Shown: positions 1 to 64,000 of the stretch, one piece after another | Numbering within the stretch: the stretch's first letter is position 1 | How the letters are laid out: the number at the start of each line of letters is the position of its first letter | Virus record (IMG/VR): IMGVR_UViG_3300032092_000005 | Span: 88,321-152,320 of that record | Length of the DNA: 64,000 nucleotides | Reading direction: 5' to 3' (one strand) | Origin: a virus | The notes under the pieces: generated by a model | Database searches by the model: none | Told to the model about the DNA's origin: nothing | What the model saw: only the letters and a program-made list of their open reading frames with translations | Program-made: the position numbers and the translations under genes

Positions 1-2
1 AA

Positions 3-3000
3 GGTTCTGCATTAACTATTGGTGCAGGAATTGTTTATATTGCAGGTCATTTTGTAAATCGTGATTCGCAAACAATCGTATTAGACAAATACACTAATAC
101 ACCATCTTACAAAGTTGGATTAGTTCCTAATGTCGAATTTGTAGATTCGATTGATGATTTTTCATTAGTCGATAATGCGCAAGGAAGTCCTAACTTTCAA
201 GCACCGGGCGCAGATAGACTTAAAATTACAACAACACTCAAAAAGTATGATTTGAATGATGATGTAGTTTTGGATAGTTTTGTGTCTTATGTTGAAATTG
301 ACGAGGGCACAATAAGAAAGCGTAAAACTATTGAAATTGGTGGTCAAATTGAAGATGCTATTGCACAGCGTACATATGAAGAATCTGGTGACTACACATT
401 AAACGATCCAATTATTGCTGCGCGTGAGCATTTAATTAATGGTGATAATCGTGGACGATATACTCTAGGACAAGGAGGCGATAATGAACTTCTAATTATT
501 AACGTTGATCCAATAACAGCATATGTTTCGGGATATAGATATGAAACTGTTGGTAAAGCGGAAGTTAATATTCGCAAAGGAACAGATACTCAATATAATG
601 AACAAGTAAAAACACAATTAGCTTTTGGCGGTGGCATAAATGTTAAAGAAGTTGTCGGCGCCTGGGATATCAATCAAGGCACTAAAGTAGATATATACAA
701 CACTTTTCAGACTGCAATTTCAAATACAACCTTTGCTTCTACTACAGTAGCTGGTACTAAAATTGGTACTGCTAGAATTAAGTCTTTAGAATTCGTAAGT
801 GGTACTCCAGGAATATCTACTGCTGTATATAATTTCTATCTATATGATATAGCTATGTTAGCTTCAGCCGATTTTTCTACTGCGCGTTCATTTTATCTTC
901 CTGGCTCTCCAGCAAAATTTGCAGACATTGTTCTGGACGATTTAGGGCGAGCGGTACTGTCGGACGCAACATTTGATAAACTGATTTTTAAATTGCCATA
1001 CAGCGCAACAAAAACTCTACGTGATACTAACAACAACATTGAATCTGGATTTTATTTTAAATCTGAAAAATCATTTACTTTTACTTCTGGTAGTGCTACC
1101 TTAAATTCTACGGATGCTAGTGAAACTTTTGAGGGTACTGGTGCATTGACTGTCTCACAGAAAAATAATAATTACTATCTTGTGCCAACAACTACATCAA
1201 ACACTGCTGCTTTGACTGGTACTGTAGCAATTGCTGCAAGTAGTAATGTAGTAGTAGGTACAGGAACAACATTCTCATCGCAGTTTAATGTTGGAGATGT
1301 TATTCGTGTAAATAGTCTAGATAGAATTGTGGGTGCTATTAGTAATGCGACACACATGACGTTGACTACAACTCATACTGGTGCGACTGCAAATACATAT
1401 TCTAAATCTTTTCCTGCGGGCAAACCAATTAGTTTATCTGGATTTGGAACATACGGTTCAGGAGTAAGAAGCGCGACAGTCGGCACAGGAGGTGCATCCA
1501 TTACGATTGATATTGCAGAGAATATTGCACCTGATGCTAAACTAATTGCTTCAATGGCTAGAAGTAATGCTAGAGAAAAGTCTAAGCTATTAAGCTACGG
1601 TAATGAAGTTTATATTCAAGCGAACACTCATCCTATCGGAATAACTGGACCATGGAGTTTAGGAAAAGGTGACGTAATTACAGTACGTGCAATTTATCAG
1701 GCAAATAATTTTGCTTCTGTTCCTACGACAGCAAACACTAACGTAACTGCATATTATACTCTTAACAATGGTCAGACTGATAATACATACGAACATGCAA
1801 CACTCTCACCAATTAATGGAACTATTCCTACTGGTAGATTGCTAGTAGTATTTGATTCATATAATCATAACACTACTCAAGGTACTGGATACTTCTCAAT
1901 CGATTCATATCCAATTAATGACTCGATAGATTCAAATACTACGATTACGACTTCAGAAGTTCCTGTATACATTAGTAAAAAAACTGGAGATACATATAAT
2001 CTACGCGACTGTTTAGATTTTAGACCAATTAAGACTGCAAACACTACTGCAATAAATCCTATTGATCCAGAAACGTATCAAATACCTACAACTGGTTCTG
2101 TCGGTCTTCACATTCCTACACCAGATTCTGATTTTGATGCAGACTTGATTTATTATAAGGGTAGAAAATCTAGATTATATCTAGATCAAGATGGAGAATT
2201 CAAAATCAACGATGGTCCTGCTTTAGATCAAGATTCTACATCACCAGCAGCTATTCCAGGTACACTACAGTTAGCAGAATTGACTATTCCTCCATACCCA
2301 TCTTTAATATCTGGAGTCGGCATAACTCCATTTAAAAATAGAAGATATACTATGCGGGACGTTGGCTCTATTGAACAAAGAGTATTCGATTTAGAAGCTT
2401 ATAATTTAATGAATTCTGCTGAAAAGCAAGTTGTAAATACTGTCATTGTCGATTCTGTTACTGGTGTAGACAAATTAAAAAATGGACTTTTAGTAGACGT
2501 ATTTACTGGACACAATACTGCTGACGTAAACTCTCCATTATACAAAGCGTCAATTGATAGACATAATAATTGTGTGACAGCATATTCAAATAATGAAATG
2601 CAGATCGCATTAGCATATAATACGGCTGGTTCTTCTGGTGTAACTAAAACATCTGGTAAGAAATTGATGTTAGCGTACACTCAGATTGTGTCTACAGCAA
2701 ATCAGTATTTTGTTACATCAAATACTATAATATCTGATATTCCAAGTAATTTTGTTGGAGATTTATCTCTATTTCCATCTACAGATAACTGGCTCAATAC
2801 TACAAGAGTTCCTGGAAAAGATTTAGCAAATGATCCTACAGGACAATTAGATAACTGGAAAATTAGAGCAGATGCATGGAACACAGAAATTAATCCAGCA
2901 GTAAGATATTTTATCGGTGATAATCCTACAGTTCGTAGTTTAGAATCTACAGGAGTAGTTTCTTCAAGCGTTTCTTCTTCTACTGTAAGCGCATTGAATA

Positions 3001-5303
3001 GTGCTATTCTTACACAACAACAAACTAACCCTGCTACAGGCAGAGTTTTAGATACTTCTGTTCAACACACTATGCGTAGCCGTGATATTATTGTATCTGC
3101 AAATGGATTAAAAAATTCTACTAGACTGTACTTCTATTTTGATGGTATGGATGTTACTGCTAATACTACTCCGATATCAATAAGTGGAACAATTTCTGAC
3201 ATTTATGAAACATTTGATGCTAATGGATTTCTTCCACAAACATCTGCATTATTCACTAGACAAATTGCAGGAGAAACTGGAATTACTTCAGCTAATGGTA
3301 AATTTACTGGCATTTTTAGAGTTCCGGCAGATAAATTTAATGTTGGTGCAAGAGAATTTAAAATTTCAGATAAATCTACTTACGGCGACACTTCAGAATC
3401 TTCTTATGCTAGATGTGTATTCTATGCACAAGGATCGTCTATAACAAGTACTAGCAGCATTTTAGACACAAGACCTACTAATAGATTATCAAATAAATCT
3501 TTAGTTTCTTCGTTAGAAAAAGACGTTGAAAGTGGCACAGCTACAAGAATTATTGATCCTCTGATTCAAACATTCACTGTAGACCCAAGCACATACACTA
3601 AAGGTATGATGGTAACTTCAGTTGATTTATTTTTTGCAGCAAAACCAACTACATCCTCTACTGATGGCGTGACTTTAGATATTAGAGAATATGATTACGT
3701 TAGCAAAGCACCATCTCGAAATATTATTGGAAATCAAATTGCTAGATTAGAGAATAGTTCAATTAATGTTAATACGAATCCTACGTCAAGCACTCCTAGT
3801 ACGTTTACATTCTCTAATCCTATATATTTACAACCTGGTAAAACATATTGCATTGCTATTAAGCCTGATGGCAATAATCCTGCATATAAATTGTGGATTG
3901 CAGAAGCTAATCAAAGAGACTTATCATCTTCGACAATTACGAATAGATATGTTACATTAACTTCACAGACTGAATTGTGGACACCATCGTCAGGTGGAAA
4001 ATGGACAAAATCAACTACTAAAGACTTAAAGTTTGCAGTAAAAATTGCTCGATTCTTTGATCCTAAATTAGTAACATCTAAAAGAGGTGTTGCAGTATTA
4101 AACAATATGCCAATTTCTAATACAATTAGTGGCATTACTTATACTGGAATATATCCAAATGTTGAAGATTTATCTTTGTCTGCTACTGAAATTGCATATG
4201 AAATAGCACAAGCTAATGCTTCATCTTCATCTGTTTCTACTTTCACTCAGATTAAAAATTTAGAACTTATTAAAAATAGCGTCCTATATCAGATATCTAA
4301 CACTGCAACAGAATTTACTGGTGGATTTAAATCATTAAAAATTCGCGCATCACTTAGAACCGATGATGCATATGTTTCTCCATATATTGATTTGCAAAGA
4401 ATTAATTGTGCGTTGACTAAAAATGAAATTAATGATTCACTATATGCTACTGTAACAGGTACTGCTGAATTGAGTTCATCTAGTAATGTTGTTATTGGAT
4501 ATGGAACAACATTTAGCACAGAGCTTGCTGGTGTGAAATATATTAAAACATCGACAAATGAATACCGTCAAATTATCAGTATCAGTAACAATTCATACTT
4601 AACTGTTGCAAACAATTTTAATACGACTTCTAATGGAGTATCAATATATTACAATACTGAAGATAATCCAGTAGGACCACACACAGCATTAAGTAGATAT
4701 ATCACAAGAGTTGTTACATTGAATGATGGATTTGATTCTTCAGACTTAATTGTGTACTTAGACGTTAATCGCCAGAAGACTACTGATATTAAGGTATACT
4801 ATAAGATATTGAATAGCGCAGATCAGGATGCGTTTAATGATAAATTCTGGACAGAAATGAGTTTAGAAGGTCTTAAAACATTTGCAACATCTCCTAATGA
4901 CTACTCGCTGCAAAAATATGTAGTACCACAGTTTGGTAAAAAGATAGTACTATTAACTGGAACTGCAAATACTAATACTACTACTGCTGCAATAGTTGGA
5001 ACAGGCACATTGTTCACTGAGCAACTGAAAGCTAATGACACTATTGCACTTGGATTAAGTAAGACTCAAGGTATTGTTTCAAGTATTTCAAATAATACCT
5101 ATATGACATTGCAATCTGTTCCTGCTGCTAACACTACAGGACAAGACATATATAGATCAATGGAAAATACTATTACATATACTACACCTAATGGTATAAC
5201 ATACAGTGGATTTAAATCTTTTGCAGTAAAAATAGTATTTTTGTCTAGCAATATTTGCAATATTCCTAAAGTTAAAACTGTTAGGGCAGTCGCTTTAGTA
5301 TAA
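3..5303 (+). CDS. Large baseplate/virion structural protein, DUF4815 (VrlC-like); 5'-truncated by the window edge
   Basis: Frame 3 is open from base 3 (GSALTIGAG...DNAQGSPNFQAPGADRLKI), so the gene starts before the window. Motifs APGADRLKI, RTYEESGDY, DCLDFRP, RRYTMRD and a C-terminal FAVKIV are typical of this T4-like myovirus family. Confidence 0.8.
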   Translation, partial: GSALTIGAGIVYIAGHFVNRDSQTIVLDKYTNTPSYKVGLVPNVEFVDSIDDFSLVDNAQGSPNFQAPGADRLKITTTLKKYDLNDDVVLDSFVSYVEIDEGTIRKRKTIEIGGQIEDAIAQRTYEESGDYTLNDPIIAAREHLINGDNRGRYTLGQGGDNELLIINVDPITAYVSGYRYETVGKAEVNIRKGTDTQYNEQVKTQLAFGGGINVKEVVGAWDINQGTKVDIYNTFQTAISNTTFASTTVAGTKIGTARIKSLEFVSGTPGISTAVYNFYLYDIAMLASADFSTARSFYLPGSPAKFADIVLDDLGRAVLSDATFDKLIFKLPYSATKTLRDTNNNIESGFYFKSEKSFTFTSGSATLNSTDASETFEGTGALTVSQKNNNYYLVPTTTSNTAALTGTVAIAASSNVVVGTGTTFSSQFNVGDVIRVNSLDRIVGAISNATHMTLTTTHTGATANTYSKSFPAGKPISLSGFGTYGSGVRSATVGTGGASITIDIAENIAPDAKLIASMARSNAREKSKLLSYGNEVYIQANTHPIGITGPWSLGKGDVITVRAIYQANNFASVPTTANTNVTAYYTLNNGQTDNTYEHATLSPINGTIPTGRLLVVFDSYNHNTTQGTGYFSIDSYPINDSIDSNTTITTSEVPVYISKKTGDTYNLRDCLDFRPIKTANTTAINPIDPETYQIPTTGSVGLHIPTPDSDFDADLIYYKGRKSRLYLDQDGEFKINDGPALDQDSTSPAAIPGTLQLAELTIPPYPSLISGVGITPFKNRRYTMRDVGSIEQRVFDLEAYNLMNSAEKQVVNTVIVDSVTGVDKLKNGLLVDVFTGHNTADVNSPLYKASIDRHNNCVTAYSNNEMQIALAYNTAGSSGVTKTSGKKLMLAYTQIVSTANQYFVTSNTIISDIPSNFVGDLSLFPSTDNWLNTTRVPGKDLANDPTGQLDNWKIRADAWNTEINPAVRYFIGDNPTVRSLESTGVVSSSVSSSTVSALNSAILTQQQTNPATGRVLDTSVQHTMRSRDIIVSANGLKNSTRLYFYFDGMDVTANTTPISISGTISDIYETFDANGFLPQTSALFTRQIAGETGITSANGKFTGIFRVPADKFNVGAREFKISDKSTYGDTSESSYARCVFYAQGSSITSTSSILDTRPTNRLSNKSLVSSLEKDVESGTATRIIDPLIQTFTVDPSTYTKGMMVTSVDLFFAAKPTTSSTDGVTLDIREYDYVSKAPSRNIIGNQIARLENSSINVNTNPTSSTPSTFTFSNPIYLQPGKTYCIAIKPDGNNPAYKLWIAEANQRDLSSSTITNRYVTLTSQTELWTPSSGGKWTKSTTKDLKFAVKIARFFDPKLVTSKRGVAVLNNMPISNTISGITYTGIYPNVEDLSLSATEIAYEIAQANASSSSVSTFTQIKNLELIKNSVLYQISNTATEFTGGFKSLKIRASLRTDDAYVSPYIDLQRINCALTKNEINDSLYATVTGTAELSSSSNVVIGYGTTFSTELAGVKYIKTSTNEYRQIISISNNSYLTVANNFNTTSNGVSIYYNTEDNPVGPHTALSRYITRVVTLNDGFDSSDLIVYLDVNRQKTTDIKVYYKILNSADQDAFNDKFWTEMSLEGLKTFATSPNDYSLQKYVVPQFGKKIVLLTGTANTNTTTAAIVGTGTLFTEQLKANDTIALGLSKTQGIVSSISNNTYMTLQSVPAANTTGQDIYRSMENTITYTTPNGITYSGFKSFAVKIVFLSSNICNIPKVKTVRAVALV

Positions 5304-5318
5304 AAGCATCATAAATAT

Positions 5319-5561
5319 ATGAACACAATTCAACTCACAGAAAAAGTAGCAGGCTTTAGTGAACGTGATTTACATTCTAAAGCACTACTAAATACTGATA
5401 CAGATGCACTTATGAGATATAAGCTACAGAGACAAAGAGCACTTCGTGATACACAGAGTAGTGAGGACATAGTTTCTATGAAACAAGAACTATCGTGTCT
5501 AAAAAATGATTTAAATTGTATAAAAGAAATGCTTTTAAAAATAACAAAAGAAGGTAAGTAA
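5319..5561 (+). CDS. Small hypothetical coiled-coil virion protein
   Basis: 80-aa ORF preceded by the late-promoter variant CATAAATA (5310-5317); abuts the fibre gene. Confidence 0.65.
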   Translation: MNTIQLTEKVAGFSERDLHSKALLNTDTDALMRYKLQRQRALRDTQSSEDIVSMKQELSCLKNDLNCIKEMLLKITKEGK

Positions 5562-8500
5562 ATGCCAATCCTAACCGTTGATCAATCAAACACCTTTAAC
5601 CAGTTTAGAGTAACTACTAACCAGGTTATTGCTAATGTCAATTCACAGTATGATGGAACTGCGAATCTCATTTTAAATAGCGCAAATAGCACGACTATAA
5701 ATGTCGCTTCATTGACGGTTTATGGTGACGCAGCCATTCAAGGCGGCGACATTACTACAAACAATTTAACATTTACTGTAGCGAATGCAACCGCAACAAC
5801 ACTACAACTAGGTGGTGCTGCTAACGTATTGATCGGTTCTACTACAGGCAATACTAATATCCGTTCTGCAAATACAGTACTCTCTGGTGATCTAGTTGTT
5901 CAAGGTGGAGATATTAACACCAATCAAACAACATTTAATGTAGCAAACACTACAGCGACAACTTTAGAACTTGGTGGTGCTGCTAACGTCAACATCGGCT
6001 CTACAGCAGGCAATACTAATATCCGTTCTGCAAATACTGTATTAGTCGGAGATTTGATTGTTCAAGGTGGCGACATTAACACCAATCAAGCATCATTCAC
6101 TGTAGCAAATACTACAGCGACAACCGTGAACGTCGGCGGTGCTGCAACTTCTGTATTGATTGGTGCAACAACAGGTAACACCATAATTCGTTCAGCAAAT
6201 ACAGTATTAGTTGGTGACTTGATTGTTCAAGGTGGCGACATTAACACTGATCAAGCTTCATTTACTGTAGCAAATACTACAGCAACAACACTGAGCGTTG
6301 GTGGCGCAGCAACTTCATTACTATTAGGCGCGACAACTGGTACTGCAACAATTAGAAATGCGACTACAGTTATCACTGGAGACTTGACAGTATCTGGTGG
6401 AGATATTGTAGGTACAGCATCATTAAATCTTGCTAATGTAACAACAACAAATTTAGAATTAGGTGGTGCTGCTAATGTAAACATCGGTTCAGCCACTGGC
6501 AATACAACAATTCGCAGTGCAAATACAGTATTGTCTGGTGATCTATTTGTTAACGGTGGTGATGTTAATACTAATCAAACAACATTCACATTAGCAAATA
6601 CAACATCAACAACATTGGAATTGGGTGGTGCCGCTAATGTAAACATCGGTTCAGCCACTGGCAATACAACAATTCGCAGTGCAAATACAGTATTGTCTGG
6701 TGATCTATTTGTTAACGGTGGTGATGTTAATACCAATCAAACATCATTTAACGTAGCAAATGCAACAGCAACGACACTCAGCGTTGGTGGTGCTGCTACA
6801 GATTTAATGTTAGGTGCTACTACAGGCACAGCAACAATTCGCAATGCAACTACAGTAATTACTGGAGACTTGACGGTATCTGGTGGAGACATTGTAGGTA
6901 CTGCATCATTAAATCTTGCTAACGTAACAACAACGACACTACAAATTGGCGGTGCAGCTAATGTAACTATTGGTTCCGCTACAGGCAATACTAATGTCCG
7001 TTCTGCGAACACAGTATTAACGGGCGACTTGTTTGTTCAAGGTGGTGATATTGTTACAACGACTGCAACAGCAAACTTAGCAAACTCTACGACTACGACA
7101 TTGAACATCGGTGGTGCAGCAACTTCAATTACGATAGGTGCTGCAAATAGTGGAACATTCACTATTAATAACAATAAAGCCGTTATTAACAGCACAGGAG
7201 CATTACGTGTTCCTGTTGGTAATACTGCACAACGTTTAACAGCATCACAAGGTGAAGTTAGATACAACACAGACGTAACTGCATATGAAGGTTATGACGG
7301 CTCAAACTGGTCAAGTCTTGGTGGTGTAAAATCTGTAGACGGCTTGACATTTATTATTGCAGAAACATCTCCAGGCGCTTCTGACGATACTCTCCACTTC
7401 TATACTGCAAACGGCGCAACAAGCTATGAAGTAGCGCAGATGAATGCAACTAAGCTTGCAATTCTTCAGAGTACCGAAGCTTCAAACACAACAACTGGCG
7501 CATTAACTGTAGCTGGTGGTGTGGGTATTGCAGGTAATCTGTATGTAGGTGGAACTCAAACATTTACTGGTAGCACGACCCTTACTGGAGACTTAGCAGT
7601 TAATGGCGGTGATATTACAACAACTTCAAGCGCATTTACTCTTGCTAATACTAATGCATTAACTCTAGAGCTTGGCGGCGCAGCTAATGTAAACATTGGC
7701 TCTTCAGCAGCTAATACTACAACAACAATTCGTTCTGCAAATACAGTTATAAGTGGTAATACGACTATAACTGGCAACTTGACAGTAAACGGCAACACTA
7801 CAACCATCAACTCAACAACATTGAGTATTGATGATAAGAATATTATTCTTGCAGACGGCGCTACAGACAACGCATCAGCAAACGGAGCTGGTATCACTAT
7901 TGCGGGATCAAATGCTAACGTAGTTTATCTATCTGCTTCTGATTCGTTTGATATCAATAAGAGTATTATTACTTCAGGCGACTTAGCAGTTAATGGCGGT
8001 AATATTACAACATCATCATCAACATTTAACGTAGCTAATGCAACAGCGACAACACTTAGCGTTGGCGGTGCAGCAACTTCAGTTCTGATTGGTGCAACAA
8101 CTGGAACCGCCACAATTCGTAATGCATCTACAGTTCTTGTTGGAGACTTAGCAGTTAACGGCGGTGATATTACAACATCATCATCAACATTTAACGTAGC
8201 TAATGCAACAGCGACAACATTACAAATTGGTGGTGCAGCTAATGTAACAATTGGTTCTGCTGCTGGCAATACAAATATTCGTTCTGGAAACACTGTATTG
8301 TCTGGTGATTTAGTTGTTCAAGGTGGTGACATTAACACCGATCAAGCATCATTTAATGTAGCAAACACTACAGCAACATCGTTAAGTCTTGGTGGTGCTG
8401 CTACGACATTGATAATTGGCGCAACAACTGGAACTGCTACAATTAGAAATGCATCTACAGTAATTACAGGAGACTTAACTGTTTCTGGTGGTGACATTGT

Positions 8501-11500
8501 AGGAACAGCATCATTAAATCTTGCTAATGTAACAACAACAAATTTAGAACTTGGTGGTGCAGCTAACGTAAACATTGGCTCTACTGCTGGTAACACTGTA
8601 ATCCGTTCTGCAAATACAGTATTGACTGGTGATCTATTTGTTAACGGTGGAGATATTCTATCGACACAATCAACTCTTAATATTGCAAATACTACTTCTA
8701 CGACACTTAGCGTTGGTGGTGCTGCTACATCATTACTATTAGGTGCAACAACAGGCACAGCTACAATTCGAAATGCGACTACAGTTATCGATGGCGATTT
8801 AACAGTCTCTGGTGGAGATATTGTAGGTACTGCAACACTGAACCTTGCTAATACAACTACTACAACATTAAACTTAGGCGGTGCTGCAACTTCAGTCTTG
8901 ATTGGCGCAACAACTGGTAACACTACAATCCGTTCTGCAAACACTATATTATCTGGCAATACAATTGTTGGAGGTTCAATTAGCAGTACAAATACTACAG
9001 CACTTAGCATAAGATCACTTGCTGGCACTACAGCAGCGCCAATTAACATTACTGCTGGTACTTCATCAGGAAGTGGTAATCCTGGTGGAACAGTCAATAT
9101 TGTCGCAGGTGGTAGCACAAGTGGTGCGTCAGGGCAAGTTAATATTACTAGCGGCGCTGGTTCTGGATCCAGCAGCGGTGGCGCCATAAGTATAACTGTC
9201 GGTTCTGCTTTAGGCACAGGTGGTGGTGCTGCCGTGAATATCGTCGCAGGATATTCACAACTTGCCGGCGCCGGTGAAGTTTATATTACTGGCGGTGGTA
9301 GCGGTGGTACCAATGGCGGTGACGTTAATATTACTGGCGGGCAAGGCGCCAGCACACAAGGCCGTGTGGTAATTAGAGGCGGCGATGGTGATACAAATCT
9401 AGGCGGTGATGTTTATATTGCCGGCGGATACGGCGATCCTGGCGGGAAAATATACCTACAAAGGGGCAATGACACTAAGGTAACTATTGGAAGCGCAAGT
9501 GATGAAGCAACTAGTAACACAACTGGTGCGTTAGTAGTCACTGGCGGAGTTGGCATTAGCGGCAACACACATATTGGTGGCAACTTAGTAGTTAACAGCA
9601 ATAATATCACCACAACAAATGCTATATTTAACGTAGCAAATACGACAGCAACAACACTACAAATTGGTGGTGCAGCTAATGTAAACATTGGTTCTGCTAC
9701 AGGTAACACAAATATTCGTTCTGCGAACACTGTATTAACTGGCGAATTGTTTGTTAATGGCGGTGACATTGTATCAACTTCTGCAACGTTTACTTTTGCA
9801 AACAATACCACAACAACTTTAGAACTTGGTGGTGCAGCTAACGTAAATATTGGTTCTGCAACTGGTAATACTACAATTAGAAGTGCTAATGTTATTGTAA
9901 CTGGTAATACAATTATTGGCACAGATTTAGCAGTTAATGGTGGAGACATTACAACTTCAGCAGCTACATTTACTGTAGCTAATGCAACTGCAACAACATT
10001 AAGTCTTGGCGGTGCTGCAACATCATTACTATTAGGTGCAACAACAGGAACAGCTACAATTAGGAATGCAACTGTCACTCTAAATGGTGACTTGAACGTT
10101 AATGGTGGAGACATTGGCACATCATCGGCTACAGCAACTGTATTCAATACAACTGCAACAACATTAAACGTTGGCGGTGCTGCCACGACAGTATCAATTG
10201 GCGCGGCAACAGGCAATACTACAATTAACTCTGGAAATACAGTAGTTTCAGGTGATCTATTTGTTAATGGTGGTGATATCAACACTAACCAATCTACATT
10301 CAATATTGCAAACACAGGTGTAACTGCACTAAGAATTGGTGGATCGGCAACAGATATTATTATTGGTGGCACTTCAGGCAATACAGTTATACGAAATACC
10401 TTACAGTTTACTGGCGCTAGTGTAACCAGTCTTGAGGGTGTGTTTACTGCAAACGTAGCAGTTAATGGTGGTGGTGTTACTACTACAAATACCATTTTTA
10501 CTCTTGCAAATACTACGGCAACAACACTTAGCGTCGGTGGTGCAGCGACTTCAGTTTTAATTGGCGCATCAACTGGCACAGCAACAATTAGAAATGCTAC
10601 AGTCACTTTAGATGGAGACTTGAACGTTAACGGCGGTGATATTAACACCAATCAAACAACATTTAATGTAGCAAATACAACTGCGACTTCAGTTCGCTTA
10701 GGTGGTGCAGCTACAGATTTAATGTTAGGCGCAACAACTGGCACAGCAACAATTCGTAATGCGACTACAGTAATCACTGGAGATTTGACAGTTTCTGGTG
10801 GAGATATTGTAGGTACTGCGTCATTGAACTTAGCTAACGTAACAACAACGGCACTTGAACTTGGCGGTGCAGCTACAACATTGAATATGGGTGCTGCAAC
10901 AGGTACAGCAACAATTCGCAATACAACAGTTAACTTGCTAGGAAGTGCATTGACTGCTCCAGCAACATTCGCTTTAGCAAACACTACTTCAACAACACTA
11001 CAAATTGGTGGTGCTGCAACTACATTAAACTTAGGTGCAGCTACGGGTACAGCAACAATTAGAAATGCATCTACTATTCTTGTTGGAGACTTGGCAGTTA
11101 ACGGTGGTGACATTACCACAACTTCAACAACATTCACATTAGCAAATACAACTGCAACGACTTTGAATGTTGGCGGCGCAGCAACTTCAGTATTGATCGG
11201 TGCTACTACAGGCAACACTACAATTCGTTCTGCGAATACTATTACAAGCGGTAATGTTATTGCCGGCGGAACAATCACGGAGACTGCTAATGGTCAACAG
11301 TGGGCAGTAGCATCTCAGTACGATATCGGTATTAATCCGAATCAGATTCCTTTGAATCAGTACTTGGGTTCAATGGCATTCCAAAGTGCTGACGGCATTT
11401 CTGTAGGTATTGCAACAGTAACTGACGATCTAGCAGTTAACGGCAGCAACATCACTACAACAAATACGACATTCACTGTAGCAAATACAACTGCAACAAC

Positions 11501-13910
11501 AGTAAGTCTTGGTGGTGCTGCTACATCTCTATTGATCGGCGCAACAACAGGTAACACTACAATTCGTTCTGCTAATACCGTATTGACGGGTGATCTAGTT
11601 GTTCAAGGTGGTGATATTAACACTAACCAAACAACATTTACAGTAGCAAATACGACTGCGACTTCAGTTCGCGTAGGTGGTGCTGCTACAGATTTGATAC
11701 TTGGAGCTACTACAGGTACAGCCACAATTAGAAATGCAACTACAGTAATTACTGGAGACTTAACTGTTTCTGGTGGTGACATTGTAGGTACAGCATCATT
11801 AAATCTTGCGAATACGACAACAACTGCGCTTGAACTTGGTGGCGCTGCAACTACATTGAACATGGGTGCAGCTACAGGTAATACAAATATTCGTTCCGCT
11901 AACACTGTATTGACTGGTGAACTATTTGTTAACGGCGGTGATATCTTTACTACTGCTGCAACATTCACTGTAGCAAACACTACAGCAACAACGCTAGAAC
12001 TTGGCGGTAGTGCTAACGTAAACATTGGTTCTACAACTGGCAACACAACAATTCGTAGTGCGAACACTGTATTGACTGGTGATCTATATGTTAACGGTGG
12101 TGATATTCTATCGACTCAAGCAACTCTTAATATTGCAAATACTACAGCGACAACACTCAGCGTTGGCGGTGCAGCTACTGCACTTCTATTAGGTGCAACA
12201 ACTGGTACAGCTACAATTAGAAATGCATCTACAGTTATCACTGGTGACTTGACAGTCTCTGGTGGTGACATTATAGGAACTGCATCGCTAAACTTAGCTA
12301 ACGTAACCACAACTGCTCTTGAAGTTGGTGGTGCTGCTACGACATTGAATATGGGTGCTGCTACAGGCACTGCGACAATTAGAAATGCTACAGTAACTTT
12401 AGCTGGTAGTGCATTGACTGGTCCTGCAACGTTCTCTGTTGCAAATACAACATCAACAACTTTAGGTATTGGTGGTGCAGCAACATCGTTACTGATCGGT
12501 GCAACTACAGGCACTGCGACAATTAGAAATGCTACAGTAACTTTAGCTGGTAGTGCATTGACTGGTCCTGCAACGTTCTCTGTTGCAAATACAACATCAA
12601 CAACTTTAGGTATTGGTGGTGCTGCAACATCATTATTAATTGGTGCTACTACTGGTAACACTACAATTAGAAGTGCAAACACAATTGTAAACGGCAACTT
12701 AGGAATAGGGACAGCTTCGCCAAGCACAAAACTTCATGTTGCTGGAACATCAGCAATTGCCCGCATTGACAGGACTGCTGACGCTTCTGCGAATCCAGAG
12801 TTACAACTTTCTGCTGTGGGTCGTCAGTTTAATGTTGGTGTTGGCGGAGGTAGTTTTGCAACCGCTGCTATACAAGGTTCTTACTATCTTTATGATGCAA
12901 CTGCCGCAGATTATCGTTTTGTAATTGATAGCAGCGGTCTTGTAGGTATAGGGACAAGTGATCCTACATCAAAACTTCATGTTGTTGGCGGAAGAACTGA
13001 TTTAACAGCGGGTTCAGAAACCTATGCTTTAGGTGTTCGATATGGCACTGGAACTGGCATTTACTACATCGGAGCAACAAACTCATTAACTCCTGATATG
13101 GTGTTTAGTCAAACGGGCGGCTCAGAGCGTATGCGCCTTACAGATGCTGGTGACTTAGGCGTTGGCGGCACCACGCCAGAAAGTAAACCAAAACTTAGTA
13201 TGTATGGCGGCATTCGTTTTATGGCAAATGAAGCCGCAGCAAATACTTATACAGGAATTGGAAGCATTGCGGCAGACACAGTAAGTATTAGTACCAGTGG
13301 TTCGGAACGACTAAGAGTTAGCACTGGCGGTAACTTGCAGTTGGGGGCTACGACAAATGCTGGAGACGCAAAGTTGCTTGTGTCAAATGCAGGAGCAGAA
13401 GGCATTGAGTTTTACCCGGCGGTAACTTCAAATTCTGCACTAACTCAATATTACAATCGTTCGGGCGCTGCTTATGTAACTAACTCACAAAATGCATCAG
13501 ACCATCGCTGGTCAATTACTGGCACAGAACGTATGCGTATCGACTCCAGCGGTAACGTACTTGTCACCAACCCTGCTGGTCTTGGCTACGGTACAGGAGC
13601 TGGCGGCACTGTTACTCAGGCAACAAGCAAAACAACTGCTGTCACGCTGAACAAGCCTACTGGTCAGATTACGATGAACAATGCGGCATTGGCGAGTGGC
13701 GCTACTGTTTCATTTACTGTTAACAATTCATTGGTAGCAAGTACGGATACTATTATTTTGGCATCAGTTACAGGCTCTGCAACTTATACGGCAATTTTAC
13801 AATCTTTGTCGGCAGGACAATTTGTTGTTAGGGTTACCAATATTTCTGTTGGTTCATTATCTGACGCATTACCAATTAACTTCGCAATCATTAAAGGAGC
13901 AACATCATGA
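5562..13910 (+). CDS. Giant repeat tail fibre / adhesin (2782 aa)
   Basis: Dozens of ~48-55-aa T/G/A/N-rich repeats (GDLxVxGGDI...ANTTATTLxxGGAA), a Gly-rich insert, and C-terminal GNLGIGTxSPxxKLHV fibre modules. Located between the baseplate and neck genes. Confidence 0.8.
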   Translation: MPILTVDQSNTFNQFRVTTNQVIANVNSQYDGTANLILNSANSTTINVASLTVYGDAAIQGGDITTNNLTFTVANATATTLQLGGAANVLIGSTTGNTNIRSANTVLSGDLVVQGGDINTNQTTFNVANTTATTLELGGAANVNIGSTAGNTNIRSANTVLVGDLIVQGGDINTNQASFTVANTTATTVNVGGAATSVLIGATTGNTIIRSANTVLVGDLIVQGGDINTDQASFTVANTTATTLSVGGAATSLLLGATTGTATIRNATTVITGDLTVSGGDIVGTASLNLANVTTTNLELGGAANVNIGSATGNTTIRSANTVLSGDLFVNGGDVNTNQTTFTLANTTSTTLELGGAANVNIGSATGNTTIRSANTVLSGDLFVNGGDVNTNQTSFNVANATATTLSVGGAATDLMLGATTGTATIRNATTVITGDLTVSGGDIVGTASLNLANVTTTTLQIGGAANVTIGSATGNTNVRSANTVLTGDLFVQGGDIVTTTATANLANSTTTTLNIGGAATSITIGAANSGTFTINNNKAVINSTGALRVPVGNTAQRLTASQGEVRYNTDVTAYEGYDGSNWSSLGGVKSVDGLTFIIAETSPGASDDTLHFYTANGATSYEVAQMNATKLAILQSTEASNTTTGALTVAGGVGIAGNLYVGGTQTFTGSTTLTGDLAVNGGDITTTSSAFTLANTNALTLELGGAANVNIGSSAANTTTTIRSANTVISGNTTITGNLTVNGNTTTINSTTLSIDDKNIILADGATDNASANGAGITIAGSNANVVYLSASDSFDINKSIITSGDLAVNGGNITTSSSTFNVANATATTLSVGGAATSVLIGATTGTATIRNASTVLVGDLAVNGGDITTSSSTFNVANATATTLQIGGAANVTIGSAAGNTNIRSGNTVLSGDLVVQGGDINTDQASFNVANTTATSLSLGGAATTLIIGATTGTATIRNASTVITGDLTVSGGDIVGTASLNLANVTTTNLELGGAANVNIGSTAGNTVIRSANTVLTGDLFVNGGDILSTQSTLNIANTTSTTLSVGGAATSLLLGATTGTATIRNATTVIDGDLTVSGGDIVGTATLNLANTTTTTLNLGGAATSVLIGATTGNTTIRSANTILSGNTIVGGSISSTNTTALSIRSLAGTTAAPINITAGTSSGSGNPGGTVNIVAGGSTSGASGQVNITSGAGSGSSSGGAISITVGSALGTGGGAAVNIVAGYSQLAGAGEVYITGGGSGGTNGGDVNITGGQGASTQGRVVIRGGDGDTNLGGDVYIAGGYGDPGGKIYLQRGNDTKVTIGSASDEATSNTTGALVVTGGVGISGNTHIGGNLVVNSNNITTTNAIFNVANTTATTLQIGGAANVNIGSATGNTNIRSANTVLTGELFVNGGDIVSTSATFTFANNTTTTLELGGAANVNIGSATGNTTIRSANVIVTGNTIIGTDLAVNGGDITTSAATFTVANATATTLSLGGAATSLLLGATTGTATIRNATVTLNGDLNVNGGDIGTSSATATVFNTTATTLNVGGAATTVSIGAATGNTTINSGNTVVSGDLFVNGGDINTNQSTFNIANTGVTALRIGGSATDIIIGGTSGNTVIRNTLQFTGASVTSLEGVFTANVAVNGGGVTTTNTIFTLANTTATTLSVGGAATSVLIGASTGTATIRNATVTLDGDLNVNGGDINTNQTTFNVANTTATSVRLGGAATDLMLGATTGTATIRNATTVITGDLTVSGGDIVGTASLNLANVTTTALELGGAATTLNMGAATGTATIRNTTVNLLGSALTAPATFALANTTSTTLQIGGAATTLNLGAATGTATIRNASTILVGDLAVNGGDITTTSTTFTLANTTATTLNVGGAATSVLIGATTGNTTIRSANTITSGNVIAGGTITETANGQQWAVASQYDIGINPNQIPLNQYLGSMAFQSADGISVGIATVTDDLAVNGSNITTTNTTFTVANTTATTVSLGGAATSLLIGATTGNTTIRSANTVLTGDLVVQGGDINTNQTTFTVANTTATSVRVGGAATDLILGATTGTATIRNATTVITGDLTVSGGDIVGTASLNLANTTTTALELGGAATTLNMGAATGNTNIRSANTVLTGELFVNGGDIFTTAATFTVANTTATTLELGGSANVNIGSTTGNTTIRSANTVLTGDLYVNGGDILSTQATLNIANTTATTLSVGGAATALLLGATTGTATIRNASTVITGDLTVSGGDIIGTASLNLANVTTTALEVGGAATTLNMGAATGTATIRNATVTLAGSALTGPATFSVANTTSTTLGIGGAATSLLIGATTGTATIRNATVTLAGSALTGPATFSVANTTSTTLGIGGAATSLLIGATTGNTTIRSANTIVNGNLGIGTASPSTKLHVAGTSAIARIDRTADASANPELQLSAVGRQFNVGVGGGSFATAAIQGSYYLYDATAADYRFVIDSSGLVGIGTSDPTSKLHVVGGRTDLTAGSETYALGVRYGTGTGIYYIGATNSLTPDMVFSQTGGSERMRLTDAGDLGVGGTTPESKPKLSMYGGIRFMANEAAANTYTGIGSIAADTVSISTSGSERLRVSTGGNLQLGATTNAGDAKLLVSNAGAEGIEFYPAVTSNSALTQYYNRSGAAYVTNSQNASDHRWSITGTERMRIDSSGNVLVTNPAGLGYGTGAGGTVTQATSKTTAVTLNKPTGQITMNNAALASGATVSFTVNNSLVASTDTIILASVTGSATYTAILQSLSAGQFVVRVTNISVGSLSDALPINFAIIKGATS
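6471..6733 (+). repeat. 101-bp exact direct repeat (6471-6571 = 6633-6733), 162-bp period, within the fibre gene
   Basis: Direct sequence comparison; the period equals one 54-aa repeat unit. Confidence 0.9.
12361..12622 (+). repeat. 118-bp exact direct repeat (12361-12478 = 12505-12622), 144-bp period, within the fibre gene
   Basis: Direct sequence comparison; the period equals one 48-aa unit. Confidence 0.9.
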
Positions 13911-14092
13911 TTTATTTAGCAGCAGTTTGTCACAACATCAAATCAAACACACTTGAAGCCACATGGCTTGAAGAAACAGAAACTGAACTCAAGCGCACCA
14001 AGTGCCGCAACTACAGCATTGAGCAAAAAGATGAGTTTCTTGCTGACTGTGGTGACGAAGGTCAGAAGTATGTTGATATGGCAGGTTGGTAA
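13907..14092 (+). CDS. Small fibre-associated protein, probable tail fibre assembly chaperone
   Basis: 61 aa; ATGA overlap with the fibre stop codon; position typical of fibre chaperones. Confidence 0.55.
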   Translation: MIYLAAVCHNIKSNTLEATWLEETETELKRTKCRNYSIEQKDEFLADCGDEGQKYVDMAGW

Positions 14093-14155
14093 AAATGCTT
14101 GAAGCTGCGAACTAAGAGAAAAGTAATTGAAGTCGCAAAAGAAACTTAACATTAT

Positions 14156-16198
14156 ATGAGTTTATCAAATAATTTTCCAAATACGTCACCGACATTGATG
14201 CTAGACTTTATCAATAATGATAGACTAGATCCAAGAATCACATACACTCGGAACTCTCCTGCTACTTACGTAGGTTCTAGCGGTACGATTAAACTTGTCT
14301 CAAACAATACTCCTAGATTCGAATACGATCCTGTTACGCTAGATTCTAAAGGTCTTCTTATTGAAGAAGACAGAATTAATTTATTCGCATACACAAGAGA
14401 TATATGGAACAACAATTGGGCAAAACGTAATGTTTCTAATACGGTAACCCATATGAATTCTATCACTGCGCCCGATGGCACACTGACAGGAACATTGATG
14501 TATGATGGCGCTGCTGCTACAGGACAGTATATTAGATTGGACACTGATAACGTTATGGCTAACGGAATAATCTATACGTCTTCAGCATTCGTAAAGAAAA
14601 AAAATTCGAGTGTTGTAGTTAATAATATATACACAAAAGATCCTACTGTGGCCAATAATGTTTATGCTGAGTTAAATTTTGATACGGGAGTAGTTACATT
14701 GGAAGTGAATGGAACTGTTACTGACGCCAGTGCAGGCGCAACTCAACACGCGGACGGATGGTGGCGTTTTTTTGTAACAGCAAACTCAGGCATAGGTACT
14801 GGCGCTGGCATTTCTACTAATATAGCACCAGACGGCTTTACCTCTGGTTCTGGAAATAATAGTATGTATCTTTGGGGTATGCAGTTTGAAGCTGGAGCAT
14901 TTCCAACTTCATACATGCCTAGCGTAGAAACATTCACTTCTAGAAGTTCAAGCGGCACATACTATGGTTCTGATAGACTAATTAAAACTGCTGCTGCTGG
15001 TGAAGCAAGATACCAATACAATCCACAAAACTTAACTGCGCCTTCAGCTTTACTGACAGAACCATCAAGAACAAATTTATTCCTCTACAGTAATTCTTTT
15101 GGCACTGCACCTTGGACATTAGAGAATGCGACATTATCTGCAAATAATATTCAAACTGATTCTCCTGATGGAACTACTAATTCTACTGTATTAATTGAAG
15201 CTGGAACAACAGGCTTTCATTCATTAAAACAAGATATAACTACAACTGTAGATTCGACTTATGTATTTTCTGTATATGTAAAAGCAAAAGAACGCGGTAA
15301 TATAAGAATGCAACTAGCAGCAGCTGGATTTGGAACTACTCAGTATGTAAATTTTAACGTGACAACTGGAGTAGTTGGCAACACAAGCGGTAGCCCTAAA
15401 GGACATATGTTATATGTTGGTAATGATTGGTATAGATGCCACTTAACTACTCCAAAAGCAACAGCAGCGGTAGCAACAACTGCAACTATATACTTAGCCG
15501 ACGCATCAAATCAGGCATCATATACGGGTGACGGAGTTTCTGGATTATTTCTTTGGGGTTCTCAGATAGAATCAGCTAGTAGTGGCGCTCAAGGTGGCAA
15601 CGTTGGATACACTGTAACAAGTTATATTGATACTGGTGCTGCACAAGTAACTCGCAGCGCAGATACATTTACTTCAGTAGCACAAAGTCGTGCGCAGGAT
15701 GTTGTTGCGATGACAGGTAATAATTTTACTTCTTGGTACAATAAAGAACAGGGCACATTTGTTTGGTCGGGTGATATTTCACAGCAGACTAGATCAGCGG
15801 GATTTAGAGTTTTTGATACTGCAAATAGTTCGCTCAGAGGTATCGGCGCACAACTTGATACTAGATCAAGTGGTCCTGCATATTTTGTTTCAAGAAGCAC
15901 TTCTGGCACTACAACAATAACAAGCCCAGGATTTGTAACTAACAATCAGATCATTACAATGGCAGGATCATACAGCAATACAAGTAATGTAGTCGCAGCA
16001 TCATTCTTTGGATCAACTGCAACAGATACTGCTGGTTACTATGCATTTGGAACAGAAAACAAATTGGATATTGGCGGCCGTAATCTTATCAGTGGCACAT
16101 CTATTTCAAACTATAATGGACACCAACGCAAGCTTGTATTCTATCCAGTCAAAGTATCTAATGATCAGCTTTCAAATTTAACTAAGACATTATTATGA
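14156..16198 (+). CDS. Spike/fibre-type receptor-binding protein paralog 1 (lectin/ConA-like beta domains)
   Basis: MSLSNNFP...LDPRITYTR N-terminus, GLLIEEDRINL, two GxQxE...TSY modules, C-terminal LVFYP...QL. Confidence 0.65.
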   Translation: MSLSNNFPNTSPTLMLDFINNDRLDPRITYTRNSPATYVGSSGTIKLVSNNTPRFEYDPVTLDSKGLLIEEDRINLFAYTRDIWNNNWAKRNVSNTVTHMNSITAPDGTLTGTLMYDGAAATGQYIRLDTDNVMANGIIYTSSAFVKKKNSSVVVNNIYTKDPTVANNVYAELNFDTGVVTLEVNGTVTDASAGATQHADGWWRFFVTANSGIGTGAGISTNIAPDGFTSGSGNNSMYLWGMQFEAGAFPTSYMPSVETFTSRSSSGTYYGSDRLIKTAAAGEARYQYNPQNLTAPSALLTEPSRTNLFLYSNSFGTAPWTLENATLSANNIQTDSPDGTTNSTVLIEAGTTGFHSLKQDITTTVDSTYVFSVYVKAKERGNIRMQLAAAGFGTTQYVNFNVTTGVVGNTSGSPKGHMLYVGNDWYRCHLTTPKATAAVATTATIYLADASNQASYTGDGVSGLFLWGSQIESASSGAQGGNVGYTVTSYIDTGAAQVTRSADTFTSVAQSRAQDVVAMTGNNFTSWYNKEQGTFVWSGDISQQTRSAGFRVFDTANSSLRGIGAQLDTRSSGPAYFVSRSTSGTTTITSPGFVTNNQIITMAGSYSNTSNVVAASFFGSTATDTAGYYAFGTENKLDIGGRNLISGTSISNYNGHQRKLVFYPVKVSNDQLSNLTKTLL

Positions 16199-17505
16199 GT
16201 TTATCTAATGCATTTCCTAGTGTGACTCCATCACTAAATTTAAATTTCATAAGAAACAATAGACTTGATCCTAGAATCACGTATAGCCGCTCGACAACAG
16301 CAACCTATGTAGGCTCTGACGGATACATTAAGACTGCCGTAACCGATGAACCGAGATTTGAATATGATTCTGTCTCATTAGCTCCTCGCGGTTTATTACT
16401 TGAAGGTCCAAGAACTAATTTGGTGTTATATAGTGAAGATTTTAGCAATGCAGATTGGACAAAAGTGGACACTAACGTAACCACAAATATAACTGCCGCA
16501 CCTTCTAATAGTTTAACTGCTGATATGATAGTTGCTGCCGCAACTTCCGCGCAGCATCAAGTTCGCAAAGCTATTACATTGGGCACTAGTAAAACATATA
16601 CGTTTAGTGTTTTTGCAAAACAAGCTAGTGGAGTTTACGATTTGGTTCTTGCATTTGGCGCTAACGTAAGTGGAAGCTGGGACGCAAATGCCCGAGCCAG
16701 TGTACGTTTTAATTTACTTACTGGAGTTGTTGCAGCTACTACACAAAATGGAAATTCAAGTCATATATCGTCATCAATTACACCGGCAGGTAATGGTTGG
16801 TATAGATGCGTATGGACTTTTATTCCTGACACGACTGGAGCAACAGCAGTATTTGGACCAGGAATGATGGCTATACCTTCAGGAGAATTTGCTGCCATTC
16901 CATGGACCGGTGATGGAACTTCTGGAGTATATGTTTGGGGTGCACAGCTAGAAGAAGCATACTTTTCTTCTAGTTATATTCAGACAACTTCTGCTGAAGT
17001 TACTCGCGCAGCAGATGATATGGAAATTACAGGCAGCAATTTTACTCCATGGTACAATCAATCGGGTGGTGCATTTGTAATTTCTTCAGATACATTCAAA
17101 GCAGACAATACTGCAAACACTACAAACAGTAGAATATTCAATTTGAGTGATGGCACAAATGATAGCAGATATACACTACTCTACAATACAGATGGTGGTG
17201 TTAGTATGTCGGCTGCCGCGGCTGCCTTTTCTGCTTCAGACAGTGATTCTGGAGTAGCATCAAAGACAGTTCAAAAAGTTGGTGTAAACATTGAAGCTGG
17301 CAATTCATTCTTAACTCACAATGGAGTTCAAGTCGGTTCTACTGACACTGGCGCAATCGTTTTGAATTATATGAATCGATTTGATATTTTTAGACTTCAA
17401 ACATCATCTGATCCAGAAACATCTTACGGTTGGGGACACATTCAGTATTTACTCTACTATCCAGAACCATTGACTGTAGCACAATTACGAACATTAACAA
17501 AGTAA
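16195..17505 (+). CDS. Spike/fibre-type receptor-binding protein paralog 2
   Basis: Same N-terminus (MSLSNAFP...LDPRITYSR), one WGAQLEE module, C-terminal LLYYP...QL. Confidence 0.65.
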   Translation: MSLSNAFPSVTPSLNLNFIRNNRLDPRITYSRSTTATYVGSDGYIKTAVTDEPRFEYDSVSLAPRGLLLEGPRTNLVLYSEDFSNADWTKVDTNVTTNITAAPSNSLTADMIVAAATSAQHQVRKAITLGTSKTYTFSVFAKQASGVYDLVLAFGANVSGSWDANARASVRFNLLTGVVAATTQNGNSSHISSSITPAGNGWYRCVWTFIPDTTGATAVFGPGMMAIPSGEFAAIPWTGDGTSGVYVWGAQLEEAYFSSSYIQTTSAEVTRAADDMEITGSNFTPWYNQSGGAFVISSDTFKADNTANTTNSRIFNLSDGTNDSRYTLLYNTDGGVSMSAAAAAFSASDSDSGVASKTVQKVGVNIEAGNSFLTHNGVQVGSTDTGAIVLNYMNRFDIFRLQTSSDPETSYGWGHIQYLLYYPEPLTVAQLRTLTK

Positions 17506-17509
17506 TAAC

Positions 17510-19552
17510 ATGAGTTTATCAAATAATTTTTCTACAACTAAACCATCGCTTCAATTAAATTTTGCAAGCGGCGCTAATAGTCTTGATCCTAGAATTACGT
17601 TCACAAGAAGCACAGCAGCATCTTATGTAAATAAAAAAGGCTACATTGCGTATGCGGGTGTCAATCAACCAAGATTAGAATATGATCCAGTCACAGGACA
17701 ACCTCTAGGACTTCTTATTGAAGACATTAAAAAAAATTATGTAGTATCTGCAACAGATTTCACTTCAGACTTTAGTAAATGGTCACTAACTCAAACAAAT
17801 TCAAATTTAGTATTACCAAATAGAACATATGCTCCTGACGGAACTCTGAGTGCAGACTTAGTTTTAAATACTACAACATCGGGTAGACATACTATACAAA
17901 GTTTAGGAATATCTGTAGACACTACGCTAGATTATACAGCATCCGTCTTTGTAAAAGCATATGAGAACACTACAGTACCTGTTGCACTGTCATTATATGT
18001 TGGAGGGTCATATCAAGCTCCTGATAGATTTTCTTCAGGATTTAATGTTGCAGCGGGCACACTCAATGGTGGATTAGGCTCCAATGCTGGAACTGGATTA
18101 GTGTACAAGCAAACAGCCGAATATTACGGCAATGGTTGGTACAGAATAAGTGTTTCTGGAACTACTGGAGTAGTTGGAACTACAAGTTTAAGTATGTTTA
18201 TTGGAGTAGATACGAATACGGCTGGTACTGGAGTTGTTACTACATACACAGGTGACGGCGGTGCTGGATTCTATGTGTGGGGCGCACAGTTAGAAGACTC
18301 TAAACAACAGACTTCATTTATTCCTTCATCAGAATCTTTTACTAGCCGTGCATCTACTGCAAGTTATATTGGTTCTGACGGATTTATTAAAACTGCTGCA
18401 ATAAATGAAGCGAGATACACATACTCAGTTTTAGATTTGTCAATTCCTCCAAGATTATTGTATGAGCCTGCTGCAACTAATCTTTATAACTTCAGCGAAC
18501 AAATCAATACATATTCTTTAACTGGTGCTACTGTTACTGCAAATAATACAACAGCGCCTGACGGAACTGCAAGCGCAGATAAATTAGTAGAGAATACTTC
18601 AAATTCTCACCATGACGCGCACCAAACTTTGGCAAGTGTAACTGGTGGTGTTGCAATAACAGTGTCAGCATTTTTTAAAGCAGAAGAAAGATCAATGGTT
18701 GCAATGGAATTTGAACCAGGATCATCATTTACAGGCTCAATTGCACCGACAGCATTCTTTTCATTGACTACAGGCACAACAGCAAACGTAATTAATATGA
18801 TGACAAAAGATACTTCCATTATATATTATGGTAATGATTGGTATAGATGCTCTGCAACAGTTACTCCATTGAGTAATGGTACACTAACATGTAATCTCGG
18901 TATGACTGCTGGGCTTTCTAATACTGCGACATACACCGGTGACGGTGCTTCAGGACTTTATATTTGGGGTGCGCAAGCAGAAACTGGTAATGTTGCAACA
19001 AGCTATATTGCAACGGGTGCAACTACAGTTACTCGCTCTGCGGATGCAATATCGTTTCCAACAAGCCAGACAACTCGCCAAGTCGAAAAGGCTGTTATGG
19101 AGGGCGCCAATTTTAATTCTTGGTTCAATACTAATCAAGGCACACTAGTGACTGAAGGTATGGTAAGATATAACCTAGATAGTAATCAAACTACTGCGTC
19201 AATTGATGGAGCATATCAACAAGGATTACATATAGCGGGCGGCACTTCAATTCGTTTAGTTAAATATGGTTCCAATTTATTAAGTGCTTCCTACGTTACT
19301 GGAGAATATAATAAAATAGCATCATCATATAATATATCCACTGGAAGTATTTCTGCAAGATTAAATGGATCACTTGGTACTAGTGTAACCGCTTCAAACT
19401 TTTTCGCTAATACAAACAGTTCTGCTCCAGATAGACTTCGAATTGGAAGCACAAGCAGTACTTGGCATATGAATGGATACATTAAGAGTATCACATACTA
19501 TCCTGAAGAATTCACTTCATCACAATTAATAGCAGTAACAAATAGGACATAA
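17510..19552 (+). CDS. Spike/fibre-type receptor-binding protein paralog 3
   Basis: Same N-terminus (MSLSNNFS...LDPRITFTR), two WGAQ(L/A)E modules, C-terminal ITYYP...QL. Confidence 0.65.
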   Translation: MSLSNNFSTTKPSLQLNFASGANSLDPRITFTRSTAASYVNKKGYIAYAGVNQPRLEYDPVTGQPLGLLIEDIKKNYVVSATDFTSDFSKWSLTQTNSNLVLPNRTYAPDGTLSADLVLNTTTSGRHTIQSLGISVDTTLDYTASVFVKAYENTTVPVALSLYVGGSYQAPDRFSSGFNVAAGTLNGGLGSNAGTGLVYKQTAEYYGNGWYRISVSGTTGVVGTTSLSMFIGVDTNTAGTGVVTTYTGDGGAGFYVWGAQLEDSKQQTSFIPSSESFTSRASTASYIGSDGFIKTAAINEARYTYSVLDLSIPPRLLYEPAATNLYNFSEQINTYSLTGATVTANNTTAPDGTASADKLVENTSNSHHDAHQTLASVTGGVAITVSAFFKAEERSMVAMEFEPGSSFTGSIAPTAFFSLTTGTTANVINMMTKDTSIIYYGNDWYRCSATVTPLSNGTLTCNLGMTAGLSNTATYTGDGASGLYIWGAQAETGNVATSYIATGATTVTRSADAISFPTSQTTRQVEKAVMEGANFNSWFNTNQGTLVTEGMVRYNLDSNQTTASIDGAYQQGLHIAGGTSIRLVKYGSNLLSASYVTGEYNKIASSYNISTGSISARLNGSLGTSVTASNFFANTNSSAPDRLRIGSTSSTWHMNGYIKSITYYPEEFTSSQLIAVTNRT

Positions 19553-19557
19553 CACAT

Positions 19558-19839
19558 ATGGATTACTATCTAAAATTTAAAGACAAAGCCGAAGCTGATG
19601 AAGTTCTAAAAGACTACACAGGCGACATTGATGTGATTGGCATTATGTATCAACCATCTACTGTAGACACAGAAATATATTATAATGAGCCTGGACGCAC
19701 AGAGCCAACGCCTATAATAATTGATGCGCCTGAACCAATACCAATTGAAGGCTGGCATGTAAACGTTCGTGGAGAAGTTTGCCCAGAATTAGAACCTTAC
19801 GCACTTAATTTGGATACACCTAAAAGAGTTTGGTATTAA
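19558..19839 (+). CDS. Hypothetical protein, possible spike assembly chaperone
   Basis: 93 aa with GWHVNVR...TPKRVW, directly after the spike trio. Confidence 0.6.
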   Translation: MDYYLKFKDKAEADEVLKDYTGDIDVIGIMYQPSTVDTEIYYNEPGRTEPTPIIIDAPEPIPIEGWHVNVRGEVCPELEPYALNLDTPKRVWY

Positions 19840-19853
19840 TAAATTTTCTTTGT

Positions 19854-19861
19854 TATAAATA
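19854..19861 (+). promoter_or_regulatory. T4-type late promoter TATAAATA (neck operon)
   Basis: Exact gp55 consensus in the intergenic gap before gp13. Confidence 0.85.
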
Positions 19862-19889
19862 GATCAACAAGATAACAGAGGACACTAAA

Positions 19890-20639
19890 ATGAGTACAAG
19901 CAAACCAGCAAGTAGAGATGAATTTAAGCAATATTGTCTTAGAAGACTTGGCGCGCCTCTTTTAGAAATAAACGTAGCAGAAGAGCAGATTGAAGATTGT
20001 GTTGAAATGGCGCTCCAATACTACCGCGACTATCATTTTGATGGTAGTGAAAAAGTGTATCTTGCGCATCAAGTAACTCAAGAAGATATCGACAATAAAT
20101 ATCTGTCAATTCCTGACGAAATTATTGGTGTCATTAACATCTTTGATATCGGCAGCAGCTTCTCTACAAACAATTTATTTAATCTAAGATATCAAATCGC
20201 ATTAAACGATTTATTCGCATTCAACTATGGACCTTTTGCTCCATACTATATGGCTCTGCAAAATATTGCACTTGCACAAGAGTTATTCGTAGGTAAACAA
20301 TCTTTAAGATTTAATAGACACACAAATAAACTAAAAATCGACATGGCTTGGTCAGAAAAAGTTCTTGTCGGAGAATATATTGTTGTTGAAGGCTATCAAG
20401 TTCTTGATCCAGACACATATACTGACGTATGGAACGACTTGTTTCTAAAAAAATATGCAACAGCATTGATCAAACGTCAATGGGGTGAAAACTTAAAAAA
20501 GTTTGAGGGTATGGCAATGCCTGGTGGCATCACATTCAATGGTCAGAAAATCTGGGATGAAGCTGGTGATGATATTGAAAAGCTTGAAAGTGAAATGATG
20601 AGTTCGTATAGTCTTCCTGTAAGCGATATGCTAGGATAA
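19890..20639 (+). CDS. gp13: Neck protein gp13
   Basis: LRRLGAPLLEINV, YATALIKRQWGENL, MPGGITFNG motifs; T4 synteny. Confidence 0.93.
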   Translation: MSTSKPASRDEFKQYCLRRLGAPLLEINVAEEQIEDCVEMALQYYRDYHFDGSEKVYLAHQVTQEDIDNKYLSIPDEIIGVINIFDIGSSFSTNNLFNLRYQIALNDLFAFNYGPFAPYYMALQNIALAQELFVGKQSLRFNRHTNKLKIDMAWSEKVLVGEYIVVEGYQVLDPDTYTDVWNDLFLKKYATALIKRQWGENLKKFEGMAMPGGITFNGQKIWDEAGDDIEKLESEMMSSYSLPVSDMLG

Positions 20640-20640
20640 T

Positions 20641-21459
20641 ATGGCGCGCAATAGGCATTTCAATCAGTACTCTCCTGTTAAGTCGGAGCAGTCTCTCATT
20701 AGAGATTTAGTCATAGAATCAATTAAAATCTATGGCATAGATGGATACTATCTTCCTAGAACACATGTTAATTTAGATATGATTTATGGTGAAGATGGCT
20801 CTATGATATTTGATGATGCTATTGAGATGGAATTATATGTCAAGAGTTATGACGGCTTTATGGGTCAGCAAGACTTCCTATCTAAGTTCGGACTTCAGAT
20901 TGACGAATCAATCACATTTGTAGTATCTCAAAAGCGTTTCATAGATTCTATGAAGCCCATCGTGCTGAACGAATACTCATACAATATTCTCACAGATGAT
21001 CCAGAAGACGGCAGTGGTAATTTATTGACAGAAGAGTTATACGATTACTCTAGCATATTAAGACCTAGAGAAGGTGACTTGATCTGGATTCCTATGTTAG
21101 GATACATGTATGAAATTTCATTTACAGAAAACATTGAAAACTTCTATCAACTAGGTGACGTATACACATACGAAATTCGTTGCAATAGATTCGAATACTC
21201 TAGCGAGAAAATTGATACAGGCGTTGATTTTATTGATATTGTTGAAGATCAAAACAGTTTGTCTACAGCGTTCATTGAAAAATTATTGAATGAAGACGAT
21301 ACACTATTGCTTCATGAAGACGAAACATATATTGTTAATGAGGGTGACAGTTTATCGGGCGCTGAAGTTGCTTCTAATAATGAATTGTTAGCAAGCAAAC
21401 TCCGAGAAGGAGATGTTATAGACTTCTCTGAAACAAACCCATTTGCTAAGGGATTCTAA
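20641..21459 (+). CDS. gp14: Neck protein gp14
   Basis: ESIKIYG, LSKFGL, RPREGDLI, FYQLG, DFSETNPF motifs. Confidence 0.92.
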   Translation: MARNRHFNQYSPVKSEQSLIRDLVIESIKIYGIDGYYLPRTHVNLDMIYGEDGSMIFDDAIEMELYVKSYDGFMGQQDFLSKFGLQIDESITFVVSQKRFIDSMKPIVLNEYSYNILTDDPEDGSGNLLTEELYDYSSILRPREGDLIWIPMLGYMYEISFTENIENFYQLGDVYTYEIRCNRFEYSSEKIDTGVDFIDIVEDQNSLSTAFIEKLLNEDDTLLLHEDETYIVNEGDSLSGAEVASNNELLASKLREGDVIDFSETNPFAKGF

Positions 21460-21461
21460 TT

Positions 21462-22235
21462 ATGATGTTCGGACACGATTTCTATCATGCGATATTGCGT
21501 AAGTACGTAATAATGTTTGGCAATATATTCAATGAAATTCAAGTTGACAGATTTGACAGTTCAGGAAATAAGATTCAGACACTTAATGTGCCTTTAGAGT
21601 ATTCGCCTAAACAAAAATCTATTCAGCGCGTAACTGCTGACCCAACTTTAAATAGAGATATTGCAGCTACACTTCCTAGACTTGGCTTTGAAATGACGGG
21701 GCTAACATATGCAGGCGTAAGAAAATTAAACAGTTCTACTAAAATGGTGCGAGGTGTAGACACTGGCGGTAATGACTTTGGCTATGTTTACACACCTGTT
21801 CCATATGATATGAGTTTTTCGTTGTATGTTTTTGTTAAAAACGCAGAAGACGGAACACAAATTATTGAACAGATACTTCCGTTCTTTACTCCAGATTACA
21901 CAGTCACAATTAAAGCATTACCAGAATTAAATATCAATTTAGATATTCCTATCGAATTGAATTCTGTTACTACCGATGATGCATATGAAGGCGACTTTGA
22001 TGCAAGCAGAAGAGTATTAACATGGCAGTTAGATTTTACTGTCAAGGGATATCTATTTGGACCAATCAATAAGCAGAAGTTTATTATCAATGCAAGTATA
22101 CCTCAGTACGGAGACACAGAAGCAACTCAAGCTGAAGCTTCAAGTGAATTCACAGGCAACACAGCAGATTTTAGCACTTCCGATACTGTCATTGAACTAC
22201 CAGGACCAGTGGTTGATCCATTTATTGCACCATAA
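21462..22235 (+). CDS. gp15: Tail sheath stabilizer / tail terminator gp15
   Basis: FYHxxxRKY, LPRLGFE, QIIEQILPFFTP motifs. Confidence 0.92.
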   Translation: MMFGHDFYHAILRKYVIMFGNIFNEIQVDRFDSSGNKIQTLNVPLEYSPKQKSIQRVTADPTLNRDIAATLPRLGFEMTGLTYAGVRKLNSSTKMVRGVDTGGNDFGYVYTPVPYDMSFSLYVFVKNAEDGTQIIEQILPFFTPDYTVTIKALPELNINLDIPIELNSVTTDDAYEGDFDASRRVLTWQLDFTVKGYLFGPINKQKFIINASIPQYGDTEATQAEASSEFTGNTADFSTSDTVIELPGPVVDPFIAP

Positions 22236-22660
22236 TGAAACAAACTATAGATGATAAATTGAATACGTTTCTAAATATTTTTCCTAGCAGCAATAGCGAA
22301 ACAGTAATTGACGTTGTTGCTACTGAACCAGTAAAAGAAAAATCTAAAGAAGAATCTGATATTGATGATGATTATGAGTACGCACGGAATAATCTAAAAG
22401 GACTTATCGAAAGCGGCAAGTCTGCAATGGAGAACATTGTCTTCCTTGCAAAAGAAGGTGAATCTCCTAGAGCATATGAAGTTGTTGGTCAATTGATTAA
22501 AACGTTAGCAGATACTAACAAAGACTTATTAGACTTAAGTAAAAAGGCAAGAGAAGCTAAAGGTAAAGACAACACACAGCAATCTCAAAATATCGTAACA
22601 AACAATTCACTATTTGTAGGAAGTACTGCGGAACTCCAAAAGCTGATAAAGGGAAAGTGA
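22235..22660 (+). CDS. gp16: Terminase small subunit gp16
   Basis: DYEYARNNL, PRAYEV, NNSLFVGSTAELQ motifs. Confidence 0.92.
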   Translation: MKQTIDDKLNTFLNIFPSSNSETVIDVVATEPVKEKSKEESDIDDDYEYARNNLKGLIESGKSAMENIVFLAKEGESPRAYEVVGQLIKTLADTNKDLLDLSKKAREAKGKDNTQQSQNIVTNNSLFVGSTAELQKLIKGK

Positions 22661-22666
22661 TACATT

Positions 22667-24289
22667 ATGATTAAGACCTATCTAGGTAATAAAAATCTGA
22701 AAGCAGCTGGAGTAGTTCTAAACTATACAAAAGAACAGATTGAAGAGTATTTAAAATGCGCAGAAGACCCAGTATATTTTATTGAGACTTACTGTAAGAT
22801 TGTCTCACTTGATCACGGTATCATACCATTCAAACTCTATCCATGTCAAGTAAATAAAGTAAATATCATTCACAATAACCGCAAAGTTATTTTGATGGAA
22901 GGGCGACAGCAAGGCAAGACTACAACATCCGCAGCGTACATACTTTGGTACACACTATTTCAAGAAAGCAAAATAGTTGCTATTCTTGCGAACAAAGCCG
23001 CAGCCGCGCGTGGAGTATTACATCGGTATCAATTGATGTATGAGAATCTTCCGATTTGGCTACAGCAAGGTGTGACTACATGGAACAAGGGTGATATTGA
23101 ATTAGAAAATCGATCAAAAGTATTTACAGCAGCAACATCCATTTCAGGTATTCGTGGTGAATCTGTCAACCTGTTGTATGTTGACGAAACTGCAATTATT
23201 CCTAATAACGTAGCCGAGCAGTTCTTTGCATCCGTTTATCCTACAATTTCTGCTGGTGAAACTACAAAGATTCTATTGAGTTCGACTCCTCTCGGATACA
23301 ACCATTTCTGGAAGTTCTGGAATGACGCACAAAACAATAGAAACGGATTCGTGCCGTTGTTCATTCCATATTGGGAAATTCCTGGTCGTGATGAAGCATG
23401 GGCTACAGAGCAAAGAAAACTCTTAGGAGAATTGAAGTTTACTCAAGAAGTGTTATGTAACTTCTTAGGATCAAGCTTAACTCTAATTGCTTCTGATACT
23501 ATTGCACAAATGTCGGCCGATGCTCCAATCTATTCTAAAGACGGACTCGATATCTACGAAAAAGCCGAAAAAGACTGCGCATATATCATTATTGCAGATA
23601 CTGCAAAGGGTGTCGGAGGAGATTACTCAGCATTCCAGATTTTGAACATATCTAAGATGCCGTATGTAATGGTAGGCAAATATAAGAACAATACGATTAG
23701 TCCGTTGCTATATCCTTCAGTAATCTACAAAGTCGGCAAAGATTATAATGACGCATATGTGCTGATTGAAGTTAATACTTCGGAACAAGTAGCAGAAATT
23801 CTCTATAGTGACTATGAATATGAGAACATTATCTCAGTCAATAGAACACCTAACGGGCAAGTTGTAAATGGTGGTTTTGGTGGTGGTAAAACACAGCTTG
23901 GAGTTATTACTGACAAGAAAGTGAAACGTATTGGATGCTCTAACTTTAAATCTATGGTAGAAGAAAAGAAAATGATCATCCGAGATGCAGATACTATCTC
24001 AGAAATTTCTACTTTCATTCAAAGAAAGAACAGCTACTCAGCCGATGAGGGCTACCATGACGATTTGGTTATGCCTCTAGTTTTATTTTCATGGTTGACT
24101 ACAAATACGTACTTTAAAGAATTAACTAATATAAATATTAGAAAAGAATTGTATGAAGCAAGAATTAAGATGATTGAAGATGAGGTTACACCCTTCGGAT
24201 TTATAAATACTGGAGAAGAAGAAACTCAGTTCGTTGATGCTTCTGGACAAACATGGACTACCGATGAGCGCAAATTCGATTTTTTATAA
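22667..24289 (+). CDS. gp17: Terminase large subunit gp17
   Basis: Walker A RQQGKTT, Walker B LLYVDE, SSTPLG, nuclease domain with HDDLVM. Confidence 0.96.
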   Translation: MIKTYLGNKNLKAAGVVLNYTKEQIEEYLKCAEDPVYFIETYCKIVSLDHGIIPFKLYPCQVNKVNIIHNNRKVILMEGRQQGKTTTSAAYILWYTLFQESKIVAILANKAAAARGVLHRYQLMYENLPIWLQQGVTTWNKGDIELENRSKVFTAATSISGIRGESVNLLYVDETAIIPNNVAEQFFASVYPTISAGETTKILLSSTPLGYNHFWKFWNDAQNNRNGFVPLFIPYWEIPGRDEAWATEQRKLLGELKFTQEVLCNFLGSSLTLIASDTIAQMSADAPIYSKDGLDIYEKAEKDCAYIIIADTAKGVGGDYSAFQILNISKMPYVMVGKYKNNTISPLLYPSVIYKVGKDYNDAYVLIEVNTSEQVAEILYSDYEYENIISVNRTPNGQVVNGGFGGGKTQLGVITDKKVKRIGCSNFKSMVEEKKMIIRDADTISEISTFIQRKNSYSADEGYHDDLVMPLVLFSWLTTNTYFKELTNINIRKELYEARIKMIEDEVTPFGFINTGEEETQFVDASGQTWTTDERKFDFL

Positions 24290-24292
24290 ATA
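24285..24292 (+). promoter_or_regulatory. Late promoter TATAAATA (gp18)
   Basis: Exact consensus overlapping the gp17 stop codon. Confidence 0.85.
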
Positions 24293-24351
24293 AACAAGAG
24301 AATATGAATGTGAATCATCGTGAACAAAAATCTTAAATCAAGGAGAAAAAA

Positions 24352-26220
24352 ATGGCAATTAATTTAATCTCACCAGGTATCAAAATTACAGAATCTGACA
24401 GAGTATCGTCAATTCAAGCAGCTGGAACTACTATTGGTGGAACAGCGGGACAATTTAGATGGGGTCCTATCGACACGCCTACTTTAGTTTCTAGCGAAAC
24501 ACAGTTAGCTACAGACTTCGGCACGCCTAATGCAACAAATATCATTGACTTCTTATCAGCAGCCAATTTCCTATCTTACACTCCAGCATTGTATGTTGTA
24601 AGAACAAACGCAACAAGCGCAAATAATGCTACATCAAATGGATCTAGCGTTCTTGTTAAAAATGATGACGATTATGAAAAGAATTTTGCTTCTGGAAGCG
24701 AAACTGCAAAGTCTTGGATCGCTAAACACGCAGGCGCACTAGGAAATTCGTTAGAAGTTTCTACATGCCCAAGCAGTGCTGCATGGGAAAGCACATTGAC
24801 AGGCACATTTACTGTCGCAGCAGGTTCTAAAATTGTTGTTGGCACAGGCGCAACAGCAAACACAGAATTGACTGTTGGTGACATTGTTGTTATTGGTGGA
24901 CGCTCTATTAAAGTTGCAGCTACAACTAACACTGCATACTTCACACTAGAAGAAAATCATATTACTGGCGCTACCTCAGCTACTGTAAAGCGCCGTTGGG
25001 AATTCTTTGATGCATTTGACGGTGCACCAGGAACTTCAGCGTATGCTACTGCAAGAAGTGGTGTTAACGATGAAATGCACATTGTTGTTGTCGATGAAGA
25101 TGGCGATATTACAGGAACAAAAGGCACTATTCTTGAAAAATACTCAAAAGTATCAAAAGGTTCAGATGCTAAGACTTCTCAAGGCGCAACTAACTTCTAT
25201 AGAACAATTATCAACAGCACATCTAAATGGATTCGTTGGGGATTTATAGATGAACAAGGAACAAACTGGAACACTACAGTAGTGAATAAAACATACACTG
25301 CGGTTAATAAACCTATTACATATAGTTTAGCTGGCGGTGCAGACGGAACTGTTACAGATGCATTTAGAATTACAGCATTTGCTAAATTAGCAAATAAATT
25401 GACTGTACCAGCAGGTGTAGTATTCGTTGGAAGCGCAACAGCAGCAGTTATTAACACTGTTATTGCAGACGTTGCTGAAGCTAGAAAAGACGTAGTTGTT
25501 TGCTTCTCTCCAACTTTAGCTAACTGCCAGGCTACAGATGGCGAAGTAGCTGCTATTACAGCTTTTGCAGATACAGTAACACGTTCTACATACGCAGTTA
25601 TGGATGCAAACTGGAAATACCAATACGACAAATATAACGACACATATGCATATGTTCCATGTAACGCTGACGTTGCTGGTACAATGGCAAGAGTTGATTC
25701 AGTTAAAGCACCATGGTTCTCTCCAGCTGGATATCAAGCAGGTAGAATTTTGAATGCAGTTCGTCTAGCATGGAATCCTGATCAATTAGCCCGTGATGGA
25801 TTGTATAGATATGGTGTTAACCCAATCATTACTGAGCCAGGTCGTGGAACAATCTTGTTTGGTGACAAGACATTCACTGTTCAACCAGGATCGTTTAGCA
25901 GAATTAACGTTCGTAGACTATTCATTACAATACAAAATGCAATCAGCGGATTGGCACAAAACTTATTGTTTGAAGCTAATGATGATGCTACAAGAGCAAG
26001 TTTCTTGAATACGGTTGAGCCATATATGAGAACAGTTCAAGGTGGAAGAGGTGTTACCGACTTCAAAGTTATCTGTGATGGTACTAACAATACTGAAGCT
26101 TCTATTAATGCTAATGAGTTTACGGCTGACATTTTTGTTCGTCCAGTATCTTCAATCAACTTCATTCAATTGAACTTTGTATCTGTAAGAGGTGCCTCAG
26201 CATTCGCCGAACTTGGTTAA
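24352..26220 (+). CDS. gp18: Tail sheath protein gp18
   Basis: SPGIKITE, F.WGP, YDKYND, WFSPAG, RINVRRLF motifs. Confidence 0.96.
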   Translation: MAINLISPGIKITESDRVSSIQAAGTTIGGTAGQFRWGPIDTPTLVSSETQLATDFGTPNATNIIDFLSAANFLSYTPALYVVRTNATSANNATSNGSSVLVKNDDDYEKNFASGSETAKSWIAKHAGALGNSLEVSTCPSSAAWESTLTGTFTVAAGSKIVVGTGATANTELTVGDIVVIGGRSIKVAATTNTAYFTLEENHITGATSATVKRRWEFFDAFDGAPGTSAYATARSGVNDEMHIVVVDEDGDITGTKGTILEKYSKVSKGSDAKTSQGATNFYRTIINSTSKWIRWGFIDEQGTNWNTTVVNKTYTAVNKPITYSLAGGADGTVTDAFRITAFAKLANKLTVPAGVVFVGSATAAVINTVIADVAEARKDVVVCFSPTLANCQATDGEVAAITAFADTVTRSTYAVMDANWKYQYDKYNDTYAYVPCNADVAGTMARVDSVKAPWFSPAGYQAGRILNAVRLAWNPDQLARDGLYRYGVNPIITEPGRGTILFGDKTFTVQPGSFSRINVRRLFITIQNAISGLAQNLLFEANDDATRASFLNTVEPYMRTVQGGRGVTDFKVICDGTNNTEASINANEFTADIFVRPVSSINFIQLNFVSVRGASAFAELG

Positions 26221-26251
26221 TTTTAAAGAAACAAAGTAAAGGAGAATAATA

Positions 26252-26797
26252 ATGGCAACACAAATTACATCAATATCGGATCTCGTAAAGGGAATTGGTT
26301 TGGGCGCTCGTCCAAATCTATTCCGAATCAGTTTCACAAGCGCAGATTTAACTGCCGCAAACTTTAACTCGGATTCCAATTTTTCTTTTCTATGTAAAGC
26401 GGGTCAAGTGCCAGCATCATCAATAGGCATCATCGATGTTCCTCTATTAGGTGGCCGTAGATACAAAATTGGTGGCGACAGAAGTTTCGCTGATTGGACA
26501 GTAACAGTTATGGTCGACGGAGCGATGAATGTTAGAAAAAATATAGAAGATTATCAAGCATTATTTGTTTCTAATGATTATAGCGGTACATTAGTTGGCG
26601 ATAGATCCGGTACTGAACTTACTACAGTAACTGTAGAACATTTAGGCGCTGATGATACTACTGCTACTAGAACATACTCGTTAATAAACTGCTGGCCTTC
26701 TGACATTTCAACAATCGATTTATCGTACGACACAACGGATTCTCTAGAAGAGTTTACTGTTACTTGGTCATATGACTATTTCACAGTAACATCATAA
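26252..26797 (+). CDS. gp19: Tail tube protein gp19, copy 1
   Basis: GARPNLF, GDRSFADWTVT, WPSDISTIDLSYD, EEFTVTWSYDY. Confidence 0.9.
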   Translation: MATQITSISDLVKGIGLGARPNLFRISFTSADLTAANFNSDSNFSFLCKAGQVPASSIGIIDVPLLGGRRYKIGGDRSFADWTVTVMVDGAMNVRKNIEDYQALFVSNDYSGTLVGDRSGTELTTVTVEHLGADDTTATRTYSLINCWPSDISTIDLSYDTTDSLEEFTVTWSYDYFTVTS

Positions 26798-26812
26798 TAA
26801 TAGGAGGCTAAT

Positions 26813-27364
26813 ATGGCAGCATTTTCAATTAGTAGTTTTAGATCCGCCCTAGCGGGTGGCGTACACGCAAATTTGTTTAAATTTTCACTTACATTCGAAG
26901 ACACAATTAGTGCAGTAACAGATGCAGATGCTAATTTTGTAACAAACTTCAGTGCTTTAGGTAAGTCTGGCGCAATTCCTGCTATGACCTTGGGAATTAT
27001 TGAAGTTCCGTTTAGAGGGCGTAGAGCTAAGATTCCCGGAGATAGATCATTTGGAGAGTGGACAGCAACATTTATCAATACTGCTGATCAAAAGTTTAGA
27101 GCTGGTTTTGAAGCATGGGCAACTTACATTGCTAGTAATAATTATGACGAAACCGACGGCGTGATTAGCGAGAAATCTGATACAGACTATAAGTGTACTA
27201 TTCAAATAGATCAATTAGGTGACGATGGGGAAGCACTAAGAACTTATAAACTGATAAGTGCATTTCCTACAGAAATCTCTGCAATCGACCTTTCATACGA
27301 TACAGTCGATGCTATTGAAGAGTTTTCTGTCACTTTTCAGTATAGTTATTTCGAGCTTGAATAA
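26813..27364 (+). CDS. gp19: Tail tube protein gp19, copy 2
   Basis: VPFRGR, PGDRSFGEWT, FPTEISAIDLSYD, EEFSVTFQY. Confidence 0.9.
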   Translation: MAAFSISSFRSALAGGVHANLFKFSLTFEDTISAVTDADANFVTNFSALGKSGAIPAMTLGIIEVPFRGRRAKIPGDRSFGEWTATFINTADQKFRAGFEAWATYIASNNYDETDGVISEKSDTDYKCTIQIDQLGDDGEALRTYKLISAFPTEISAIDLSYDTVDAIEEFSVTFQYSYFELE

Positions 27365-27377
27365 TCTTTTCGTGGCG

Positions 27378-27385
27378 TATAAATA
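27378..27385 (+). promoter_or_regulatory. Late promoter TATAAATA (before portal)
   Basis: Exact consensus. Confidence 0.8.
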
Positions 27386-27406
27386 CGTTGCGTAATAGTT
27401 TTTGTA

Positions 27407-27432
27407 GGGGGACTATTAACGTCCCCCTTTTT
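27407..27432 (+). terminator. Rho-independent terminator
   Basis: GGGGGAC-TATTAAC-GTCCCCC followed by TTTTT. Confidence 0.85.
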
Positions 27433-27449
27433 AATGGAAGAGACTCAAA

Positions 27450-28991
27450 ATGGCAATAAAATTATTTGGATTTAAGATAGGTAAAGACGAACCTCAGCAA
27501 GATGCGGTTAAATCATTCGTTCCTCCGAACGATCAAGAAGATTCGACTTCAGTTGTTGGCGGTGGTATTTACGGAACTTATGTCGATCTTGAAGGTCAAG
27601 TTAGAAATGATGCAGACTTAATCAAGAAATACCGTGAAATGGCATTGCAGCCAGAATGTGACACAGCTATTGACGATATCGTCAATGAAGCTATTGTATT
27701 TGATAAAAATAATTATCCGGTACAGATTGTTTTAGATAGACTAGAACAGCCAGAATCTGTAAAGAAAAAGATTAAAGAAGAATATGAACATATCGTAAAG
27801 CTTTTGGATTTTAACAATCAAGCTTATGATATATTCCGTAGATGGTATATTGATGGTAAGTTGTACTATCATATGCTAATCGATGAAAAGAATCCTAGAC
27901 TAGGTATCCAAGAAGTGCGATACATTGATCCTAGAAAGATTCGAAAAATTAAAGAAGTGCCTAGATCAAAAGAGAACATTGCTACAGGACAACCTCAAGC
28001 AGTCAAGTATGTTGATTACTATGTGTTTTCTGAAAAGGGTTTTGTCAGAGATAATAGTCAGGGCTTAAGAATCTCTCCAGATTCTATTTGCTATACGCAT
28101 TCGGGACTTACAGATAAAGACGGCAAAGTCATTATCTCATATCTACACAAAGCAATTAAGCCTTTGAATCAGCTCCGAATGCTTGAAGATGCTACAGTCA
28201 TCTACCGCATTTCAAGAGCACCTGAACGTAGAATTTTCTATATTGACGTTGGTAATCTGCCTAAAATGAAAGCAGAACAATACTTGCGCGAGATTATGCA
28301 GAAGTACAAGAACAAACTAGTATATGACGCAAGCACTGGTGAAATTCGTGACGATAGAAGATATCAGACAATGCTTGAAGACTTCTGGCTACCAAGACGC
28401 GAAGGCGGTAAAGGCACAGAGATTACTACACTTCCTGGTGGACAAAACTTAGGCGAAATTGAAGACGTACTATACTTCCAAAAGAAGATGTATAAGTCAT
28501 TGAACGTTCCTATTTCAAGACTAGAATCTAATGACGGATTCTCACTAGGTAGAGCTTCTGAAATTACAAGAGATGAATTGAAATTCAACAAATTCATTCA
28601 AAGATTGCGCCTAAGATTCTCGCATCTATTCGATAAGCTACTAGAAACACAGCTATTGCTTAAGGGCATTTGCACAAAGCAAGAATGGCAACAATTAAAA
28701 GAAGATATTTCTTATGATTACGTTTCTGATGTATATTTCACTGAGCTAAAAGAAGTTGAAATTATGAAAGAGCGTCTAGCGATTCTTACAGACCTCGATC
28801 CGTTCGTTGGCAAATATTTCTCTCTTAACTATATCCGTACTAATATCTTACGTCAATCTGAAGATGATATTGAAAAGATGGATAAAGAAATGCTAGAAGA
28901 CGCAGAGAAAACAGCAGCAGTAGCAGAGGATGAGCCACCTCCACCTGAACCAAAACCTATTCCAGTTACACTAGCTAAGCCAGCAGAATAA
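27450..28991 (+). CDS. gp20: Portal protein gp20
   Basis: YRISRAPERRIFYIDVGNLPK, EDFWLPRREGGKGTEI, ITRDELKF. Confidence 0.97.
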   Translation: MAIKLFGFKIGKDEPQQDAVKSFVPPNDQEDSTSVVGGGIYGTYVDLEGQVRNDADLIKKYREMALQPECDTAIDDIVNEAIVFDKNNYPVQIVLDRLEQPESVKKKIKEEYEHIVKLLDFNNQAYDIFRRWYIDGKLYYHMLIDEKNPRLGIQEVRYIDPRKIRKIKEVPRSKENIATGQPQAVKYVDYYVFSEKGFVRDNSQGLRISPDSICYTHSGLTDKDGKVIISYLHKAIKPLNQLRMLEDATVIYRISRAPERRIFYIDVGNLPKMKAEQYLREIMQKYKNKLVYDASTGEIRDDRRYQTMLEDFWLPRREGGKGTEITTLPGGQNLGEIEDVLYFQKKMYKSLNVPISRLESNDGFSLGRASEITRDELKFNKFIQRLRLRFSHLFDKLLETQLLLKGICTKQEWQQLKEDISYDYVSDVYFTELKEVEIMKERLAILTDLDPFVGKYFSLNYIRTNILRQSEDDIEKMDKEMLEDAEKTAAVAEDEPPPPEPKPIPVTLAKPAE

Positions 28992-29007
28992 CTGAATATT
29001 AAGTTTT

Positions 29008-29015
29008 TATAAATA
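29008..29015 (+). promoter_or_regulatory. Late promoter TATAAATA
   Basis: Exact consensus before the prohead core genes. Confidence 0.85.
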
Positions 29016-29041
29016 TATAAAGCAAATTAAGGAGCTATATC

Positions 29042-29263
29042 ATGGAACATATTCAGACAGCATTACAACACGCTTATCAAGCTAAGCCTTTAGAATTTAA
29101 AAATTCTATCATTGCAGCATTAGAAGATAAACTAAGCGATGCATTAGAGATGAAAAAAATGTCAGTTGCCAGTACAGTTTTAAAACAAGATGAATCGTCT
29201 TCGGAAGAAGAAGAAGATGAGTCACCAGAAATTTCAGAGGTTAATTCAGATGAAGAGCTTTAA
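29042..29263 (+). CDS. Prohead core protein, gp67-like
   Basis: Small acidic-tailed ORF immediately after the portal gene, as for T4 gp67. Confidence 0.6.
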   Translation: MEHIQTALQHAYQAKPLEFKNSIIAALEDKLSDALEMKKMSVASTVLKQDESSSEEEEDESPEISEVNSDEEL

Positions 29264-29483
29264 GGATTTTATTCAAATAAACGAGCTTAAACTGCCGAAG
29301 TATTCGCATGGCGGCGCATACGACATAATCAAAGCTAAGATGAAAGAAGATGTTGACGCAACAGAAGTTCTTTTTAGCCTTTATGAAAATTTAAGCGCAG
29401 AAAATCAAGAGATGTTTTTAACTAGATTAGAATCTGATGCAGATGCGTTATTAGATTTTGCTACAATTTCAAAGGTAGAATAA
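29250..29483 (+). CDS. Small internal head/prohead protein
   Basis: Likely start at ATG 29250 (MKSFKDFIQINE), resembling the T4 capsid-targeting sequence MKTYQEFIAE; GAGG upstream. Confidence 0.6.
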   Translation: MKSFKDFIQINELKLPKYSHGGAYDIIKAKMKEDVDATEVLFSLYENLSAENQEMFLTRLESDADALLDFATISKVE

Positions 29484-29484
29484 A

Positions 29485-29949
29485 ATGGCTGATGCAGTAA
29501 CAACACAAGTATTAAAAGACCATGCTTCAGCATGGGCAGTAAAGCTAACAAATATTTCTGACGGAACGGGTGAAACAAACGTTAGAAAAGTTACAGCCAA
29601 TTCTTTGATCGCAACTAACGGCGACAATTCAACACAGAGATTAACTATCACAAAACTCTTTTGGTCAGTAGCATCTGGAACAAGTTCATTAATGTCTCCT
29701 AGAGTTACTATTCTATGGAATGGAACTTCAGCAAACACAGTAGCAGCTACATTGACTGGTTCAGGATATTGGGATTTAGTAGCAAGTGGTCAATGTCCAA
29801 TTACAAACAATGCAAGCAATCCAACAGGTGACATTCTATTGTCCACAGTAGGATTTACAGCTAATGCTGCATACACAGTTATTCTAGAAGGTAAGAAGAC
29901 TTCTGGTTACGTAAGTCGTGAATCAACTGATGACGGCATCTCGCCATAA
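29485..29949 (+). CDS. Hypothetical beta-rich virion protein
   Basis: 154-aa ORF in the head operon between the core genes and the protease. Confidence 0.7.
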   Translation: MADAVTTQVLKDHASAWAVKLTNISDGTGETNVRKVTANSLIATNGDNSTQRLTITKLFWSVASGTSSLMSPRVTILWNGTSANTVAATLTGSGYWDLVASGQCPITNNASNPTGDILLSTVGFTANAAYTVILEGKKTSGYVSRESTDDGISP

Positions 29950-29964
29950 TAAGGAGATAATCAC

Positions 29965-30615
29965 ATGAAACTAATCACAGAAATTAATGAAGAAGTAAAG
30001 ATTATTACCGAGCAAAATGAATCGGGTGGTAAGAACTTTTACATTGAAGGCATTTTTATGCAAGCTGAATTGCCTAATAGAAATAACCGTATGTACTCTC
30101 TTCCAATTCTACAAAAAGAAACGAATAGATATGTAACAGAATTCGTAAATAAGAATCGTGCATATGGAGAGCTAGGTCATCCAGATGGTCCTAATATTAA
30201 TTTGGAAAGAGTGTCACACTTGATCAAGAGCTTAAGACAAGAAGGTAATAACTTCATTGGCAAAGCAAAGATCATGGATACTCCTTACGGCAATATCGTA
30301 AAGAATTTATTATCTGAAGGCGCAACTATTGGCGTATCTACAAGAGGCATGGGTTCTCTAATAGAAGGCAAAAATGGTATTAAAATTGTTAAGGACGACT
30401 TTCACTTAGCAACAGCAGCAGATATCGTAGCCGATCCTTCTGCACCTGATGCATACGTGCGTGGCATTATGGAAGGCAAAGAGTGGGTTTGGGATAACGG
30501 AGTAATTAGAGAAGCAGATGTTGTAAAACAAAAAGAAGTCATTCAAGGTTCTTCTAAGAAAAACTTAGAAGAAAATATGATTAAAGTTTTCCAAGATTTC
30601 ATTTCCAAATTATAA
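29965..30615 (+). CDS. gp21: Prohead protease gp21
   Basis: YIEGIFMQ, GELGHP, GVSTRGMGS, ADPSAPDA. Confidence 0.95.
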   Translation: MKLITEINEEVKIITEQNESGGKNFYIEGIFMQAELPNRNNRMYSLPILQKETNRYVTEFVNKNRAYGELGHPDGPNINLERVSHLIKSLRQEGNNFIGKAKIMDTPYGNIVKNLLSEGATIGVSTRGMGSLIEGKNGIKIVKDDFHLATAADIVADPSAPDAYVRGIMEGKEWVWDNGVIREADVVKQKEVIQGSSKKNLEENMIKVFQDFISKL

Positions 30616-30619
30616 CTTG

Positions 30620-30627
30620 TATAAATA
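30620..30627 (+). promoter_or_regulatory. Late promoter TATAAATA (gp22)
   Basis: Exact consensus. Confidence 0.85.
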
Positions 30628-30661
30628 GATATAGTTAAATATCATAAAAAGGAGACCTATT

Positions 30662-31555
30662 ATGACTGATATAAACAGCAAGGATAACGAATTGTTGGAA
30701 GGAGAACTTCCACCTGCTTTAAAAGCAGCCATCGAAAAGAAAAAAGCTAAAGCAATGAAAAATGGCGATAGCGAAGAATCTGATGATGATGAGAAAGAAA
30801 AAACGATGAAAGAGAAAAACCATTCAAAAATGAAAGAAGATATTGATGCTATTTTCTCAGGCGAATCTCTTTCTGAAGAATTCAAAAACAATGCAAAGGC
30901 TATCTTTGAAGCTGCTATTCTAGCAAAAGTTTCTGAAGAAAGAGCAAAGCTTGATGAAGAATACGAAACTAAACTAGAAGAAGAAATTGATTCTATCAAT
31001 GAAAGCATGATTACAAAGGTTGACGAATACTTAGAGTATGTCGTTAGCGAATGGATGGAAGAAAATAAACTCGCAGTTGAATCTGGTATCAAAGCAGAAT
31101 TGGCTGAAGACTTTATGGTAGGATTGAAAAATCTATTCACAGAACACTATGTTGATATTCCAGAAGAAAAGTTAGATGTAATTGAAGAAATCACAGAAAA
31201 ACTTCAAGAACTTGAAATTGAGTTGGATAAAGTTGTTACTGAAAATGTACAAATGACTTCCGAAATCAATGAGTACAGAAAAGAGAATATTGTTAATAAA
31301 ATCTCTGAAGGTCTTACAGATGTGCAATCAGCAAAATTGAAAAGTCTAGCTGAAGGTATTGAGTATGTTTCGGACGAAGACTATGAACAAAAACTTTCTT
31401 TAACTAAGAAGAAATATTTTGATAGCAAAATCGAAGAAGAAGTTGCTCCAAAAAGCAATAGCTTAGATGGTGATGGCGCAGTAAACTTAGATGAATCTTT
31501 TGCTCCAGCAATGAATCACTACGTTCAAAGTATATCAAAAATTGTGAAAAGATAA
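30662..31555 (+). CDS. gp22: Prohead scaffold protein gp22
   Basis: Acidic coiled coil with IFEAA, EWMEENKLAVESGIK, LKNLFTEHY. Confidence 0.93.
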   Translation: MTDINSKDNELLEGELPPALKAAIEKKKAKAMKNGDSEESDDDEKEKTMKEKNHSKMKEDIDAIFSGESLSEEFKNNAKAIFEAAILAKVSEERAKLDEEYETKLEEEIDSINESMITKVDEYLEYVVSEWMEENKLAVESGIKAELAEDFMVGLKNLFTEHYVDIPEEKLDVIEEITEKLQELEIELDKVVTENVQMTSEINEYRKENIVNKISEGLTDVQSAKLKSLAEGIEYVSDEDYEQKLSLTKKKYFDSKIEEEVAPKSNSLDGDGAVNLDESFAPAMNHYVQSISKIVKR

Positions 31556-31560
31556 CTTTT

Positions 31561-31568
31561 TATAAATA
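31561..31568 (+). promoter_or_regulatory. Late promoter TATAAATA (gp23)
   Basis: Exact consensus. Confidence 0.88.
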
Positions 31569-31609
31569 ATAACAGACAGAGTTCCAATTAATACTCAAGG
31601 AGAAAATAT

Positions 31610-32926
31610 ATGTCAATCGAATCATTAGTAAAAAAATGGGGTCCAGTTCTAGATCATCCTGACCTAGCATCCATTAAAGACAGTCACAAAAGAGCAGTTG
31701 TTTCCCAATTGCTAGAAAACCAAGAAGCTTCATGCCGTGAAAATTCTTCAGGCGGATATCGTTCACCAGGTTCTCTACTATCAGAAACAGCACCAACAAA
31801 CAGCATGGGCGCATCGTCATCTACAGCTGGTGATGGTAACATCGACATTTACGATCCAGTTCTAATCAGCTTGGTTCGCCGTGCGATGCCTAACCTAATC
31901 GCATATGATATTTGCGGTGTTCAGCCAATGACAGGTCCAACAGGCTTGATCTTTGCTATGCGTTCAAGATACGCAGCGCAAGACGGCACAGAAGCTTTGT
32001 TCAACGAAGCTAACACAGGTTTCTCTGGTGTTTTCACTGGTGTACAAACAGGCCAATCTCCTGCACTAGCTAACGCAACAAACTACACAGTACAAACAGG
32101 TATGACTACAGCTACTGCTGAAGACTTGGGTGCTGGTACAACAATGCGCGAAATGGCTTTCTCTATCGAAAAAGTTGCCGTTACAGCAAAAAGCCGTGCG
32201 CTAAAAGCTGAATACACAATGGAATTAGCACAAGACTTGAAAGCAGTTCATGGTTTAGACGCTGAACAAGAATTGGCTAACATCCTTTCTACAGAAATCT
32301 TAGCTGAAATTAACCGTGAAGTTGTTCGTCAGATCAACATTACTGCTACTATCGGTGCGCAAGAAAACGTAACTACTGCTGGTACATTCGACTTAGACGT
32401 TGATGCTAACGGTCGTTGGTCAGTTGAAAAATTCAAGGGTCTAATGTTCCAATTAGAACGTGAATCTAACGCAATTGCTAAAGCAACTCGCCGTGGTAAA
32501 GGTAACATCCTAATTTGTTCTTCAGACGTAGCTTCTGCATTGCAAATGGCTGGTGTTCTTGACTACACACCTGCATTGTCTAATGCACTACAAGTTGACG
32601 ATACAGGCAATACATTTGCTGGTGTTTTAAACGGTCGTATCAAAGTTTACATCGATCCATATTTCGCTGCAACTTCTGGTGTACACTACGCGACAATGGG
32701 TTACAAAGGCACTTCAGCATTTGATGCTGGTCTATTCTACTGCCCATACGTACCTCTACAAATGGTTCGTGCAGTTGGACAAGATTCTTTCCAACCAAAG
32801 ATTGCGTTCAAAACACGTTATGGCATGGTAGCTAACCCATTCGCAACATCTGCTGCTGATGGCGCTCTATCGTTCTCTAACAAGAACATCTACTACCGTA
32901 GATTCGCAATTGCTAACTTGATGTAA
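31610..32926 (+). CDS. gp23: Major capsid protein gp23
   Basis: RRAMPNLIAYDICGVQPMTGPTGLIFAMR, ELAQDLKAVHGLDAE, FYCPYVPL. Confidence 0.98.
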   Translation: MSIESLVKKWGPVLDHPDLASIKDSHKRAVVSQLLENQEASCRENSSGGYRSPGSLLSETAPTNSMGASSSTAGDGNIDIYDPVLISLVRRAMPNLIAYDICGVQPMTGPTGLIFAMRSRYAAQDGTEALFNEANTGFSGVFTGVQTGQSPALANATNYTVQTGMTTATAEDLGAGTTMREMAFSIEKVAVTAKSRALKAEYTMELAQDLKAVHGLDAEQELANILSTEILAEINREVVRQINITATIGAQENVTTAGTFDLDVDANGRWSVEKFKGLMFQLERESNAIAKATRRGKGNILICSSDVASALQMAGVLDYTPALSNALQVDDTGNTFAGVLNGRIKVYIDPYFAATSGVHYATMGYKGTSAFDAGLFYCPYVPLQMVRAVGQDSFQPKIAFKTRYGMVANPFATSAADGALSFSNKNIYYRRFAIANLM

Positions 32927-32966
32927 TATCAAAAGCACTGATTGAGCCGAGACACATCGGACACTT

Positions 32967-32995
32967 AAAAGGGGACTTAAAGGTTCCCTTTTTTT
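32967..32995 (+). terminator. Rho-independent terminator after gp23
   Basis: AAAAGGGGAC...GTTCCCTTTTTTT hairpin with a U-tract. Confidence 0.8.
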
Positions 32996-32999
32996 GGTT

Positions 33000-33007
33000 T
33001 ATAAATA
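33000..33007 (+). promoter_or_regulatory. Late promoter TATAAATA (gp3)
   Basis: Exact consensus. Confidence 0.85.
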
Positions 33008-33034
33008 GACAACAATAACTTATGGAGCATCATC

Positions 33035-33553
33035 ATGGCAGAAACATTTATCAGTCCAGTAAACAAGAGCTTTCTTTCCAACAACAAGTATCAGTTCATT
33101 CTAAGTAGAATGCCAAACATTGAGTTTTTCATTCAGAACATTACTCTTCCTGCAATGACATTGCTTTCAACAGATACGCAAACTCCATTCACTAGAATTT
33201 CAATACCATCTAATCAATTAGTATTTGATCCATTGGATATCACTATTGCACTTGATGAAGATATGAATGCGTGGTTTGAAGTTTATAACTGGATATATCA
33301 GCTAGGCAATCCTACAGGATACGATAAACTCGGTAATCTTACTCGCACTGCTGGACAAAATAATAGCATTACTTCTGATGCTACGCTAACTATCAAAACT
33401 AATTCAAACAATCCGAATGTACGCATTACGTTCAAAGACTTGTATCCATCTTCAATATCAAACATCCAATTCACATCTACTGAAGGTCAAGAATTCCTAA
33501 CAGCAAATATCAACTTCAATTACACAACATATTACGCAGAAAGAGTTGTTTAA
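33035..33553 (+). CDS. gp3: Tail completion / tube terminator gp3
   Basis: FLSxNxYQF...PNIEFF, DEDMxxW, SDATL, F.DLYP; follows gp23 as in T4-like marine and freshwater phages. Confidence 0.85.
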   Translation: MAETFISPVNKSFLSNNKYQFILSRMPNIEFFIQNITLPAMTLLSTDTQTPFTRISIPSNQLVFDPLDITIALDEDMNAWFEVYNWIYQLGNPTGYDKLGNLTRTAGQNNSITSDATLTIKTNSNNPNVRITFKDLYPSSISNIQFTSTEGQEFLTANINFNYTTYYAERVV

Positions 33554-33556
33554 TAT

Positions 33557-33585
33557 TTGACTTGAAACTAGTATTATGATATAAT
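33557..33585 (+). promoter_or_regulatory. sigma70-type promoter (uvsY operon)
   Basis: TTGACT-17 nt-TATAAT with an extended -10 TG. Confidence 0.8.
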
Positions 33586-33612
33586 GAAGAAATTTTATGA
33601 GGACAATATATC

Positions 33613-34050
33613 ATGACACTAGACGATATCGCAGCAGAGTGGGCAAAAGATTCTAAAATTGACAAAACAGAATTAGGTGTTGAGTCAATTAGAATTCCAG
33701 AACTCCACAGCAAGTATCTGAAAATATTTTTCGATGAACGGAGAAGACTTAAAGGATACCAATTCCAATCTAGAGAAACGTATTTGAAAAAGTATGAATA
33801 CTACAATGGAAAAATGTCAGAAGAAGAGATGAAAGAGTTAGGATGGGAACCTTTCATGAAGCGGCTGATGAAGGGTGAAGTAGATTACTACCTTGACGCA
33901 GACAGAGATATGATTCAAGAAAAAGCTAAGATTGTCAATCAAGAAGAAAAGATTGATATGGTAGCAGAGATAATTAAGAATCTGAATCAAAGAAACTTTC
34001 AGATCAAAAATGCAATAGACTACCTCAAATTTACTAATGGTGTTCAATAA
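33613..34050 (+). CDS. uvsY: Recombination mediator UvsY
   Basis: W..DSKID...IPELHSKY, RNFQIKNAID; directly upstream of uvsW. Confidence 0.9.
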   Translation: MTLDDIAAEWAKDSKIDKTELGVESIRIPELHSKYLKIFFDERRRLKGYQFQSRETYLKKYEYYNGKMSEEEMKELGWEPFMKRLMKGEVDYYLDADRDMIQEKAKIVNQEEKIDMVAEIIKNLNQRNFQIKNAIDYLKFTNGVQ

Positions 34051-34055
34051 TTATA

Positions 34056-35513
34056 ATGAGTGATCAAATTTTCGTAAAGAAGAAGAATGATGCATATGCG
34101 CTATGCATTGCAGAACCTTCTGTTGAACGAGAGATGCATGATTATTTCACGTTCTATGTTCCAGGATACAAATTCATGCCAGCGTTTAGAAACAAACTCT
34201 GGGATGGTAAACTCCGTCTGTATAACATGCAGACAAAAGAAATCTATTACGGACTGATTCCATATATAGCAGCATTTGCAAAAGAACGTGACTATCCATT
34301 TGTCGTAGATGATTCTATTGAACCTGCGGATGACTTTCCTGCTTCTGATGCATTAGAATTTATTGATACTCTAGCAGTTCCATTTGAAGTGCGCGACTAT
34401 CAAATCAAAGCATTCACTTACGCTATAAGAAACCGTAGAGCATTGTTGCTATCTCCTACTGCATCGGGCAAGTCGTTAATCATCTATTTGATCACTAGAT
34501 ACTTAAACAAAAAAACACTTATCATTGTACCCACAATCTCATTAGTAGCACAGCTATATAAAGATTTCAAAGACTACGGATTCGATAGTGATTCTAATAT
34601 TCACCAAATCATGGGTGGAGCAAGTAAAGACACGGACATGCCAATTGTCATCTCAACATGGCAATCAATCTATAAAATGCCTCAAGAATGGTTTGAAGAA
34701 TATGATCTAGTCATAGGAGATGAAGCGCATCTATTCAAAGCAAAATCGCTAGTTTCTATTCTGACTAATCTACCAGACTGCAAGTATAGATTTGGACTAA
34801 CAGGCACACTTGATGGTGCGCAGACGCACAAGTTAGTGCTAGAAGGTTTGTTCGGTAGTGTAAAGAAAGTTACTAGCACAAAAGACTTGATTGACGATGG
34901 CAGACTTGCAAGATTTAAAATCAAAGCATTGGTACTTAAATATTCTGAACAGTCATCTAAGGCTTGTAAAGGATTTACATATCAAGAAGAGATAGATTAT
35001 ATTGTCACTAAGCATTCTAGAAATCAATTCATTAAAAACTTAGCAGTAAGCTTAAACGGTAATACTCTATTGTTATATCAATTCGTTGACAAACATGGAA
35101 AAATACTGTATAATATGATTAAAGATGCTATAGCTGAAGATAGACCAATATTCTTTGTTCACGGAGATGTTGGTGTAGATGAACGTGAAGAAGTCAGAAG
35201 AATTACTGAGAATGAATCGAATGCAATTATTGTTGCATCATATGGCACATTCTCTACTGGTATCAACATTAAGAATCTACATAATATCATATTTTCTTCA
35301 CCAAGTAAAAGTAAAATTCGCACTCTTCAATCGATTGGTCGAGTATTGCGTCTTGGTGATAATAAAGAAGAAGCTATTCTGTTTGATATATCTGACGATA
35401 TGACATACAAGAGTACTAAGAATTATACTCTGGATCATTTTATGGAAAGAATGAAGATATATAATGATGAAAAATTTGATTATAAGATTTACACAATCAA
35501 TTTAAAGGACTGA
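34056..35513 (+). CDS. uvsW: SF2 DNA helicase UvsW
   Basis: SPTASGKS, DEAH, GLTGT, QSIGRVLR. Confidence 0.95.
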   Translation: MSDQIFVKKKNDAYALCIAEPSVEREMHDYFTFYVPGYKFMPAFRNKLWDGKLRLYNMQTKEIYYGLIPYIAAFAKERDYPFVVDDSIEPADDFPASDALEFIDTLAVPFEVRDYQIKAFTYAIRNRRALLLSPTASGKSLIIYLITRYLNKKTLIIVPTISLVAQLYKDFKDYGFDSDSNIHQIMGGASKDTDMPIVISTWQSIYKMPQEWFEEYDLVIGDEAHLFKAKSLVSILTNLPDCKYRFGLTGTLDGAQTHKLVLEGLFGSVKKVTSTKDLIDDGRLARFKIKALVLKYSEQSSKACKGFTYQEEIDYIVTKHSRNQFIKNLAVSLNGNTLLLYQFVDKHGKILYNMIKDAIAEDRPIFFVHGDVGVDEREEVRRITENESNAIIVASYGTFSTGINIKNLHNIIFSSPSKSKIRTLQSIGRVLRLGDNKEEAILFDISDDMTYKSTKNYTLDHFMERMKIYNDEKFDYKIYTINLKD

Positions 35514-35516
35514 TGA

Positions 35517-35900
35517 ATGCACCAAGAAGAAAAAGAGCAACCATCTTTTGAAATATGTAAAGTATTGAAGTTGACTAATGGCGAAACTATCGTAGGAATT
35601 GTTTCTAAAGAAACGTTTTCCTATGTAGAAGTAACTATGCCATATAAATTAACTACTGTTAGTTTGGGTAATGGAAGATCACATTTAGTAGCACAAGAAT
35701 GGGACAACTCAATCAATGTAGATATTCCTGTGAGAGTATTTAAGACTGCGATTGTTGCAGTTGCGGAACCAAATGAAATAATTATGAAAAGCTTTGCTAA
35801 TTTAACTGATGATACTCCGATTGAAGATTTCAGTGAAGATGCTAAAGAAGAATTCTATGAAGCAATGCTTAAGAACTTTAACTCAGATAAGATACAATAA
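35517..35900 (+). CDS. Hypothetical protein (Sm-like fold candidate)
   Basis: KLTNGETIVG N-terminus; conserved slot between uvsW and gp55. Confidence 0.7.
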   Translation: MHQEEKEQPSFEICKVLKLTNGETIVGIVSKETFSYVEVTMPYKLTTVSLGNGRSHLVAQEWDNSINVDIPVRVFKTAIVAVAEPNEIIMKSFANLTDDTPIEDFSEDAKEEFYEAMLKNFNSDKIQ

Positions 35901-35923
35901 GACTTAATCAAAACTGACACCGT

Positions 35924-35953
35924 AGTATAACACTACCAACCACCACTTGTCAA
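35924..35953 (-). promoter_or_regulatory. Antisense sigma70-type promoter upstream of gp55
   Basis: Minus strand reads TTGACA-18 nt-TATACT with an extended -10 TG; no minus-strand gene lies downstream. Confidence 0.6.
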
Positions 35954-35973
35954 TAGACAAAGAAAGAAATACC

Positions 35974-36573
35974 ATGGCTAGTACACATTATGTAAACAAT
36001 GCAGACTTCTTGCAGGAAATGATCATCTATAAGAAGATGGTAAAAGATGCAGAAGCGGAAAACAAAGATCGCCCGAGGGTTCCAGAGTATATTGGCACCT
36101 GCATGTTTAAGATTGCAACACACTTAGCACGTAAGCCAAACTTTGCCAATTACACATTCAAAGAGGACATGATATCTGATGGTATTGAAAACTGCCTGTT
36201 GTACATTGACAATTTTGATCCTGAGAAGTATAGTAATCCATTTGCATACTTTACTCAGATAATTTACTATGCGTTTCTTAGAAGAATCCAAAAGGAAAAG
36301 AAGCATATGTACATTAGATACAAGAGTATGCAGAATGAAATCATTAATGTATTAGTAGACAATGCGGGTGAAGAATTCGTATCGTCACATATGAACGGAA
36401 TGATCAATGATGCATACAGCGATAATTTCATTAAGGAATTTATCGAAGCATTTGAGACAAACAAAAAGAACAAGGCTCCTGCACCAAAAAAGAAAGCTGT
36501 AAAGGGAGTTATTAAATTTATGGAGAATGAAGAAAATGAGCAACAATCACACACCATTGCCAGTGCAGCTTGA
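35974..36573 (+). CDS. gp55: Late sigma factor gp55
   Basis: HYVNN, NFANYTFKEDMISDGIENC, NPFAYFTQIIYYAFLRRI; start ATG 35974. Confidence 0.95.
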   Translation: MASTHYVNNADFLQEMIIYKKMVKDAEAENKDRPRVPEYIGTCMFKIATHLARKPNFANYTFKEDMISDGIENCLLYIDNFDPEKYSNPFAYFTQIIYYAFLRRIQKEKKHMYIRYKSMQNEIINVLVDNAGEEFVSSHMNGMINDAYSDNFIKEFIEAFETNKKNKAPAPKKKAVKGVIKFMENEENEQQSHTIASAA

Positions 36574-36721
36574 GTATTGGATTAAAATCGTAGAGAACAA
36601 AAGAAGTCCTATGGATTTAAAAGCAAATGCAGTCTTGCATTTACGTTCAGTTCGTGATACAATAAACAATGTCCTTGACGCACCCACTCCTAACCGCTGG
36701 AATACTCCCTATAAAAAATGA
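36536..36721 (+). CDS. Small hypothetical protein
   Basis: ~61 aa, overlaps the gp55 end and the gp47 start. Confidence 0.55.
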   Translation: MSNNHTPLPVQLEYWIKIVENKRSPMDLKANAVLHLRSVRDTINNVLDAPTPNRWNTPYKK

Positions 36722-37782
36722 AAATTTGTTTACTTGGCGATACGCACTTTGGAATCAGAAACGATTCCAAAGTCTTTCATGAATACTATGAGAAATTTTA
36801 TGATGAAATTTTCTTTCCATACTTAAAGCAGAATGGCATTGATACCGTCATTCAGCTTGGAGATTTATTCGACAGACGGAAGTACATCAACTTCCTGTCG
36901 CTGACTGAGAGTAGACGTTACTTTTTTGATAAGCTTCGGAATGAAGGCATTCATCTTCATGCATTGATCGGCAACCATGATATCTTCTACAAGCATACGT
37001 TAGAAGTGAATTCGCCCGAGCTATTGCTTAAGGGCTACGACAACATCACGCTATGGAATAAAGAAGGCACATTAGAACTTGATGGACTTGCTATCGATAT
37101 GATTCCGTGGATGTGTAATGACAATGAAAAGCAGATCATGGACTTTATCAATAGCAGCGTGTCGCCTATCTGTCTTGGTCACTTTGAACTATTAGGCTTT
37201 GAAATGTCTAAGGGCGTAGAAAGTCATGAGGGTGTCAAATCGACATTCCTATCACGGTATGATCACGTATACAGTGGACACTATCATACAAAGTCTACAA
37301 GTAAAAACGTTAGCTATCTTGGCACACCTTACGAACTATTCTGGAGTGACTACAAAGACATAAAGGGATTCTATGTGCTGGACACTAAAGATAATTCGGT
37401 AGAGTTTGTAGAGAATCCATTGCGCATGTTCTACAAGATTAATTACAATGACGCAGACGGACAAGAACTCAATATCGATTACTCAGAATATACAAACACA
37501 TACGTCAAAGTCGTTGTTATAAACAAGCAGAACCCATTCAAGTTTGACACTATGATGGATGAACTATATAAAGCATTACCGACTGACATTACTATTGTAG
37601 AAGACTTCACAGAGGCTTCATTGAACGGTGATGATGACGAAATTAATCAAGCAGAGGATACTGTCACTATCCTATCAAACTTTATTGACCAACAGAATTT
37701 GACTAATGTTGATGGAACTAAATTGAAGACACTAATGCGAGAACTCTATGTTGAAGCATTGTCTTCGGAGACAATTGAATAA
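36718..37782 (+). CDS. gp47: Recombination endonuclease gp47 (Mre11-like)
   Basis: GDTHFG, GDLFD, GNHD, SGHYH phosphoesterase motifs. Confidence 0.95.
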   Translation: MKICLLGDTHFGIRNDSKVFHEYYEKFYDEIFFPYLKQNGIDTVIQLGDLFDRRKYINFLSLTESRRYFFDKLRNEGIHLHALIGNHDIFYKHTLEVNSPELLLKGYDNITLWNKEGTLELDGLAIDMIPWMCNDNEKQIMDFINSSVSPICLGHFELLGFEMSKGVESHEGVKSTFLSRYDHVYSGHYHTKSTSKNVSYLGTPYELFWSDYKDIKGFYVLDTKDNSVEFVENPLRMFYKINYNDADGQELNIDYSEYTNTYVKVVVINKQNPFKFDTMMDELYKALPTDITIVEDFTEASLNGDDDEINQAEDTVTILSNFIDQQNLTNVDGTKLKTLMRELYVEALSSETIE

Positions 37783-39494
37783 TGATTATATTTAATAAAT
37801 TACGTTGGAAAAACTTCATAAGCACAGGCAATGTGTTCACAGAGATTAAACTAGATGATGAAGCATCTACGCTAGTCGTTGGTGGTAATGGTTCTGGCAA
37901 GTCTACCTTTCTAGATGCAATTTGTTTTGCGTTGTTTGGTAAGCCATTCCGCAACATCAACAAAGCACAGCTTATCAACACCATCAACCAAAAAGATGCA
38001 ATCGTTGAAGTTGAGTTTACTACTAGCGGCAAGTCTTATAAGATCGTCCGCGGCATCAAGCCAAATATATTTGAAATCTATTGTGACGGCAAGCTAATCA
38101 CACAAAGCGCAGCAGTAAAAGACTATCAAGAACACTTAGAGAAATTCATCCTCAAATTGAACTACAAGTCGTTTACTCAGATTGTGATTTTGGGTAGTGC
38201 ATCATTTACTCCATTCATGCAGTTAGCAGCAGCCGAACGCAGATCAATCATTGAAGACTTGTTGGACATTCAGATTTTCTCACGTATGAATTCCGTATTG
38301 AAAGATAAAGTTGCAACACTAAAAGATGACTTGAATACTGGTAAGTATAGCATGGACTTGATTAAAGAAAAGATCACTATGCAGACAAAGTACATCAACA
38401 ACATCAAGCAAGACAAGCAGAATCAAATTGATGTTTATAATGAAAACATTAGCGTAGAAGTTGAGAACATAAAAACATATGCAGTAGCCGCTACCGCAGT
38501 AGCATTGGAGATTAGCGCACTTGAAGAATCTATTGAAGATAAAGAAGCTAATGCCAAGATGATTACAAAGTACAGTGGATTAAAAGACAATCTAAACAAA
38601 ACGGCACTGAAGGTAGATAAAGATATCAAATTCTATACCGAAAACAATGACTGTCCTACATGCAAACAGACATTGACAGAAACGTTCAAGTCTGATATGA
38701 TAGATGAACGCAAAGTAAAACTTGCGCAAGTCGTTGAAGGAATGAAAACGTTGTCTGTAAAGAATTCAGAAGTCAATGCGAGACAAGAAGAAATTATTCA
38801 AGTACTGAAAAACATTGCTGCGCAACAAAAATCATTTAACTCAATTCAAAGTCAGATCATTGCTGGTCAAAGATACATCGAAAAGACAAGAAAAGAAATT
38901 GCAGCATTGTCAGCAGAAACTGGCAATATTGAAGTAGAGCAATCAAAATTGACTGGATTAGAAAAGTCTTGCCAAGATCATGAAGATGTTATTCGTGACC
39001 TGACAGACAAGCGTTCTTATTTTGATGTTGCAGCTACTCTATTGAAAGACACTGGCATCAAGACTAAGATCATTAGACAATACATTCCAGTTATCAATAA
39101 GCTAGTCAACAAGTACCTTGCGACAATGGACTTTTTTGTGAACTTCAATTTGGACGAATCATTCAAAGAAACAATCAAGTCGCGCCACCGTGACGAATTT
39201 TCTTACGCATCATTCTCTGAAGGTGAAAAGCAACGGATCGACATGGCGCTTATGCTTACATGGCGCGCAGTTGCAAAGATGAAGAATTCAGCAAACACAA
39301 ACATCCTGATTCTGGATGAAGTGTTTGATTCTTCACTAGACACTAATGGTACAGAAGACTTGATGAAAATCTTAGGTATGTTGGACGATACTAACCTGTT
39401 CGTGATATCACACAAGGGCGATATCTTACAAGACAAGTTTAGGAACGTGATTAAGTTTGAGAAGGTGAATAATTTTTCAAGGATGATAAAATGA
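37782..39494 (+). CDS. gp46: Recombination ATPase gp46 (Rad50-like)
   Basis: GGNGSGKST, CPTC zinc hook, FSEGEK signature, LDEVFD. Confidence 0.96.
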   Translation: MIIFNKLRWKNFISTGNVFTEIKLDDEASTLVVGGNGSGKSTFLDAICFALFGKPFRNINKAQLINTINQKDAIVEVEFTTSGKSYKIVRGIKPNIFEIYCDGKLITQSAAVKDYQEHLEKFILKLNYKSFTQIVILGSASFTPFMQLAAAERRSIIEDLLDIQIFSRMNSVLKDKVATLKDDLNTGKYSMDLIKEKITMQTKYINNIKQDKQNQIDVYNENISVEVENIKTYAVAATAVALEISALEESIEDKEANAKMITKYSGLKDNLNKTALKVDKDIKFYTENNDCPTCKQTLTETFKSDMIDERKVKLAQVVEGMKTLSVKNSEVNARQEEIIQVLKNIAAQQKSFNSIQSQIIAGQRYIEKTRKEIAALSAETGNIEVEQSKLTGLEKSCQDHEDVIRDLTDKRSYFDVAATLLKDTGIKTKIIRQYIPVINKLVNKYLATMDFFVNFNLDESFKETIKSRHRDEFSYASFSEGEKQRIDMALMLTWRAVAKMKNSANTNILILDEVFDSSLDTNGTEDLMKILGMLDDTNLFVISHKGDILQDKFRNVIKFEKVNNFSRMIK

Positions 39495-40012
39495 TTGATA
39501 TCAATGATGTAGGACTAAAGTTAGTTGAAGAGACTAGCAGCATATTAACACAGGTCAGTGGTGATTTTGATTTCCAGAATCCACTGATGGATCCTAAAGA
39601 ACTTGCACAGAAGTTGCATTTTCATATGGTCAAGAATGATGGTCTTGGTATTTCAGCATGTCAGATTGGCATACCGCTAAGAGCATTTGCTATGCGTATT
39701 GAACAGAATACTCCATTCGTTCTATTCAATCCTAGAATCGTAAACGTATCCGAAAAAGAAATCTCTATGAAAGAAGGATGCTTAAGCTTTCCTCTATTGT
39801 TCCTGAACGTAAAGCGTCCAGACGCAGTTAGACTTAGATATCAGACAGAGACTGGTGAAACTGTTACTAATCAATTCATTGGCATGAGTGCGCGAATTGC
39901 GTTGCATGAAATGGACCACATGGACGGCAAAGTGTTCACTTCTAGAGCTTCACCGTTCGAGGCTCAAAGAGCATTGCGTAAGCGTATGATTCTAAAAAGA
40001 AAAGTGAAATAA
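39491..40012 (+). CDS. def: Peptide deformylase
   Basis: All three PDF motifs are present: GLGISACQIG, EGCLS, HEMDH. Confidence 0.93.
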   Translation: MIDINDVGLKLVEETSSILTQVSGDFDFQNPLMDPKELAQKLHFHMVKNDGLGISACQIGIPLRAFAMRIEQNTPFVLFNPRIVNVSEKEISMKEGCLSFPLLFLNVKRPDAVRLRYQTETGETVTNQFIGMSARIALHEMDHMDGKVFTSRASPFEAQRALRKRMILKRKVK

Positions 40013-40015
40013 AAT

Positions 40016-40276
40016 ATGAGCACCGAGGAAGACAAATTCAAACACAGCAAGCGTCTCCTAAAAGACGAAAACGCAGTGAAGAAACAAGTTAGAATTGCAA
40101 AAGAGTTTGGTGTGCCAGTTAAAGAACCTCATAAGTTTGCTAAACACCACGCAATGAATTGTGGTAATCCAAAATGTGTTATGTGCATGAACCCACGCAA
40201 GTCGTTTGGTGAACTCACAATGCAAGAAAAGAAATTTAATCAACGTGAACGTATCGTGGAGACTTCAAATGATTAA
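40016..40276 (+). CDS. Basic hypothetical protein with a Cys cluster (CGNPKCVMC)
   Basis: 86-aa ORF; possible Zn site. Confidence 0.65.
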   Translation: MSTEEDKFKHSKRLLKDENAVKKQVRIAKEFGVPVKEPHKFAKHHAMNCGNPKCVMCMNPRKSFGELTMQEKKFNQRERIVETSND

Positions 40277-40706
40277 AGAGAAATATCTTGGCGCATACAT
40301 GAAGACTGCAAAAATATTTGCAGCATTAAGTAGCGCCACGCGCAGGCATGTTGGCGCTATCATTGTCAAAGATGATAGAATTATTTCTATTGGATACAAT
40401 GGCATGCCAAGTGGATGGGATAATAATTGTGAATACTTGGAATACCAAAGGTTTGATGAACCAATTCTAGTTACCAGACCTGAAGTCCTCCATGCCGAAT
40501 CAAATGCAATTGCTAAGTTAGCTAAGTCTACCGAAAGTGGTGACGGAGCTTCTATGTTTATCACTTGCAGTCCATGCATAGAATGTGCTAAAATGATCTA
40601 TCAAAGCGGGATCAAAGAGGTATTCTATGAAGAGGACTATAAGAGCACCCAAGGTTTAGATTTCCTAAATAAATGTGGAATCAAAGTCGTAAAACTAAAG
40701 GAATGA
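40269..40706 (+). CDS. cd: dCMP deaminase
   Basis: GYNG, HAESNAI, SPCIEC zinc-deaminase motifs; start ATG 40269. Confidence 0.9.
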   Translation: MIKEKYLGAYMKTAKIFAALSSATRRHVGAIIVKDDRIISIGYNGMPSGWDNNCEYLEYQRFDEPILVTRPEVLHAESNAIAKLAKSTESGDGASMFITCSPCIECAKMIYQSGIKEVFYEEDYKSTQGLDFLNKCGIKVVKLKE

Positions 40707-40707
40707 T

Positions 40708-41058
40708 ATGACAGTAAAAGAAACAACAGCATACGAAAGTTGCATCGGAGAAAAAGTTGAGTTGCCTAAACCAAATTCACTAGTTGAATTTATGGAATTG
40801 AATGAAGAAGAAAAGCTTCAGCTAGAACAAGACACAGACAAAGAATGGCAGAAACATTGGATAGGTATGCCTGAGTATTCGCAGCAAGACAATCCTCCAT
40901 ACAAAAAACTTATCGTAAGCTTTAGAACCAAAGAAGACTATGAAGAATTTTCTAAGTTGATTGGCCAAGGTCTTAGCGAAAAGACTAAGAGTATTTGGCA
41001 TCCAAAACTAGACAGAGATGCTAATGCGCTCCGTCGTTGGATTCAGGAAGAAGCATGA
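40708..41058 (+). CDS. Small partner protein of the glycosyltransferase
   Basis: WIGMPEY.Q...F...D...F..LI.Q....TKSIW.P; overlaps the GT start (ATGA). Confidence 0.7.
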   Translation: MTVKETTAYESCIGEKVELPKPNSLVEFMELNEEEKLQLEQDTDKEWQKHWIGMPEYSQQDNPPYKKLIVSFRTKEDYEEFSKLIGQGLSEKTKSIWHPKLDRDANALRRWIQEEA

Positions 41059-41957
41059 TGAACCCGAACTATCCTGTATACATCATATCAAAGGGTAGAG
41101 CCGATTCTATGTTTACTTCTCGCTCACTTGCGAGAATGAAAGTCCCTCATTATATTGCAATCGAACCTCAAGATGAAGAGCCGTATGAAAAAGCTCTAGA
41201 TACTTTCGGTATTAGAAAGTATGTAACATTACTTGTCGCACCATTCAGCAATCATGGTGACGGACCAGGTCGTGCTAGAAACTGGTGCTGGGATCACGCT
41301 ATCACAATAGGTGCAGAAAAGCATTGGGTTCTTGATGATAACATCAATGACTTCTATCGCCTTCAACACAATCAACGAATTCGTGTAGAGTCTGGTGCTA
41401 TCTTTAAAGCAGCAGAAGATTTTGTTGATCGATATGAAAACGTTCCTATTGCAGGCTTTCAATACCGATTCTTTATTGCACCCAACTCAAAGTATCCTGC
41501 TTACTCAAAGAACACACGGATTTATTCTTGCTTGTTGATTGACAATAATTGCAAGCACCGCTGGCGTGGTCGATACAATGAAGACACTGATATTTGCCTC
41601 CGTGTACTGAAAGATGGTGACTGCACAATTCAGTTTAATGTATTCTTGCAAGGTAAAGCAGCAACACAAACTGTTAAGGGTGGCAACACCGAAGAGTTCT
41701 ATCATAAAGAAGGCACACAAGACAAAACACAATGGCGCGATGGTACATTGAATCCTGAAGGCACAATTAAGAAGTCTCAGATGCTTGTCGATTTGCATCC
41801 TGATGTGTCTAAGATTGTATGGAGATACGGCAGATGGCATCACTATGTTGACTATCTTCCATTCAAAAAGAATGCACTCAGATACAAGCCAGGTATTGAG
41901 ATTGATCCTAAACCAAATAACTATGGAATGAAGTTGACTACAAACTTTAAGGGATAA
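41055..41957 (+). CDS. GT-A glycosyltransferase, TAGT/GREB1-like family
   Basis: YPVYIISKGR start, WVLDDNI (DxD-like), NTRIYSCLLI, RYNEDTDICLR, GGN motifs characteristic of TET-associated/GREB1-like GTs. Confidence 0.75.
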   Translation: MMNPNYPVYIISKGRADSMFTSRSLARMKVPHYIAIEPQDEEPYEKALDTFGIRKYVTLLVAPFSNHGDGPGRARNWCWDHAITIGAEKHWVLDDNINDFYRLQHNQRIRVESGAIFKAAEDFVDRYENVPIAGFQYRFFIAPNSKYPAYSKNTRIYSCLLIDNNCKHRWRGRYNEDTDICLRVLKDGDCTIQFNVFLQGKAATQTVKGGNTEEFYHKEGTQDKTQWRDGTLNPEGTIKKSQMLVDLHPDVSKIVWRYGRWHHYVDYLPFKKNALRYKPGIEIDPKPNNYGMKLTTNFKG

Positions 41958-41960
41958 AGT

Positions 41961-42815
41961 ATGAGTATAGTCAATGAGATTGGTAAAGAAGGATTAAAAA
42001 GATATCTTGAAAACTGCGCTAAGGTTGCAGATATTGATATTGAAGATGCATTTAAAGTTACAGTGAATTGTATCAAAGCGCATGATGGCGCAAGTATTAA
42101 TGATGACGATATGCGCCAAATGAAAGTCCTTGAGAATAGGTGGTATGCGTCATTGAATAGTGAGACACCAGATTATTCTGTCTATTCTGATCCCTATTAT
42201 TTTTGTGAAGTATGGATGTGCTGGGTAAAATACTCAAGAAGATATCTCAAAGAAATTAATTCTTTCAAGTCAATGTCTGGTAGAAGTATAGTCGATTATA
42301 TAGGTAATATAGATAATGTTATTGATTTAGGATGTGGCTTTGGTTATACTACTGTCGGTATGAAAGAGTTGTTCCCTAACTCTGATATATATGGAACAAA
42401 CGTCAAAGATAACTATCAATATAAAATGGCAACAGAGTTAGGCGAGAAACATAATTTTAAAATTGTCGAAAATATTACTCAAATTGAAAATACAAAGTCT
42501 AGTTTAATCTTTGCATCTGAATACTTTGAACATTTTGATAGACCTATCGAACATTTAATTGAGGTATTAGAGTATAATTCTCCAAAGTTTATGTTAATAG
42601 CTAATACATTTAATGGAAAAGCAATAGGACATTTCAATGAATATAAACACAGTACTAATCGATATAATGGAAAAGAAATTGGAAGATTATTTGGCAAAAC
42701 ATTGAGAGAATACGGATACGAAACTGTTGATACGAATTGCTGGAACAATAGACCCGCATTTTGGGAAAAGAAAAGTAGTTCTAAGTCGCCGCTTGCTAAG
42801 TTTTTAATGGATTAA
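41961..42815 (+). CDS. Class I SAM-dependent methyltransferase (small-molecule/sugar type)
   Basis: Motif I VIDLGCGFG; IFASEYFEHF.P post-II motif; no DPPY/NPPY or PC motif of DNA MTases. Confidence 0.8.
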   Translation: MSIVNEIGKEGLKRYLENCAKVADIDIEDAFKVTVNCIKAHDGASINDDDMRQMKVLENRWYASLNSETPDYSVYSDPYYFCEVWMCWVKYSRRYLKEINSFKSMSGRSIVDYIGNIDNVIDLGCGFGYTTVGMKELFPNSDIYGTNVKDNYQYKMATELGEKHNFKIVENITQIENTKSSLIFASEYFEHFDRPIEHLIEVLEYNSPKFMLIANTFNGKAIGHFNEYKHSTNRYNGKEIGRLFGKTLREYGYETVDTNCWNNRPAFWEKKSSSKSPLAKFLMD

Positions 42816-42834
42816 TATTTAAAGGATGATAATT

Positions 42835-42993
42835 ATGAAAACTATGTTGATATACTTAGGATGTATCTTCTATACACTGTACATCTATACAGTACTTTTT
42901 ATGCCTAGAGGTGTTATGGCGATGATTCCAGCTAAGGTACTAGCATTCCCAATGGACAATTGGCTATCCAGAAGGTTTTTCAAGATAAATTGA
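42835..42993 (+). CDS. Small hydrophobic membrane protein (52 aa)
   Basis: MKTMLIYLGCIFYTLYIYTVLFMPRG..., with an AAGGA RBS upstream; below the ORF-track cutoff. Confidence 0.5.
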   Translation: MKTMLIYLGCIFYTLYIYTVLFMPRGVMAMIPAKVLAFPMDNWLSRRFFKIN

Positions 42994-43001
42994 GGGAATT
43001 C

Positions 43002-43062
43002 GTTGCTTTTTTGCAACAAAACCAAAAATAGTTGTTGACGGGACTGGCAAACCTGTTATTAT
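43002..43062 (+). promoter_or_regulatory. GTTG-N8-CAAC box plus sigma70 promoter
   Basis: GTTGCTTTTTTGCAAC (43002-17), 17 nt, TTGACG-16 nt-TATTAT with an extended TG. Confidence 0.75.
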
Positions 43063-43096
43063 AGAGTCTTAGTGATTGAGATTTAAGGATAACAGT

Positions 43097-43669
43097 ATGA
43101 ACCACATAGAACATCCAGACGCATATGCTGCCGCTACCAAGCGCAACATCATCATGAATGCCCGCACGACATTCTTCCGCACAGTTGCCGATGCACCTCA
43201 GATTATTGAGTACTTGGATCGTCAACCCGACCGTAACCAATTTGCGCAAAGCCTGCGTATGGCTCTTGACAACTATGGCAAGTTGACAGAAAAACAATGC
43301 CAAGCGGTTCGTAACTCTATGGAGCGTGAGGTACAGTGGAAGGCTGAGTACTTAGCTAAAGCCACCGCTGCTGCTGCAAGCCAAAAATTCGTTGGCGAAG
43401 TCGGCAAAAAGGTAACCCTTACTGTTACAGTTAAAAAAGAAATTATGGTTGACCGCCCGAAGTTTCATTACTACGATAGCGGTACATCCAACATTCGCCT
43501 TTGCCAGGATCAAGATGGCAATGTCATTGTATTCTCGGGCAATGCAGCCTTCCCACTTGAAGGCGAGACGGCTACCATCACTGCCACAGTAAAGTCTCAC
43601 CGCGTATACAGCCGCAACGGTGTAGACACTCCTCAAACTACGATAATTCGTCCCAAAATTGTTGCTTAA
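43097..43669 (+). CDS. Hypothetical early protein, possible C-terminal OB-fold
   Basis: Start ATG 43097 with AAGGA; beta-rich C-terminus (FVGEVGKKVTLTVTV...TITATVK). Confidence 0.65.
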   Translation: MNHIEHPDAYAAATKRNIIMNARTTFFRTVADAPQIIEYLDRQPDRNQFAQSLRMALDNYGKLTEKQCQAVRNSMEREVQWKAEYLAKATAAAASQKFVGEVGKKVTLTVTVKKEIMVDRPKFHYYDSGTSNIRLCQDQDGNVIVFSGNAAFPLEGETATITATVKSHRVYSRNGVDTPQTTIIRPKIVA

Positions 43670-43712
43670 AAACAACAATTCGGTTGCTTTTTTCTGGATG
43701 CTGGTGTATAAT
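43661..43712 (+). promoter_or_regulatory. GTTG-N8-CAAC box plus sigma70 promoter
   Basis: GTTGCTTAAAAACAAC (43661-76), 7 nt, TTGCTT-17 nt-TATAAT. Confidence 0.75.
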
Positions 43713-43740
43713 AAATACATAAATTCGAAAGACTGCCCTA

Positions 43741-45930
43741 ATGCTTGATACCAATATCTCCCGTTCCAATCTAGCTAAACTGTTAGCTACTGAGGACATT
43801 ACCGTATCTTATAAGAAGGTTGAAACGGCTTCGTTCAACCTTGTTACCCGCGAACTCATTCTCCCAATTTGGAATGACGTTACTCCTGAGATTTATGACC
43901 TGCTAGTTGGTCATGAAGTTGGTCACGCACTGGATACTCCTAGAGCATATCTGGATGCTGCTAATGCTGGTGGACGTAATTTTGCTACATTCCTGAACGT
44001 GATTGAGGATGCACGGATCGAACGTAAAATCAAAGTGCGCTACCCTGGACTGCGCAAGCCTATGGCTATTGCGTACCGTCAATTCATTGACCGCGATTTC
44101 TTCCAGATCAAAGGCAAGGACGTTTCTAAGCTCCTGCTAATTGACAGAATCAACCTACACTTCAAAGTCGGCGCATTTTCTGGCGTTAACTTCTCAGACA
44201 CCGAATTACCTTTTGTTAAGGAAATTGAAGCCGCTGAACGATTTGAACAGGTTAAAGATATCGCTACTCGCCTCTATTCATATTGCGAGGAAGAGTTAAA
44301 GCAAAAGCAGGAAGAGGCTGAGGATCGCCGTGCTAAACAACAGGAAGCTGGTGACGATTCTAATGGCGATTTTGGTTCCGACGATCAAATGGATGATCAA
44401 GATGATGACCAAGAAGAATCTCCTGTAGAAGATGGTGATTATTCCAATGAAGATGGTGACGATGGTGATTTTGATGAGGAAGATGCACCTGCTCCTTCTG
44501 GATGGTCGGCTGGCAAAATGGATGAAACCGATGAAACCATTGAAGACTACAAGGACGAGGTCAAGTCTCTGACTTCCGAAGCTTTGGAAAACAATCTGAA
44601 AGGCCTTGCTGAAACAAAAAACATTCAAGTCGGCAAATTGCCTTCTACAACAGACTTTGACCTGAAAGAAATTATCATTCCGTTCAAGGAACTTTCGTTT
44701 TTTGATCCAACATTTTACACTTCCGAATCGTATATGGCTGGTGCATTGAACGAATTCGAAACCAAAAACAAAAATGCTATTTCGTATTTGGTTAAAGAAT
44801 TTGAAATGAAAAAGAAGGCAGCCGAGTTGCGCCGTGTTACTGTAGCAGATTCTGGTACACTGAACACCAACAAGTTGCATTCTTACAAATTCAATGACGA
44901 TATCTTCCGTAAGATTGGTTCTATTGCTGCTGGTAAGAATCACGGCATTGTTCTGTTTGTTGACTGGTCTGGCTCTATGCAAGACAACATGCAAGGTACC
45001 ATTGAGCAATTGCTTACATTGACTACCTTCTGCCGTAAAGTTAATATTCCGTTTGATGTATATGCATTCACTACCGGCTTTGTTAAGAAATCTCTGATTG
45101 ATCGCCTGAAGAATGATGGTGATGAAAATACGTTGGAACTTAATGCTTTTGGGTTGATGAACATTCTTTCTAGCAACATGAAAAACCAAACTTACAAAAA
45201 GTTTGCTAATGACTTGTTGAATTTTGCCTCTGCTATGGCGAACCTATATTTAAAAGATGGTCGCCGTAATTACGCTAGAAACTACATTACGGATGATCAT
45301 GGTCTTGGCGGCACTCCTTTGAATGCAACTATCATGGTTGCAAGCGAGGTTGTTAATGCTTTCCGTGTTAAAAATAAGTGCGAGATTGTGAATGTAGTTT
45401 TTCTGACTGACGGTGAGGACAACTCTAACATCTGGACTAATGGTGATAGAAATTCTCCATACGGATACGCTACTAGAAAGATGATCGGTGCGGGCGACAA
45501 AGGCAATGTAAGCTATGTTGAGGATAAAGTTTCTCGCAAAACATATCGTGTTGGCTATAGAGGCATTACACCAACTTTGCTTAATGTATTGAAGGACAAT
45601 ACACAATGCAATTTGATTGGCTTCTACATTATCGCTAAGAAAAAAACTCATTTCGATAATGCTGGTGTGCGCCTCGGTGTAAAAAACTTGGTCGATGGAT
45701 ACACATCATTCAAGGCTGACAAATTTTTCAGCATTACTGATTATGGATATGATGAATACTTTTTGATTCCTGGCGGTTCTGACTTGTCGACCGATGATGA
45801 TTCTCTGGAAGATATCGTTGGCAAGGAAGCAGTAACTACCCGTAAACTGCGTGGTGCATTCCTCCAGATGAACCAAAACCGCTTGCTGAACCGGGTTTTA
45901 CTGTCAAAAGTGATCAAAAAGCTTGCTTAA
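43741..45930 (+). CDS. Metallopeptidase-like domain + acidic linker + vWA protein (CobT-like partner of the AAA ATPase)
   Basis: HEVGH zincin motif, NVIEDARIE, D/E-rich linker, MIDAS DWSGS, GTP, LTDGE. Confidence 0.85.
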   Translation: MLDTNISRSNLAKLLATEDITVSYKKVETASFNLVTRELILPIWNDVTPEIYDLLVGHEVGHALDTPRAYLDAANAGGRNFATFLNVIEDARIERKIKVRYPGLRKPMAIAYRQFIDRDFFQIKGKDVSKLLLIDRINLHFKVGAFSGVNFSDTELPFVKEIEAAERFEQVKDIATRLYSYCEEELKQKQEEAEDRRAKQQEAGDDSNGDFGSDDQMDDQDDDQEESPVEDGDYSNEDGDDGDFDEEDAPAPSGWSAGKMDETDETIEDYKDEVKSLTSEALENNLKGLAETKNIQVGKLPSTTDFDLKEIIIPFKELSFFDPTFYTSESYMAGALNEFETKNKNAISYLVKEFEMKKKAAELRRVTVADSGTLNTNKLHSYKFNDDIFRKIGSIAAGKNHGIVLFVDWSGSMQDNMQGTIEQLLTLTTFCRKVNIPFDVYAFTTGFVKKSLIDRLKNDGDENTLELNAFGLMNILSSNMKNQTYKKFANDLLNFASAMANLYLKDGRRNYARNYITDDHGLGGTPLNATIMVASEVVNAFRVKNKCEIVNVVFLTDGEDNSNIWTNGDRNSPYGYATRKMIGAGDKGNVSYVEDKVSRKTYRVGYRGITPTLLNVLKDNTQCNLIGFYIIAKKKTHFDNAGVRLGVKNLVDGYTSFKADKFFSITDYGYDEYFLIPGGSDLSTDDDSLEDIVGKEAVTTRKLRGAFLQMNQNRLLNRVLLSKVIKKLA

Positions 45931-45932
45931 AT

Positions 45933-45994
45933 GTTGTAAAAAAGCAACGGTTTGCAAAATAACCGTTGACTCTCCGCAAGAACCATGGTATAAT
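45933..45994 (+). promoter_or_regulatory. GTTG-N8-CAAC box plus sigma70 promoter
   Basis: GTTGTAAAAAAGCAAC (45933-48), 17 nt, TTGACT-17 nt-TATAAT with an extended TG. Confidence 0.8.
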
Positions 45995-46027
45995 AGAGTT
46001 TAGATTGATTGATTTACAAGGTTTATT

Positions 46028-47248
46028 ATGATTACCACTCAAGAAAAAATTGCGTTTATTACCGAAGCTTCCAAACGCTACGGCGCTACAGTTACCCGCC
46101 AACAATTGCGGGACATGATGGCAGAAGGCATCATCAAGCGCCAAATCTGGTTTGAATGCAATAAATACAGGTGTGGTCGTGCCGAGTATGCACTACCCTT
46201 TGAGGAATTCTCCCTCACCCCTCCTTCTGGTATCGTTTCCAATGCGCCCATTGAAACGGTAGAAAATGTAGTACCTATGGCTAAAAAAACAGAATCGGCT
46301 CCAGTAGTAGCCAAAGCGCCAACCCGCATTTCGTCCGTTCAACGGATGCAAGAGGGAGCTATCATTCCTAAAGTGAATGACTTGTATGTGCCGTTCGGCT
46401 TTTTCGATAACATGAAACGGATCGTAGGCTCACGCCGTTTCTATCCTGTGTTTGTTTCTGGTCTGTCTGGTAACGGCAAGACTTTCATGGTAGAACAAGC
46501 CTGTGCGCAACTCAAGGTAGAATGCCTCCGTGTGAATATCTCTCCTGAAACGGATGAGGATGACTTGATCGGCGGCTTCCGTTTGATTGACGGTGAGACA
46601 AAATGGTTTGACGGTCCTGTCGTGCAAGCTATGAAGTCTGGTGCAGTCCTGATTCTGGACGAAATTGACCGCGGCTCTAATAAGCTTATGTGTCTGCAAG
46701 GCGTTCTGGAAGGTAAAGGTCTTTTCGTTAAGAAGACTGGCGAATTCGTAGAGCCTGTGACTGGCTTCAACGTTATCGCTACTGCTAACACAAAGGGCAA
46801 GGGCGATGACAGCGGTCGGTACATGGCAGCTACAATCCTTGATGATGCGTTCCTAGAGCGTTTCCCTATCACGGTTGAGCAGGAATATCCTGACGTTAAA
46901 GTAGAGACTAAAATTCTCACCAAACTGTTCACTAGCCTCGGCATCAAGGATAAAGTATTCGCCGAAAATCTGGTGAAGTGGGCTGATATCATCCGTAAGA
47001 CTTTCGAGGAAGGTGCTATTGATGAATTGATTTCTACTCGCCGTTTGTCTCACATTGCCGAAGCTTACACTATCTTCAACAATAAGATGGAAGCCATTCG
47101 CTACTGTATCAACCGCTTTGATGCCGAGACTAAGACTTCATTCTTGGACTTGTACACCAAGATCGATGCTGAGACTAACATGCCAGCGCAGTCGGCACCT
47201 TCGACAGTGCCAACGCAGGCAGTAGAAGATGAAGAAATTCCTTTTTAA
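46028..47248 (+). CDS. cobS: CobS/MoxR-like AAA+ ATPase
   Basis: GLSGNGKT, DLIGG, LILDEID, ATANT, AFLERF; typical T4-like phage CobS. Confidence 0.9.
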   Translation: MITTQEKIAFITEASKRYGATVTRQQLRDMMAEGIIKRQIWFECNKYRCGRAEYALPFEEFSLTPPSGIVSNAPIETVENVVPMAKKTESAPVVAKAPTRISSVQRMQEGAIIPKVNDLYVPFGFFDNMKRIVGSRRFYPVFVSGLSGNGKTFMVEQACAQLKVECLRVNISPETDEDDLIGGFRLIDGETKWFDGPVVQAMKSGAVLILDEIDRGSNKLMCLQGVLEGKGLFVKKTGEFVEPVTGFNVIATANTKGKGDDSGRYMAATILDDAFLERFPITVEQEYPDVKVETKILTKLFTSLGIKDKVFAENLVKWADIIRKTFEEGAIDELISTRRLSHIAEAYTIFNNKMEAIRYCINRFDAETKTSFLDLYTKIDAETNMPAQSAPSTVPTQAVEDEEIPF

Positions 47249-47266
47249 TTAGCTGAATTATCTCAG

Positions 47267-47293
47267 AGGACCACTTGTAAGTGGTCCTTTTTT
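47267..47293 (+). terminator. Rho-independent terminator, overlapping a possible TTGTAA-17-TATAAT promoter (47275-47303)
   Basis: AGGACCAC-TTGTAA-GTGGTCCT followed by a T-tract. Confidence 0.8.
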
Positions 47294-47336
47294 CATATAT
47301 AATAGTGTATGATATTTTTTAACATGTGGAGAAATA

Positions 47337-48176
47337 ATGGAAATTGAACTGAATCTTGAACAACTAAGAGGTAAGAAAATCTTTTTGGCTACACCTATGT
47401 ACGGTGGACAATGTCATGGATCATATACCAAATCTATTGCAGACTTAATGGTAATCTGCACCCAACATGGAATTCAACTTAAGTTGTTTTACTTGTTTAA
47501 CGAATCCCTAATTACTCGCGCACGAAACTATCTTGCCGATGAATTTTTGCGGAGTGATTTTGATCATTTGGTTTTTGTTGATAGCGATATCCAATTTGAA
47601 CCTTATGACATTCTTGTTATGCATCACTACGCAATTAACAATCCTAATATGGGCGTTGTTTGCGGTCCATATCCAAAGAAAGCAATTTCTTGGGAGAAGA
47701 TCAAGATGGCAGTCGATAAAGGATATGCTGACAGAGACCCACAAGTCCTAGAAGACTTTGTTGGTGACTTTGTATTCAATGCAATTGACGGTATTGAAAA
47801 ATTCAGCGTAGAAGAACCAGTACAAGTAAAAGAAGGCGGCACTGGATTCATGCTTATCAAGCGTGAAGTATTCACAAACTTTGATGCAATGTGGCCTGAA
47901 CGTTCGTACAAACCAGACCACGCACGTACTGTTAACTTTGATGGCAGTCGTGAGATTATGGCATACTTTGATTGTGTCATTGATCCAGAATCTAAGCGTT
48001 ACCTGTCTGAGGACTATATGTTCTGCCAGTATGCTAGAAAATCTGGCTCAGAAGTATGGATGCTACCGTGGCTCAAACTGAAACACGCAGGCACATTTAT
48101 CTTTGGCGGTTCACTTGCAGCTATGGCAGCAATCGGTGCGTCAGCAACAGCAGATAGAAACTCACCAAAACGATAA
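47337..48176 (+). CDS. GT-A fold glycosyltransferase-like protein
   Basis: ATPMYGG, NESLITRARN, DxD in FVDSDI, GTGFMLI, YLSEDY. Confidence 0.7.
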   Translation: MEIELNLEQLRGKKIFLATPMYGGQCHGSYTKSIADLMVICTQHGIQLKLFYLFNESLITRARNYLADEFLRSDFDHLVFVDSDIQFEPYDILVMHHYAINNPNMGVVCGPYPKKAISWEKIKMAVDKGYADRDPQVLEDFVGDFVFNAIDGIEKFSVEEPVQVKEGGTGFMLIKREVFTNFDAMWPERSYKPDHARTVNFDGSREIMAYFDCVIDPESKRYLSEDYMFCQYARKSGSEVWMLPWLKLKHAGTFIFGGSLAAMAAIGASATADRNSPKR

Positions 48177-48181
48177 TCAAA

Positions 48182-48463
48182 ATGGCACCAGATTATAAAT
48201 TTGGTGAAGATGTGATCCTTCAAGAACTGAAGGATTACATTGATGCTACCTACAATCTACACTATGCAAGAACCAAATTTCAAGCTACAGAGTTTATTAT
48301 CGACTCTGGACATGGAGAAGGCTTTGCGCTAGGCAATATTATGAAGTACACACAGAGGTATGGTAAGAAGAATGGCAAGAACAAAGCAGACTTGCTAAAG
48401 ATTCTCCACTATGCTATAATGGCTATGCATGTACACAAAACAAATGAAGAAGGAAAATTATGA
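48182..48463 (+). CDS. DUF3310/SaV-like small protein
   Basis: HY...GFALGNIMKY..RYGKK....DLLK..HY. Confidence 0.75.
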   Translation: MAPDYKFGEDVILQELKDYIDATYNLHYARTKFQATEFIIDSGHGEGFALGNIMKYTQRYGKKNGKNKADLLKILHYAIMAMHVHKTNEEGKL

Positions 48464-49131
48464 AACTCAGTGAAGCTACAATAAATGTTCTAAAGAACTT
48501 TTCAACAATCAATACAGGACTTGTATTCAAACAAGGCAATGTATTGCGCACAATCTCTAAAGGACAAACTGTTCTCGCTAAGGCAACTATTCCAGACAGC
48601 TTTGATCATGAATTCACTATCTATGACTTGAATCGGTTCTTGTCTTTGATCGGTACTCTTGACTTACCTGAACTAGCTTTCAAAGAAGGCGAAAAGACTA
48701 TCAAGGTTGTATCTGGTAAATCTAAGACTACTTATGGGTTGTCTGACGAATCTATGGTTGTTGCACCTCCAGCTAAAGATATCAAGATTGAAAATCCAGA
48801 AGTGAGTTTCATTTTGACTAAAGATGACCTTGCTCAGGTATTACAAATGGCTGGTATATTGGGCCTTCCTAATATTGCATTGCGAGGTGATCGAAACAAA
48901 ATGACCCTTGTTGCATTAGATGTAAAGAATGTCGATTCAGACGTTTTCTCGGTTGAAGTCGGCACTACTACAGCAGAATTCGAGGCATTGTTTGTTACTG
49001 AAAATTTAAAGATGGTTCCCGCGGACTATAATGTCACAATCTCTTTTAAGGGAATTTCACACCTCAAGCACACTACTGAACCAATAGAATACTGGTTAGT
49101 CCTTGAGCCAAAATCCAACCACGCAGAGTAA
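48460..49131 (+). CDS. gp45: Sliding clamp gp45
   Basis: MKLSxxTxxVLKNFSxIN, IYDLNRFL, ENLKM. Confidence 0.95.
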   Translation: MKLSEATINVLKNFSTINTGLVFKQGNVLRTISKGQTVLAKATIPDSFDHEFTIYDLNRFLSLIGTLDLPELAFKEGEKTIKVVSGKSKTTYGLSDESMVVAPPAKDIKIENPEVSFILTKDDLAQVLQMAGILGLPNIALRGDRNKMTLVALDVKNVDSDVFSVEVGTTTAEFEALFVTENLKMVPADYNVTISFKGISHLKHTTEPIEYWLVLEPKSNHAE

Positions 49132-49134
49132 CTC

Positions 49135-49524
49135 ATGGAGAAACTGTTAATTAAAGTACCAGTCTCTCTTGGAGAACTTGTCGATAAGATTACTATTCTT
49201 AGGATCAAACAGGCATGTATGACAGATGAAGAAAAACTGTCTAACGTAACGCATGAATATAATATGCTTGTTGCTATTCCAGAATACGTTGCAGTTAAAG
49301 ATACCATTGCATCACAAGAAGCGGAATTACATAAAGTTAATCAGCGCCTCTGGTATTATGAAGAAGATATCCGCGACTTTGATAAACTGGAAAGTCCAAA
49401 TATATTTGCACTCATGAGAGTTGCAAAGGGCATTCACACCACAAATGATGAACGTAGCCAAATCAAAAAAGAAATCAATATTATGTGTAACTCTGAACTA
49501 GTAGAGGAAAAATCCTATGAGTAA
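49135..49524 (+). CDS. DUF6165-like protein
   Basis: PVSLGELVDKITILRIK, LW..EE..R, ND.R..IK..IN, EEKSY. Confidence 0.75.
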   Translation: MEKLLIKVPVSLGELVDKITILRIKQACMTDEEKLSNVTHEYNMLVAIPEYVAVKDTIASQEAELHKVNQRLWYYEEDIRDFDKLESPNIFALMRVAKGIHTTNDERSQIKKEINIMCNSELVEEKSYE

Positions 49525-49786
49525 TGTTATCGTCCCATCTTCACCTGAAGACAGAAAGAAAATCAAAGATGCATTGATTGAAATTTCATCATCACTCACT
49601 CGCATGGAAGCAGAACGTGATTTGATCAAGGACATTCTTGCTGAAGTAGAAGATAAATTTGAGTTGCCTAAGAAGTATATTCGCAAGCTTGCTAAGATTT
49701 ATCATAAGCAAAACTACGCTGAGATTCGCCAAGAGCAAGATGACGTAGAGACTCTATACGAAACTGTGACTGGACCAGCAGCATGA
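49517..49786 (+). CDS. DsbA-like dsDNA-binding protein
   Basis: Helical 89-aa protein with K.IRKLAKIYHKQN...E.LY, as in T4-like DsbA homologues. Confidence 0.7.
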   Translation: MSNVIVPSSPEDRKKIKDALIEISSSLTRMEAERDLIKDILAEVEDKFELPKKYIRKLAKIYHKQNYAEIRQEQDDVETLYETVTGPAA

Positions 49787-50130
49787 CAGTAAATACTAAG
49801 CGAAGTTTTCTAAGAGGCGCAGGATTATTTGGACTCATTGCTGGTATTGGCAGTGCAGCAGCAGCGGAATCTTTGACTGCTTCATTACCAGAAGTAAAAG
49901 AAGATATTAGTCATCTAGCGCCGCCACAGAATGCTACTACTATTCAATTTACAGGCGCATATGGCAAACAGCCAGAGCCTCAACCCGTGAGTGCCACATG
50001 TGGCAATTCTTTTTACATTAACGGATTCAATCAAGAAACGACACACAAAGTATGTATGTCTGTTGGACTTGACAATCGCCTTTGGCTAAAAGTTGGTGAT
50101 GAATGGCGCCGTGTCGCATTGGAATCTTAA
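49783..50130 (+). CDS. Hypothetical exported protein with a Tat-like signal peptide
   Basis: TKRSFLR + hydrophobic stretch + AAAA-E cleavage site. Confidence 0.6.
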   Translation: MTVNTKRSFLRGAGLFGLIAGIGSAAAAESLTASLPEVKEDISHLAPPQNATTIQFTGAYGKQPEPQPVSATCGNSFYINGFNQETTHKVCMSVGLDNRLWLKVGDEWRRVALES

Positions 50131-50138
50131 CATTGTGT

Positions 50139-50182
50139 TTGCATTCTAACATCGCCTGTGTTACAATACGTAGGTGATGTTA
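50139..50182 (+). promoter_or_regulatory. sigma70-type promoter within an inverted repeat, upstream of gp44
   Basis: TTGCAT-17 nt-TACAAT; TAACATCGCCT...AGGTGATGTTA arms flank the -10. Confidence 0.55.
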
Positions 50183-50202
50183 CACTATTATTATGAGGTA
50201 TA

Positions 50203-51144
50203 TTGATGATTGAAGATTTCTTGTGGGTCGAGAAGTATCGCCCTAAGACTGTAGAAGAGACTATTCTTCCTGCTGATCTTAAAACTACATTCGCAAAATT
50301 CGTGTCAAATGGGAATATTCCTAATTTGATTCTGACTGGTGGTGCTGGCGTTGGTAAGACTACTATAGCTAGAGCAATGCTTGAAGAACTTGGGTGTTCT
50401 TATATCGTAATCAACGGATCGATGAACGGTAACATCGATACTCTGCGGAATGAAATTAAAAATTTCGCATCTACTATGTCATTTAAAGGCGGTCGTAAAT
50501 ATGTTATCCTGGATGAAGCAGACTATCTCAACCCTACTAGCACACAGCCAGCTTTGCGCAACTTCATGGAAGAGTTTTCTGCTAATTGTGGCTTTATCCT
50601 TACTTGCAACTTTCTTAATCGTATCATCCAGCCTCTACATTCCAGATGCTCAGTCATTCAATTTAAGATAAGCAATACAGATAAGCCAAAGCTTGCTGCA
50701 CAATTCTTTAAGCGTGTTAGTGGCATTCTACAAAAAGAAGGTATTGAGTTTGAGCCTCCTGTTGTTGCAGAAGTAATCAAGAAGCACTTCCCAGATTGGC
50801 GTAGGGTGTTGAATGAACTTCAACGCTATTCTGCTACAGGTAAGATTGACACTGGCATTCTATCTAATGTCATTGAGGTGTCTATCAAGAATCTTCTTGA
50901 TACTCTTAGGTCGAAAGACTTCTCTACAATGCGCAAGTGGGTTAATGAAAACAATGACAATGATTCATCGGTGATCTTCCGTAACCTGTTTGATAACATC
51001 CTAGAGTACATTGAGCCAGCATCCGTGCCTGTGTTCATTATGCTCCTGTCTGAGTATCAATACAAAGCTGCATTTGTTGCTAATCCTGAAATCAATATGG
51101 CTGCATTCTTGACAGAGGTCATGGCATCGTGTGAAATCAAATGA
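50203..51144 (+). CDS. gp44: Clamp loader large subunit gp44
   Basis: WVEKYRP, GGAGVGKTT, ILDEAD, SRC motif. Confidence 0.96.
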   Translation: MMIEDFLWVEKYRPKTVEETILPADLKTTFAKFVSNGNIPNLILTGGAGVGKTTIARAMLEELGCSYIVINGSMNGNIDTLRNEIKNFASTMSFKGGRKYVILDEADYLNPTSTQPALRNFMEEFSANCGFILTCNFLNRIIQPLHSRCSVIQFKISNTDKPKLAAQFFKRVSGILQKEGIEFEPPVVAEVIKKHFPDWRRVLNELQRYSATGKIDTGILSNVIEVSIKNLLDTLRSKDFSTMRKWVNENNDNDSSVIFRNLFDNILEYIEPASVPVFIMLLSEYQYKAAFVANPEINMAAFLTEVMASCEIK

Positions 51145-51617
51145 CACAAACAAAAGAAGTTAAAATGCAGATGCTTGGCAACTACGGTGAACGAATCGTA
51201 GGTGAAGTACTGCGTTCTATTGGATATGATGTAGTCTATTCAGATGATCCCTATGACAGAACTAAAGATATGACTGTCAATGGATCGACTGTTGAGATTA
51301 AGACTCAAGTTCCATTCTATTCAGAAAAAGCATTCTCTATTAGTGCTAAACAATTGAGAAAATGTAATAGTGTTGACTATGTTGTATTTGTTGCAGTTCC
51401 TTCAATGAGCATGACTAGTATTGGTCGTGGTAACTCTATTGATGGCAACATCTATACAGTAGACCCACAGATAGCTAAATGGCGCAGTCGGACTACAAAC
51501 GATGGCCGTTCAATGTATTTGATGGATATCAATCAGCCTGGAGTAACACTATGTCACAAAATAACAAATCAAAAAATTCTGAACAGTCTAACAAAGCTAA
51601 CAACAAGCAAAGCATAG
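51141..51617 (+). CDS. Putative PD-(D/E)XK endonuclease inserted between gp44 and gp62
   Basis: G..GE helix, then D-M...V-E-I-K catalytic pattern (KDMTVNGSTVEIKTQ). Confidence 0.6.
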   Translation: MTQTKEVKMQMLGNYGERIVGEVLRSIGYDVVYSDDPYDRTKDMTVNGSTVEIKTQVPFYSEKAFSISAKQLRKCNSVDYVVFVAVPSMSMTSIGRGNSIDGNIYTVDPQIAKWRSRTTNDGRSMYLMDINQPGVTLCHKITNQKILNSLTKLTTSKA

Positions 51618-52027
51618 TCTTAGATGGAGTTGAGTACGATCCGTTTTCTCTCCTGAAGATTGTTTCACACACTAAAAAAGATCCATTCAAAGACTTGGAG
51701 AACCCAGAACTCCTAGACAAATACTACAAAGAAAAGTGTGCATGGATCATTAACACTGGACTATCCCTGTTTCCTGATTCGATTCTGGCTGCTAATGAAA
51801 TGAACCGAAGTTCCCATCTAGACGGAAGACTTCAATTCACGTATTTACTAAATACTCTTAGACCTAGGAATAGGTACGAGAAGTGGTTGAAAAATCGTGT
51901 GTCGCAAGAAGTTAAAGACGTTTCGGAATATTATGGTTACAACATTACCAAAGCCAAAGAAGCACTTAAGATTCTCTCCGATGAAGATTTAAAGATCATT
52001 CATACTAAATTAGAAAAAGGTGGATAG
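51551..52027 (+). CDS. gp62: Clamp loader small subunit gp62
   Basis: IINTGLSLFPDSILAANEMN, LQF.YLLN.LR, YYGY...KAKEAL; ATG 51551 with GGAG upstream. Confidence 0.88.
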   Translation: MSQNNKSKNSEQSNKANNKQSIVLDGVEYDPFSLLKIVSHTKKDPFKDLENPELLDKYYKEKCAWIINTGLSLFPDSILAANEMNRSSHLDGRLQFTYLLNTLRPRNRYEKWLKNRVSQEVKDVSEYYGYNITKAKEALKILSDEDLKIIHTKLEKGG

Positions 52028-52044
52028 AACACCGGGGAGATGTT

Positions 52045-52449
52045 ATGGACATTGAAAGATTATTGGAGATCACTCTTGCTGAAAAAGATGATTTCCTAAA
52101 GGTAAGAGAAACTCTTACTAGAATTGGAGTGGCTTCAAGAAAAGAAAACAAATTGTTCCAGTCGTGCCACATTCTCCACAAGCGTGGTAAATATTACATT
52201 GTACATTTTAAAGAGTTGTTTGCACTAGATGGTAAAGACACAGACTTTGATGAAGATGACTTGGGTAGACGGAACACTATTGCGAACTTGTTGGCTGAAT
52301 GGGGATTGCTTAAGATTGTTGATCCTGAAAAATCAAAAGACCCTATCGCACCTCTGTCACACATCAAAGTAATTTCATATTCCGAAAGAACAAAATGGGA
52401 GCTTGTTACTAAATATAGTATCGGTAGCAACACTAGAAGGATAAATTAA
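52045..52449 (+). CDS. regA: Translational repressor RegA
   Basis: DFLKVRETLTRIG, QSCHILHKRGKYYIVHFKELF. Confidence 0.97.
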   Translation: MDIERLLEITLAEKDDFLKVRETLTRIGVASRKENKLFQSCHILHKRGKYYIVHFKELFALDGKDTDFDEDDLGRRNTIANLLAEWGLLKIVDPEKSKDPIAPLSHIKVISYSERTKWELVTKYSIGSNTRRIN

Positions 52450-52450
52450 A

Positions 52451-52885
52451 ATGGAAGAACTAATTCAAGCACTCAAAGTAAATTTGGCAACACACTTTTC
52501 ATTTTACTTAAAGACGCAATACTACCACTGGAATGTCACTGGTCCAAATTTCTTTCAATATCACACAATGCTACAAGGCATCTATGAAGAAGTTTATGGT
52601 GTAGTGGACCAACTTGCAGAAGAGATTCGCGCATTAGATGCATATGCTCCAGGTAGCTTCAAAAGATATGGCGAATTATCTCTGATTAAAGATGATGAAA
52701 CAGTTCCTCCAGCTGAGGCAATGTTCAGTAATTTGCTTTACGATATTGTGTTAGTCCAAAACAATATCAAAGCCGTTTATGATCTAGCAGAGCAAAACGG
52801 ACTGCACAATCTTTCCAATCTTATGGCAGAACGCCAAGATGCGTTTCGAAAACACGCATGGTTTCTAAAAGCAACGTTGAAGTGA
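52451..52885 (+). CDS. dps: Dps / ferritin-like protein
   Basis: HWNVTGPNFFQYH, D.LAEEIR ferroxidase motifs, KHAW.L. Confidence 0.92.
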   Translation: MEELIQALKVNLATHFSFYLKTQYYHWNVTGPNFFQYHTMLQGIYEEVYGVVDQLAEEIRALDAYAPGSFKRYGELSLIKDDETVPPAEAMFSNLLYDIVLVQNNIKAVYDLAEQNGLHNLSNLMAERQDAFRKHAWFLKATLK

Positions 52886-52886
52886 C

Positions 52887-52915
52887 TTGACAAACGTTGA
52901 AAAATATGAGATAAT
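52887..52915 (+). promoter_or_regulatory. sigma70-type promoter
   Basis: TTGACA-17 nt-GATAAT with an extended TG. Confidence 0.75.
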
Positions 52916-52979
52916 GTTATCTCACTATCGCTAAGGAAACTTAGTTTTTTATTATTAAATACTCGAAAGGTATATTATT

Positions 52980-53207
52980 ATGGCATTTGTAAAATCAAAC
53001 AAAACTCAGGCAGAACTCTTGATATCGTATTTGCGCGGCAAGGGCCGTGGCATTACTGCACCTCAAGCTAACGCATTGTTCGGCGTAAAGAATCTACGCG
53101 CACGTATGAGCGACCTCCGCATGGAAGGCTTCAAGGTTCGCACTTCTCTAAACACAGAAGGACGTACAAAATATTACGTATCACGCCGTAAAATCGGTCA
53201 AGCCTGA
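52980..53207 (+). CDS. Small winged helix-turn-helix DNA-binding protein
   Basis: TQ..L...L....GIT..QA..LFGVKNLRARMSDLR.EG..V pattern. Confidence 0.75.
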   Translation: MAFVKSNKTQAELLISYLRGKGRGITAPQANALFGVKNLRARMSDLRMEGFKVRTSLNTEGRTKYYVSRRKIGQA

Positions 53208-53215
53208 TATAAATA
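53208..53215 (+). promoter_or_regulatory. Late promoter TATAAATA (structured leader/hsp20)
   Basis: Exact consensus. Confidence 0.75.
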
Positions 53216-53220
53216 ATAAT

Positions 53221-53420
53221 TCTCAGGGATGGGAAGATAGGCTGGTACCCTATTCAATCACTACCAAAGAACCCACCTTAGGGCTGTTGTCGCCAACGGT
53301 AATTGGCGTCCGAGCAATTGAACTGCACCGCGTTAGTGTGCCCTGTATAAAGTAAGCAGGACAATCCGCATTGCCTTCGGGGGTGCATACAAAACTTAAC
53401 TCGCTTAATAGGAGAAAACT
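53221..53420 (+). ncRNA. Structured cis-regulatory RNA leader of hsp20 (manA-motif-like candidate plus ROSE-like thermometer)
   Basis: GC-rich non-coding island with several hairpins, potential pseudoknots, a C(UUCG)G tetraloop and UCGCU pairing with the AGGAG SD. Confidence 0.6.
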
Positions 53421-53915
53421 ATGACAGACTTTAAAATCGGTAAAATCTCATTTGGTCCAGCATTCAAAGACTTTGATAAATATTTCGTAGGCTTTGAAGA
53501 TCAACTGAACCACATGCAAAAGCTTCACGCTGATGTAACAAAACACATTCCCGGATATCCTCCATACAACATCAAGAAGACTGGTGATAATACATACAGT
53601 ATTGAACTTGCGGTTGCTGGATTCGCACAAAGCGAAATTGATATCGAAATTGATGATGGTAAACTTATCGTCAAAGGCAATGTAGCTTCAAAAGAAAATG
53701 AAAAAGAAGAAGACTTCTTATTCAAAGGTATTGCTAATCGTGGGTTCACTCGCGCATTCGCTATCGCTGATCAATTTGAAGTTAAAGACGCAGAGCTATT
53801 CAATGGTATGCTAAAGATCGTTTTAGATCGTTTGGTGCCAGAAGAAAAGAAGCCAAAAAAAGTGCCAGTAAAGACTAAAGGCAGCAAGCAATATTTGACG
53901 GAAGAAGATTTATGA
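53421..53915 (+). CDS. hsp20: Small heat shock protein (IbpA/Hsp20)
   Basis: YPPYNI, IELAVAGF, KGIANRGF.R.F, A.L.NGML. Confidence 0.95.
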   Translation: MTDFKIGKISFGPAFKDFDKYFVGFEDQLNHMQKLHADVTKHIPGYPPYNIKKTGDNTYSIELAVAGFAQSEIDIEIDDGKLIVKGNVASKENEKEEDFLFKGIANRGFTRAFAIADQFEVKDAELFNGMLKIVLDRLVPEEKKPKKVPVKTKGSKQYLTEEDL

Positions 53916-54082
53916 TAACTACTATCTTAAATTCACTTTCAAATGTCGTATCATTTATTTTACGTGACAGAACTCAGACATTAGAGCAATACATCATTGC
54001 AAATAATCCTCAGGACGCCGCAGAAGTAGAATATTTAGAACGCCAATACAGTATGCGTAATTCACTAGGAAGACTTATCTAA
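53912..54082 (+). CDS. Small hypothetical protein (56 aa)
   Basis: MITTILNS...LEQYIIANNPQDAAEVEYLERQY; ATGA coupling to hsp20; followed by a terminator. Confidence 0.6.
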   Translation: MITTILNSLSNVVSFILRDRTQTLEQYIIANNPQDAAEVEYLERQYSMRNSLGRLI

Positions 54083-54099
54083 TAGTGAACAACACACAA

Positions 54100-54123
54100 G
54101 GGTGCCACTCGGCACCCATTTTT
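54100..54123 (+). terminator. Rho-independent terminator
   Basis: GGGTGCC-ACTC-GGCACCC followed by ATTTTT. Confidence 0.8.
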
Positions 54124-54139
54124 ATTATAGGATTATAAA

Positions 54140-54439
54140 ATGAGCGAACTTAGAATTTTAAAATTGATTTCTGGTGAAGAAATTGTCGGTGATATTTTAT
54201 CAGACACCGCAGATGGTGTACTAATTCAAGACCCATGCAGTTTAGGACTTATGCAAAGTCCAACAGGCCCAAGACTAAACATGATGCCGATGTTAATTTT
54301 CTCTGAACAGAAAAAGGTACAACTTCAAAAATCACACATCATCTACATAGTTACGGTTGCACAAGAGATACAAAACAAGTATAATGAGATATACGGTTCA
54401 GGAATCATCCTGCCAAAACCATCGGCAATTATTAAATAA
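54140..54439 (+). CDS. Hypothetical protein (Sm-like fold candidate)
   Basis: ILKLISGEEIVG; conserved slot before gp43. Confidence 0.75.
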   Translation: MSELRILKLISGEEIVGDILSDTADGVLIQDPCSLGLMQSPTGPRLNMMPMLIFSEQKKVQLQKSHIIYIVTVAQEIQNKYNEIYGSGIILPKPSAIIK

Positions 54440-56937
54440 TGAAATTTTATACAAACTTTAGCAAGTACGGCAACACAATCCTCGTCCGAGGTTACGACAA
54501 CGGACGTAGGTTTGCAGAAAGATTGAACTACAATCCTACGCTATACTTGCCATCGCGTGAAGCAACCAAATTCACTACACTAGATGGCTCATATGTTGCT
54601 CCTGTAAAGCAGGGTACAATGAGTGACGCAATGGAGTTTGTTAAAAAATATGATAGTGTCGATAACTTTTCTATCTATGGATCAACTAACTTTCAATACG
54701 TATGCATTGATGAAGAATATCCAGGTAAGCTTGACTATGATCGGTCGTTGATCAGAGTTGCAAACATTGACATTGAGGTTGGCTCAGAGAATGGATTTCC
54801 TGAGCCTGCTAGTGCTAGTGAAGTAATCACTGCAATTACTTTCAAGATTGATGACCACTATCATGTGTTCGGTTGTGAATTCTTTATGCATGAACGCAAA
54901 GATGTTACTTACTACGAATGTAACAATGAAGTTGCATTGATCATGAAGTTTCTTGAGCTATGGGAAATCACTTCACCTGATATTGTGACTGGTTGGAATG
55001 TCCAGTTCTTTGATATTCCATATCTTATCAATCGGATCAATCGACTTCTTGGTGAAGAAACTGCAAAGCGCCTGTCTCCTTGGAAGCGTATCAGTACTCG
55101 CAACGCAATAATCATGAACCGTGAGGAGATTGAGTATGAACTTGTTGGAATTACGGTGCTTGACTACCTTAAGCTATACAAGAAGTTTACTTACTCACAA
55201 CAAGAAAGCTTTAGACTAGATCACATCGCATTCATTGAACTCGGTGAACGCAAGCTCGACTATTCTGAGGTAGAGAATCTACACCAACTGTACAAGACAA
55301 ACTTTCAAAAGTTTATTGAGTACAACATTCATGACGTTGAACTTGTTGACAGAATTGACAATAAGATGCAATTGATTGACATGGCACTTGCACTTGCATA
55401 TGACGCTAAGGTGAACTACGGTGACGTATTCACGCAGGTGCGCATGTGGGACACATTGATTCACAATGAACTGCTAGAGCGTGGCATTGTTGTGCCGCAG
55501 AACGTTAGCACTCCAAAGAATGCGCAGTATGCTGGTGGTTATGTTAAAGATCCAATTGTTGGCAAGCATGAATGGGTTGTGTCATTTGACTTGAACAGTC
55601 TGTACCCGCACTTGATCATGCAGTATAATATTTCTCCTGAGACACTGGTGCAAGGCAAGCATGTTTCTATTACAGTTGATAATTTACTGAACAGCAAATA
55701 TGACATTGAAGATGAATATTGCATGGCAGCAAACGGACACTTCTTTAAGCGTGACAAGCAAGGCTTCTTGCCTGCAATGATGGAACGCATGTACAATGAC
55801 CGATCAATGTACAAAAAGAAAATGATTCAATCTCAGAAAGACTATGAAGCAGCAACTACTCCTGAAGCAAAGCGCAAAGAGAGCTATCAGATTTCGAAAT
55901 ACAAGAATCTCCAGTTAGCTAAGAAGGTTCAATTGAACTCAGCTTACGGTGCATTAGGCAATGAGTACTTTCGATTCTTTGACATTCGCCAAGCAGAAGC
56001 TATTACTCTATCTGGTCAGTTAGCTATTCGTTGGATTGAAAATGAAATGAATGGATACCTGAACAAACTTCTAAGCACAGAAAACGTTGACTATGTTATT
56101 GCATCCGATACTGATTCGATCTATGTACACCTTGGTCCTCTTGTGCAAAAGGTGTACGGTGCTGATGGCAAAGTTTCTATTCCAAAAGAAAAGATTGTAG
56201 AGTTTATCGACAAGGTGTGTGAGCAAAAGCTTCAACCGTTTATTGATAAGTCATACCAAAAGCTTGCTGATAACATGAATGCATTTGATCAAAAGATGCA
56301 GATGAAACGTGAATCGATTGCAGACACTGGAATCTGGACTGCAAAGAAGCGATACATCCTGAACGTATGGGATAATGAAGGTGTTCGCTATGCAAAGCCT
56401 AAGCTTAAGATGATGGGTATCGAAGCAGTGAAGTCTTCTACACCAGCATCATGCCGTGATAAGATTAAAGAAGCACTTGAGTTGATCATAACTGGTACCG
56501 AAAAAGAGTTTCAAGCATTCAATGCAAAATTCAAAGAAGAGTTTAAGACACTGCCATTTGAATCGGTTGCGTTTCCTAGAGGCGTAAGTGAGTTGACTAA
56601 ATATAGTGATAACGTGTCGCTATACGGCAAAGGTACTCCTATTCATGTTCGTGGTTCTCTAGTGTATAACAACCTATTGAAGAAGCATAAGCTTGAGAAG
56701 AGATATCAGCCTATCAAAGATGGCGACAAAGTTAAATTTTGCTATATGAAAGTTCCAAACCCAACACAAGAAAATGTCCTGTCCGTAGTGAACATGTTGC
56801 CAAAAGAAATGCAGCTTGAGAAGTATATTGATTATGATCTGCAATTCGATAAAGCTTACATTGATCCTATGAAAAGCATTGTGACTACGTTCGGATGGAA
56901 TACGGAACATAAATCAAACTTACTAGGATTTTTCTAA
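54439..56937 (+). CDS. gp43: Family B DNA polymerase gp43
   Basis: DIEV exonuclease motif, SFDLNSLYPH, KVQLNSAYG, ASDTDS, KKRY; no intein apparent. Confidence 0.98.
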   Translation: MKFYTNFSKYGNTILVRGYDNGRRFAERLNYNPTLYLPSREATKFTTLDGSYVAPVKQGTMSDAMEFVKKYDSVDNFSIYGSTNFQYVCIDEEYPGKLDYDRSLIRVANIDIEVGSENGFPEPASASEVITAITFKIDDHYHVFGCEFFMHERKDVTYYECNNEVALIMKFLELWEITSPDIVTGWNVQFFDIPYLINRINRLLGEETAKRLSPWKRISTRNAIIMNREEIEYELVGITVLDYLKLYKKFTYSQQESFRLDHIAFIELGERKLDYSEVENLHQLYKTNFQKFIEYNIHDVELVDRIDNKMQLIDMALALAYDAKVNYGDVFTQVRMWDTLIHNELLERGIVVPQNVSTPKNAQYAGGYVKDPIVGKHEWVVSFDLNSLYPHLIMQYNISPETLVQGKHVSITVDNLLNSKYDIEDEYCMAANGHFFKRDKQGFLPAMMERMYNDRSMYKKKMIQSQKDYEAATTPEAKRKESYQISKYKNLQLAKKVQLNSAYGALGNEYFRFFDIRQAEAITLSGQLAIRWIENEMNGYLNKLLSTENVDYVIASDTDSIYVHLGPLVQKVYGADGKVSIPKEKIVEFIDKVCEQKLQPFIDKSYQKLADNMNAFDQKMQMKRESIADTGIWTAKKRYILNVWDNEGVRYAKPKLKMMGIEAVKSSTPASCRDKIKEALELIITGTEKEFQAFNAKFKEEFKTLPFESVAFPRGVSELTKYSDNVSLYGKGTPIHVRGSLVYNNLLKKHKLEKRYQPIKDGDKVKFCYMKVPNPTQENVLSVVNMLPKEMQLEKYIDYDLQFDKAYIDPMKSIVTTFGWNTEHKSNLLGFF

Positions 56938-57338
56938 TGTCAAACATACCACAAGAGTATCTAACAATTCGCCATGAAGAAGATTTTGGATTTAGCGCAG
57001 TAGATGAAATTGAACTCAAGCAGGTCACCGACACAAACACGCTAGAGACAAAGGTCATTCGTGAAACTGTATCGTCATCAAGCGAAGCAGTCACTCGCCT
57101 TGAAGAGAAGGTCGATTCTATTCTACAGCTATACAAAGATGGCAAGCTAGGGCTAGAAGCCGAACGCACAGAGTTATTAGCTACAACTTCAGGCAAGCTA
57201 AAAGAGCTAGAGCAAATTATTATGCCTTTGCTTATCAATCTAATGAAGACGCCAGACAAAGAATACATTTACTGGCCCAATCGTAAAGATAAAATTCAAG
57301 AGCAGATCGACAAGATTCTAGCTATCACTAGGGCGTAA
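56937..57338 (+). CDS. Hypothetical protein
   Basis: 133 aa with DFGFSAV and YIYWPNR motifs. Confidence 0.75.
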   Translation: MSNIPQEYLTIRHEEDFGFSAVDEIELKQVTDTNTLETKVIRETVSSSSEAVTRLEEKVDSILQLYKDGKLGLEAERTELLATTSGKLKELEQIIMPLLINLMKTPDKEYIYWPNRKDKIQEQIDKILAITRA

Positions 57339-57339
57339 T

Positions 57340-58206
57340 ATGGGATTCGTTCTTCTATTATTTTTCAATGCATTGCTATTGTCTAGTATCGCAGCGTACT
57401 ATTCAATCGCAGGCTTGATTGCTATATTCTCAGCAGCACCTCTATCCATCGCAATGATGGGCGGTTCACTAGAGCTTGCTAAACTTGTAACAGTTAGTTG
57501 GCTCTATAGAAACTGGAATGATGCGCCTAGAATAATGAAATACTACTTCACCGTAGCAGTAGTCGTTTTGATGTTCATCACTTCATTAGGTATCTTTGGA
57601 TTCTTATCTAAAGCACACACTGAACAAGGAAGCGCAAACTCAAATATTACTGCACAGATTGAAATGATTGATGATAAGATAAGAGTTGAAAAGGAAATTA
57701 TTGATGATAATCGCAAAGCACTCAAACAACTTGATGAATCTGTGGACCAAACTATGGGTCGCACAAAAGATGAAAAGGGTGCCACTCAAGCATCTCAATT
57801 ACGCAAAGCCCAACAAAAAGAGCGTACTAGAATATCTTCGGATATTTCAGAAGCACGAAAGAAAATTGCAGAGTATAATGTGGAGAGATTTCCACTGGAA
57901 ACCGAAACCCGAAAGCTTGACGCCGAAGTTGGTCCAATCAAGTACATTGCAGCCTTGGTGTATAGCGAAAGCGAAAGCGAAGATGATAAAGCATCAATCG
58001 AAAGGGCTGTTCGATTTATAATCATACTGCTAGTTTCCGTTTTTGATCCGATGGCAGTCTTGCTAATCATTGCAGCTAACTACAATCTGAATCTTTTGGC
58101 ACGTAAGAGGGAGTATTTACAAACGGCAACTATCGATCCTATTCCAATGGAAAAGAAAGAAGTTGATGCACATAGGATGTACCATAGGGATCAAGACTCT
58201 ATGTAA
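57340..58206 (+). CDS. Membrane protein with a coiled coil
   Basis: Three N-terminal TM segments, a central coiled coil, EVGPIKYIA, and a fourth TM ending VFDP. Confidence 0.75.
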   Translation: MGFVLLLFFNALLLSSIAAYYSIAGLIAIFSAAPLSIAMMGGSLELAKLVTVSWLYRNWNDAPRIMKYYFTVAVVVLMFITSLGIFGFLSKAHTEQGSANSNITAQIEMIDDKIRVEKEIIDDNRKALKQLDESVDQTMGRTKDEKGATQASQLRKAQQKERTRISSDISEARKKIAEYNVERFPLETETRKLDAEVGPIKYIAALVYSESESEDDKASIERAVRFIIILLVSVFDPMAVLLIIAANYNLNLLARKREYLQTATIDPIPMEKKEVDAHRMYHRDQDSM

Positions 58207-58208
58207 AT

Positions 58209-58237
58209 TTGACAGGATAGGTTATTAATGATATAAT
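58209..58237 (+). promoter_or_regulatory. Consensus sigma70 promoter (uvsX operon)
   Basis: TTGACA-17 nt-TATAAT with an extended TG. Confidence 0.88.
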
Positions 58238-58271
58238 GTGTTTAGCGCATTTTTTATAAAGGTGAATAATA

Positions 58272-59345
58272 ATGGGTAATTTTTTTACAGACTTAGTTGA
58301 TCAGTTGAAAGATGAAGATACGAAAATTCTTGCTGATGGTGATGCGTCAGCAGAATTTAGTGGAAGCATTGACACTGGATCATACGCATTGAACGCACTG
58401 CTATCTGGCAGTATCTATGGTGGCGTTCCCAACAACAAAGTGACAGCATTCGCAGGTGAATCTTCAACAGGTAAAACGTTTTTTGTCTTGGGTGTTGTTA
58501 AGCAATTCTTAGATGACAATCCAGATGCTGGCGTAATTTACTTTGATTCCGAAGCAGCAGTCACAAAACACATGATGGAATCTAGAGGCGTAGATACGAA
58601 GCGGGTTGTTATCTCTGAGCCAGATACAATTCAGAAGTTCCGTCATACTGCACTCCAGATCATTGAGAAGTACGCAGCACAAAAAGAATCAGCACGTAAG
58701 CCTATGATGATGGTTCTAGATTCTCTTGGTCAGCTATCATCTACAAAAGAGATGGAAGACACCTCAGAAGGTAAAGAGACTAGGGACATGACAAAGAGCC
58801 AAACTCTTAAAGCTACATTCCGCGTATTGAATTTAAAGCTTGCTAAGATTGGTGTTCCTTTGCTTGTAACGAACCACGTTTATGATGTTGTCGGTGCATA
58901 CTTCCCAACTAAAGAAATGTCTGGTGGTTCTGGCTTGAAGTACACAGCATCCACAATCGTGTATCTGTCTAAGAAGAAAGACAAAGATGGCACAGATATT
59001 GTTGGTAACATTGTAAAAGCAAAGCTACAGAAAAGCAGACTAACAAAAGAAAATTCGTTTGTTGAAATTAAGATCACCTACAGCAAGGGCTTAGATCGCT
59101 ACTACGGACTGCTAGAAATTGCAGAGAAGTATGGCATCATTAAAAAAGTCTCTACTCGCTATGAGCTATCTAATGGCGTAAAGGTCTTCGGAAAGAATAT
59201 CAATGAAGAACCTGAAAAGTATTACACTAAAGAAATTCTAGACCAAATCGATGAAGCTTGCAAGAAAGAGTTCTTGTACGGACAAGATGTTATTGGCGGC
59301 GCAAGAGTTGATGAGGACGAAGCGGAGTTAGAACATGCTAATTGA
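58272..59345 (+). CDS. uvsX: RecA-like recombinase UvsX
   Basis: [29 protein letters not shown]. Confidence 0.96.
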
Positions 59346-59676
59346 TATCGACTATGCAGTTACTCAAGAGGATATCAAGTACAAAGACAAAGATGTTGTT
59401 GCAGCTATCGAAATTCTAAAAGGCGATTTTGCAAGTGTTAAGTTTTACTTCGGTGAGTTAAACTTTGCCGAAGAAGAGAATCCAGATGGTACCTTTTCAA
59501 TCAGCTTCAACTATGATATAATAGGTGAAGAGAACGAATGGCTTAGAGGAAAAGAAGAGTTCGAAGTGGTACTTGGTCGCATTTTAAACGACCTGCTAAG
59601 ACATTCCTTAGACATGGCACAACAGAGGTATGATAATGAGTCTGGAAAAGAAAATACTGAAACACATCCTGAATGA
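59335..59676 (+). CDS. Hypothetical protein at the gp40 position
   Basis: Acidic 113-aa ORF between uvsX and gp41, the slot of T4 gp40. Confidence 0.6.
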
Positions 59677-61054
59677 TGATGGATATGTACGTAAAACATT
59701 ACCTTTTATAAAGTCAGAATATTTCACAGAAGCTTCCGAAAAGATTGTATTCAATCACGCATTTGACTACTACACAAAGTATAACGCACTGCCTACAGTT
59801 GAAGCACTTATCATTGAGATAGATGCTAAGAAGAACATTTCGGAAGATCAATACAAAAAAGTCCTTTCGCTAATTACAGAGATAAATTCTGAGGAGTATT
59901 CTCCTCAGGATACTGATTGGTTAGTTGACCAGACAGAGAAGTTTTGCCAAGACAAAGCTATCTACAATGCTATCATGCAAAGCATTACGATTCTGGATGA
60001 GCATGAAACTTCTAAGCTAGACAAAGGCGCTATCCCAGGCATTCTATCGGATGCTTTGGGTGTGTCGTTTGACAATCACGTTGGTCACGATTTCATTGAA
60101 GACGCAGAATCTCGCTATGAGTTCTATCATAGAGTTGAAGAGCGTATTCCATTTGACCTCGACTATCTAAATCGAATCACAAAGAACGGTCTTCCTAAAA
60201 AGACGCTGAACATTATTCTTGCAGGCACTGGTGTCGGTAAGAGTTTGTTTATGTGCCATTGTGCAGCAGCTAATCTTACACTTGGTAAGAACGTCCTATA
60301 CATTACACTTGAAATGGCAGAGGAACGAATTGCTGAACGTATTGACGCTAACCTATTGAACGTTGACCTAGATAAACTTGTTGCGTTGCCTAAAGATAGT
60401 TATCTGAAAAAGATTGCAAGGATGAAAGAGAAGGCACTTGGTCGATTGATCATCAAAGAATATCCTACAGCATCGGCTAGTGCAACACACTTCAAACACT
60501 TACTCAGTGAATTGAAACTCAAGCGCAAGTTTATACCTGATATTATCTATATTGATTATCTAAATATATGTTCTTCTTCTAGAGTTAAATCTGGTAATAA
60601 TGTAAACTCATATACTCTTGTTAAATCTATTGCAGAAGAATTACGTGGACTTGCAGTTGAATTTAATGTGCCTATTATGTCAGCTACACAAACTACTCGC
60701 GGTGGTTATGATAACTCTGACGTAGGTATTACTGATACGTCAGAATCATTTGGTCTGCCAGCTACAGCAGACTTTATGGTTGCATTAATATCTACAGAAG
60801 AGTTGGCAGAAATGAATCAGATTATGGTAAAGCAATTAAAGAATAGATATTCTAATCCTGATACTAATAAGAGATTCGTTATTGGCGTAGATAAAGCTAA
60901 GATGAAACTATATGATTCCGAAGATAATGCGCAGAATAATATCTCAGATAGTGGACAAATTCACGACAATAAAGATACTGAACCAGTATTCGATAAAAGC
61001 GCATTTGGTAAACGAATGACTGCACAAAGAGATTTCAGCAGAGTTAAAGTTTAA
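59636..61054 (+). CDS. gp41: Replicative helicase gp41 (DnaB-like)
   Basis: AGTGVGKS, TLEMAEE, IDYL, ATQTTR, SESFGLPATAD, KNRY. Confidence 0.96.
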   Translation: MSLEKKILKHILNDDGYVRKTLPFIKSEYFTEASEKIVFNHAFDYYTKYNALPTVEALIIEIDAKKNISEDQYKKVLSLITEINSEEYSPQDTDWLVDQTEKFCQDKAIYNAIMQSITILDEHETSKLDKGAIPGILSDALGVSFDNHVGHDFIEDAESRYEFYHRVEERIPFDLDYLNRITKNGLPKKTLNIILAGTGVGKSLFMCHCAAANLTLGKNVLYITLEMAEERIAERIDANLLNVDLDKLVALPKDSYLKKIARMKEKALGRLIIKEYPTASASATHFKHLLSELKLKRKFIPDIIYIDYLNICSSSRVKSGNNVNSYTLVKSIAEELRGLAVEFNVPIMSATQTTRGGYDNSDVGITDTSESFGLPATADFMVALISTEELAEMNQIMVKQLKNRYSNPDTNKRFVIGVDKAKMKLYDSEDNAQNNISDSGQIHDNKDTEPVFDKSAFGKRMTAQRDFSRVKV

Positions 61055-61058
61055 TTTT

Positions 61059-61120
61059 GTTGTTTTTTCGCAACAGCTATGAAAATACCTGTTGCTTTTT
61101 TTGGTGAAGCATGTTATAAT
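61059..61120 (+). promoter_or_regulatory. GTTG-N8-CAAC box plus sigma70 promoter
   Basis: GTTGTTTTTTCGCAAC (61059-74), 17 nt, TTGCTT-17 nt-TATAAT with an extended TG. Confidence 0.78.
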
Positions 61121-61149
61121 TAAACATTAAGAACGAAAGGTATTTCAAT

Positions 61150-61452
61150 ATGAACGCATTTACTAAAGAATATTTCATGAACGCATACACATGGATCGTA
61201 ACCAAATTTGGTGAAACATGCGGTTGGTTCGGTTTGATTCTGATTCACGGCTCTACATTGCCATCAACTTACTTAGCTATCAAGGGTGAGGCTACAGTTC
61301 TTCCTCCTTTGAGTATGGTGATCCTAGTCTGGTCTGGTTTACTCTTGTTCTTTATTCGGTCAGCTATCACTAAAGACAAGCTTTACATGATTAGCAACGG
61401 TGTCGGCTTCTTCCTGCAAAGCATTATGCTTGCACTTCTAGTTCTTAAATAA
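61150..61452 (+). CDS. Small 3-TM membrane protein
   Basis: Three hydrophobic segments in 100 aa. Confidence 0.7.
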   Translation: MNAFTKEYFMNAYTWIVTKFGETCGWFGLILIHGSTLPSTYLAIKGEATVLPPLSMVILVWSGLLLFFIRSAITKDKLYMISNGVGFFLQSIMLALLVLK

Positions 61453-61598
61453 TGCAATACGTGATACAGTTTCTTCTATTTTTAGGTTGGATATTTGGAA
61501 TCGTATTAGCTAAAGGATTCTGGAGCACATTCTTTGCTTTGATTTTTCCTCTTTGGGCTTGGTACCTAACGGCTGAGTTCTTAATTAGTAAGTTATAA
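61452..61598 (+). CDS. Small 2-TM membrane protein (48 aa)
   Basis: MQYVIQFLLFLGWIFGIVLAKGFWSTFFALIFPLWAWYL...; TAATG coupling. Confidence 0.6.
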   Translation: MQYVIQFLLFLGWIFGIVLAKGFWSTFFALIFPLWAWYLTAEFLISKL

Positions 61599-61600
61599 TT

Positions 61601-62155
61601 ATGCATTTTATTACAAGCGACATTCATTTTGGACACAAGAACATTATGAATTTTTGTCCTGTGTCTCGCGCATTTGGTGAAGGTGACGTTGTTAAGATGG
61701 ACGAAGAAATTATCAAGCGTTGGAATAGCCTGATTACTCCTCAAGACCATACATACATTCTCGGTGATGTTGCATTCTGTAATGCAGAAAAAGCAGTCAA
61801 CCATCTTCAAAGGCTGAATGGTACTAAGACACTGATTGTCGGTAATCATGACGCAAAGCTTGTCAAAGACGAAAAGTTTTGTAAACAGTTTGTTGAAGTT
61901 CGTGATTATATGTCAATTCGAATGAATGAGACTAAGGTCATTATGTTCCACTATCCAATTGCAGAGTGGGATCAAATGCATCATGGCGCAGTTCATTTTC
62001 ATGGCCATCTTCATGGCAGCATAAGTGGTATGGAAGCATATCGTGCAGTTGATGTTGGTATGGACAATAATGAATGCACACCGTGGAAGCTGGAAGCCGC
62101 TATTGCATATGCAATGAAGGGTAGAATTAAAAGTCATCATCAGAAAGGTAACTAA
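61601..62155 (+). CDS. Calcineurin-like metallophosphoesterase
   Basis: SDIHFGH, LGDV, GNHD, HYP, HGHLH, DVGMD. Confidence 0.9.
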   Translation: MHFITSDIHFGHKNIMNFCPVSRAFGEGDVVKMDEEIIKRWNSLITPQDHTYILGDVAFCNAEKAVNHLQRLNGTKTLIVGNHDAKLVKDEKFCKQFVEVRDYMSIRMNETKVIMFHYPIAEWDQMHHGAVHFHGHLHGSISGMEAYRAVDVGMDNNECTPWKLEAAIAYAMKGRIKSHHQKGN

Positions 62156-62267
62156 TCATGGACATTGTAACAACTATATGGGGAACATGCATCGGCTCGA
62201 CTTGTTTTATGCCGTTTGAAGTTTGGTATCTAGCAGCACAAGCTATTGCTACTGACATTTTAACAAC

Positions 62268-62732
62268 ATGCCAAAAGCTTATATATTAATTGGTGTGCCA
62301 GGTTCTGGCAAGTCTACTTGGGTTAATAATCAAACCCTTGTAGAGGACTACACATACGTATCTACCGACTATTGGGTAGAGCAATTTGCTAAAGCAGCTA
62401 ATACATCATACACAGAAATTTTTGAGTCTGTAATGCCAGCGGCTATTGAACAAATGCTAGAGCAAGTTCGATTGTCGCGCAAGTATAACGCTAATATTGT
62501 GTGGGACCAAACTTCTACGACTGTTGCAAGCCGTAAAAAGAAATTCAAAATGCTGCCAGACTATGAGCATATCGCAGTAGTGTTTCCTACTCCAGATCGT
62601 GCAGAGTTGAATAGACGCCTTGCTAATCGTCCAGGCAAAGTTGTTCCTGTTGAAATTGTTGATAGTATGATTGCAGGCTTTCAGTTGCCAAGATTGGCTG
62701 AAGGCTACAAAGAAATTATAATCGTAGAGTAA
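62268..62732 (+). CDS. P-loop kinase, polynucleotide-kinase (AAA_33) like
   Basis: GVPGSGKST, VSTD, VWDQT....SR, R...R lid motif. Confidence 0.8.
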   Translation: MPKAYILIGVPGSGKSTWVNNQTLVEDYTYVSTDYWVEQFAKAANTSYTEIFESVMPAAIEQMLEQVRLSRKYNANIVWDQTSTTVASRKKKFKMLPDYEHIAVVFPTPDRAELNRRLANRPGKVVPVEIVDSMIAGFQLPRLAEGYKEIIIVE

Positions 62733-62755
62733 TAACGTACATATATCTGTTTAAG

Positions 62756-63094
62756 ATGATAATTTACACACACCAAAAATCCAAGAAGAAAAAGCCCAAT
62801 GCAAAGCAGCGAGAGTTGCAAGCATCATGGGAAAAAATACTTCTTAGCTATAAAACGACAAAACCGTTGGTTACTAAGCAAATTTGCGACATTAAGACAC
62901 CTGAGCCGTACATTAGAACCAATAATAGAGACATTCCTAGTCGATCTACTCCTGGTGGTTCAGCGACAAAGCCAGTCCACGGCAAAGTATACACTGGCAC
63001 TAAAATGCTAGGCATCGGAACACTTCACAAGTCTAATGCAGTACCAATCTTTTCTTCCGATGATGCAAAGGATCAAGCAAACATGAGGAGATAG
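62756..63094 (+). CDS. Basic hypothetical protein
   Basis: C-terminal YTGTKMLGIGTLHKSNAVPIF motif. Confidence 0.7.
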   Translation: MIIYTHQKSKKKKPNAKQRELQASWEKILLSYKTTKPLVTKQICDIKTPEPYIRTNNRDIPSRSTPGGSATKPVHGKVYTGTKMLGIGTLHKSNAVPIFSSDDAKDQANMRR

Positions 63095-63098
63095 TTAT

Positions 63099-63106
63099 TA
63101 TAAATA
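63099..63106 (+). promoter_or_regulatory. Late promoter TATAAATA
   Basis: Exact consensus. Confidence 0.8.
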
Positions 63107-63134
63107 GCTCATACACTAACTTTATGGGCTTAAG

Positions 63135-64000
63135 ATGTTAAAATTTAAGGAATACCTTACAGAAGATAAAAATACGCATATGGAACATGCGGAAGATGAT
63201 GTTCTGAACAAGGGCGTTGCTGGTGCTAGAGACAGTATCAATGCACTTAGAGCCGTGCGTGATATGCTTGCTGGTCACTCAGAGAAAAAGGTAGACGTTA
63301 CAGTCAAATGGGACGGAGCACCTGCTATTTTCGCTGGTCAGGATCCAACTGACGGCAAGTTTTTTGTCGCAAAGAAGGGCGTATTCAATAAAAACCCAAA
63401 AGTATACAAGACATTCGCAGATATAGATGCCGACACCTCTGGTGACCTCTCAGATAAGCTAAAAGCTTGTTTGATGTGGCTACCAAAGATCGGCATTTCT
63501 GGCGTTATCCAGGGCGACTTGTTGTTTACAGCATCCGATCTAAAGACAGAGACAATCGATGGTGAATCATACATCACATTTCATCCAAATACGATTGTCT
63601 ATGCAGTACCTACAGACAGTGACCTTGCTAAAAAGATAAAAAGAGCAAAAATCGGCATTGTATGGCATACAATTTACGAAGGCGATTCGTTTGAGACACT
63701 TAAAGCAGTCTTCGGCAAAGACGTTGTTGCTACGCTAACACAAAATTCAAATGTATGGATGACTGGTGTAGACTATCATGACGTTTCAGGTAAAGCTACA
63801 ATGACGAAAGAAGAGACAGCAGACGTTACATCCGTTCTTTCTCAAGCAGGTAAAGTGTTTCAAAAGCTAGATGCAGCTACACTAAACGCAATCAAAGATG
63901 ACGAGGAACTATTGATGAAGATCAAGACGTTCAACAATTCAAAAGTCCGCCAGCAAAAACAAATCACAAATGTCAGCAAGCACGTTTCGGAATTGATGCA
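63135..64000 (+). CDS. Late protein with a KxDG ligase/nucleotidyltransferase-like motif (DUF6267-like), 3'-truncated
   Basis: MLKFKEYLTEDKNTHMEHAED...TVKWDGAPAIFAG...QGDLLF...FHPNTIVYAVP; open to the window end and missing from the ORF track. Confidence 0.75.
   Translation, partial: MLKFKEYLTEDKNTHMEHAEDDVLNKGVAGARDSINALRAVRDMLAGHSEKKVDVTVKWDGAPAIFAGQDPTDGKFFVAKKGVFNKNPKVYKTFADIDADTSGDLSDKLKACLMWLPKIGISGVIQGDLLFTASDLKTETIDGESYITFHPNTIVYAVPTDSDLAKKIKRAKIGIVWHTIYEGDSFETLKAVFGKDVVATLTQNSNVWMTGVDYHDVSGKATMTKEETADVTSVLSQAGKVFQKLDAATLNAIKDDEELLMKIKTFNNSKVRQQKQITNVSKHVSELM

Follow-up and report, generated by a model that had tools for sequence, protein, structure and literature searches.

A split TAGT-family glycosyltransferase and its accessory methyltransferase in the replication operon of an uncultured T4-like phage, a candidate clamp-tethered DNA glycosylation module

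The founding member of the TAGT glycosyltransferases is the beta-glucosyl-HMC-alpha-glucosyltransferase of phages T2 and T6, a characterised phage enzyme acting on DNA (PMC13216743). It is a single-chain protein without the N-terminal adaptor domain described below and requires 5hmC made by gp42 as well as alpha-GT; its gene is located in the early replication block of the T4-type genome, and the enzyme works in series with other tailoring enzymes. The alpha-GT of T4, for which the acceptor is again 5hmC, has the GT-B fold (PF11440) and co-purifies with gp45 (PMC13216743). GT-A enzymes related to trypanosome JGT likewise glycosylate 5hmC (bioRxiv 10.1101/2023.12.21.572611). Both JGT and the phage GT-A enzymes associated with 5mYOX or ThyS carry an active-site pattern R...DD(D/N)...ED(x) (Pyle et al. 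2023; Burke et al. 2021), and the phage gene clusters hold a maker of the acceptor, either a C5-MTase with TET or ThyS, together with secondary glycosyltransferases, epimerases and other tailoring enzymes. About 65% of the mined GT contigs were set aside as orphans by Pyle et al., who consider a DNA target less obvious for GT-A contigs that lack 5mYOX/ThyS and in whose text the terms 'O-methyl' and 'methylated sugar' are absent (bioRxiv 10.1101/2023.12.21.572611). The published count of orphan TAGTs is 288 of 753 phage genomes. Solitary TAGTs of long form occur in the Aeromonas phages Aeh1, 65 and phiAS5, in Tenacibaculum phage PTm1 and in Vibrio phage Kuja; the Aeh1 gene has been listed as 'presumably modifies DNA, unknown base' (PMC8056088). 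In these phages an N-terminal domain and the catalytic part form one polypeptide, and ThyA-family proteins are encoded.

To our knowledge, the starting point of phage DNA glycosylation is always a hydroxylated pyrimidine, supplied either by an enzyme resembling thymidylate synthase or by a dioxygenase of the TET type, and we know of no methyltransferase partner of a glycosyltransferase in the T-evens. Such partnerships exist in protein glycosylation: in A064R of chlorovirus PBCV-1 two glycosyltransferase domains are joined to one of a sugar methyltransferase, and virion glycosylation in mycobacteriophages involves glycosyltransferase and O-methyltransferase genes. In both systems the target is a capsid or tail protein, the glycosyltransferases belong to families other than TAGT, and neither the context of a replication operon nor a clamp-like peptide is present.

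The locus described here was found in a window of 64,000 nucleotides (positions 88,321 to 152,320 of IMG/VR record IMGVR_UViG_3300032092_000005) from an uncultured T4-like water phage. The genome carries a large tRNA array, and no cultured phage matched the locus by megablast. The original prediction described a module of four tightly coupled genes, and all four ORFs are present on the plus strand. They encode a dCMP deaminase (145 aa, 40269..40706), a small partner, hereafter the adaptor (116 aa, 40708..41058), a TAGT-family GT-A glycosyltransferase as the catalytic subunit (GT, 300 aa from its ATG, 41055..41957) and an accessory class I SAM methyltransferase (MT, 284 aa, 41961..42815). The close spacing is real, with a gap of 1 nt between deaminase and adaptor, a 4-nt ATGA overlap of adaptor and GT (41055-41058) and a gap of 3 nt between GT and MT. 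The same unbroken tight packing extends from gp47 via gp46, a peptide deformylase and an 86-aa ORF; it is no peculiarity of these four genes, and a single four-gene module is not borne out.

The identity of the deaminase is clear (PF00383, E 5.5e-22, 78 bits against a cut-off of 25; phrog_174 at 2.7e-50), and the zinc motifs HAE and PCxxC are seen in its translation as HAESNA and CSPCIEC. Its membership in the module was ruled out by synteny and by the presence of ThyX. Only among the closest relatives (loci L004-L006 and L013) does the gene adjoin the module; in other relatives the deaminase is located elsewhere or about 5.5 kb away. ThyX is encoded in this genome and allows the ordinary route from dCMP via dUMP to dTMP, which accounts for a deaminase. 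It is therefore an ordinary neighbour gene, and the module consists of three parts, adaptor, GT and MT, inside an early/middle replication-recombination operon.

The gene order is gp55-gp47-gp46-...-module-...-gp45, with gp45 at 48460-49131, and the gp55-gp47-gp46 block is the one occupied by alpha-gt in T4. No late promoter motif TATAAATA was found between 33007 and 53208. In one related locus (L022) a dNMP kinase and gp45 come immediately after GT, and the recurring neighbours of the module in unrelated phages are SSB, helicase, YqaJ exonuclease and terminase. The slot between gp43 and uvsX is filled, as had been noted, by unrelated ORFs (133 aa and 288 aa), neither of which has a significant family.

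The assignment of GT to the TAGT family is confirmed, PF20691 being matched at E 4.1e-44 and 151.4 bits (cut-off 27.5) over profile positions 1-205 of 205 and phrog_842 at 5.6e-47. GT thus shares both Pfam family and GT-A fold class with the T2/T6 enzyme; a tblastn search with GT did not reach the T-even enzymes, and there is no sequence similarity to T4 alpha-GT. The catalytic domains of the long-form TAGTs are 45-50% identical to it. Over 67 sequences more than 110 residues are near-invariant, including SKGR, GPGRARN, DDN and NEDTD. The resulting active-site pattern, R...DDN...EDT, is a variant of the R...DDD...EDY/F pattern of phage DNA GT-A enzymes and JGT. Like the T2/T6 enzyme, GT is encoded in an early replication block and would belong to a tailoring series, putative in this case. 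By analogy with these enzymes, GT may transfer a sugar onto DNA.

The adaptor, which gave no match with Pfam, PHROGs or NCBIfam and only viral hypothetical clusters in the ESM Atlas, had been described as a small partner. It does not represent a separate function but is the split-off N-terminal domain of the glycosyltransferase itself, as its full length can be aligned with the N-terminal part of the fused TAGTs from Aeh1, PTm1 and Kuja. Its conserved core comprises W-x-x-H-W-x-G-M-P-E and K-T-K-S-I-W-x-P. A profile search returned 2963 representative clusters; among 10 longer adaptor-containing proteins that were scanned, four contain PF20691, the sole fused enzyme domain found, five were without family and one gave a weak LAGLIDADG match. 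The split is not an assembly frameshift, given the clean ATGA overlap and the fact that the adaptor is an ORF of its own (108-126 aa) in all of the 99 related loci scored; in many of these another gene sits between adaptor and GT. Because adaptor and GT form a single chain in other phages, the adaptor core would be expected to dock on the TAGT subunit. The AF2 model of the adaptor is poor (pLDDT 66.6, pTM 0.30).

Within the acidic linker of the adaptor lies a peptide with an F-M-E core, SLVEFMELNEEE (40777..40812, plus strand), which resembles the C-terminal GVIKFMENEENE of gp55 from the same phage as well as SLDFLYEAND of T4 gp55 and SLDFLFG of T4 gp43. Clamp clients of this kind were defined by the pattern (S/T)L-x-x-F-(L/M/F/Y), located in a flexible segment and with acidic residues after it. 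A match is present in 28-31 of 55 unique adaptors, compared with about one in shuffled sequences and 0.5-0.7% of background windows, and the gp55-like pattern recurs across the clade, where it mirrors the gp55 tails of the same phages. The position differs, being C-terminal in the T4 proteins and internal in the adaptor. From this resemblance in sequence we infer that the adaptor may bind the gp45 sliding clamp; the motif in question is short, and the adaptor fold is of low confidence.

MT carries motif I (DLGCGFGYTT) and matches PF08241 at 22.1 bits (cut-off 21.2). Its AF2 model is of good quality (pLDDT 92.5), and the best structural matches, considering the best 50 each from Foldseek and VIA, are small-molecule O-methyltransferases (Z 12.6 over 209-214 residues, rmsd 3.6-3.9). 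These matches are generic, with Z flat at about 12, and do not fix the substrate. Searches of the PDB by sequence and by profile returned generic class I enzymes only (E 6.5e-4 or weaker), and weak family matches were to BioC, Tam, UbiG and a pseudaminic-acid-associated methylase. The invariant motifs SEYFEH and GHF are compatible with, though not specific for, sugar O-methylation. A HEN1-like ExxEH metal site was considered and set aside, as this type of motif is also common in UbiG-type methylases. That MT is not a DNA-base methylase, as originally proposed, is supported both by motif and by fold: DPPY/NPPY, (D/N/S)PP(Y/F/W) and PC/ENV motifs are absent from its translation, PF01555, PF02384 and PF00145 gave no match, and no DNA methylase appeared among the two sets of 50 structural matches. 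Its higher AT content was likewise found (GC 31.8% versus 40.4% in GT; GC3 26% versus 35.5%). This is partly intrinsic to the family, since the GC content of MT is below that of GT in all 20 other loci checked.

MT represents a phage-only family. All 791 homologs are from metagenomes or MAGs; 273 viral loci were found, and the occurrences in genome collections are MAG contigs only, mostly with the phage GT and adaptor as well. No MT was found by tblastn in 50,697 cultured phage records, the long-form TAGT phages included, so that there is no precedent for its chemistry. Its tie to GT is evident from the presence of a TAGT in 77 of 91 MT loci, in three gene orders, and from a 564-aa protein (locus L193) in which TAGT and MT are fused. 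The suggestion that MT is swappable also held: compared with two near-identical relatives lacking it (L005 and L006), MT is a clean cassette indel, and in other phages the same variable slot holds an FkbM methylase, an Anp1-like gene, a second TAGT or other genes. As MT rarely occurs without a TAGT and many GT loci are without MT, it would act downstream of GT and is probably a tailoring enzyme on the product of GT. Judging by the gene linkage, the fusion and its O-MTase-like fold, a hydroxyl of the transferred sugar may be what it methylates.

The three-gene unit is strongly conserved. Between this phage and its relative G001, GT and MT are each 77.7% identical and rank 5-6 of 77 orthologs, beside RNR and PhoH, the median ortholog identity being 46.7%. 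Four-fold-site identity of the two genes is 0.47-0.53, i.e. synonymous sites are near saturation, and the high protein identity points to strong purifying selection. Recent horizontal transfer was rejected as the cause, as these values are close to those of RNR and PhoH. Similarly, GT is 75-98% identical among phages in which gp46/gp47 are only 42-59% identical. In the comparison with the distant genome G008 the module comprises the sole shared detectable genes (GT by blastp at 1e-4, MT by tblastn or HMM), and there is therefore no conserved partner enzyme at the BLAST level.

The original prediction took a hydroxymethyl-pyrimidine as the acceptor while noting that neither a TET nor a gp42-like gene is in the window. 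The latter holds for the whole 152-kb record, where ThyA-family and TET/JBP matches are absent. PF00303 (ThyA), PF12851 (TET/JBP), PF00145 (C5-MTase) and PF13640 (2OG-oxygenase) were not found in this genome or in three others with the module, all complete or nearly so (G001, G007 and G008); the TET/JBP model lacked a positive control and gave no match in any control genome, so that a divergent 5mYOX could be missed. Across 190 loci (about 1.79 Mb, mostly flanking the module) there was no ThyA-type gene, gp42, alpha-gt or beta-gt. The T-even glucosylation genes are thus all absent here, as is the acceptor maker of the 5mYOX/ThyS clusters. With no hydroxymethylase, hydroxylase or dioxygenase found to make it, the expected 5hm-pyrimidine acceptor is without a visible source, and this part of the prediction was not supported. 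As in the 5mYOX/ThyS clusters, other tailoring genes are found in the loci: nucleotide-sugar enzymes in 65 diverse loci include an epimerase/dehydratase in 11 and a UDP-Glc dehydrogenase in five. The present genome has a block with Gmd and a sugar C-methyltransferase.

Our preferred reading, held tentatively and with somewhat less than even confidence, is a clamp-tethered DNA glycosyltransferase whose transferred sugar is then methylated. According to this model, the C-terminal core of the adaptor would dock on the TAGT subunit while the peptide in its acidic linker would reach the sliding clamp, a tethering paralleled by the co-purification of T4 alpha-GT with gp45. The clamp-held TAGT would use a nucleotide sugar as donor and place its sugar on freshly replicated DNA of the phage, after which MT would methylate this sugar, probably on a hydroxyl. 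The capped, methylated glycan would hinder host nucleases and so may have a protective role. That the two-subunit TAGT glycosylates phage DNA without a hydroxymethyl or hydroxy pyrimidine derived from ThyA or TET, either at a canonical position or on a base made by an unrecognised enzyme, with MT O-methylating the sugar, is possible but rather doubtful. Against DNA as the target stand the absent source of a hydroxylated pyrimidine and the action of the TAGT-family protein GREB1 on protein. GREB1 O-GlcNAcylates ER-alpha (PMC7968844), and the module might by the same token build a methyl-capped glycan on a protein of the virion or the host, which we regard as unlikely. Such a target would fit the DNA acceptor pathway that went undetected in complete genomes, the nucleotide-sugar tailoring genes nearby and a variable slot which, like glycan-building loci, takes up extra glycosyltransferases and sugar-type methylases (FkbM, Anp1-like, a second TAGT). 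The GT-MT fusion moreover shares its architecture with A064R. However, the module resides in early/middle replication operons and not among late structural genes, is without a late promoter motif and has a clamp-binding-like peptide in its adaptor. GT is conserved like enzymes of nucleotide metabolism, whereas virion proteins diverge, and two phages as distant as this one and G008, which share the module only, would need a common protein target.

It is improbable, in our view, that an unrecognised enzyme supplies 5-hydroxymethyl-uracil or -cytosine as the acceptor, with the dCMP deaminase feeding the pathway as a part of the module. In its favour, a ThyA-family protein is encoded by each of the cultured long-form TAGT phages Aeh1, PTm1 and Kuja, the Kuja gene being about 6 kb away from a tandem pair of TAGTs; the acceptor of characterised family members is a hydroxymethyl group or a sugar hydroxyl; and a deaminase adjoins the module here, in L004-L006 and in L013, with a distant deaminase after GT in L026, L027 and L034. 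Yet the deaminase is not syntenic in most relatives and is accounted for by ThyX; ThyA, TET/JBP, PF13640 and C5-MTase are absent from all four genomes and ThyA-type genes from the 190 loci; and the genome that shares the module only leaves no conserved partner at the BLAST level. Still less credible is a modification of RNA or tRNA, of a free nucleotide or of a small metabolite, with MT as an ordinary small-molecule O-methyltransferase. The closest structures to MT, small-molecule O-/N-/C-methyltransferases and, weakly, the ribose 2'-O-methylase HEN1, would agree with this, as would the weak matches to BioC, Tam, UbiG and the pseudaminic-acid-associated methylase and the DNA acceptor pathway that was not found. 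These structural matches are flat and generic, though, the clamp-like peptide and the replication context favour DNA, and we know of no TAGT-family member acting on RNA, nucleotides or metabolites.

With close relatives of GT on 358 viral contigs and of MT on 273, the module is widespread in aquatic phages. It is very common there and as strongly constrained by selection as ribonucleotide reductase, yet the acceptor-making enzymes are not seen in complete genomes. Should the target not be DNA, orphan TAGTs would no longer be usable as markers of DNA modification. If it is DNA, these phages would either make or employ the base to be glycosylated by a so far undescribed route or form a new linkage, and sugar methylation would be a new tailoring step, relevant to the evasion of restriction and CRISPR and to DNA-labelling enzymes. 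Were the acceptor, in addition, not derived from ThyA or TET, glycosylation of DNA would have a new entry point, and its product would be the first DNA hypermodification with a methylated sugar.

The right-hand 64 kb of the 152-kb IMG/VR virus record, which belongs to a T4-type phage and is estimated to be 85% complete, carry the genes considered here on the + strand. The genes gp55 (35947–36573), gp47 (36718–37782) and gp46 (37782–39494) are followed by a peptide deformylase (39491–40012; PF01327, 5.3e-35), an 86-aa ORF (40016–40276), a dCMP deaminase (40269–40706; PF00383, 5.5e-22), a 116-aa ORF referred to as the adaptor (40708–41058), a TAGT-family glycosyltransferase (GT; 41055–41957; PF20691, 4.1e-44) and a methyltransferase (MT; 41961–42815). 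Downstream lie 55-aa and 197-aa ORFs (42826–43669), a vWA/AAA pair (43741–47248), and gp45, gp44, gp62, regA and gp43 (48460–56937). ORF calls and profile matches thereby recovered every element of the original prediction. Gene coupling is tight along the entire operon from gp47 through the MT, so tightness alone does not link the deaminase with the GT. The deformylase is translationally coupled to the end of gp46 by an ATGA and is syntenic in most relatives. The vWA/AAA pair, a 729-aa protein and a 406-aa ATPase resembling CobT/CobS or MoxR pairs, lies downstream of the module in about half of 80 GT loci and in most MT loci. Between regA and gp43 are genes for a ferritin-like protein (52451–52885; PF00210, 1.5e-20) and an Hsp20 (53421–53915; PF00011, 5.7e-17).

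The closest cultured-phage relatives of the GT, 45–50% identical, are the solitary TAGTs of Aeromonas phages Aeh1, 65 and phiAS5, Tenacibaculum phage PTm1 and Vibrio phage Kuja. Their genes encode 399–471 aa, and the 116-aa ORF aligns with the 100–140 N-terminal residues by which they exceed the GT (E 5e-9 to 4e-11); in a joint alignment, this ORF and the GT are placed end to end along the fused TAGTs. Judged by alignment, the ORF, originally described as a small partner, is thus part of the glycosyltransferase, namely the N-terminal portion of the fused long form. An assembly error as the origin of the split was ruled out by the clean ATGA stop/start overlap at the junction and by the adaptor being a separate ORF of 108–126 aa in all 99 related loci scored. 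As another gene also intervenes between adaptor and GT in many of them, the split is fixed in this clade. A profile search with the adaptor matched 2963 representative clusters. Among ten longer adaptor-bearing proteins scanned, PF20691 was the sole enzyme domain found fused to it (four proteins; five had no family and one a weak LAGLIDADG match). Fold prediction for the adaptor was poor.

As originally described, the MT contains motif I and is AT-richer than its neighbours (GC 31.8% vs 40.4%); the profile search gave a marginal PF08241 match and no DNA-methylase signature. Its predicted model is confident (pLDDT 92.5) and comes closest to small-molecule O-methyltransferases (Z 12.6, rmsd 3.6–3.9, 209–214 residues), although the flat match list means that this modelled similarity does not fix the substrate. 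All 791 detectable homologs come from metagenomes or MAGs; relatives occur on 273 viral contigs, and none was found in 50,697 cultured phage records. In genome collections the MT is confined to MAG contigs, and on the majority of these the phage GT and adaptor are present as well. When 91 MT loci were classified with HMMs of adaptor, GT and MT, 69 had all three, 8 GT and MT, 2 MT and adaptor, and 12 the MT alone, with the orders adaptor-GT-MT, adaptor-MT-GT and MT-adaptor-GT. One 564-aa protein, encoded on a contig of a Hyphomonadaceae MAG (L193:3581–5275, + strand), joins a TAGT domain (residues 7–224, 3.5e-25) to a domain of the MT family. Many GT loci lack the MT. Since the MT is seldom found without a GT, whereas the GT often occurs without an MT, the MT probably acts downstream of the GT.

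In the nearest relatives, L005 and L006 (GT 95–96% identical), the GT stop is followed directly by the 55-aa ORF, and the MT is absent; in the window it is flanked by copies of the short repeat TTTAA(A/G)GGAT(A/G)A. The conserved GT is surrounded by a hotspot slot, occupied in different relatives by an FkbM-type methylase (L040:5319–6008), a distant paralog of the MT, a second TAGT (L015:6915–7769), a 354-aa protein without family (L035:4944–6008), a weak Anp1-like GT-A (L008:5663–6520) or an N6/N4 DNA-MTase-like gene (L021:6905–7816). This variability, and the asymmetric occurrence of MT and GT, support the proposal of a swappable tailoring gene.

Over about 100 syntenic loci, GT identity is 75–98%, and that of gp46, gp47 and gp55 42–63%. 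In the comparison with G001, a complete relative, GT and MT (both 77.7% identical) rank fifth and sixth of 77 reciprocal orthologs (median 46.7%), with PhoH and both RNR subunits also in the top ranks. Identity at four-fold degenerate sites is merely 0.47–0.53, comparable to RNR and PhoH, which rules out recent transfer and indicates purifying selection.

Orphan TAGTs are not new to the literature. The entry for the Aeh1 gene in PMC8056088 reads "presumably modifies DNA, unknown base"; a count in PMC13216743 gave solitary TAGTs in 288 of 753 phage genomes; and orphans make up about 65% of the GT contigs mined in the Pyle et al. preprint (bioRxiv 10.1101/2023.12.21.572611). In the literature searched, no description was found of the dedicated MT family, the MT-TAGT fusion, a separately encoded adaptor bearing a clamp-like peptide, or the cassette slot.

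A hidden hydroxymethyl-pyrimidine route on DNA is improbable. The dCMP deaminase, initially counted as a fourth module gene, adjoins the module in the closest relatives only and, with the ThyX encoded in the genome, provides the ordinary dTMP route. Nor did a hydroxymethylase, TET or C5-MTase source turn up elsewhere: profiles for ThyA-family (PF00303), TET/JBP (PF12851), C5-MTase (PF00145) and PF13640 oxygenase found no match in the whole 152-kb record or in the module-carrying genomes G001 (100% complete), G007 (96%) and G008 (100%), the TET model having run without a positive control, so that a very divergent dioxygenase could be overlooked. T4 gp42, alpha-gt and beta-gt and Aeh1/Kuja ThyA-family queries had no match in 190 loci (~1.79 Mb, mostly module flanks) or in the window's record, G001 and G008. 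In contrast to the module-bearing genomes, every cultured phage with a fused long-form TAGT encodes a ThyA-family protein. G008 is an unrelated complete phage (141.6 kb, 61% GC) whose module (L179, G008:C1:62028–72804), a weak adaptor match with MT and GT, lies directly upstream of terminase genes and ~3 kb downstream of a DUF5131 (Gp37/Gp68) gene; as only the module genes are detectably common to G008 and the window phage, no conserved partner enzyme is visible. In the gp43–uvsX slot, which in T4 holds gp42 and beta-gt, a 288-aa ORF (57340–58206) has a faint, non-significant match to a fucosyltransferase catalytic domain (PF19745, E 0.0059).

The following weighs against DNA as the target. 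GT and sugar-methylase combinations also make viral capsid glycans. GREB1, of the same TAGT family, glycosylates a protein (PMC7968844), and GT-A contigs without 5mYOX or ThyS have been deemed less obviously DNA-directed (Pyle et al. preprint, bioRxiv 10.1101/2023.12.21.572611). A protein target is unlikely in our estimate, and other substrates are very improbable. DNA, with the acceptor unspecified, is tentatively favoured, at slightly less than even confidence. The phage enzymes of this GT-A lineage that have been characterised modify DNA (PMC13216743; same preprint), and the GT retains the active-site pattern as a DDN/EDT variant. With gp46 on one side and gp45 on the other, the module is part of the early/middle replication block, where T4 carries alpha-gt; no late-promoter motif was found between 33007 and 53208, and in unrelated phages the module has genes for SSB, helicase, recombinase or terminase as neighbours. 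The acidic linker of the adaptor contains SLVEFMELNEEE, which matches in style the gp55 tail of the window phage, GVIKFMENEENE, and resembles the T4 clamp-binding peptides SLDFLFG (gp43) and SLDFLYEAND (gp55). The gp55-like pattern recurs in 28–31 of 55 unique adaptors over the clade versus ~1 in shuffles, and the adaptor would thus carry a putative clamp-binding-like peptide; T4 alpha-GT co-purifies with gp45 (PMC13216743). Nucleotide-sugar tailoring enzymes recur beside the module. In the same genome, just 5′ of gp32, a block outside the window (G000:C1:54497–62362; L211:14497 to L212:2362) encodes a GDP-mannose 4,6-dehydratase (PF16363, 3e-143), an NDP-hexose C-methyltransferase (PF08484, 4.7e-42), three ORFs without assignment, a HAD-like protein and a 386-aa protein with an RpiB/LacAB isomerase domain. 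These genes, which recall the sugar-modifying cluster described for RB69-type arabinosylating phages (PMC13390438), could supply the donor sugar. From lineage precedent, replication context, clamp-like peptide and sugar enzymes, DNA is our best guess for the target of the module.

Follow-up and report, generated by a model that had tools for sequence, protein, structure and literature searches.

Four copies of a 16-bp palindrome, GTTG-N8-CAAC, stand in front of genes in the 64,000-nucleotide stretch of DNA from an uncultured lake phage analysed here (the window, from a 152-kb genome), and they raise the question of whether such a repeat is a site on duplex DNA read by a protein, a hairpin in the transcript or a passenger of the promoters that carry it. 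We conclude that the palindromes are genuine copies of an 18-base putative protein-binding site on early-gene promoter cassettes. We lean towards the reading that the dyad is the first block of a cassette of the PeSL (promoter-early stem-loop) type and that it would be bound, as duplex DNA, by a dimeric host regulator; that a protein binds, which protein it is and in which direction it acts are what we infer from sequence comparison. We know of no means by which T4-like phages without MotA/AsiA (cyanophages, pelagiphages and, apparently, this clade) would divide their sigma70 promoters into separate classes, and the clade provides a sequence-defined promoter class that is open to direct testing.

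A first-pass annotation of the window had described four such palindromes, each upstream of a sigma70 promoter. All four were recovered, at 43002, 43661, 45933 and 61059, and the window holds no further exact match. The cassettes, together with the gene of a candidate binder named in that annotation, are laid out as follows.

43002-43017, plus strand: dyad 1, GTTGCTTTTTTGCAAC, beginning 9 nt past the stop codon of an upstream 55-aa ORF.
43018-43096, plus strand: remainder of cassette 1, with A-rich tract, promoter, leader and Shine-Dalgarno AAGGA.
43018-43034, plus strand: A-rich tract of cassette 1, ending in AAAATAGTTG.
43035-43040 and 43057-43062, plus strand: promoter of cassette 1, -35 TTGACG and -10 TATTAT with a 16-bp spacer; the leader begins AGAGTCTTAG, and the ATG at 43097 opens a 190-aa protein (phrog_27218).
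43661-43676, plus strand: dyad 2, GTTGCTTAAAAACAAC, overlapping the TAA stop of the upstream gene and forming an 8-bp palindrome with its flanks.
43677-43740, plus strand: remainder of cassette 2, with a 7-nt gap, -35 TTGCTT (43684-43689), 17-bp spacer and -10 TATAAT (43707-43712).
43741, plus strand: ATG of the gene downstream of cassette 2, a 729-aa peptidase (phrog_459).
45933-45948, plus strand: dyad 3, GTTGTAAAAAAGCAAC, beginning 2 nt past the peptidase stop codon.
45949-46027, plus strand: remainder of cassette 3, with a 17-nt gap, -35 TTGACT (45966-45971), 17-bp spacer, -10 TATAAT (45989-45994) and leader AGAGTTTAGA.
46028, plus strand: ATG of a CobS-like protein with AAA_5 and CbbQ_C domains.
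52980-53207, plus strand: wHTH, a 75-aa winged-helix protein (PF14090), the candidate box binder of the first-pass annotation.
61059-61074, plus strand: dyad 4, GTTGTTTTTTCGCAAC, beginning 4 nt past the stop codon of a gp41-like helicase gene.
61075-61149, plus strand: remainder of cassette 4, with a 17-nt gap that contains AAAATAC, -35 TTGCTT (61092-61097), 17-bp spacer and -10 TATAAT (61115-61120) preceded by TGt.
61150, plus strand: ATG of a 100-aa protein of unknown function.

Re-measurement gave the same gaps between dyad and -35 (17, 7, 17 and 17 nt) as had been claimed, and GTTGCTTTTTT, the half-site described as the -35 region of two of these promoters, is present again at 43683 and 61091. 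Within the window the excess of GTTG-N8-CAAC is marginal (4 observed versus 1.29 expected; 5 of 100 shuffles reach 4). A motif scan of the whole genome and its relatives found the copies to be linked to promoters and the genome-wide excess to be decisive rather than at background frequency, with 14 exact copies in 152 kb versus 1.65 +/- 1.35 in shuffles (maximum 7 in 200). Like the four in the window, all 14 are intergenic and 5' of a sigma70-type promoter, and the gap to the -35 is 16-18 nt in 11 of them, the outliers including 7 and 26. Dyads with one mismatch show no promoter linkage, with the single exception of a tandem copy at genome position 45949. Ten of the 14 copies fall within 24.9-46 kb of the genome, before ORFs of 26-249 aa (mostly without known function) and a tRNA array; the other four, all in the window, precede non-core genes, as the annotation had it, namely those of the 190-aa protein (phrog_27218), the peptidase (phrog_459), the CobS-like AAA_5 protein and the 100-aa protein. 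The full motif spans 18 bases, TGTTG(C/T)-A/T-rich-(A/G)CAACA, or more exactly TGTTG(C/T)-W6-(A/G)CAACA; one 18-mer of this form is TGTTGCAAAAAAACAACA.

The dyad opens a conserved cassette, about 95 nt long, in which it is followed by an A-rich UP-like tract, a near-consensus -35, a 16/17-bp spacer, TGn and the -10, a conserved leader, a Shine-Dalgarno sequence and the ATG. Boxed promoters mostly have a 16-bp spacer, together with an AAAATAG tract and a common leader, whereas the spacer of strong unboxed promoters measures 17 bp; by these features the boxed promoters are indeed a family apart. What had been called a regulon thus stands as a promoter family, but one made of paralogous PeSL-type cassettes, a kind of element that had been overlooked. 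The box is absent, as stated, from the promoters of uvsY (33557), the wHTH gene (52887) and uvsX (58209), whose identities were confirmed, while for gp44, which had been listed with them, no strong sigma70 promoter was found.

Concerted evolution among paralogous cassettes can imitate selection inside a single genome, and the dyad was also followed through related lake phages. We collected 223 distinct dyad copies from their contigs, and aligned the 14 cassettes of this genome with 61 distinct cassettes of relatives. Across the 223 copies the GTTG and CAAC arms stay constant along with the T and A that flank them, and the loop, the distance to the -35 and the DNA further upstream are variable. 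Relative G001 has a gap of 13, other relatives one of 19 and a few 2-9, and the CobS promoter has a gap of 14 in relatives with about 78% CobS identity; the arms remain exact even where spacer, leader and gap have diverged. Cassettes also mark the ends of insertions and deletions. Relatives L070 and L036 carry an extra cassette unit inserted exactly at genome positions 28471-28555, and the unit at 30683-30782, with its 26-aa mini-ORF, is missing from L074; further breakpoints between relatives (31552-33062) lie away from cassettes. Among the phage records searched, no cultured phage has the cassette, and cyanophage Syn9 shows no excess of the dyad over the control level.

The same site occurs in bacterial chromosomes. 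In the Methylophilaceae the A/T-core 18-mer was found in 34 of 41 genomes, with 86 matches versus 2 for the control (2.1 copies per genome versus 0.05), and ten of the 14 phage 16-mers appear verbatim among these matches. A class-wide scan of 121 genomes gave 28 matches versus 9 for the control. When the dyad was required to be followed by 12-19 nt and TTGACA, bacterial matches came mainly from Nitrosomonas and Gallionellaceae, at gaps of 16-18, and an order-level sample gave 12 matches versus 0 with the reversed control. Sets of bacterial orthologues were gathered without reference to the dyad. Among fatty acyl-AMP ligase promoters of the Nitrosomonadaceae, 9 of 10 retain both arms at a gap of 17, the inner 8 nt vary, and homology starts exactly at the dyad. 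Haem-porin-like genes of the Gallionellaceae carry the exact dyad in 6 of 24 cases and a one-mismatch dyad in 5 more, one example of a promoter dyad in this family being TTGCA-AAAA-TGCAA. The gap is 16-17 in two conserved host promoter families; the Methylophilaceae dyads are usually not 17 nt but about 35-110 nt away from the apparent -35 (about 35-38 at OmpA-type promoters).

Outer-membrane genes recur next to these sites. Near 30 Methylophilaceae sites we counted 8 OmpA/beta-barrel, 8 porin, 2 TonB-receptor Plug and 1 MlaA genes, and OmpA, Porin_4 and Plug genes adjoin sites in other bacterial genomes as well. An rRNA-promoter reading of the matches was rejected, as no Rfam family was present in 8 host loci. 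No regulator gene was found beside the bacterial sites, and a literature search on the regulation of the cyc2 promoter returned nothing relevant. To our knowledge, no motif among those of Fis, IHF, LexA, TyrR, OmpR, LysR-type regulators, NifA, ParB and integron attC matches both the arm sequence and the even-length TGT-N12-ACA geometry; OmpR half-sites (GAAACA versus GCAACA) and TyrR boxes presumably bear a partial resemblance to the dyad. Because the site stands before outer-membrane genes of betaproteobacteria, the phage probably borrows a host regulator, and the same observation points to the host itself. Of the two kinds of binder proposed in the first-pass annotation, a host regulator thus draws independent support from bacterial genomes, while the wHTH has a generic fold and showed no link to the box here.

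If the dyad instead folded into a nucleic-acid hairpin, as the stem-loop of a classical PeSL does, it could weakly terminate or attenuate transcription, or stabilise the 3' end of the upstream gene's transcript. It lies within a few nucleotides of the upstream stop codon, the four window dyads fold at -5.3 to -7.6 kcal/mol (with a z-score of -3.2 for one), and transcription termination has been shown for PeSL stem-loops (PMC2839356). The mismatch statistics argue against such a role. At positions 5 and 12, relatives' copies have C/A 95 times, T/G (the reverse complement of C/A) 49 times, T/A 55 times and C/G 16 times; C/A and T/G together outnumber T/A and C/G, so Watson-Crick pairs are depleted there. 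The asymmetric site occurs in both orientations (136 versus 69), and the commonest class, with the C/A mismatch, has a folding energy of only -2.4 kcal/mol. Since the arms are invariant, the stem shows no compensatory changes, and its extension outward from the dyad is at chance level. An intrinsic terminator has a G/C-rich stem and a U-run, whereas the dyad stems are A/U-rich with 4-5 bp, and in 215 of the 223 copies the 8 nt after the dyad contain at most 3 T, hence no U-run. In 35 of 223 copies a T5 run, which we took to be the tail of a separate terminator, lies at most 12 nt upstream of the dyad, and the bacterial copies sit 5' of promoters rather than at gene ends. Folding energy, mismatch statistics, the lack of a U-run and the separate terminators upstream led us to reject a terminator or hairpin role as very unlikely, and the earlier claim that the box behaves as a sequence-specific site on duplex DNA appears to hold.

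A protein encoded by the phage could also read the dyad as a temporal switch, for shut-off or boost, an example being the clade-specific 75-aa wHTH expressed from an unboxed early promoter. This protein keeps 64-96% identity and an invariant putative recognition helix, is confined to this clade, including relatives G001-G003 (0 of 50,697 phage records), and has a promoter of its own with the exact consensus -35, TTGACA; moreover, repression is commoner than activation at near-consensus promoters. We nevertheless regard a phage-encoded reader as quite unlikely, given that bacterial chromosomes free of any phage context carry the motif in excess and conserve it. The wHTH is predicted to have a generic winged-helix fold only, without a dimerisation domain (its fold matches are MarR/ArsR-like and all weaker than E = 0.05), and its own promoter shows no conserved dyad. 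That wHTH and dyad co-occur in a single clade does not discriminate between the candidates. Autoregulation was considered separately and rejected: a AACGTTGAA repeat flanks the -35 of the wHTH promoter, yet it is not conserved in G001-G003. The least probable reading leaves the dyad functionless in itself, as a passenger of a recombining cassette or merely an A-tract bend or distal UP element. The cassettes are indeed paralogous and recombining, and the core of the dyad is an A-tract adjoined by the UP-like AAAATAG tract. Against this, the exactness of the arms in diverged relatives, the lack of promoter linkage among one-mismatch copies and the retention of the arms in bacterial orthologous promoters with a varying A/T core all speak for a specific sequence, and the A-tract, at about -57 to -63, is upstream of the canonical UP-element positions.

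Under the reading we prefer, that of a host-supplied regulator, a host dimer would occupy the dyad at about -60, just 5' of the A-tract where alphaCTD can sit, and the bound factor would set the output of the entire boxed promoter family. Activation is most likely, from the moment the DNA enters the cell; boxed promoters are already near consensus and may therefore work without an activator. The repeated cassettes may double as homology patches for the gain and loss of small early genes. The likely host, to judge from the motif, which is the whole basis of the assignment, is a betaproteobacterium of the Methylophilaceae/Nitrosomonadaceae/Gallionellaceae group. The cultured T4-like phage Melnitz, which infects a member of the Methylophilales, counts against this assignment in having the dyad at control level only; by DNA polymerase identity it is no closer to our phage (52%) than cyanophages are (53%).

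A further reading, rather unlikely as it stands, holds that in this abundant clade of T4-like phages the dyads are copies of the operator of a master regulator of OmpA, porin, TonB-receptor and haem-porin genes in Methylophilaceae, Nitrosomonadaceae and Gallionellaceae, which the phage both recruits and titrates. At least 14 sites per genome would recruit the factor for immediate-early transcription, and replicating phage DNA would then draw it off host porin and OmpA promoters, so that the cell surface is remodelled. If this is true, a new bacterial regulon and the host of the phage would both follow as predictions. For the host-regulator reading in general, the motif offers a culture-independent host lead (Methylophilaceae or neighbours) for a widespread lake phage clade, an undescribed cis-element that methylotrophs, ammonia oxidisers and iron oxidisers carry before their major outer-membrane protein genes, and a possible coupling of phage early expression to a physiological signal of the host.

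Among known systems, PeSL cassettes have been described in the T4-type phages RB49/phi1, PST/T4 and nt-1/KVP40 (PMC2839356; PMC4122927), where recombination between cassettes gives rise to mini-circles. Like them, the phage cassettes are intergenic and run from an inverted repeat through an A/T-rich tract and a sigma70-type early promoter to a Shine-Dalgarno sequence and start codon; they are likewise present in many copies, concentrated in regions of small non-core genes without known function, and they bound the indels between close relatives (L070, L036 and L074). PeSL stem-loops, however, are stable, mostly have a high G/C content and have proved to be transcription terminators (PMC2839356; PMC4122927), whereas the phage dyad is short, A/T-rich, fixed in sequence and weakly folding, with no U-run, unlike a stable terminator, and is often preceded by a separate terminator; the same dyad also stands at bacterial promoters. 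The inverted repeat of the cassette resembles an operator that also occurs in the chromosomes of one bacterial group rather than a classical PeSL terminator. In the literature we did not find GTTG-N8-CAAC, only TTG-N8-CAA as the Fnr-type box, with the variants TTGAT-N4-ATCAA for FixK and TTG-N8-CAAA for NnrR (PMC6256036, PMC5596199). The dyad contains TTG-N8-CAA in the even-length 5-N4-5 layout, but its half-sites are TTG(C/T)(A/T) at positions 4-5 rather than TTGAT, its conserved TG and CA flanks are foreign to the Fnr box, and its bacterial neighbours are genes of outer-membrane proteins, not of respiratory functions. The phage genome encodes no Crp-type HTH (HTH_Crp_2 domain).

At class I activator-dependent sigma70 promoters, CRP or FNR binds near -61.5 and contacts alphaCTD, activation requiring a bound dimer that makes this contact, sites on the same helix face lying near -61.5, -71.5 or -82.5. 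The 16-18 bp dyad, centred at about -60 of the predicted promoters with an A-rich tract between it and the -35, is similar, and the outlier gaps of this genome (7 and 26) differ by about one helical turn. The spacing behind the class-I phasing claimed earlier recurs in this genome and in the two host promoter families that hold a gap of 16-17, but not in relatives, whose modal gaps are 13, 14 and 19 (also 2-9); the gap is therefore not universal and fits poorly with a rigid class-I contact. In T4 middle promoters, which depend on the MotA gene, a distance of 12 +/- 1 bp separates the -10 from a TGCTT box near -30. Two boxed promoters have TTGCTT at the -35, but with an ordinary 17-bp spacer, and a MotA_activ family search of the phage gave no match, nor any signal in control genomes. 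In cyanomyoviruses, NtcA boxes (GTA-N8-TAC) on phage promoters are sites for a host factor. The motif, its position and the host group are different here, but in both cases a T4-like phage without MotA/AsiA-type control carries on its own promoters the palindrome of a host regulator, putatively so in the present clade.

The window holds exactly four copies of the GTTG-N8-CAAC palindrome (the dyad, or box), as the first-pass annotation had claimed, and the gaps and promoters that it described were both verified in the sequence:

43002, dyad, gap of 17 nt to the -35 hexamer
43661, dyad, gap of 7 nt
45933, dyad, gap of 17 nt
61059, dyad, gap of 17 nt

Counted in the window only, the dyads are weakly in excess (4 versus 1.29 expected, with 4 reached in 5 of 100 shuffles). 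The genome-wide count against background, proposed earlier as a check, gave 14 exact dyads in the single 152,320-bp virus contig of which the window is bases 88321-152320 (38% G+C, estimated completeness 85%) versus 1.65 +/- 1.35 in shuffles of the whole genome. All 14 are intergenic and each lies upstream of a sigma70-type promoter, at a gap of 16-18 nt in 11 cases, 7 nt in one and 26 nt in one. One of the 14 is the distal half of a tandem pair whose proximal partner has one mismatch and a gap of 17; one-mismatch dyads elsewhere in the genome showed no promoter linkage. Alignment of the 14 sites revealed a conserved unit of ~95 nt (the cassette), composed in order of:

the dyad
a variable 5-7 nt
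AAAATAGTTG
TTGACA
a 16-bp spacer ending cTGt
TATTAT or TATAAT
a leader, AGAG(T/C)CTTAGA...AAAGGA
ATG

Behind the boxed promoters lie small ORFs of unknown function, the tRNA array, genes for a peptidase and a CobS-like ATPase, and one for a 100-aa protein of unknown function. Strong promoters lacking the box were found, as claimed, before uvsY, uvsX and the gene for a 75-aa winged-helix protein (wHTH; window 52980..53207, + strand), and also before several genes at 11-64 kb. Because these have 17-bp spacers and leaders unrelated to the cassette leader, the box is the mark of a separate promoter family. Two unboxed promoters have features of their own. At window 47275-47310, ahead of a 279-aa gene, a promoter (TTGTAA, 17 bp, TATAAT) lies within a G/C hairpin and T-run (GAGGACCAC...GTGGTCC, then six T), such that terminator and promoter overlap. 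At the wHTH promoter (window 52868-52905), AACGTTGAA flanks the -35 hexamer on either side, and the first copy includes CAACGTTG, which is both dyad arms in everted order. This repeat is probably due to chance, since three relatives do not conserve it.

Relatives' DNA totaling 1.7 Mb was assembled from a pattern scan of viral contigs (100 stretches), a search with the CobS-like protein (80 loci, 62-95% identity) and parts of five long related contigs. It contained 430 exact dyads, 373 of which had TTGAC no more than 45 nt away on one side only; most A/T-core dyads outside this group were also promoter-proximal, with the dyad upstream. The consensus of 223 distinct, promoter-oriented copies was T-GTTG-(C/T)-A-n-A-A-A-A-(A/G)-CAAC-A, in which the arms were fixed by the search pattern and are hence not independent. 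Outside that pattern, T occurred at -1 in 170 and A at +1 in 216 of the 223. Cassettes retrieved by the promoter core alone carried an exact dyad in 58 of 61 cases; among the 14 that did not match the original seed pattern, 11 did. Sequence upstream of the dyad was unrelated between sites, being either coding or a G/C-rich hairpin with a T-run. The cassette 2 counterpart in a relative at 89% identity (L102:1636-1700) has its TTGCTT -35 hexamer enclosed by a 7-bp G/C-rich inverted repeat (CCGCTGG...CCAGCGG) that is missing from the window. A full phage-type cassette (dyad, AAAATAGTTG, TTGACA, TATACT, then AGAGTCT) also occurs on L244 (CAZLXA010000039.1, 3.5 kb), a contig labelled as a Candidatus Saccharibacteria bin that is probably a mis-binned member of the phage clade rather than Saccharibacteria DNA.

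The earlier suggestion of class-I activator phasing stood within this genome, where gaps of 16-18, 7 and 26 nt fit one helix face, but not across relatives. Cassettes of the 143-kb relative G001 have a gap of 13, and loci picked without regard to the dyad had gaps of 13 (n = 8), 14 (18), 16 (10), 17 (9) and 19 (6). At the orthologous peptidase-CobS junction, the dyad is present at gaps of 14-17, and in one case 4, in relatives whose CobS identity is 75% or higher. A single relative at 65% has it at a gap of 2, and in relatives at 62-74% it is missing and the promoter lies within the end of the upstream gene. Since both presence and gap vary, the dyad behaves as a module gained or lost at individual promoters, and a rigid class-I contact is no general rule.

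A palindrome of this kind could act as an RNA or DNA hairpin, and the four window dyads fold at -5.3 to -7.6 kcal/mol (z-scores -1.5 to -3.2). These rank among the better-paired members of the set; the commonest class, C/A at the inner positions 5/12, folds at -2.4 kcal/mol. The centre is asymmetric, with C/A in 95, T/A in 55, T/G in 49 and C/G in 16 of 223 copies. T/G is the reverse complement of C/A, and the dyad is used both ways round (136 A-rich versus 69 T-rich). Watson-Crick pairs at 5/12 are rarer than column frequencies predict, outward stem extension was not above chance, and no more than three T occurred in the 8 nt following the dyad in 215 of 223 copies. A T5 run within 12 nt upstream, interpreted as a genuine terminator's tail, was present in 35 of 223. 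Fixed arms, an asymmetric centre in both orientations and weak pairing point to a putative protein site on duplex DNA rather than to a hairpin.

The same dyad occurs in bacteria. One genome per prokaryote species was scanned for TGTTGYWNWWNWRCAACA, 12-19 nt and TTGACA; the matches listed were mainly Nitrosomonas along with Gallionella, Sideroxydans, Ferrigenium and other Gallionellaceae, at gaps of 16-18. An even order-level sample of 201 genomes gave 12 matches, spread over 10 of them, versus 0 for the reversed control. Ascertainment bias was removed by gathering bacterial orthologues without reference to the dyad. Nitrosomonadaceae fatty acyl-AMP ligase promoters retained both arms at gap 17 in 9 of 10 homologous regions, with differing inner 8 nt, and homology starts exactly at the dyad. 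Genes for a ~420-aa Gallionellaceae protein (signal peptide, one CXXCH motif, weak porin match in one homologue), which we take to resemble Cyc2, had an exact dyad at gap 16-17 in 6 of 24 and a one-mismatch dyad in five more. In Methylophilaceae, an A/T-core 18-mer was present in 34 of 41 genomes (86 matches versus 2 for the control; 28 versus 9 in 121 genomes across the whole class), and 10 of the 14 phage 16-mers appear verbatim in the Methylophilaceae list. There the dyad is mostly 35-110 nt from the apparent -35, and ~35-38 nt in one OmpA-type family. ORFs flanking 30 Methylophilaceae sites included 8 OmpA/beta-barrel proteins, 8 porins (Porin_O_P, Porin_4, Porin_5), 2 TonB-receptor Plug proteins and 1 MlaA. 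OmpA, Porin_4 and Plug genes likewise adjoin further sites in genomes of Nitrosomonas, Gallionella and Methylophilaceae.

Several bacterial loci show further arrangements. Besides the full dyad ~35-38 nt upstream, the Methylophilaceae OmpA-type promoters L376, L377, L383 and L388 have a AAAAACAACA-like half-site ~6 nt from the -35, which suggests a full-site plus half-site arrangement. In a betaproteobacterial genome (G197:C2:295-352), a single dyad has a TTGAC 14-15 nt away on either side and may be common to two divergent promoters; a third dyad-plus-promoter composite is also present there. In Nitrosomonadaceae (L234:2478-2730 and orthologues L315-L324), a highly conserved ~200-nt non-coding leader lies between the dyad-bearing promoter and the fatty acyl-AMP ligase gene; as it matched no Rfam family, it may represent a leader or small RNA that is not yet catalogued.

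Most simply, the dyad is read as the predicted operator of a regulator belonging to this betaproteobacterial group, in which it would serve at outer-membrane protein genes, and the phage would have copied it onto early-promoter cassettes. Reading of the box by the clade-specific wHTH, an earlier candidate, is possible, but no link between the two was found. With a bacterial regulator, the motif alone would place the host in Methylophilaceae or neighbouring families. The phage's 38% G+C is near that of Melnitz, a cultured T4-like phage (37.6%), and its Methylophilales host (34.4%), compatible with a host in these families. The Melnitz genome lacks the dyad, and its relationship to this phage is no closer than that of cyanophages.

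Among known systems, Fnr-type boxes share the generic core TTG-N8-CAA, but the dyad half-sites differ from TTGAT, the bacterial genes beside the dyad are non-respiratory, unlike those of Fnr type, and no Crp-type HTH is encoded among the phage proteins. None of the cultured phages searched shares the cassette, and cyanophage Syn9 has the dyad at control level only. The cassette layout matches that of the promoter-early stem-loop (PeSL) cassettes of T4-type phages, and change bounded by cassettes, a PeSL hallmark, is also seen in this clade: the relatives L070 and L036 carry an additional unit, whose insertion falls exactly between genome positions 28471 and 28555, and L074 is without the unit at genome 30683-30782, which contains a 26-aa mini-ORF. 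This hydrophobic mini-ORF (genome 30681-30761, outside the window; L190:6681-6761) lies between two cassettes and belongs to a 180-bp unit present in this genome and missing in L074. The terminator stem-loop that defines PeSL is absent, so the cassettes are best described as a variant of the PeSL kind.

Follow-up and report, generated by a model that had tools for sequence, protein, structure and literature searches.

A modular, pseudoknotted leader RNA ending in a predicted ROSE-like thermometer module precedes hsp20 in T4-like phages

Introduction

In ROSE-like RNA thermometers the Shine-Dalgarno (SD) sequence is paired to a U(U/C)GCU motif, with a bulged G, in the 3'-proximal hairpin (PMC3669281). 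The IbpA protein of E. coli binds the structured 5' UTR of ibpA and represses its own translation, an activity for which residue R93 is indispensable, to which R97 and K98 contribute, and which has been linked to an aromatic residue at position 34 (PMC10474464). Phage T4 offers an example of autoregulation through a leader that combines a 5' pseudoknot with an A/U-rich stretch, that of gene 32 (PMC3014915).

The phage gene hsp20, described as a core gene of T4-like cyanomyophages, is also present in pelagiphages and methylophages. A literature search found no paper that links cyanophage hsp20 to a thermometer, describes its leader or deals with hsp20 control. The comparison of leaders presented here indicates that hsp20 carries what appears to be a bacterial-type ROSE-like thermometer behind a late promoter, cultured phages included, and that in a large group of uncultured phages this predicted thermometer is preceded by an uncatalogued multi-pseudoknot RNA.

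Results

The DNA analysed (64,000 nt; the window) forms the final 64 kb of a virus record from IMG/VR that is 152 kb long, has a completeness rating of 85% and derives from a T4-like phage. Around the leader lie clamp-loader genes and the genes for RegA (PF01818), a ferritin-like protein, a 75-aa winged-helix ORF (Pfam PF14090), hsp20 and DNA polymerase. The hsp20 gene behind the leader (53421-53915, + strand) encodes an IbpA-like small heat-shock protein (sHSP; Pfam PF00011, E = 5.7e-17) 42% identical to E. coli IbpA, the value for phage Hsp20s overall being 41-44%. The gap between the stop of the winged-helix ORF (53207) and the start of hsp20 (53421) is 213 nt and contains no + strand ORF; its sequence is enriched in G+C, at 0.47 compared with 0.38 for the 152-kb genome. 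The initial annotation had called the stretch non-coding and G+C-rich, and the sequences it quoted are all present at their positions. Two candidate reading frames were rejected: a 36-aa ORF on the minus strand (53278-53388), which spans helices with compensatory changes and indels not divisible by three, and the AUG inside GGGAUGGGAA, from which the relatives would read small ORFs of 3-12 codons, unrelated in sequence and with no spaced SD. The window contains no tRNA or tmRNA genes, and a tRNA-like origin of the leader was likewise rejected.

A T4-type late promoter, TATAAATA (53208-53215, + strand), directly precedes the leader, with a predicted +1 near 53221; the octamer occurs 11 times in the window, always on this strand. 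Where it is present in relatives, the late promoter precedes an invariant GGGAUGGGA by 18-21 nt, and in most such forms the first hairpin begins 4-7 nt past the octamer, which puts it at or close to the predicted +1. In many relatives no late promoter stands in front of the array of pseudoknots or its first module, M0; the leader there starts right after the upstream stop codon, and the 5' hairpin therefore does not coincide with a transcript end in every case. Further upstream, a sigma-70-like promoter (TTGACA, 17 nt, TG-GATAAT; 52887-52915, + strand, 11 of 12 matches) precedes the winged-helix ORF; transcripts from it would include the leader as an intercistronic element. An intrinsic-terminator-like hairpin and T run (54100-54117, + strand) closes the hsp20 unit and is the sole site of its kind, none being found inside the leader (53208-53420).

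Relatives of the leader were gathered from two sources. A search of IMG/VR with the Hsp20 protein gave 430 related loci, of which 80 were kept, and a scan with the 16-mer of the last hairpin gave at least 120 further loci; together they provided at least 141 distinct leaders, found in front of hsp20 operons in uncultured T4-like phages. Nearly all of the 141 distinct leaders listed precede hsp20, or a 74-aa ORF and then hsp20. Distant relatives can be aligned to the whole of the leader, with 70-76% identity, and most of them share its last 20-25 nt unchanged. A scan of bacterial genomes with the 15-mer of hairpin II (below) was discarded as having no firm bearing on hosts: among the matches listed, 119 of 120 were chance matches in coding DNA, the 15-mer pattern being too short. 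The one real match lies in a 48-kb contig (L265) binned with the MAG of an uncultured Aquiluna (actinobacterial), which carries the full leader and hsp20 and scores 116 bits on the covariance model described next; this contig probably represents phage DNA that was placed in the bin of a possible host.

Covariation among hsp20 leaders, which the initial annotation had proposed as a check, supports the stems in two independent sets, of 23 and 55 leaders. The first, A1, consists of the 23 window-like leaders, modelled with seven nested helices and three pseudoknot helices, 47 pairs in all. Standard pairs fill 94.6% of its 1015 cells, compared with 36-43% when the partners are slid by 1-3 columns, and compensatory change on both sides is seen at 22 of the 47 pairs. 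The covariation score of 0.348 compares with at most 0.075 for slid controls and 0.125 for shuffles, none of 500 shuffles reaching it. The second set, A4, comprises 55 leaders that lack the pseudoknot PK2 and do not overlap with A1; they were aligned separately because a covariance model of the A1 type misaligns helix H4 in leaders without PK2. Here 98.6% of cells are paired as against 37-51% in slid controls, with 12 compensatory pairs, and when PK3 and PK4 are added the figures become 99.9% and 21-51%. The covariance model built from A1 finds a single copy in the window (53214-53423; 202 bits, E about 5e-60). In six phage records, of which four have a completeness rating of 100%, it likewise finds one copy each, at the hsp20 locus. 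The nested minimum free energy (MFE) of the leader is no better than that of shuffles (z = +1.07; both strands tried), and the case accordingly rests on covariation and not on predicted stability; nested MFE is uninformative for a pseudoknotted RNA. A single-sequence pseudoknot finder places 38% of leaders above the 95th percentile of their shuffles, a weak test that is useful only for listing covarying stems. On this comparative evidence the region 53216-53420 is a real, conserved structured RNA, and its fold is modular, consisting of M0, PK1, M2, PK2, a core of H4 and H5 with PK3 and PK4, and a two-hairpin ROSE-like module.

The first module, M0 (53221-53235, + strand), is a small 5' hairpin (53221-23/53227-29) with the invariant GGGAUGGGAA (53226-35); its 3' arm is fixed and its 5' arm varies (AUCCC, GUCCC, UUCCC, UCUC). 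In 1.39 Mb of related loci, 84 of the 90 occurrences of GGGATGGGA lie at most 300 nt upstream of a ROSE-like hairpin, and the 152-kb genome has this sequence once. PK1 (53236-53266, + strand) is an H-type pseudoknot, with stem 1 at 53237-41/53249-53, stem 2 formed by 53243-47 and 53262-66, and an A-rich third loop. Both its helices had been noted initially, as the hairpin ATAGG/CCTAT and the pairing of TGGTA with TACCA, and both held. Stem 1 is 100% paired in A1, with compensatory change in 4 of 5 pairs; stem 2 keeps its topology with at least 12 different sequence pairs, among them GGCA/TGCC, GACA/TGTC, GGAGG/CCTTC, TGAGG/CCTCA and CCTGTG/CACAGG. The two stems can differ wholly in sequence between relatives, topology and A-rich third loop being what is kept.

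M2 (53272-53283, + strand) is a 3-bp hairpin, CCC/GGG (53272-74/53281-83), with an invariant ACCUUA loop; its outer pair is C-G in 13 leaders and U-A in five, and 92.8% of its cells are paired. It is followed by PK2 (53284-53310, + strand), made of stem 1 (53284-87/53296-99), where variation is one-sided (C-G/U-G), and stem 2 (53289-93 with 53306-10), which is 91% paired with 2 compensatory pairs. In some relatives whole hairpins are inserted in the third loop of PK2. The hairpin CGCCAA/TTGGCG of the initial annotation survives in part: its outer three pairs are conserved, as PK2 stem 2, and its inner three are not, being 25-60% paired.

A long stem joining 53221-33 to 53272-83, also proposed there, fared worse. 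Neither side varies, and as many as 8 of 18 leaders cannot form the outer three pairs; the inner seven pairs can form in all 18 leaders that have both strands, with no covariation, and they compete with the M2 hairpin, for which C-G to U-A compensation is on record. Within this stem GGGAUGGG (53226-33) is complementary to CCCACCUU (53272-79), with one A.C mismatch, and would offer an alternative to the local M0 and M2 hairpins; in the window its computed stability exceeds that of these two hairpins by 2-4 kcal/mol. Among relatives, the M0 and M2 motifs are each found without the other.

The core is doubly pseudoknotted. PK3 and H4 occupy 53311-53341 (+ strand): the H4 stem pairs 53325-28 with 53338-41, and the first four bases of its loop (53329-32) pair with CGAG at 53311-14. 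H4 is 100% paired in A1, with compensatory change in all four pairs, and PK3 is 97.8% paired with 2 compensatory pairs, and is supported in A4 as well; its variants include CGAG/CUCG, CGGG/UCCG, CGUG/CACG and CGUA/UACG, the window itself carrying one A.G mismatch. ACCG (53327-30), which had been assigned as the partner of a CGGT loop, is part of the covarying H4 stem and its loop and changes without any change in CGGT, so that this pairing falls. PK4 and H5 occupy 53322-53360 (+ strand): the H5 stem, which abuts H4, pairs 53342-46 with 53356-60, and AGU in its loop (53351-53) pairs with ACU at 53322-24, just 5' of H4. H5 is 100% paired with 3 compensatory pairs. PK4 is also 100% paired, its inner pair being U-A, C-G or G-C as aligned, with U-A and C-G seen in A1; in six further leaders the inner A faces a U displaced by the alignment, read by eye as A-U. 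The CCTG/CAGG hairpin of the initial annotation is borne out (100% paired, 3 compensatory pairs); PK2 stem 1, PK3, PK4 and the H4 hairpin are helices that it did not include.

Several nucleotides are unpaired and yet invariant across leaders that differ freely in their stems: GGGAUGGGAA, the ACCUUA loop, the bulged G in hairpin I and GUAA in the loop of H5. A search of the phage genome for antisense partners of the invariant motifs gave none. Contacts of the M2 loop with the H5 loop (ACCUUA with UAAGGU) and with the H4 loop were rejected as general features, since in each case the sequences are complementary in subsets only, with no covariation.

The 3' module consists of two hairpins. Hairpin I (53368-53386, + strand), recognized initially as a C(UUCG)G-capped hairpin and fully upheld, has a UUCG loop, a GCC/GGG top, a conserved bulged G (53373) and a covarying lower stem; it is 100% and 96% paired in A1 and A4 respectively, with 3-4 compensatory pairs, and its loop in relatives may also be GAAA, GUAA, AAAU or AUUU. 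Hairpin II (53400-53414, + strand) pairs CUC-G-CU with AG-GAG across a UAAU loop, leaves G 53403 bulged and encloses the SD sequence AGGAG (53410-14). Its stem is near-invariant over about 140 distinct leaders listed, with one AGGGG variant, while its loop varies in length and sequence (UAAU, GAAA, six- and seven-base loops). The computed dG of hairpin II is -4.65 kcal/mol at 4 C, -3.07 at 20 C and -1.40 at 37 C, and the hsp20 AUG lies unpaired 6 nt past it. The span initially annotated takes in the pseudoknot region and cuts off this ROSE-like SD hairpin, the part with the clearest function.

As in ROSE-like thermometers, a U(U/C)GCU motif faces the SD with imperfect pairing, a stable hairpin stands upstream and an sHSP gene follows. 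The ROSE_3 model (RF02523) scores the window at 12.9 bits (E = 4.7), short of its gathering score of 43, and this low score counts against a ROSE-like thermometer; short-form relatives score higher, L052 at 39.9 bits and phage Melnitz at 34.1, both below the same threshold. An hsp20 preceded by the short form is found in three cultured phages, Synechococcus phage ACG-2014f (L331), Methylophilales phage Melnitz (L330) and Pelagibacter phage HTVC008M (L329), where it is made up of the late promoter, hairpin I and the SD hairpin, with CUCGCU, CUUGCU or CUUUGCU facing AGGAG. This putative thermometer is absent from the annotation of the three records, and the literature search found no paper on it. 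A RegB-type nuclease, from which a hidden GGAG might be protected, gave no PF10715 match; control genomes were equally without one, which makes the result uninformative.

The array is separable from the hairpins that follow it. About 30 of the 141 leaders listed are short, with the two 3' hairpins alone directly behind the late promoter, and this is the form of the cultured cyanophage, pelagiphage and methylophage relatives; about 100 carry the core. M0, PK1 and PK2 are each optional. The converse arrangement is seen in L052, in which a core (M2, PK2, PK3/H4 and H5; 2540-2665) without hairpins I and II lies 3' of a rubredoxin-like ORF and 5' of a 76-aa ORF that belongs to no known family and has an unpaired SD, the hsp20 of the same locus having its own late promoter and short leader. 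The arrangement in L052 implies that the array has a role independent of the thermometer.

The gene upstream of the leader varies among relatives (the winged-helix ORF, a 60-70-aa ORF, a rubredoxin-like ORF) and the operon downstream is constant. The winged-helix ORF of the window is inserted between the ferritin-like gene and the leader, in the place where most relatives have a 60-70-aa ORF starting MLKFEL... In about half of the relatives, though not in the window, a 72-76-aa ORF lies between leader and hsp20 (e.g. L004:2766-2990); it has no significant Pfam match and stands behind a long leader in 47 of 48 cases. One relative, L114, has six tRNA genes near the hsp20 locus (99-613 and 3535-3607, minus strand).

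Could the array be a free-standing small RNA, or a structure at the 3' end of the upstream message, that lies before hsp20 by chance? In many relatives it starts a few nt past the upstream stop codon, in many a U-rich stretch follows hairpin I, and in L046 and L052 a late promoter stands between array and hsp20. In the window, however, hairpin I has no following T run and the leader no terminator-like site; across relatives it is the upstream gene that differs and the downstream operon that stays the same; and a search of the phage genome gave no complementary target. We consider such an origin very improbable.

Comparison with catalogued families gave no match at gathering score anywhere in the window, and Rfam scans of the window and nine related loci gave no ribozyme or riboswitch family. 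The initial suggestion of a new structured element is upheld in so far as this is a conserved RNA that matches no family in Rfam 15. Its other suggestion, kinship with the manA RNA (RF01745), concerns an orphan structured RNA with a suspected pseudoknot. T4-like cyanophages are reported to carry manA, among other places in front of ibpA-type chaperone genes (PMC2864571), and the leader stands in such a context, directly before the HSP20 (PF00011) gene of a T4-like phage. The manA covariance model, unlike its genomic setting, does not fit: the whole window contains no match that reaches the gathering score, the region 53100-53500 gave none at E <= 10, and nine related loci, three cultured phages among them, gave none at E <= 1 (cmscan). 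Membership of the manA family is barely credible.

The initial annotation had also considered a riboswitch- or ribozyme-like identity, and this looks unlikely. In its most specific form the idea would make the core (M2, PK3, PK4, H4, H5) an aptamer for a metabolite or ion, acting with the thermometer. Compactness of fold, invariant unpaired nucleotides and strong covariation are all as in known aptamers, the RNA lies in cis before a single operon, and the GGGAUGGG/CCCACCUU helix, with its computed advantage over the local hairpins, might serve as a switch. Other observations speak against it. No pairing of the core with hairpin I or II was seen, nor any that would compete with the SD hairpin, and the spacer between core and hairpins is variable; in L052 the core precedes an SD that is unpaired; the window leader has no terminator-like platform; no family matches; M0 and M2 each occur alone, and modules are optional and interchangeable between relatives; and no metabolite is obviously tied to a holdase chaperone. 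We rate the aptamer as quite improbable.

The array, alone or together with hairpins I and II, might instead be an operator to which the IbpA-like Hsp20, or another phage protein, binds; by analogy with E. coli IbpA, Hsp20 would repress translation from its own leader until titrated by misfolded proteins. Aligned with IbpA and IbpB, the phage Hsp20s have R at the positions of IbpA R93 and R97 and Y at that of Y34; in IbpB, which is without this activity, the arginines are not retained and Q stands at the R93 position. The R93-dependence of IbpA autorepression, together with the retention of R93, R97 and Y34 equivalents in the phage proteins, makes the chaperone the best candidate partner. Invariant loop and bulge nucleotides would suit sequence-specific recognition, each of the six phage records has a single copy of the RNA, which in every case lies at the hsp20 locus, and T4 gene 32 is a phage precedent. 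Against this, the phage proteins have A or S where IbpA has K98, the structures that IbpA is reported to bind are of the thermometer type and not pseudoknots, and short leaders without the array show that it is not required for feedback of this kind. We judge an operator unlikely on present evidence.

Discussion

The reading that we tentatively prefer, with confidence a little short of even, is that 53216-53420 is a cis-acting leader of hsp20 in which an SD-hairpin thermometer acts as the gate and the pseudoknot array as an accessory, protective or scaffolding, fold. The leader would be made from the late promoter at 53208 and would also form part of the longer transcripts that start at the early-type promoter (52887). 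Translation of hsp20 would be gated at the last hairpin, whose computed dG suggests marginal stability and opening as temperature rises. The array would not itself sense a small molecule; its most likely role would be to give the message a nuclease-resistant, autonomously folding domain, either 5' or intercistronic, and it would also prevent the thermometer hairpins from pairing wrongly with sequence upstream of them. Melting, stability and protection of the leader are all inferred here.

Among roles for the array we infer that an accessory fold is the most likely, an Hsp20 operator less so and a riboswitch least. The accessory role is placed first because in PK1 shape and not sequence is kept, because the modules are optional, and because the predicted thermometer stands without them in relatives. 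The invariant unpaired nucleotides count against a role that is purely steric or protective, and suggest tertiary contacts or recognition by a partner. That the core is a sensor, whether feedback operator for Hsp20 or ligand aptamer, and not a passive fold, is a proposition we find somewhat unlikely. Were it so, the leader would join two inputs, temperature at the SD hairpin and a second signal at the core, and the switch could run through the alternative GGGAUGGG/CCCACCUU pairing.

Being small and modular, and existing in hundreds of natural variants, the leader RNA is a candidate for structural and functional study. If it proved to be an operator for a chaperone, or a ligand sensor, it would represent a new class of phage gene control; if protective, as in our preferred reading, it would be an example of serial pseudoknots stabilising the message of a bacterial virus.

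The array, which contains as many as four pseudoknots supported by covariation, is uncatalogued and has no described counterpart. Tandem pseudoknot domains are known from the upstream pseudoknot domain of the tobamovirus 3' UTR and from flavivirus exonuclease-resistant RNAs. These share with the phage array the arrangement of autonomous pseudoknots in series in an untranslated region of a viral message; they differ in belonging to eukaryotic viruses, in their position and in having no likeness to it in sequence, and a protective role for the phage array would be by analogy. The T4 gene 32 leader (PMC3014915) resembles the present one as a T4-type mRNA leader with an H-type pseudoknot far 5' of the start codon and an A/U-rich linker before the ribosome-binding site; there is no relation of sequence or gene, the hsp20 leader has four pseudoknots and an SD hairpin, and binding of its own product is hypothetical.

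For the 3' module, as judged by sequence, the closest described system is the short ROSE-like ibpA thermometer. Like the ROSE_3 element of Pseudomonas ibpA and that of E. coli ibpA, the phage module lies in the 5' UTR of an IbpA-type sHSP gene and has a G+C-rich hairpin I followed by a weak hairpin II. It differs in that its hairpin II is 1-2 bp shorter, in that expression is driven by a phage late promoter and not by sigma-32, and in the approximately 150 nt of pseudoknots that precede it, to which ROSE elements have no counterpart. Its CUCGCU and AGGAG are letter-identical to those of the last hairpin of E. coli ibpA and to the ROSE_3 consensus, and the bulged G is common to all.
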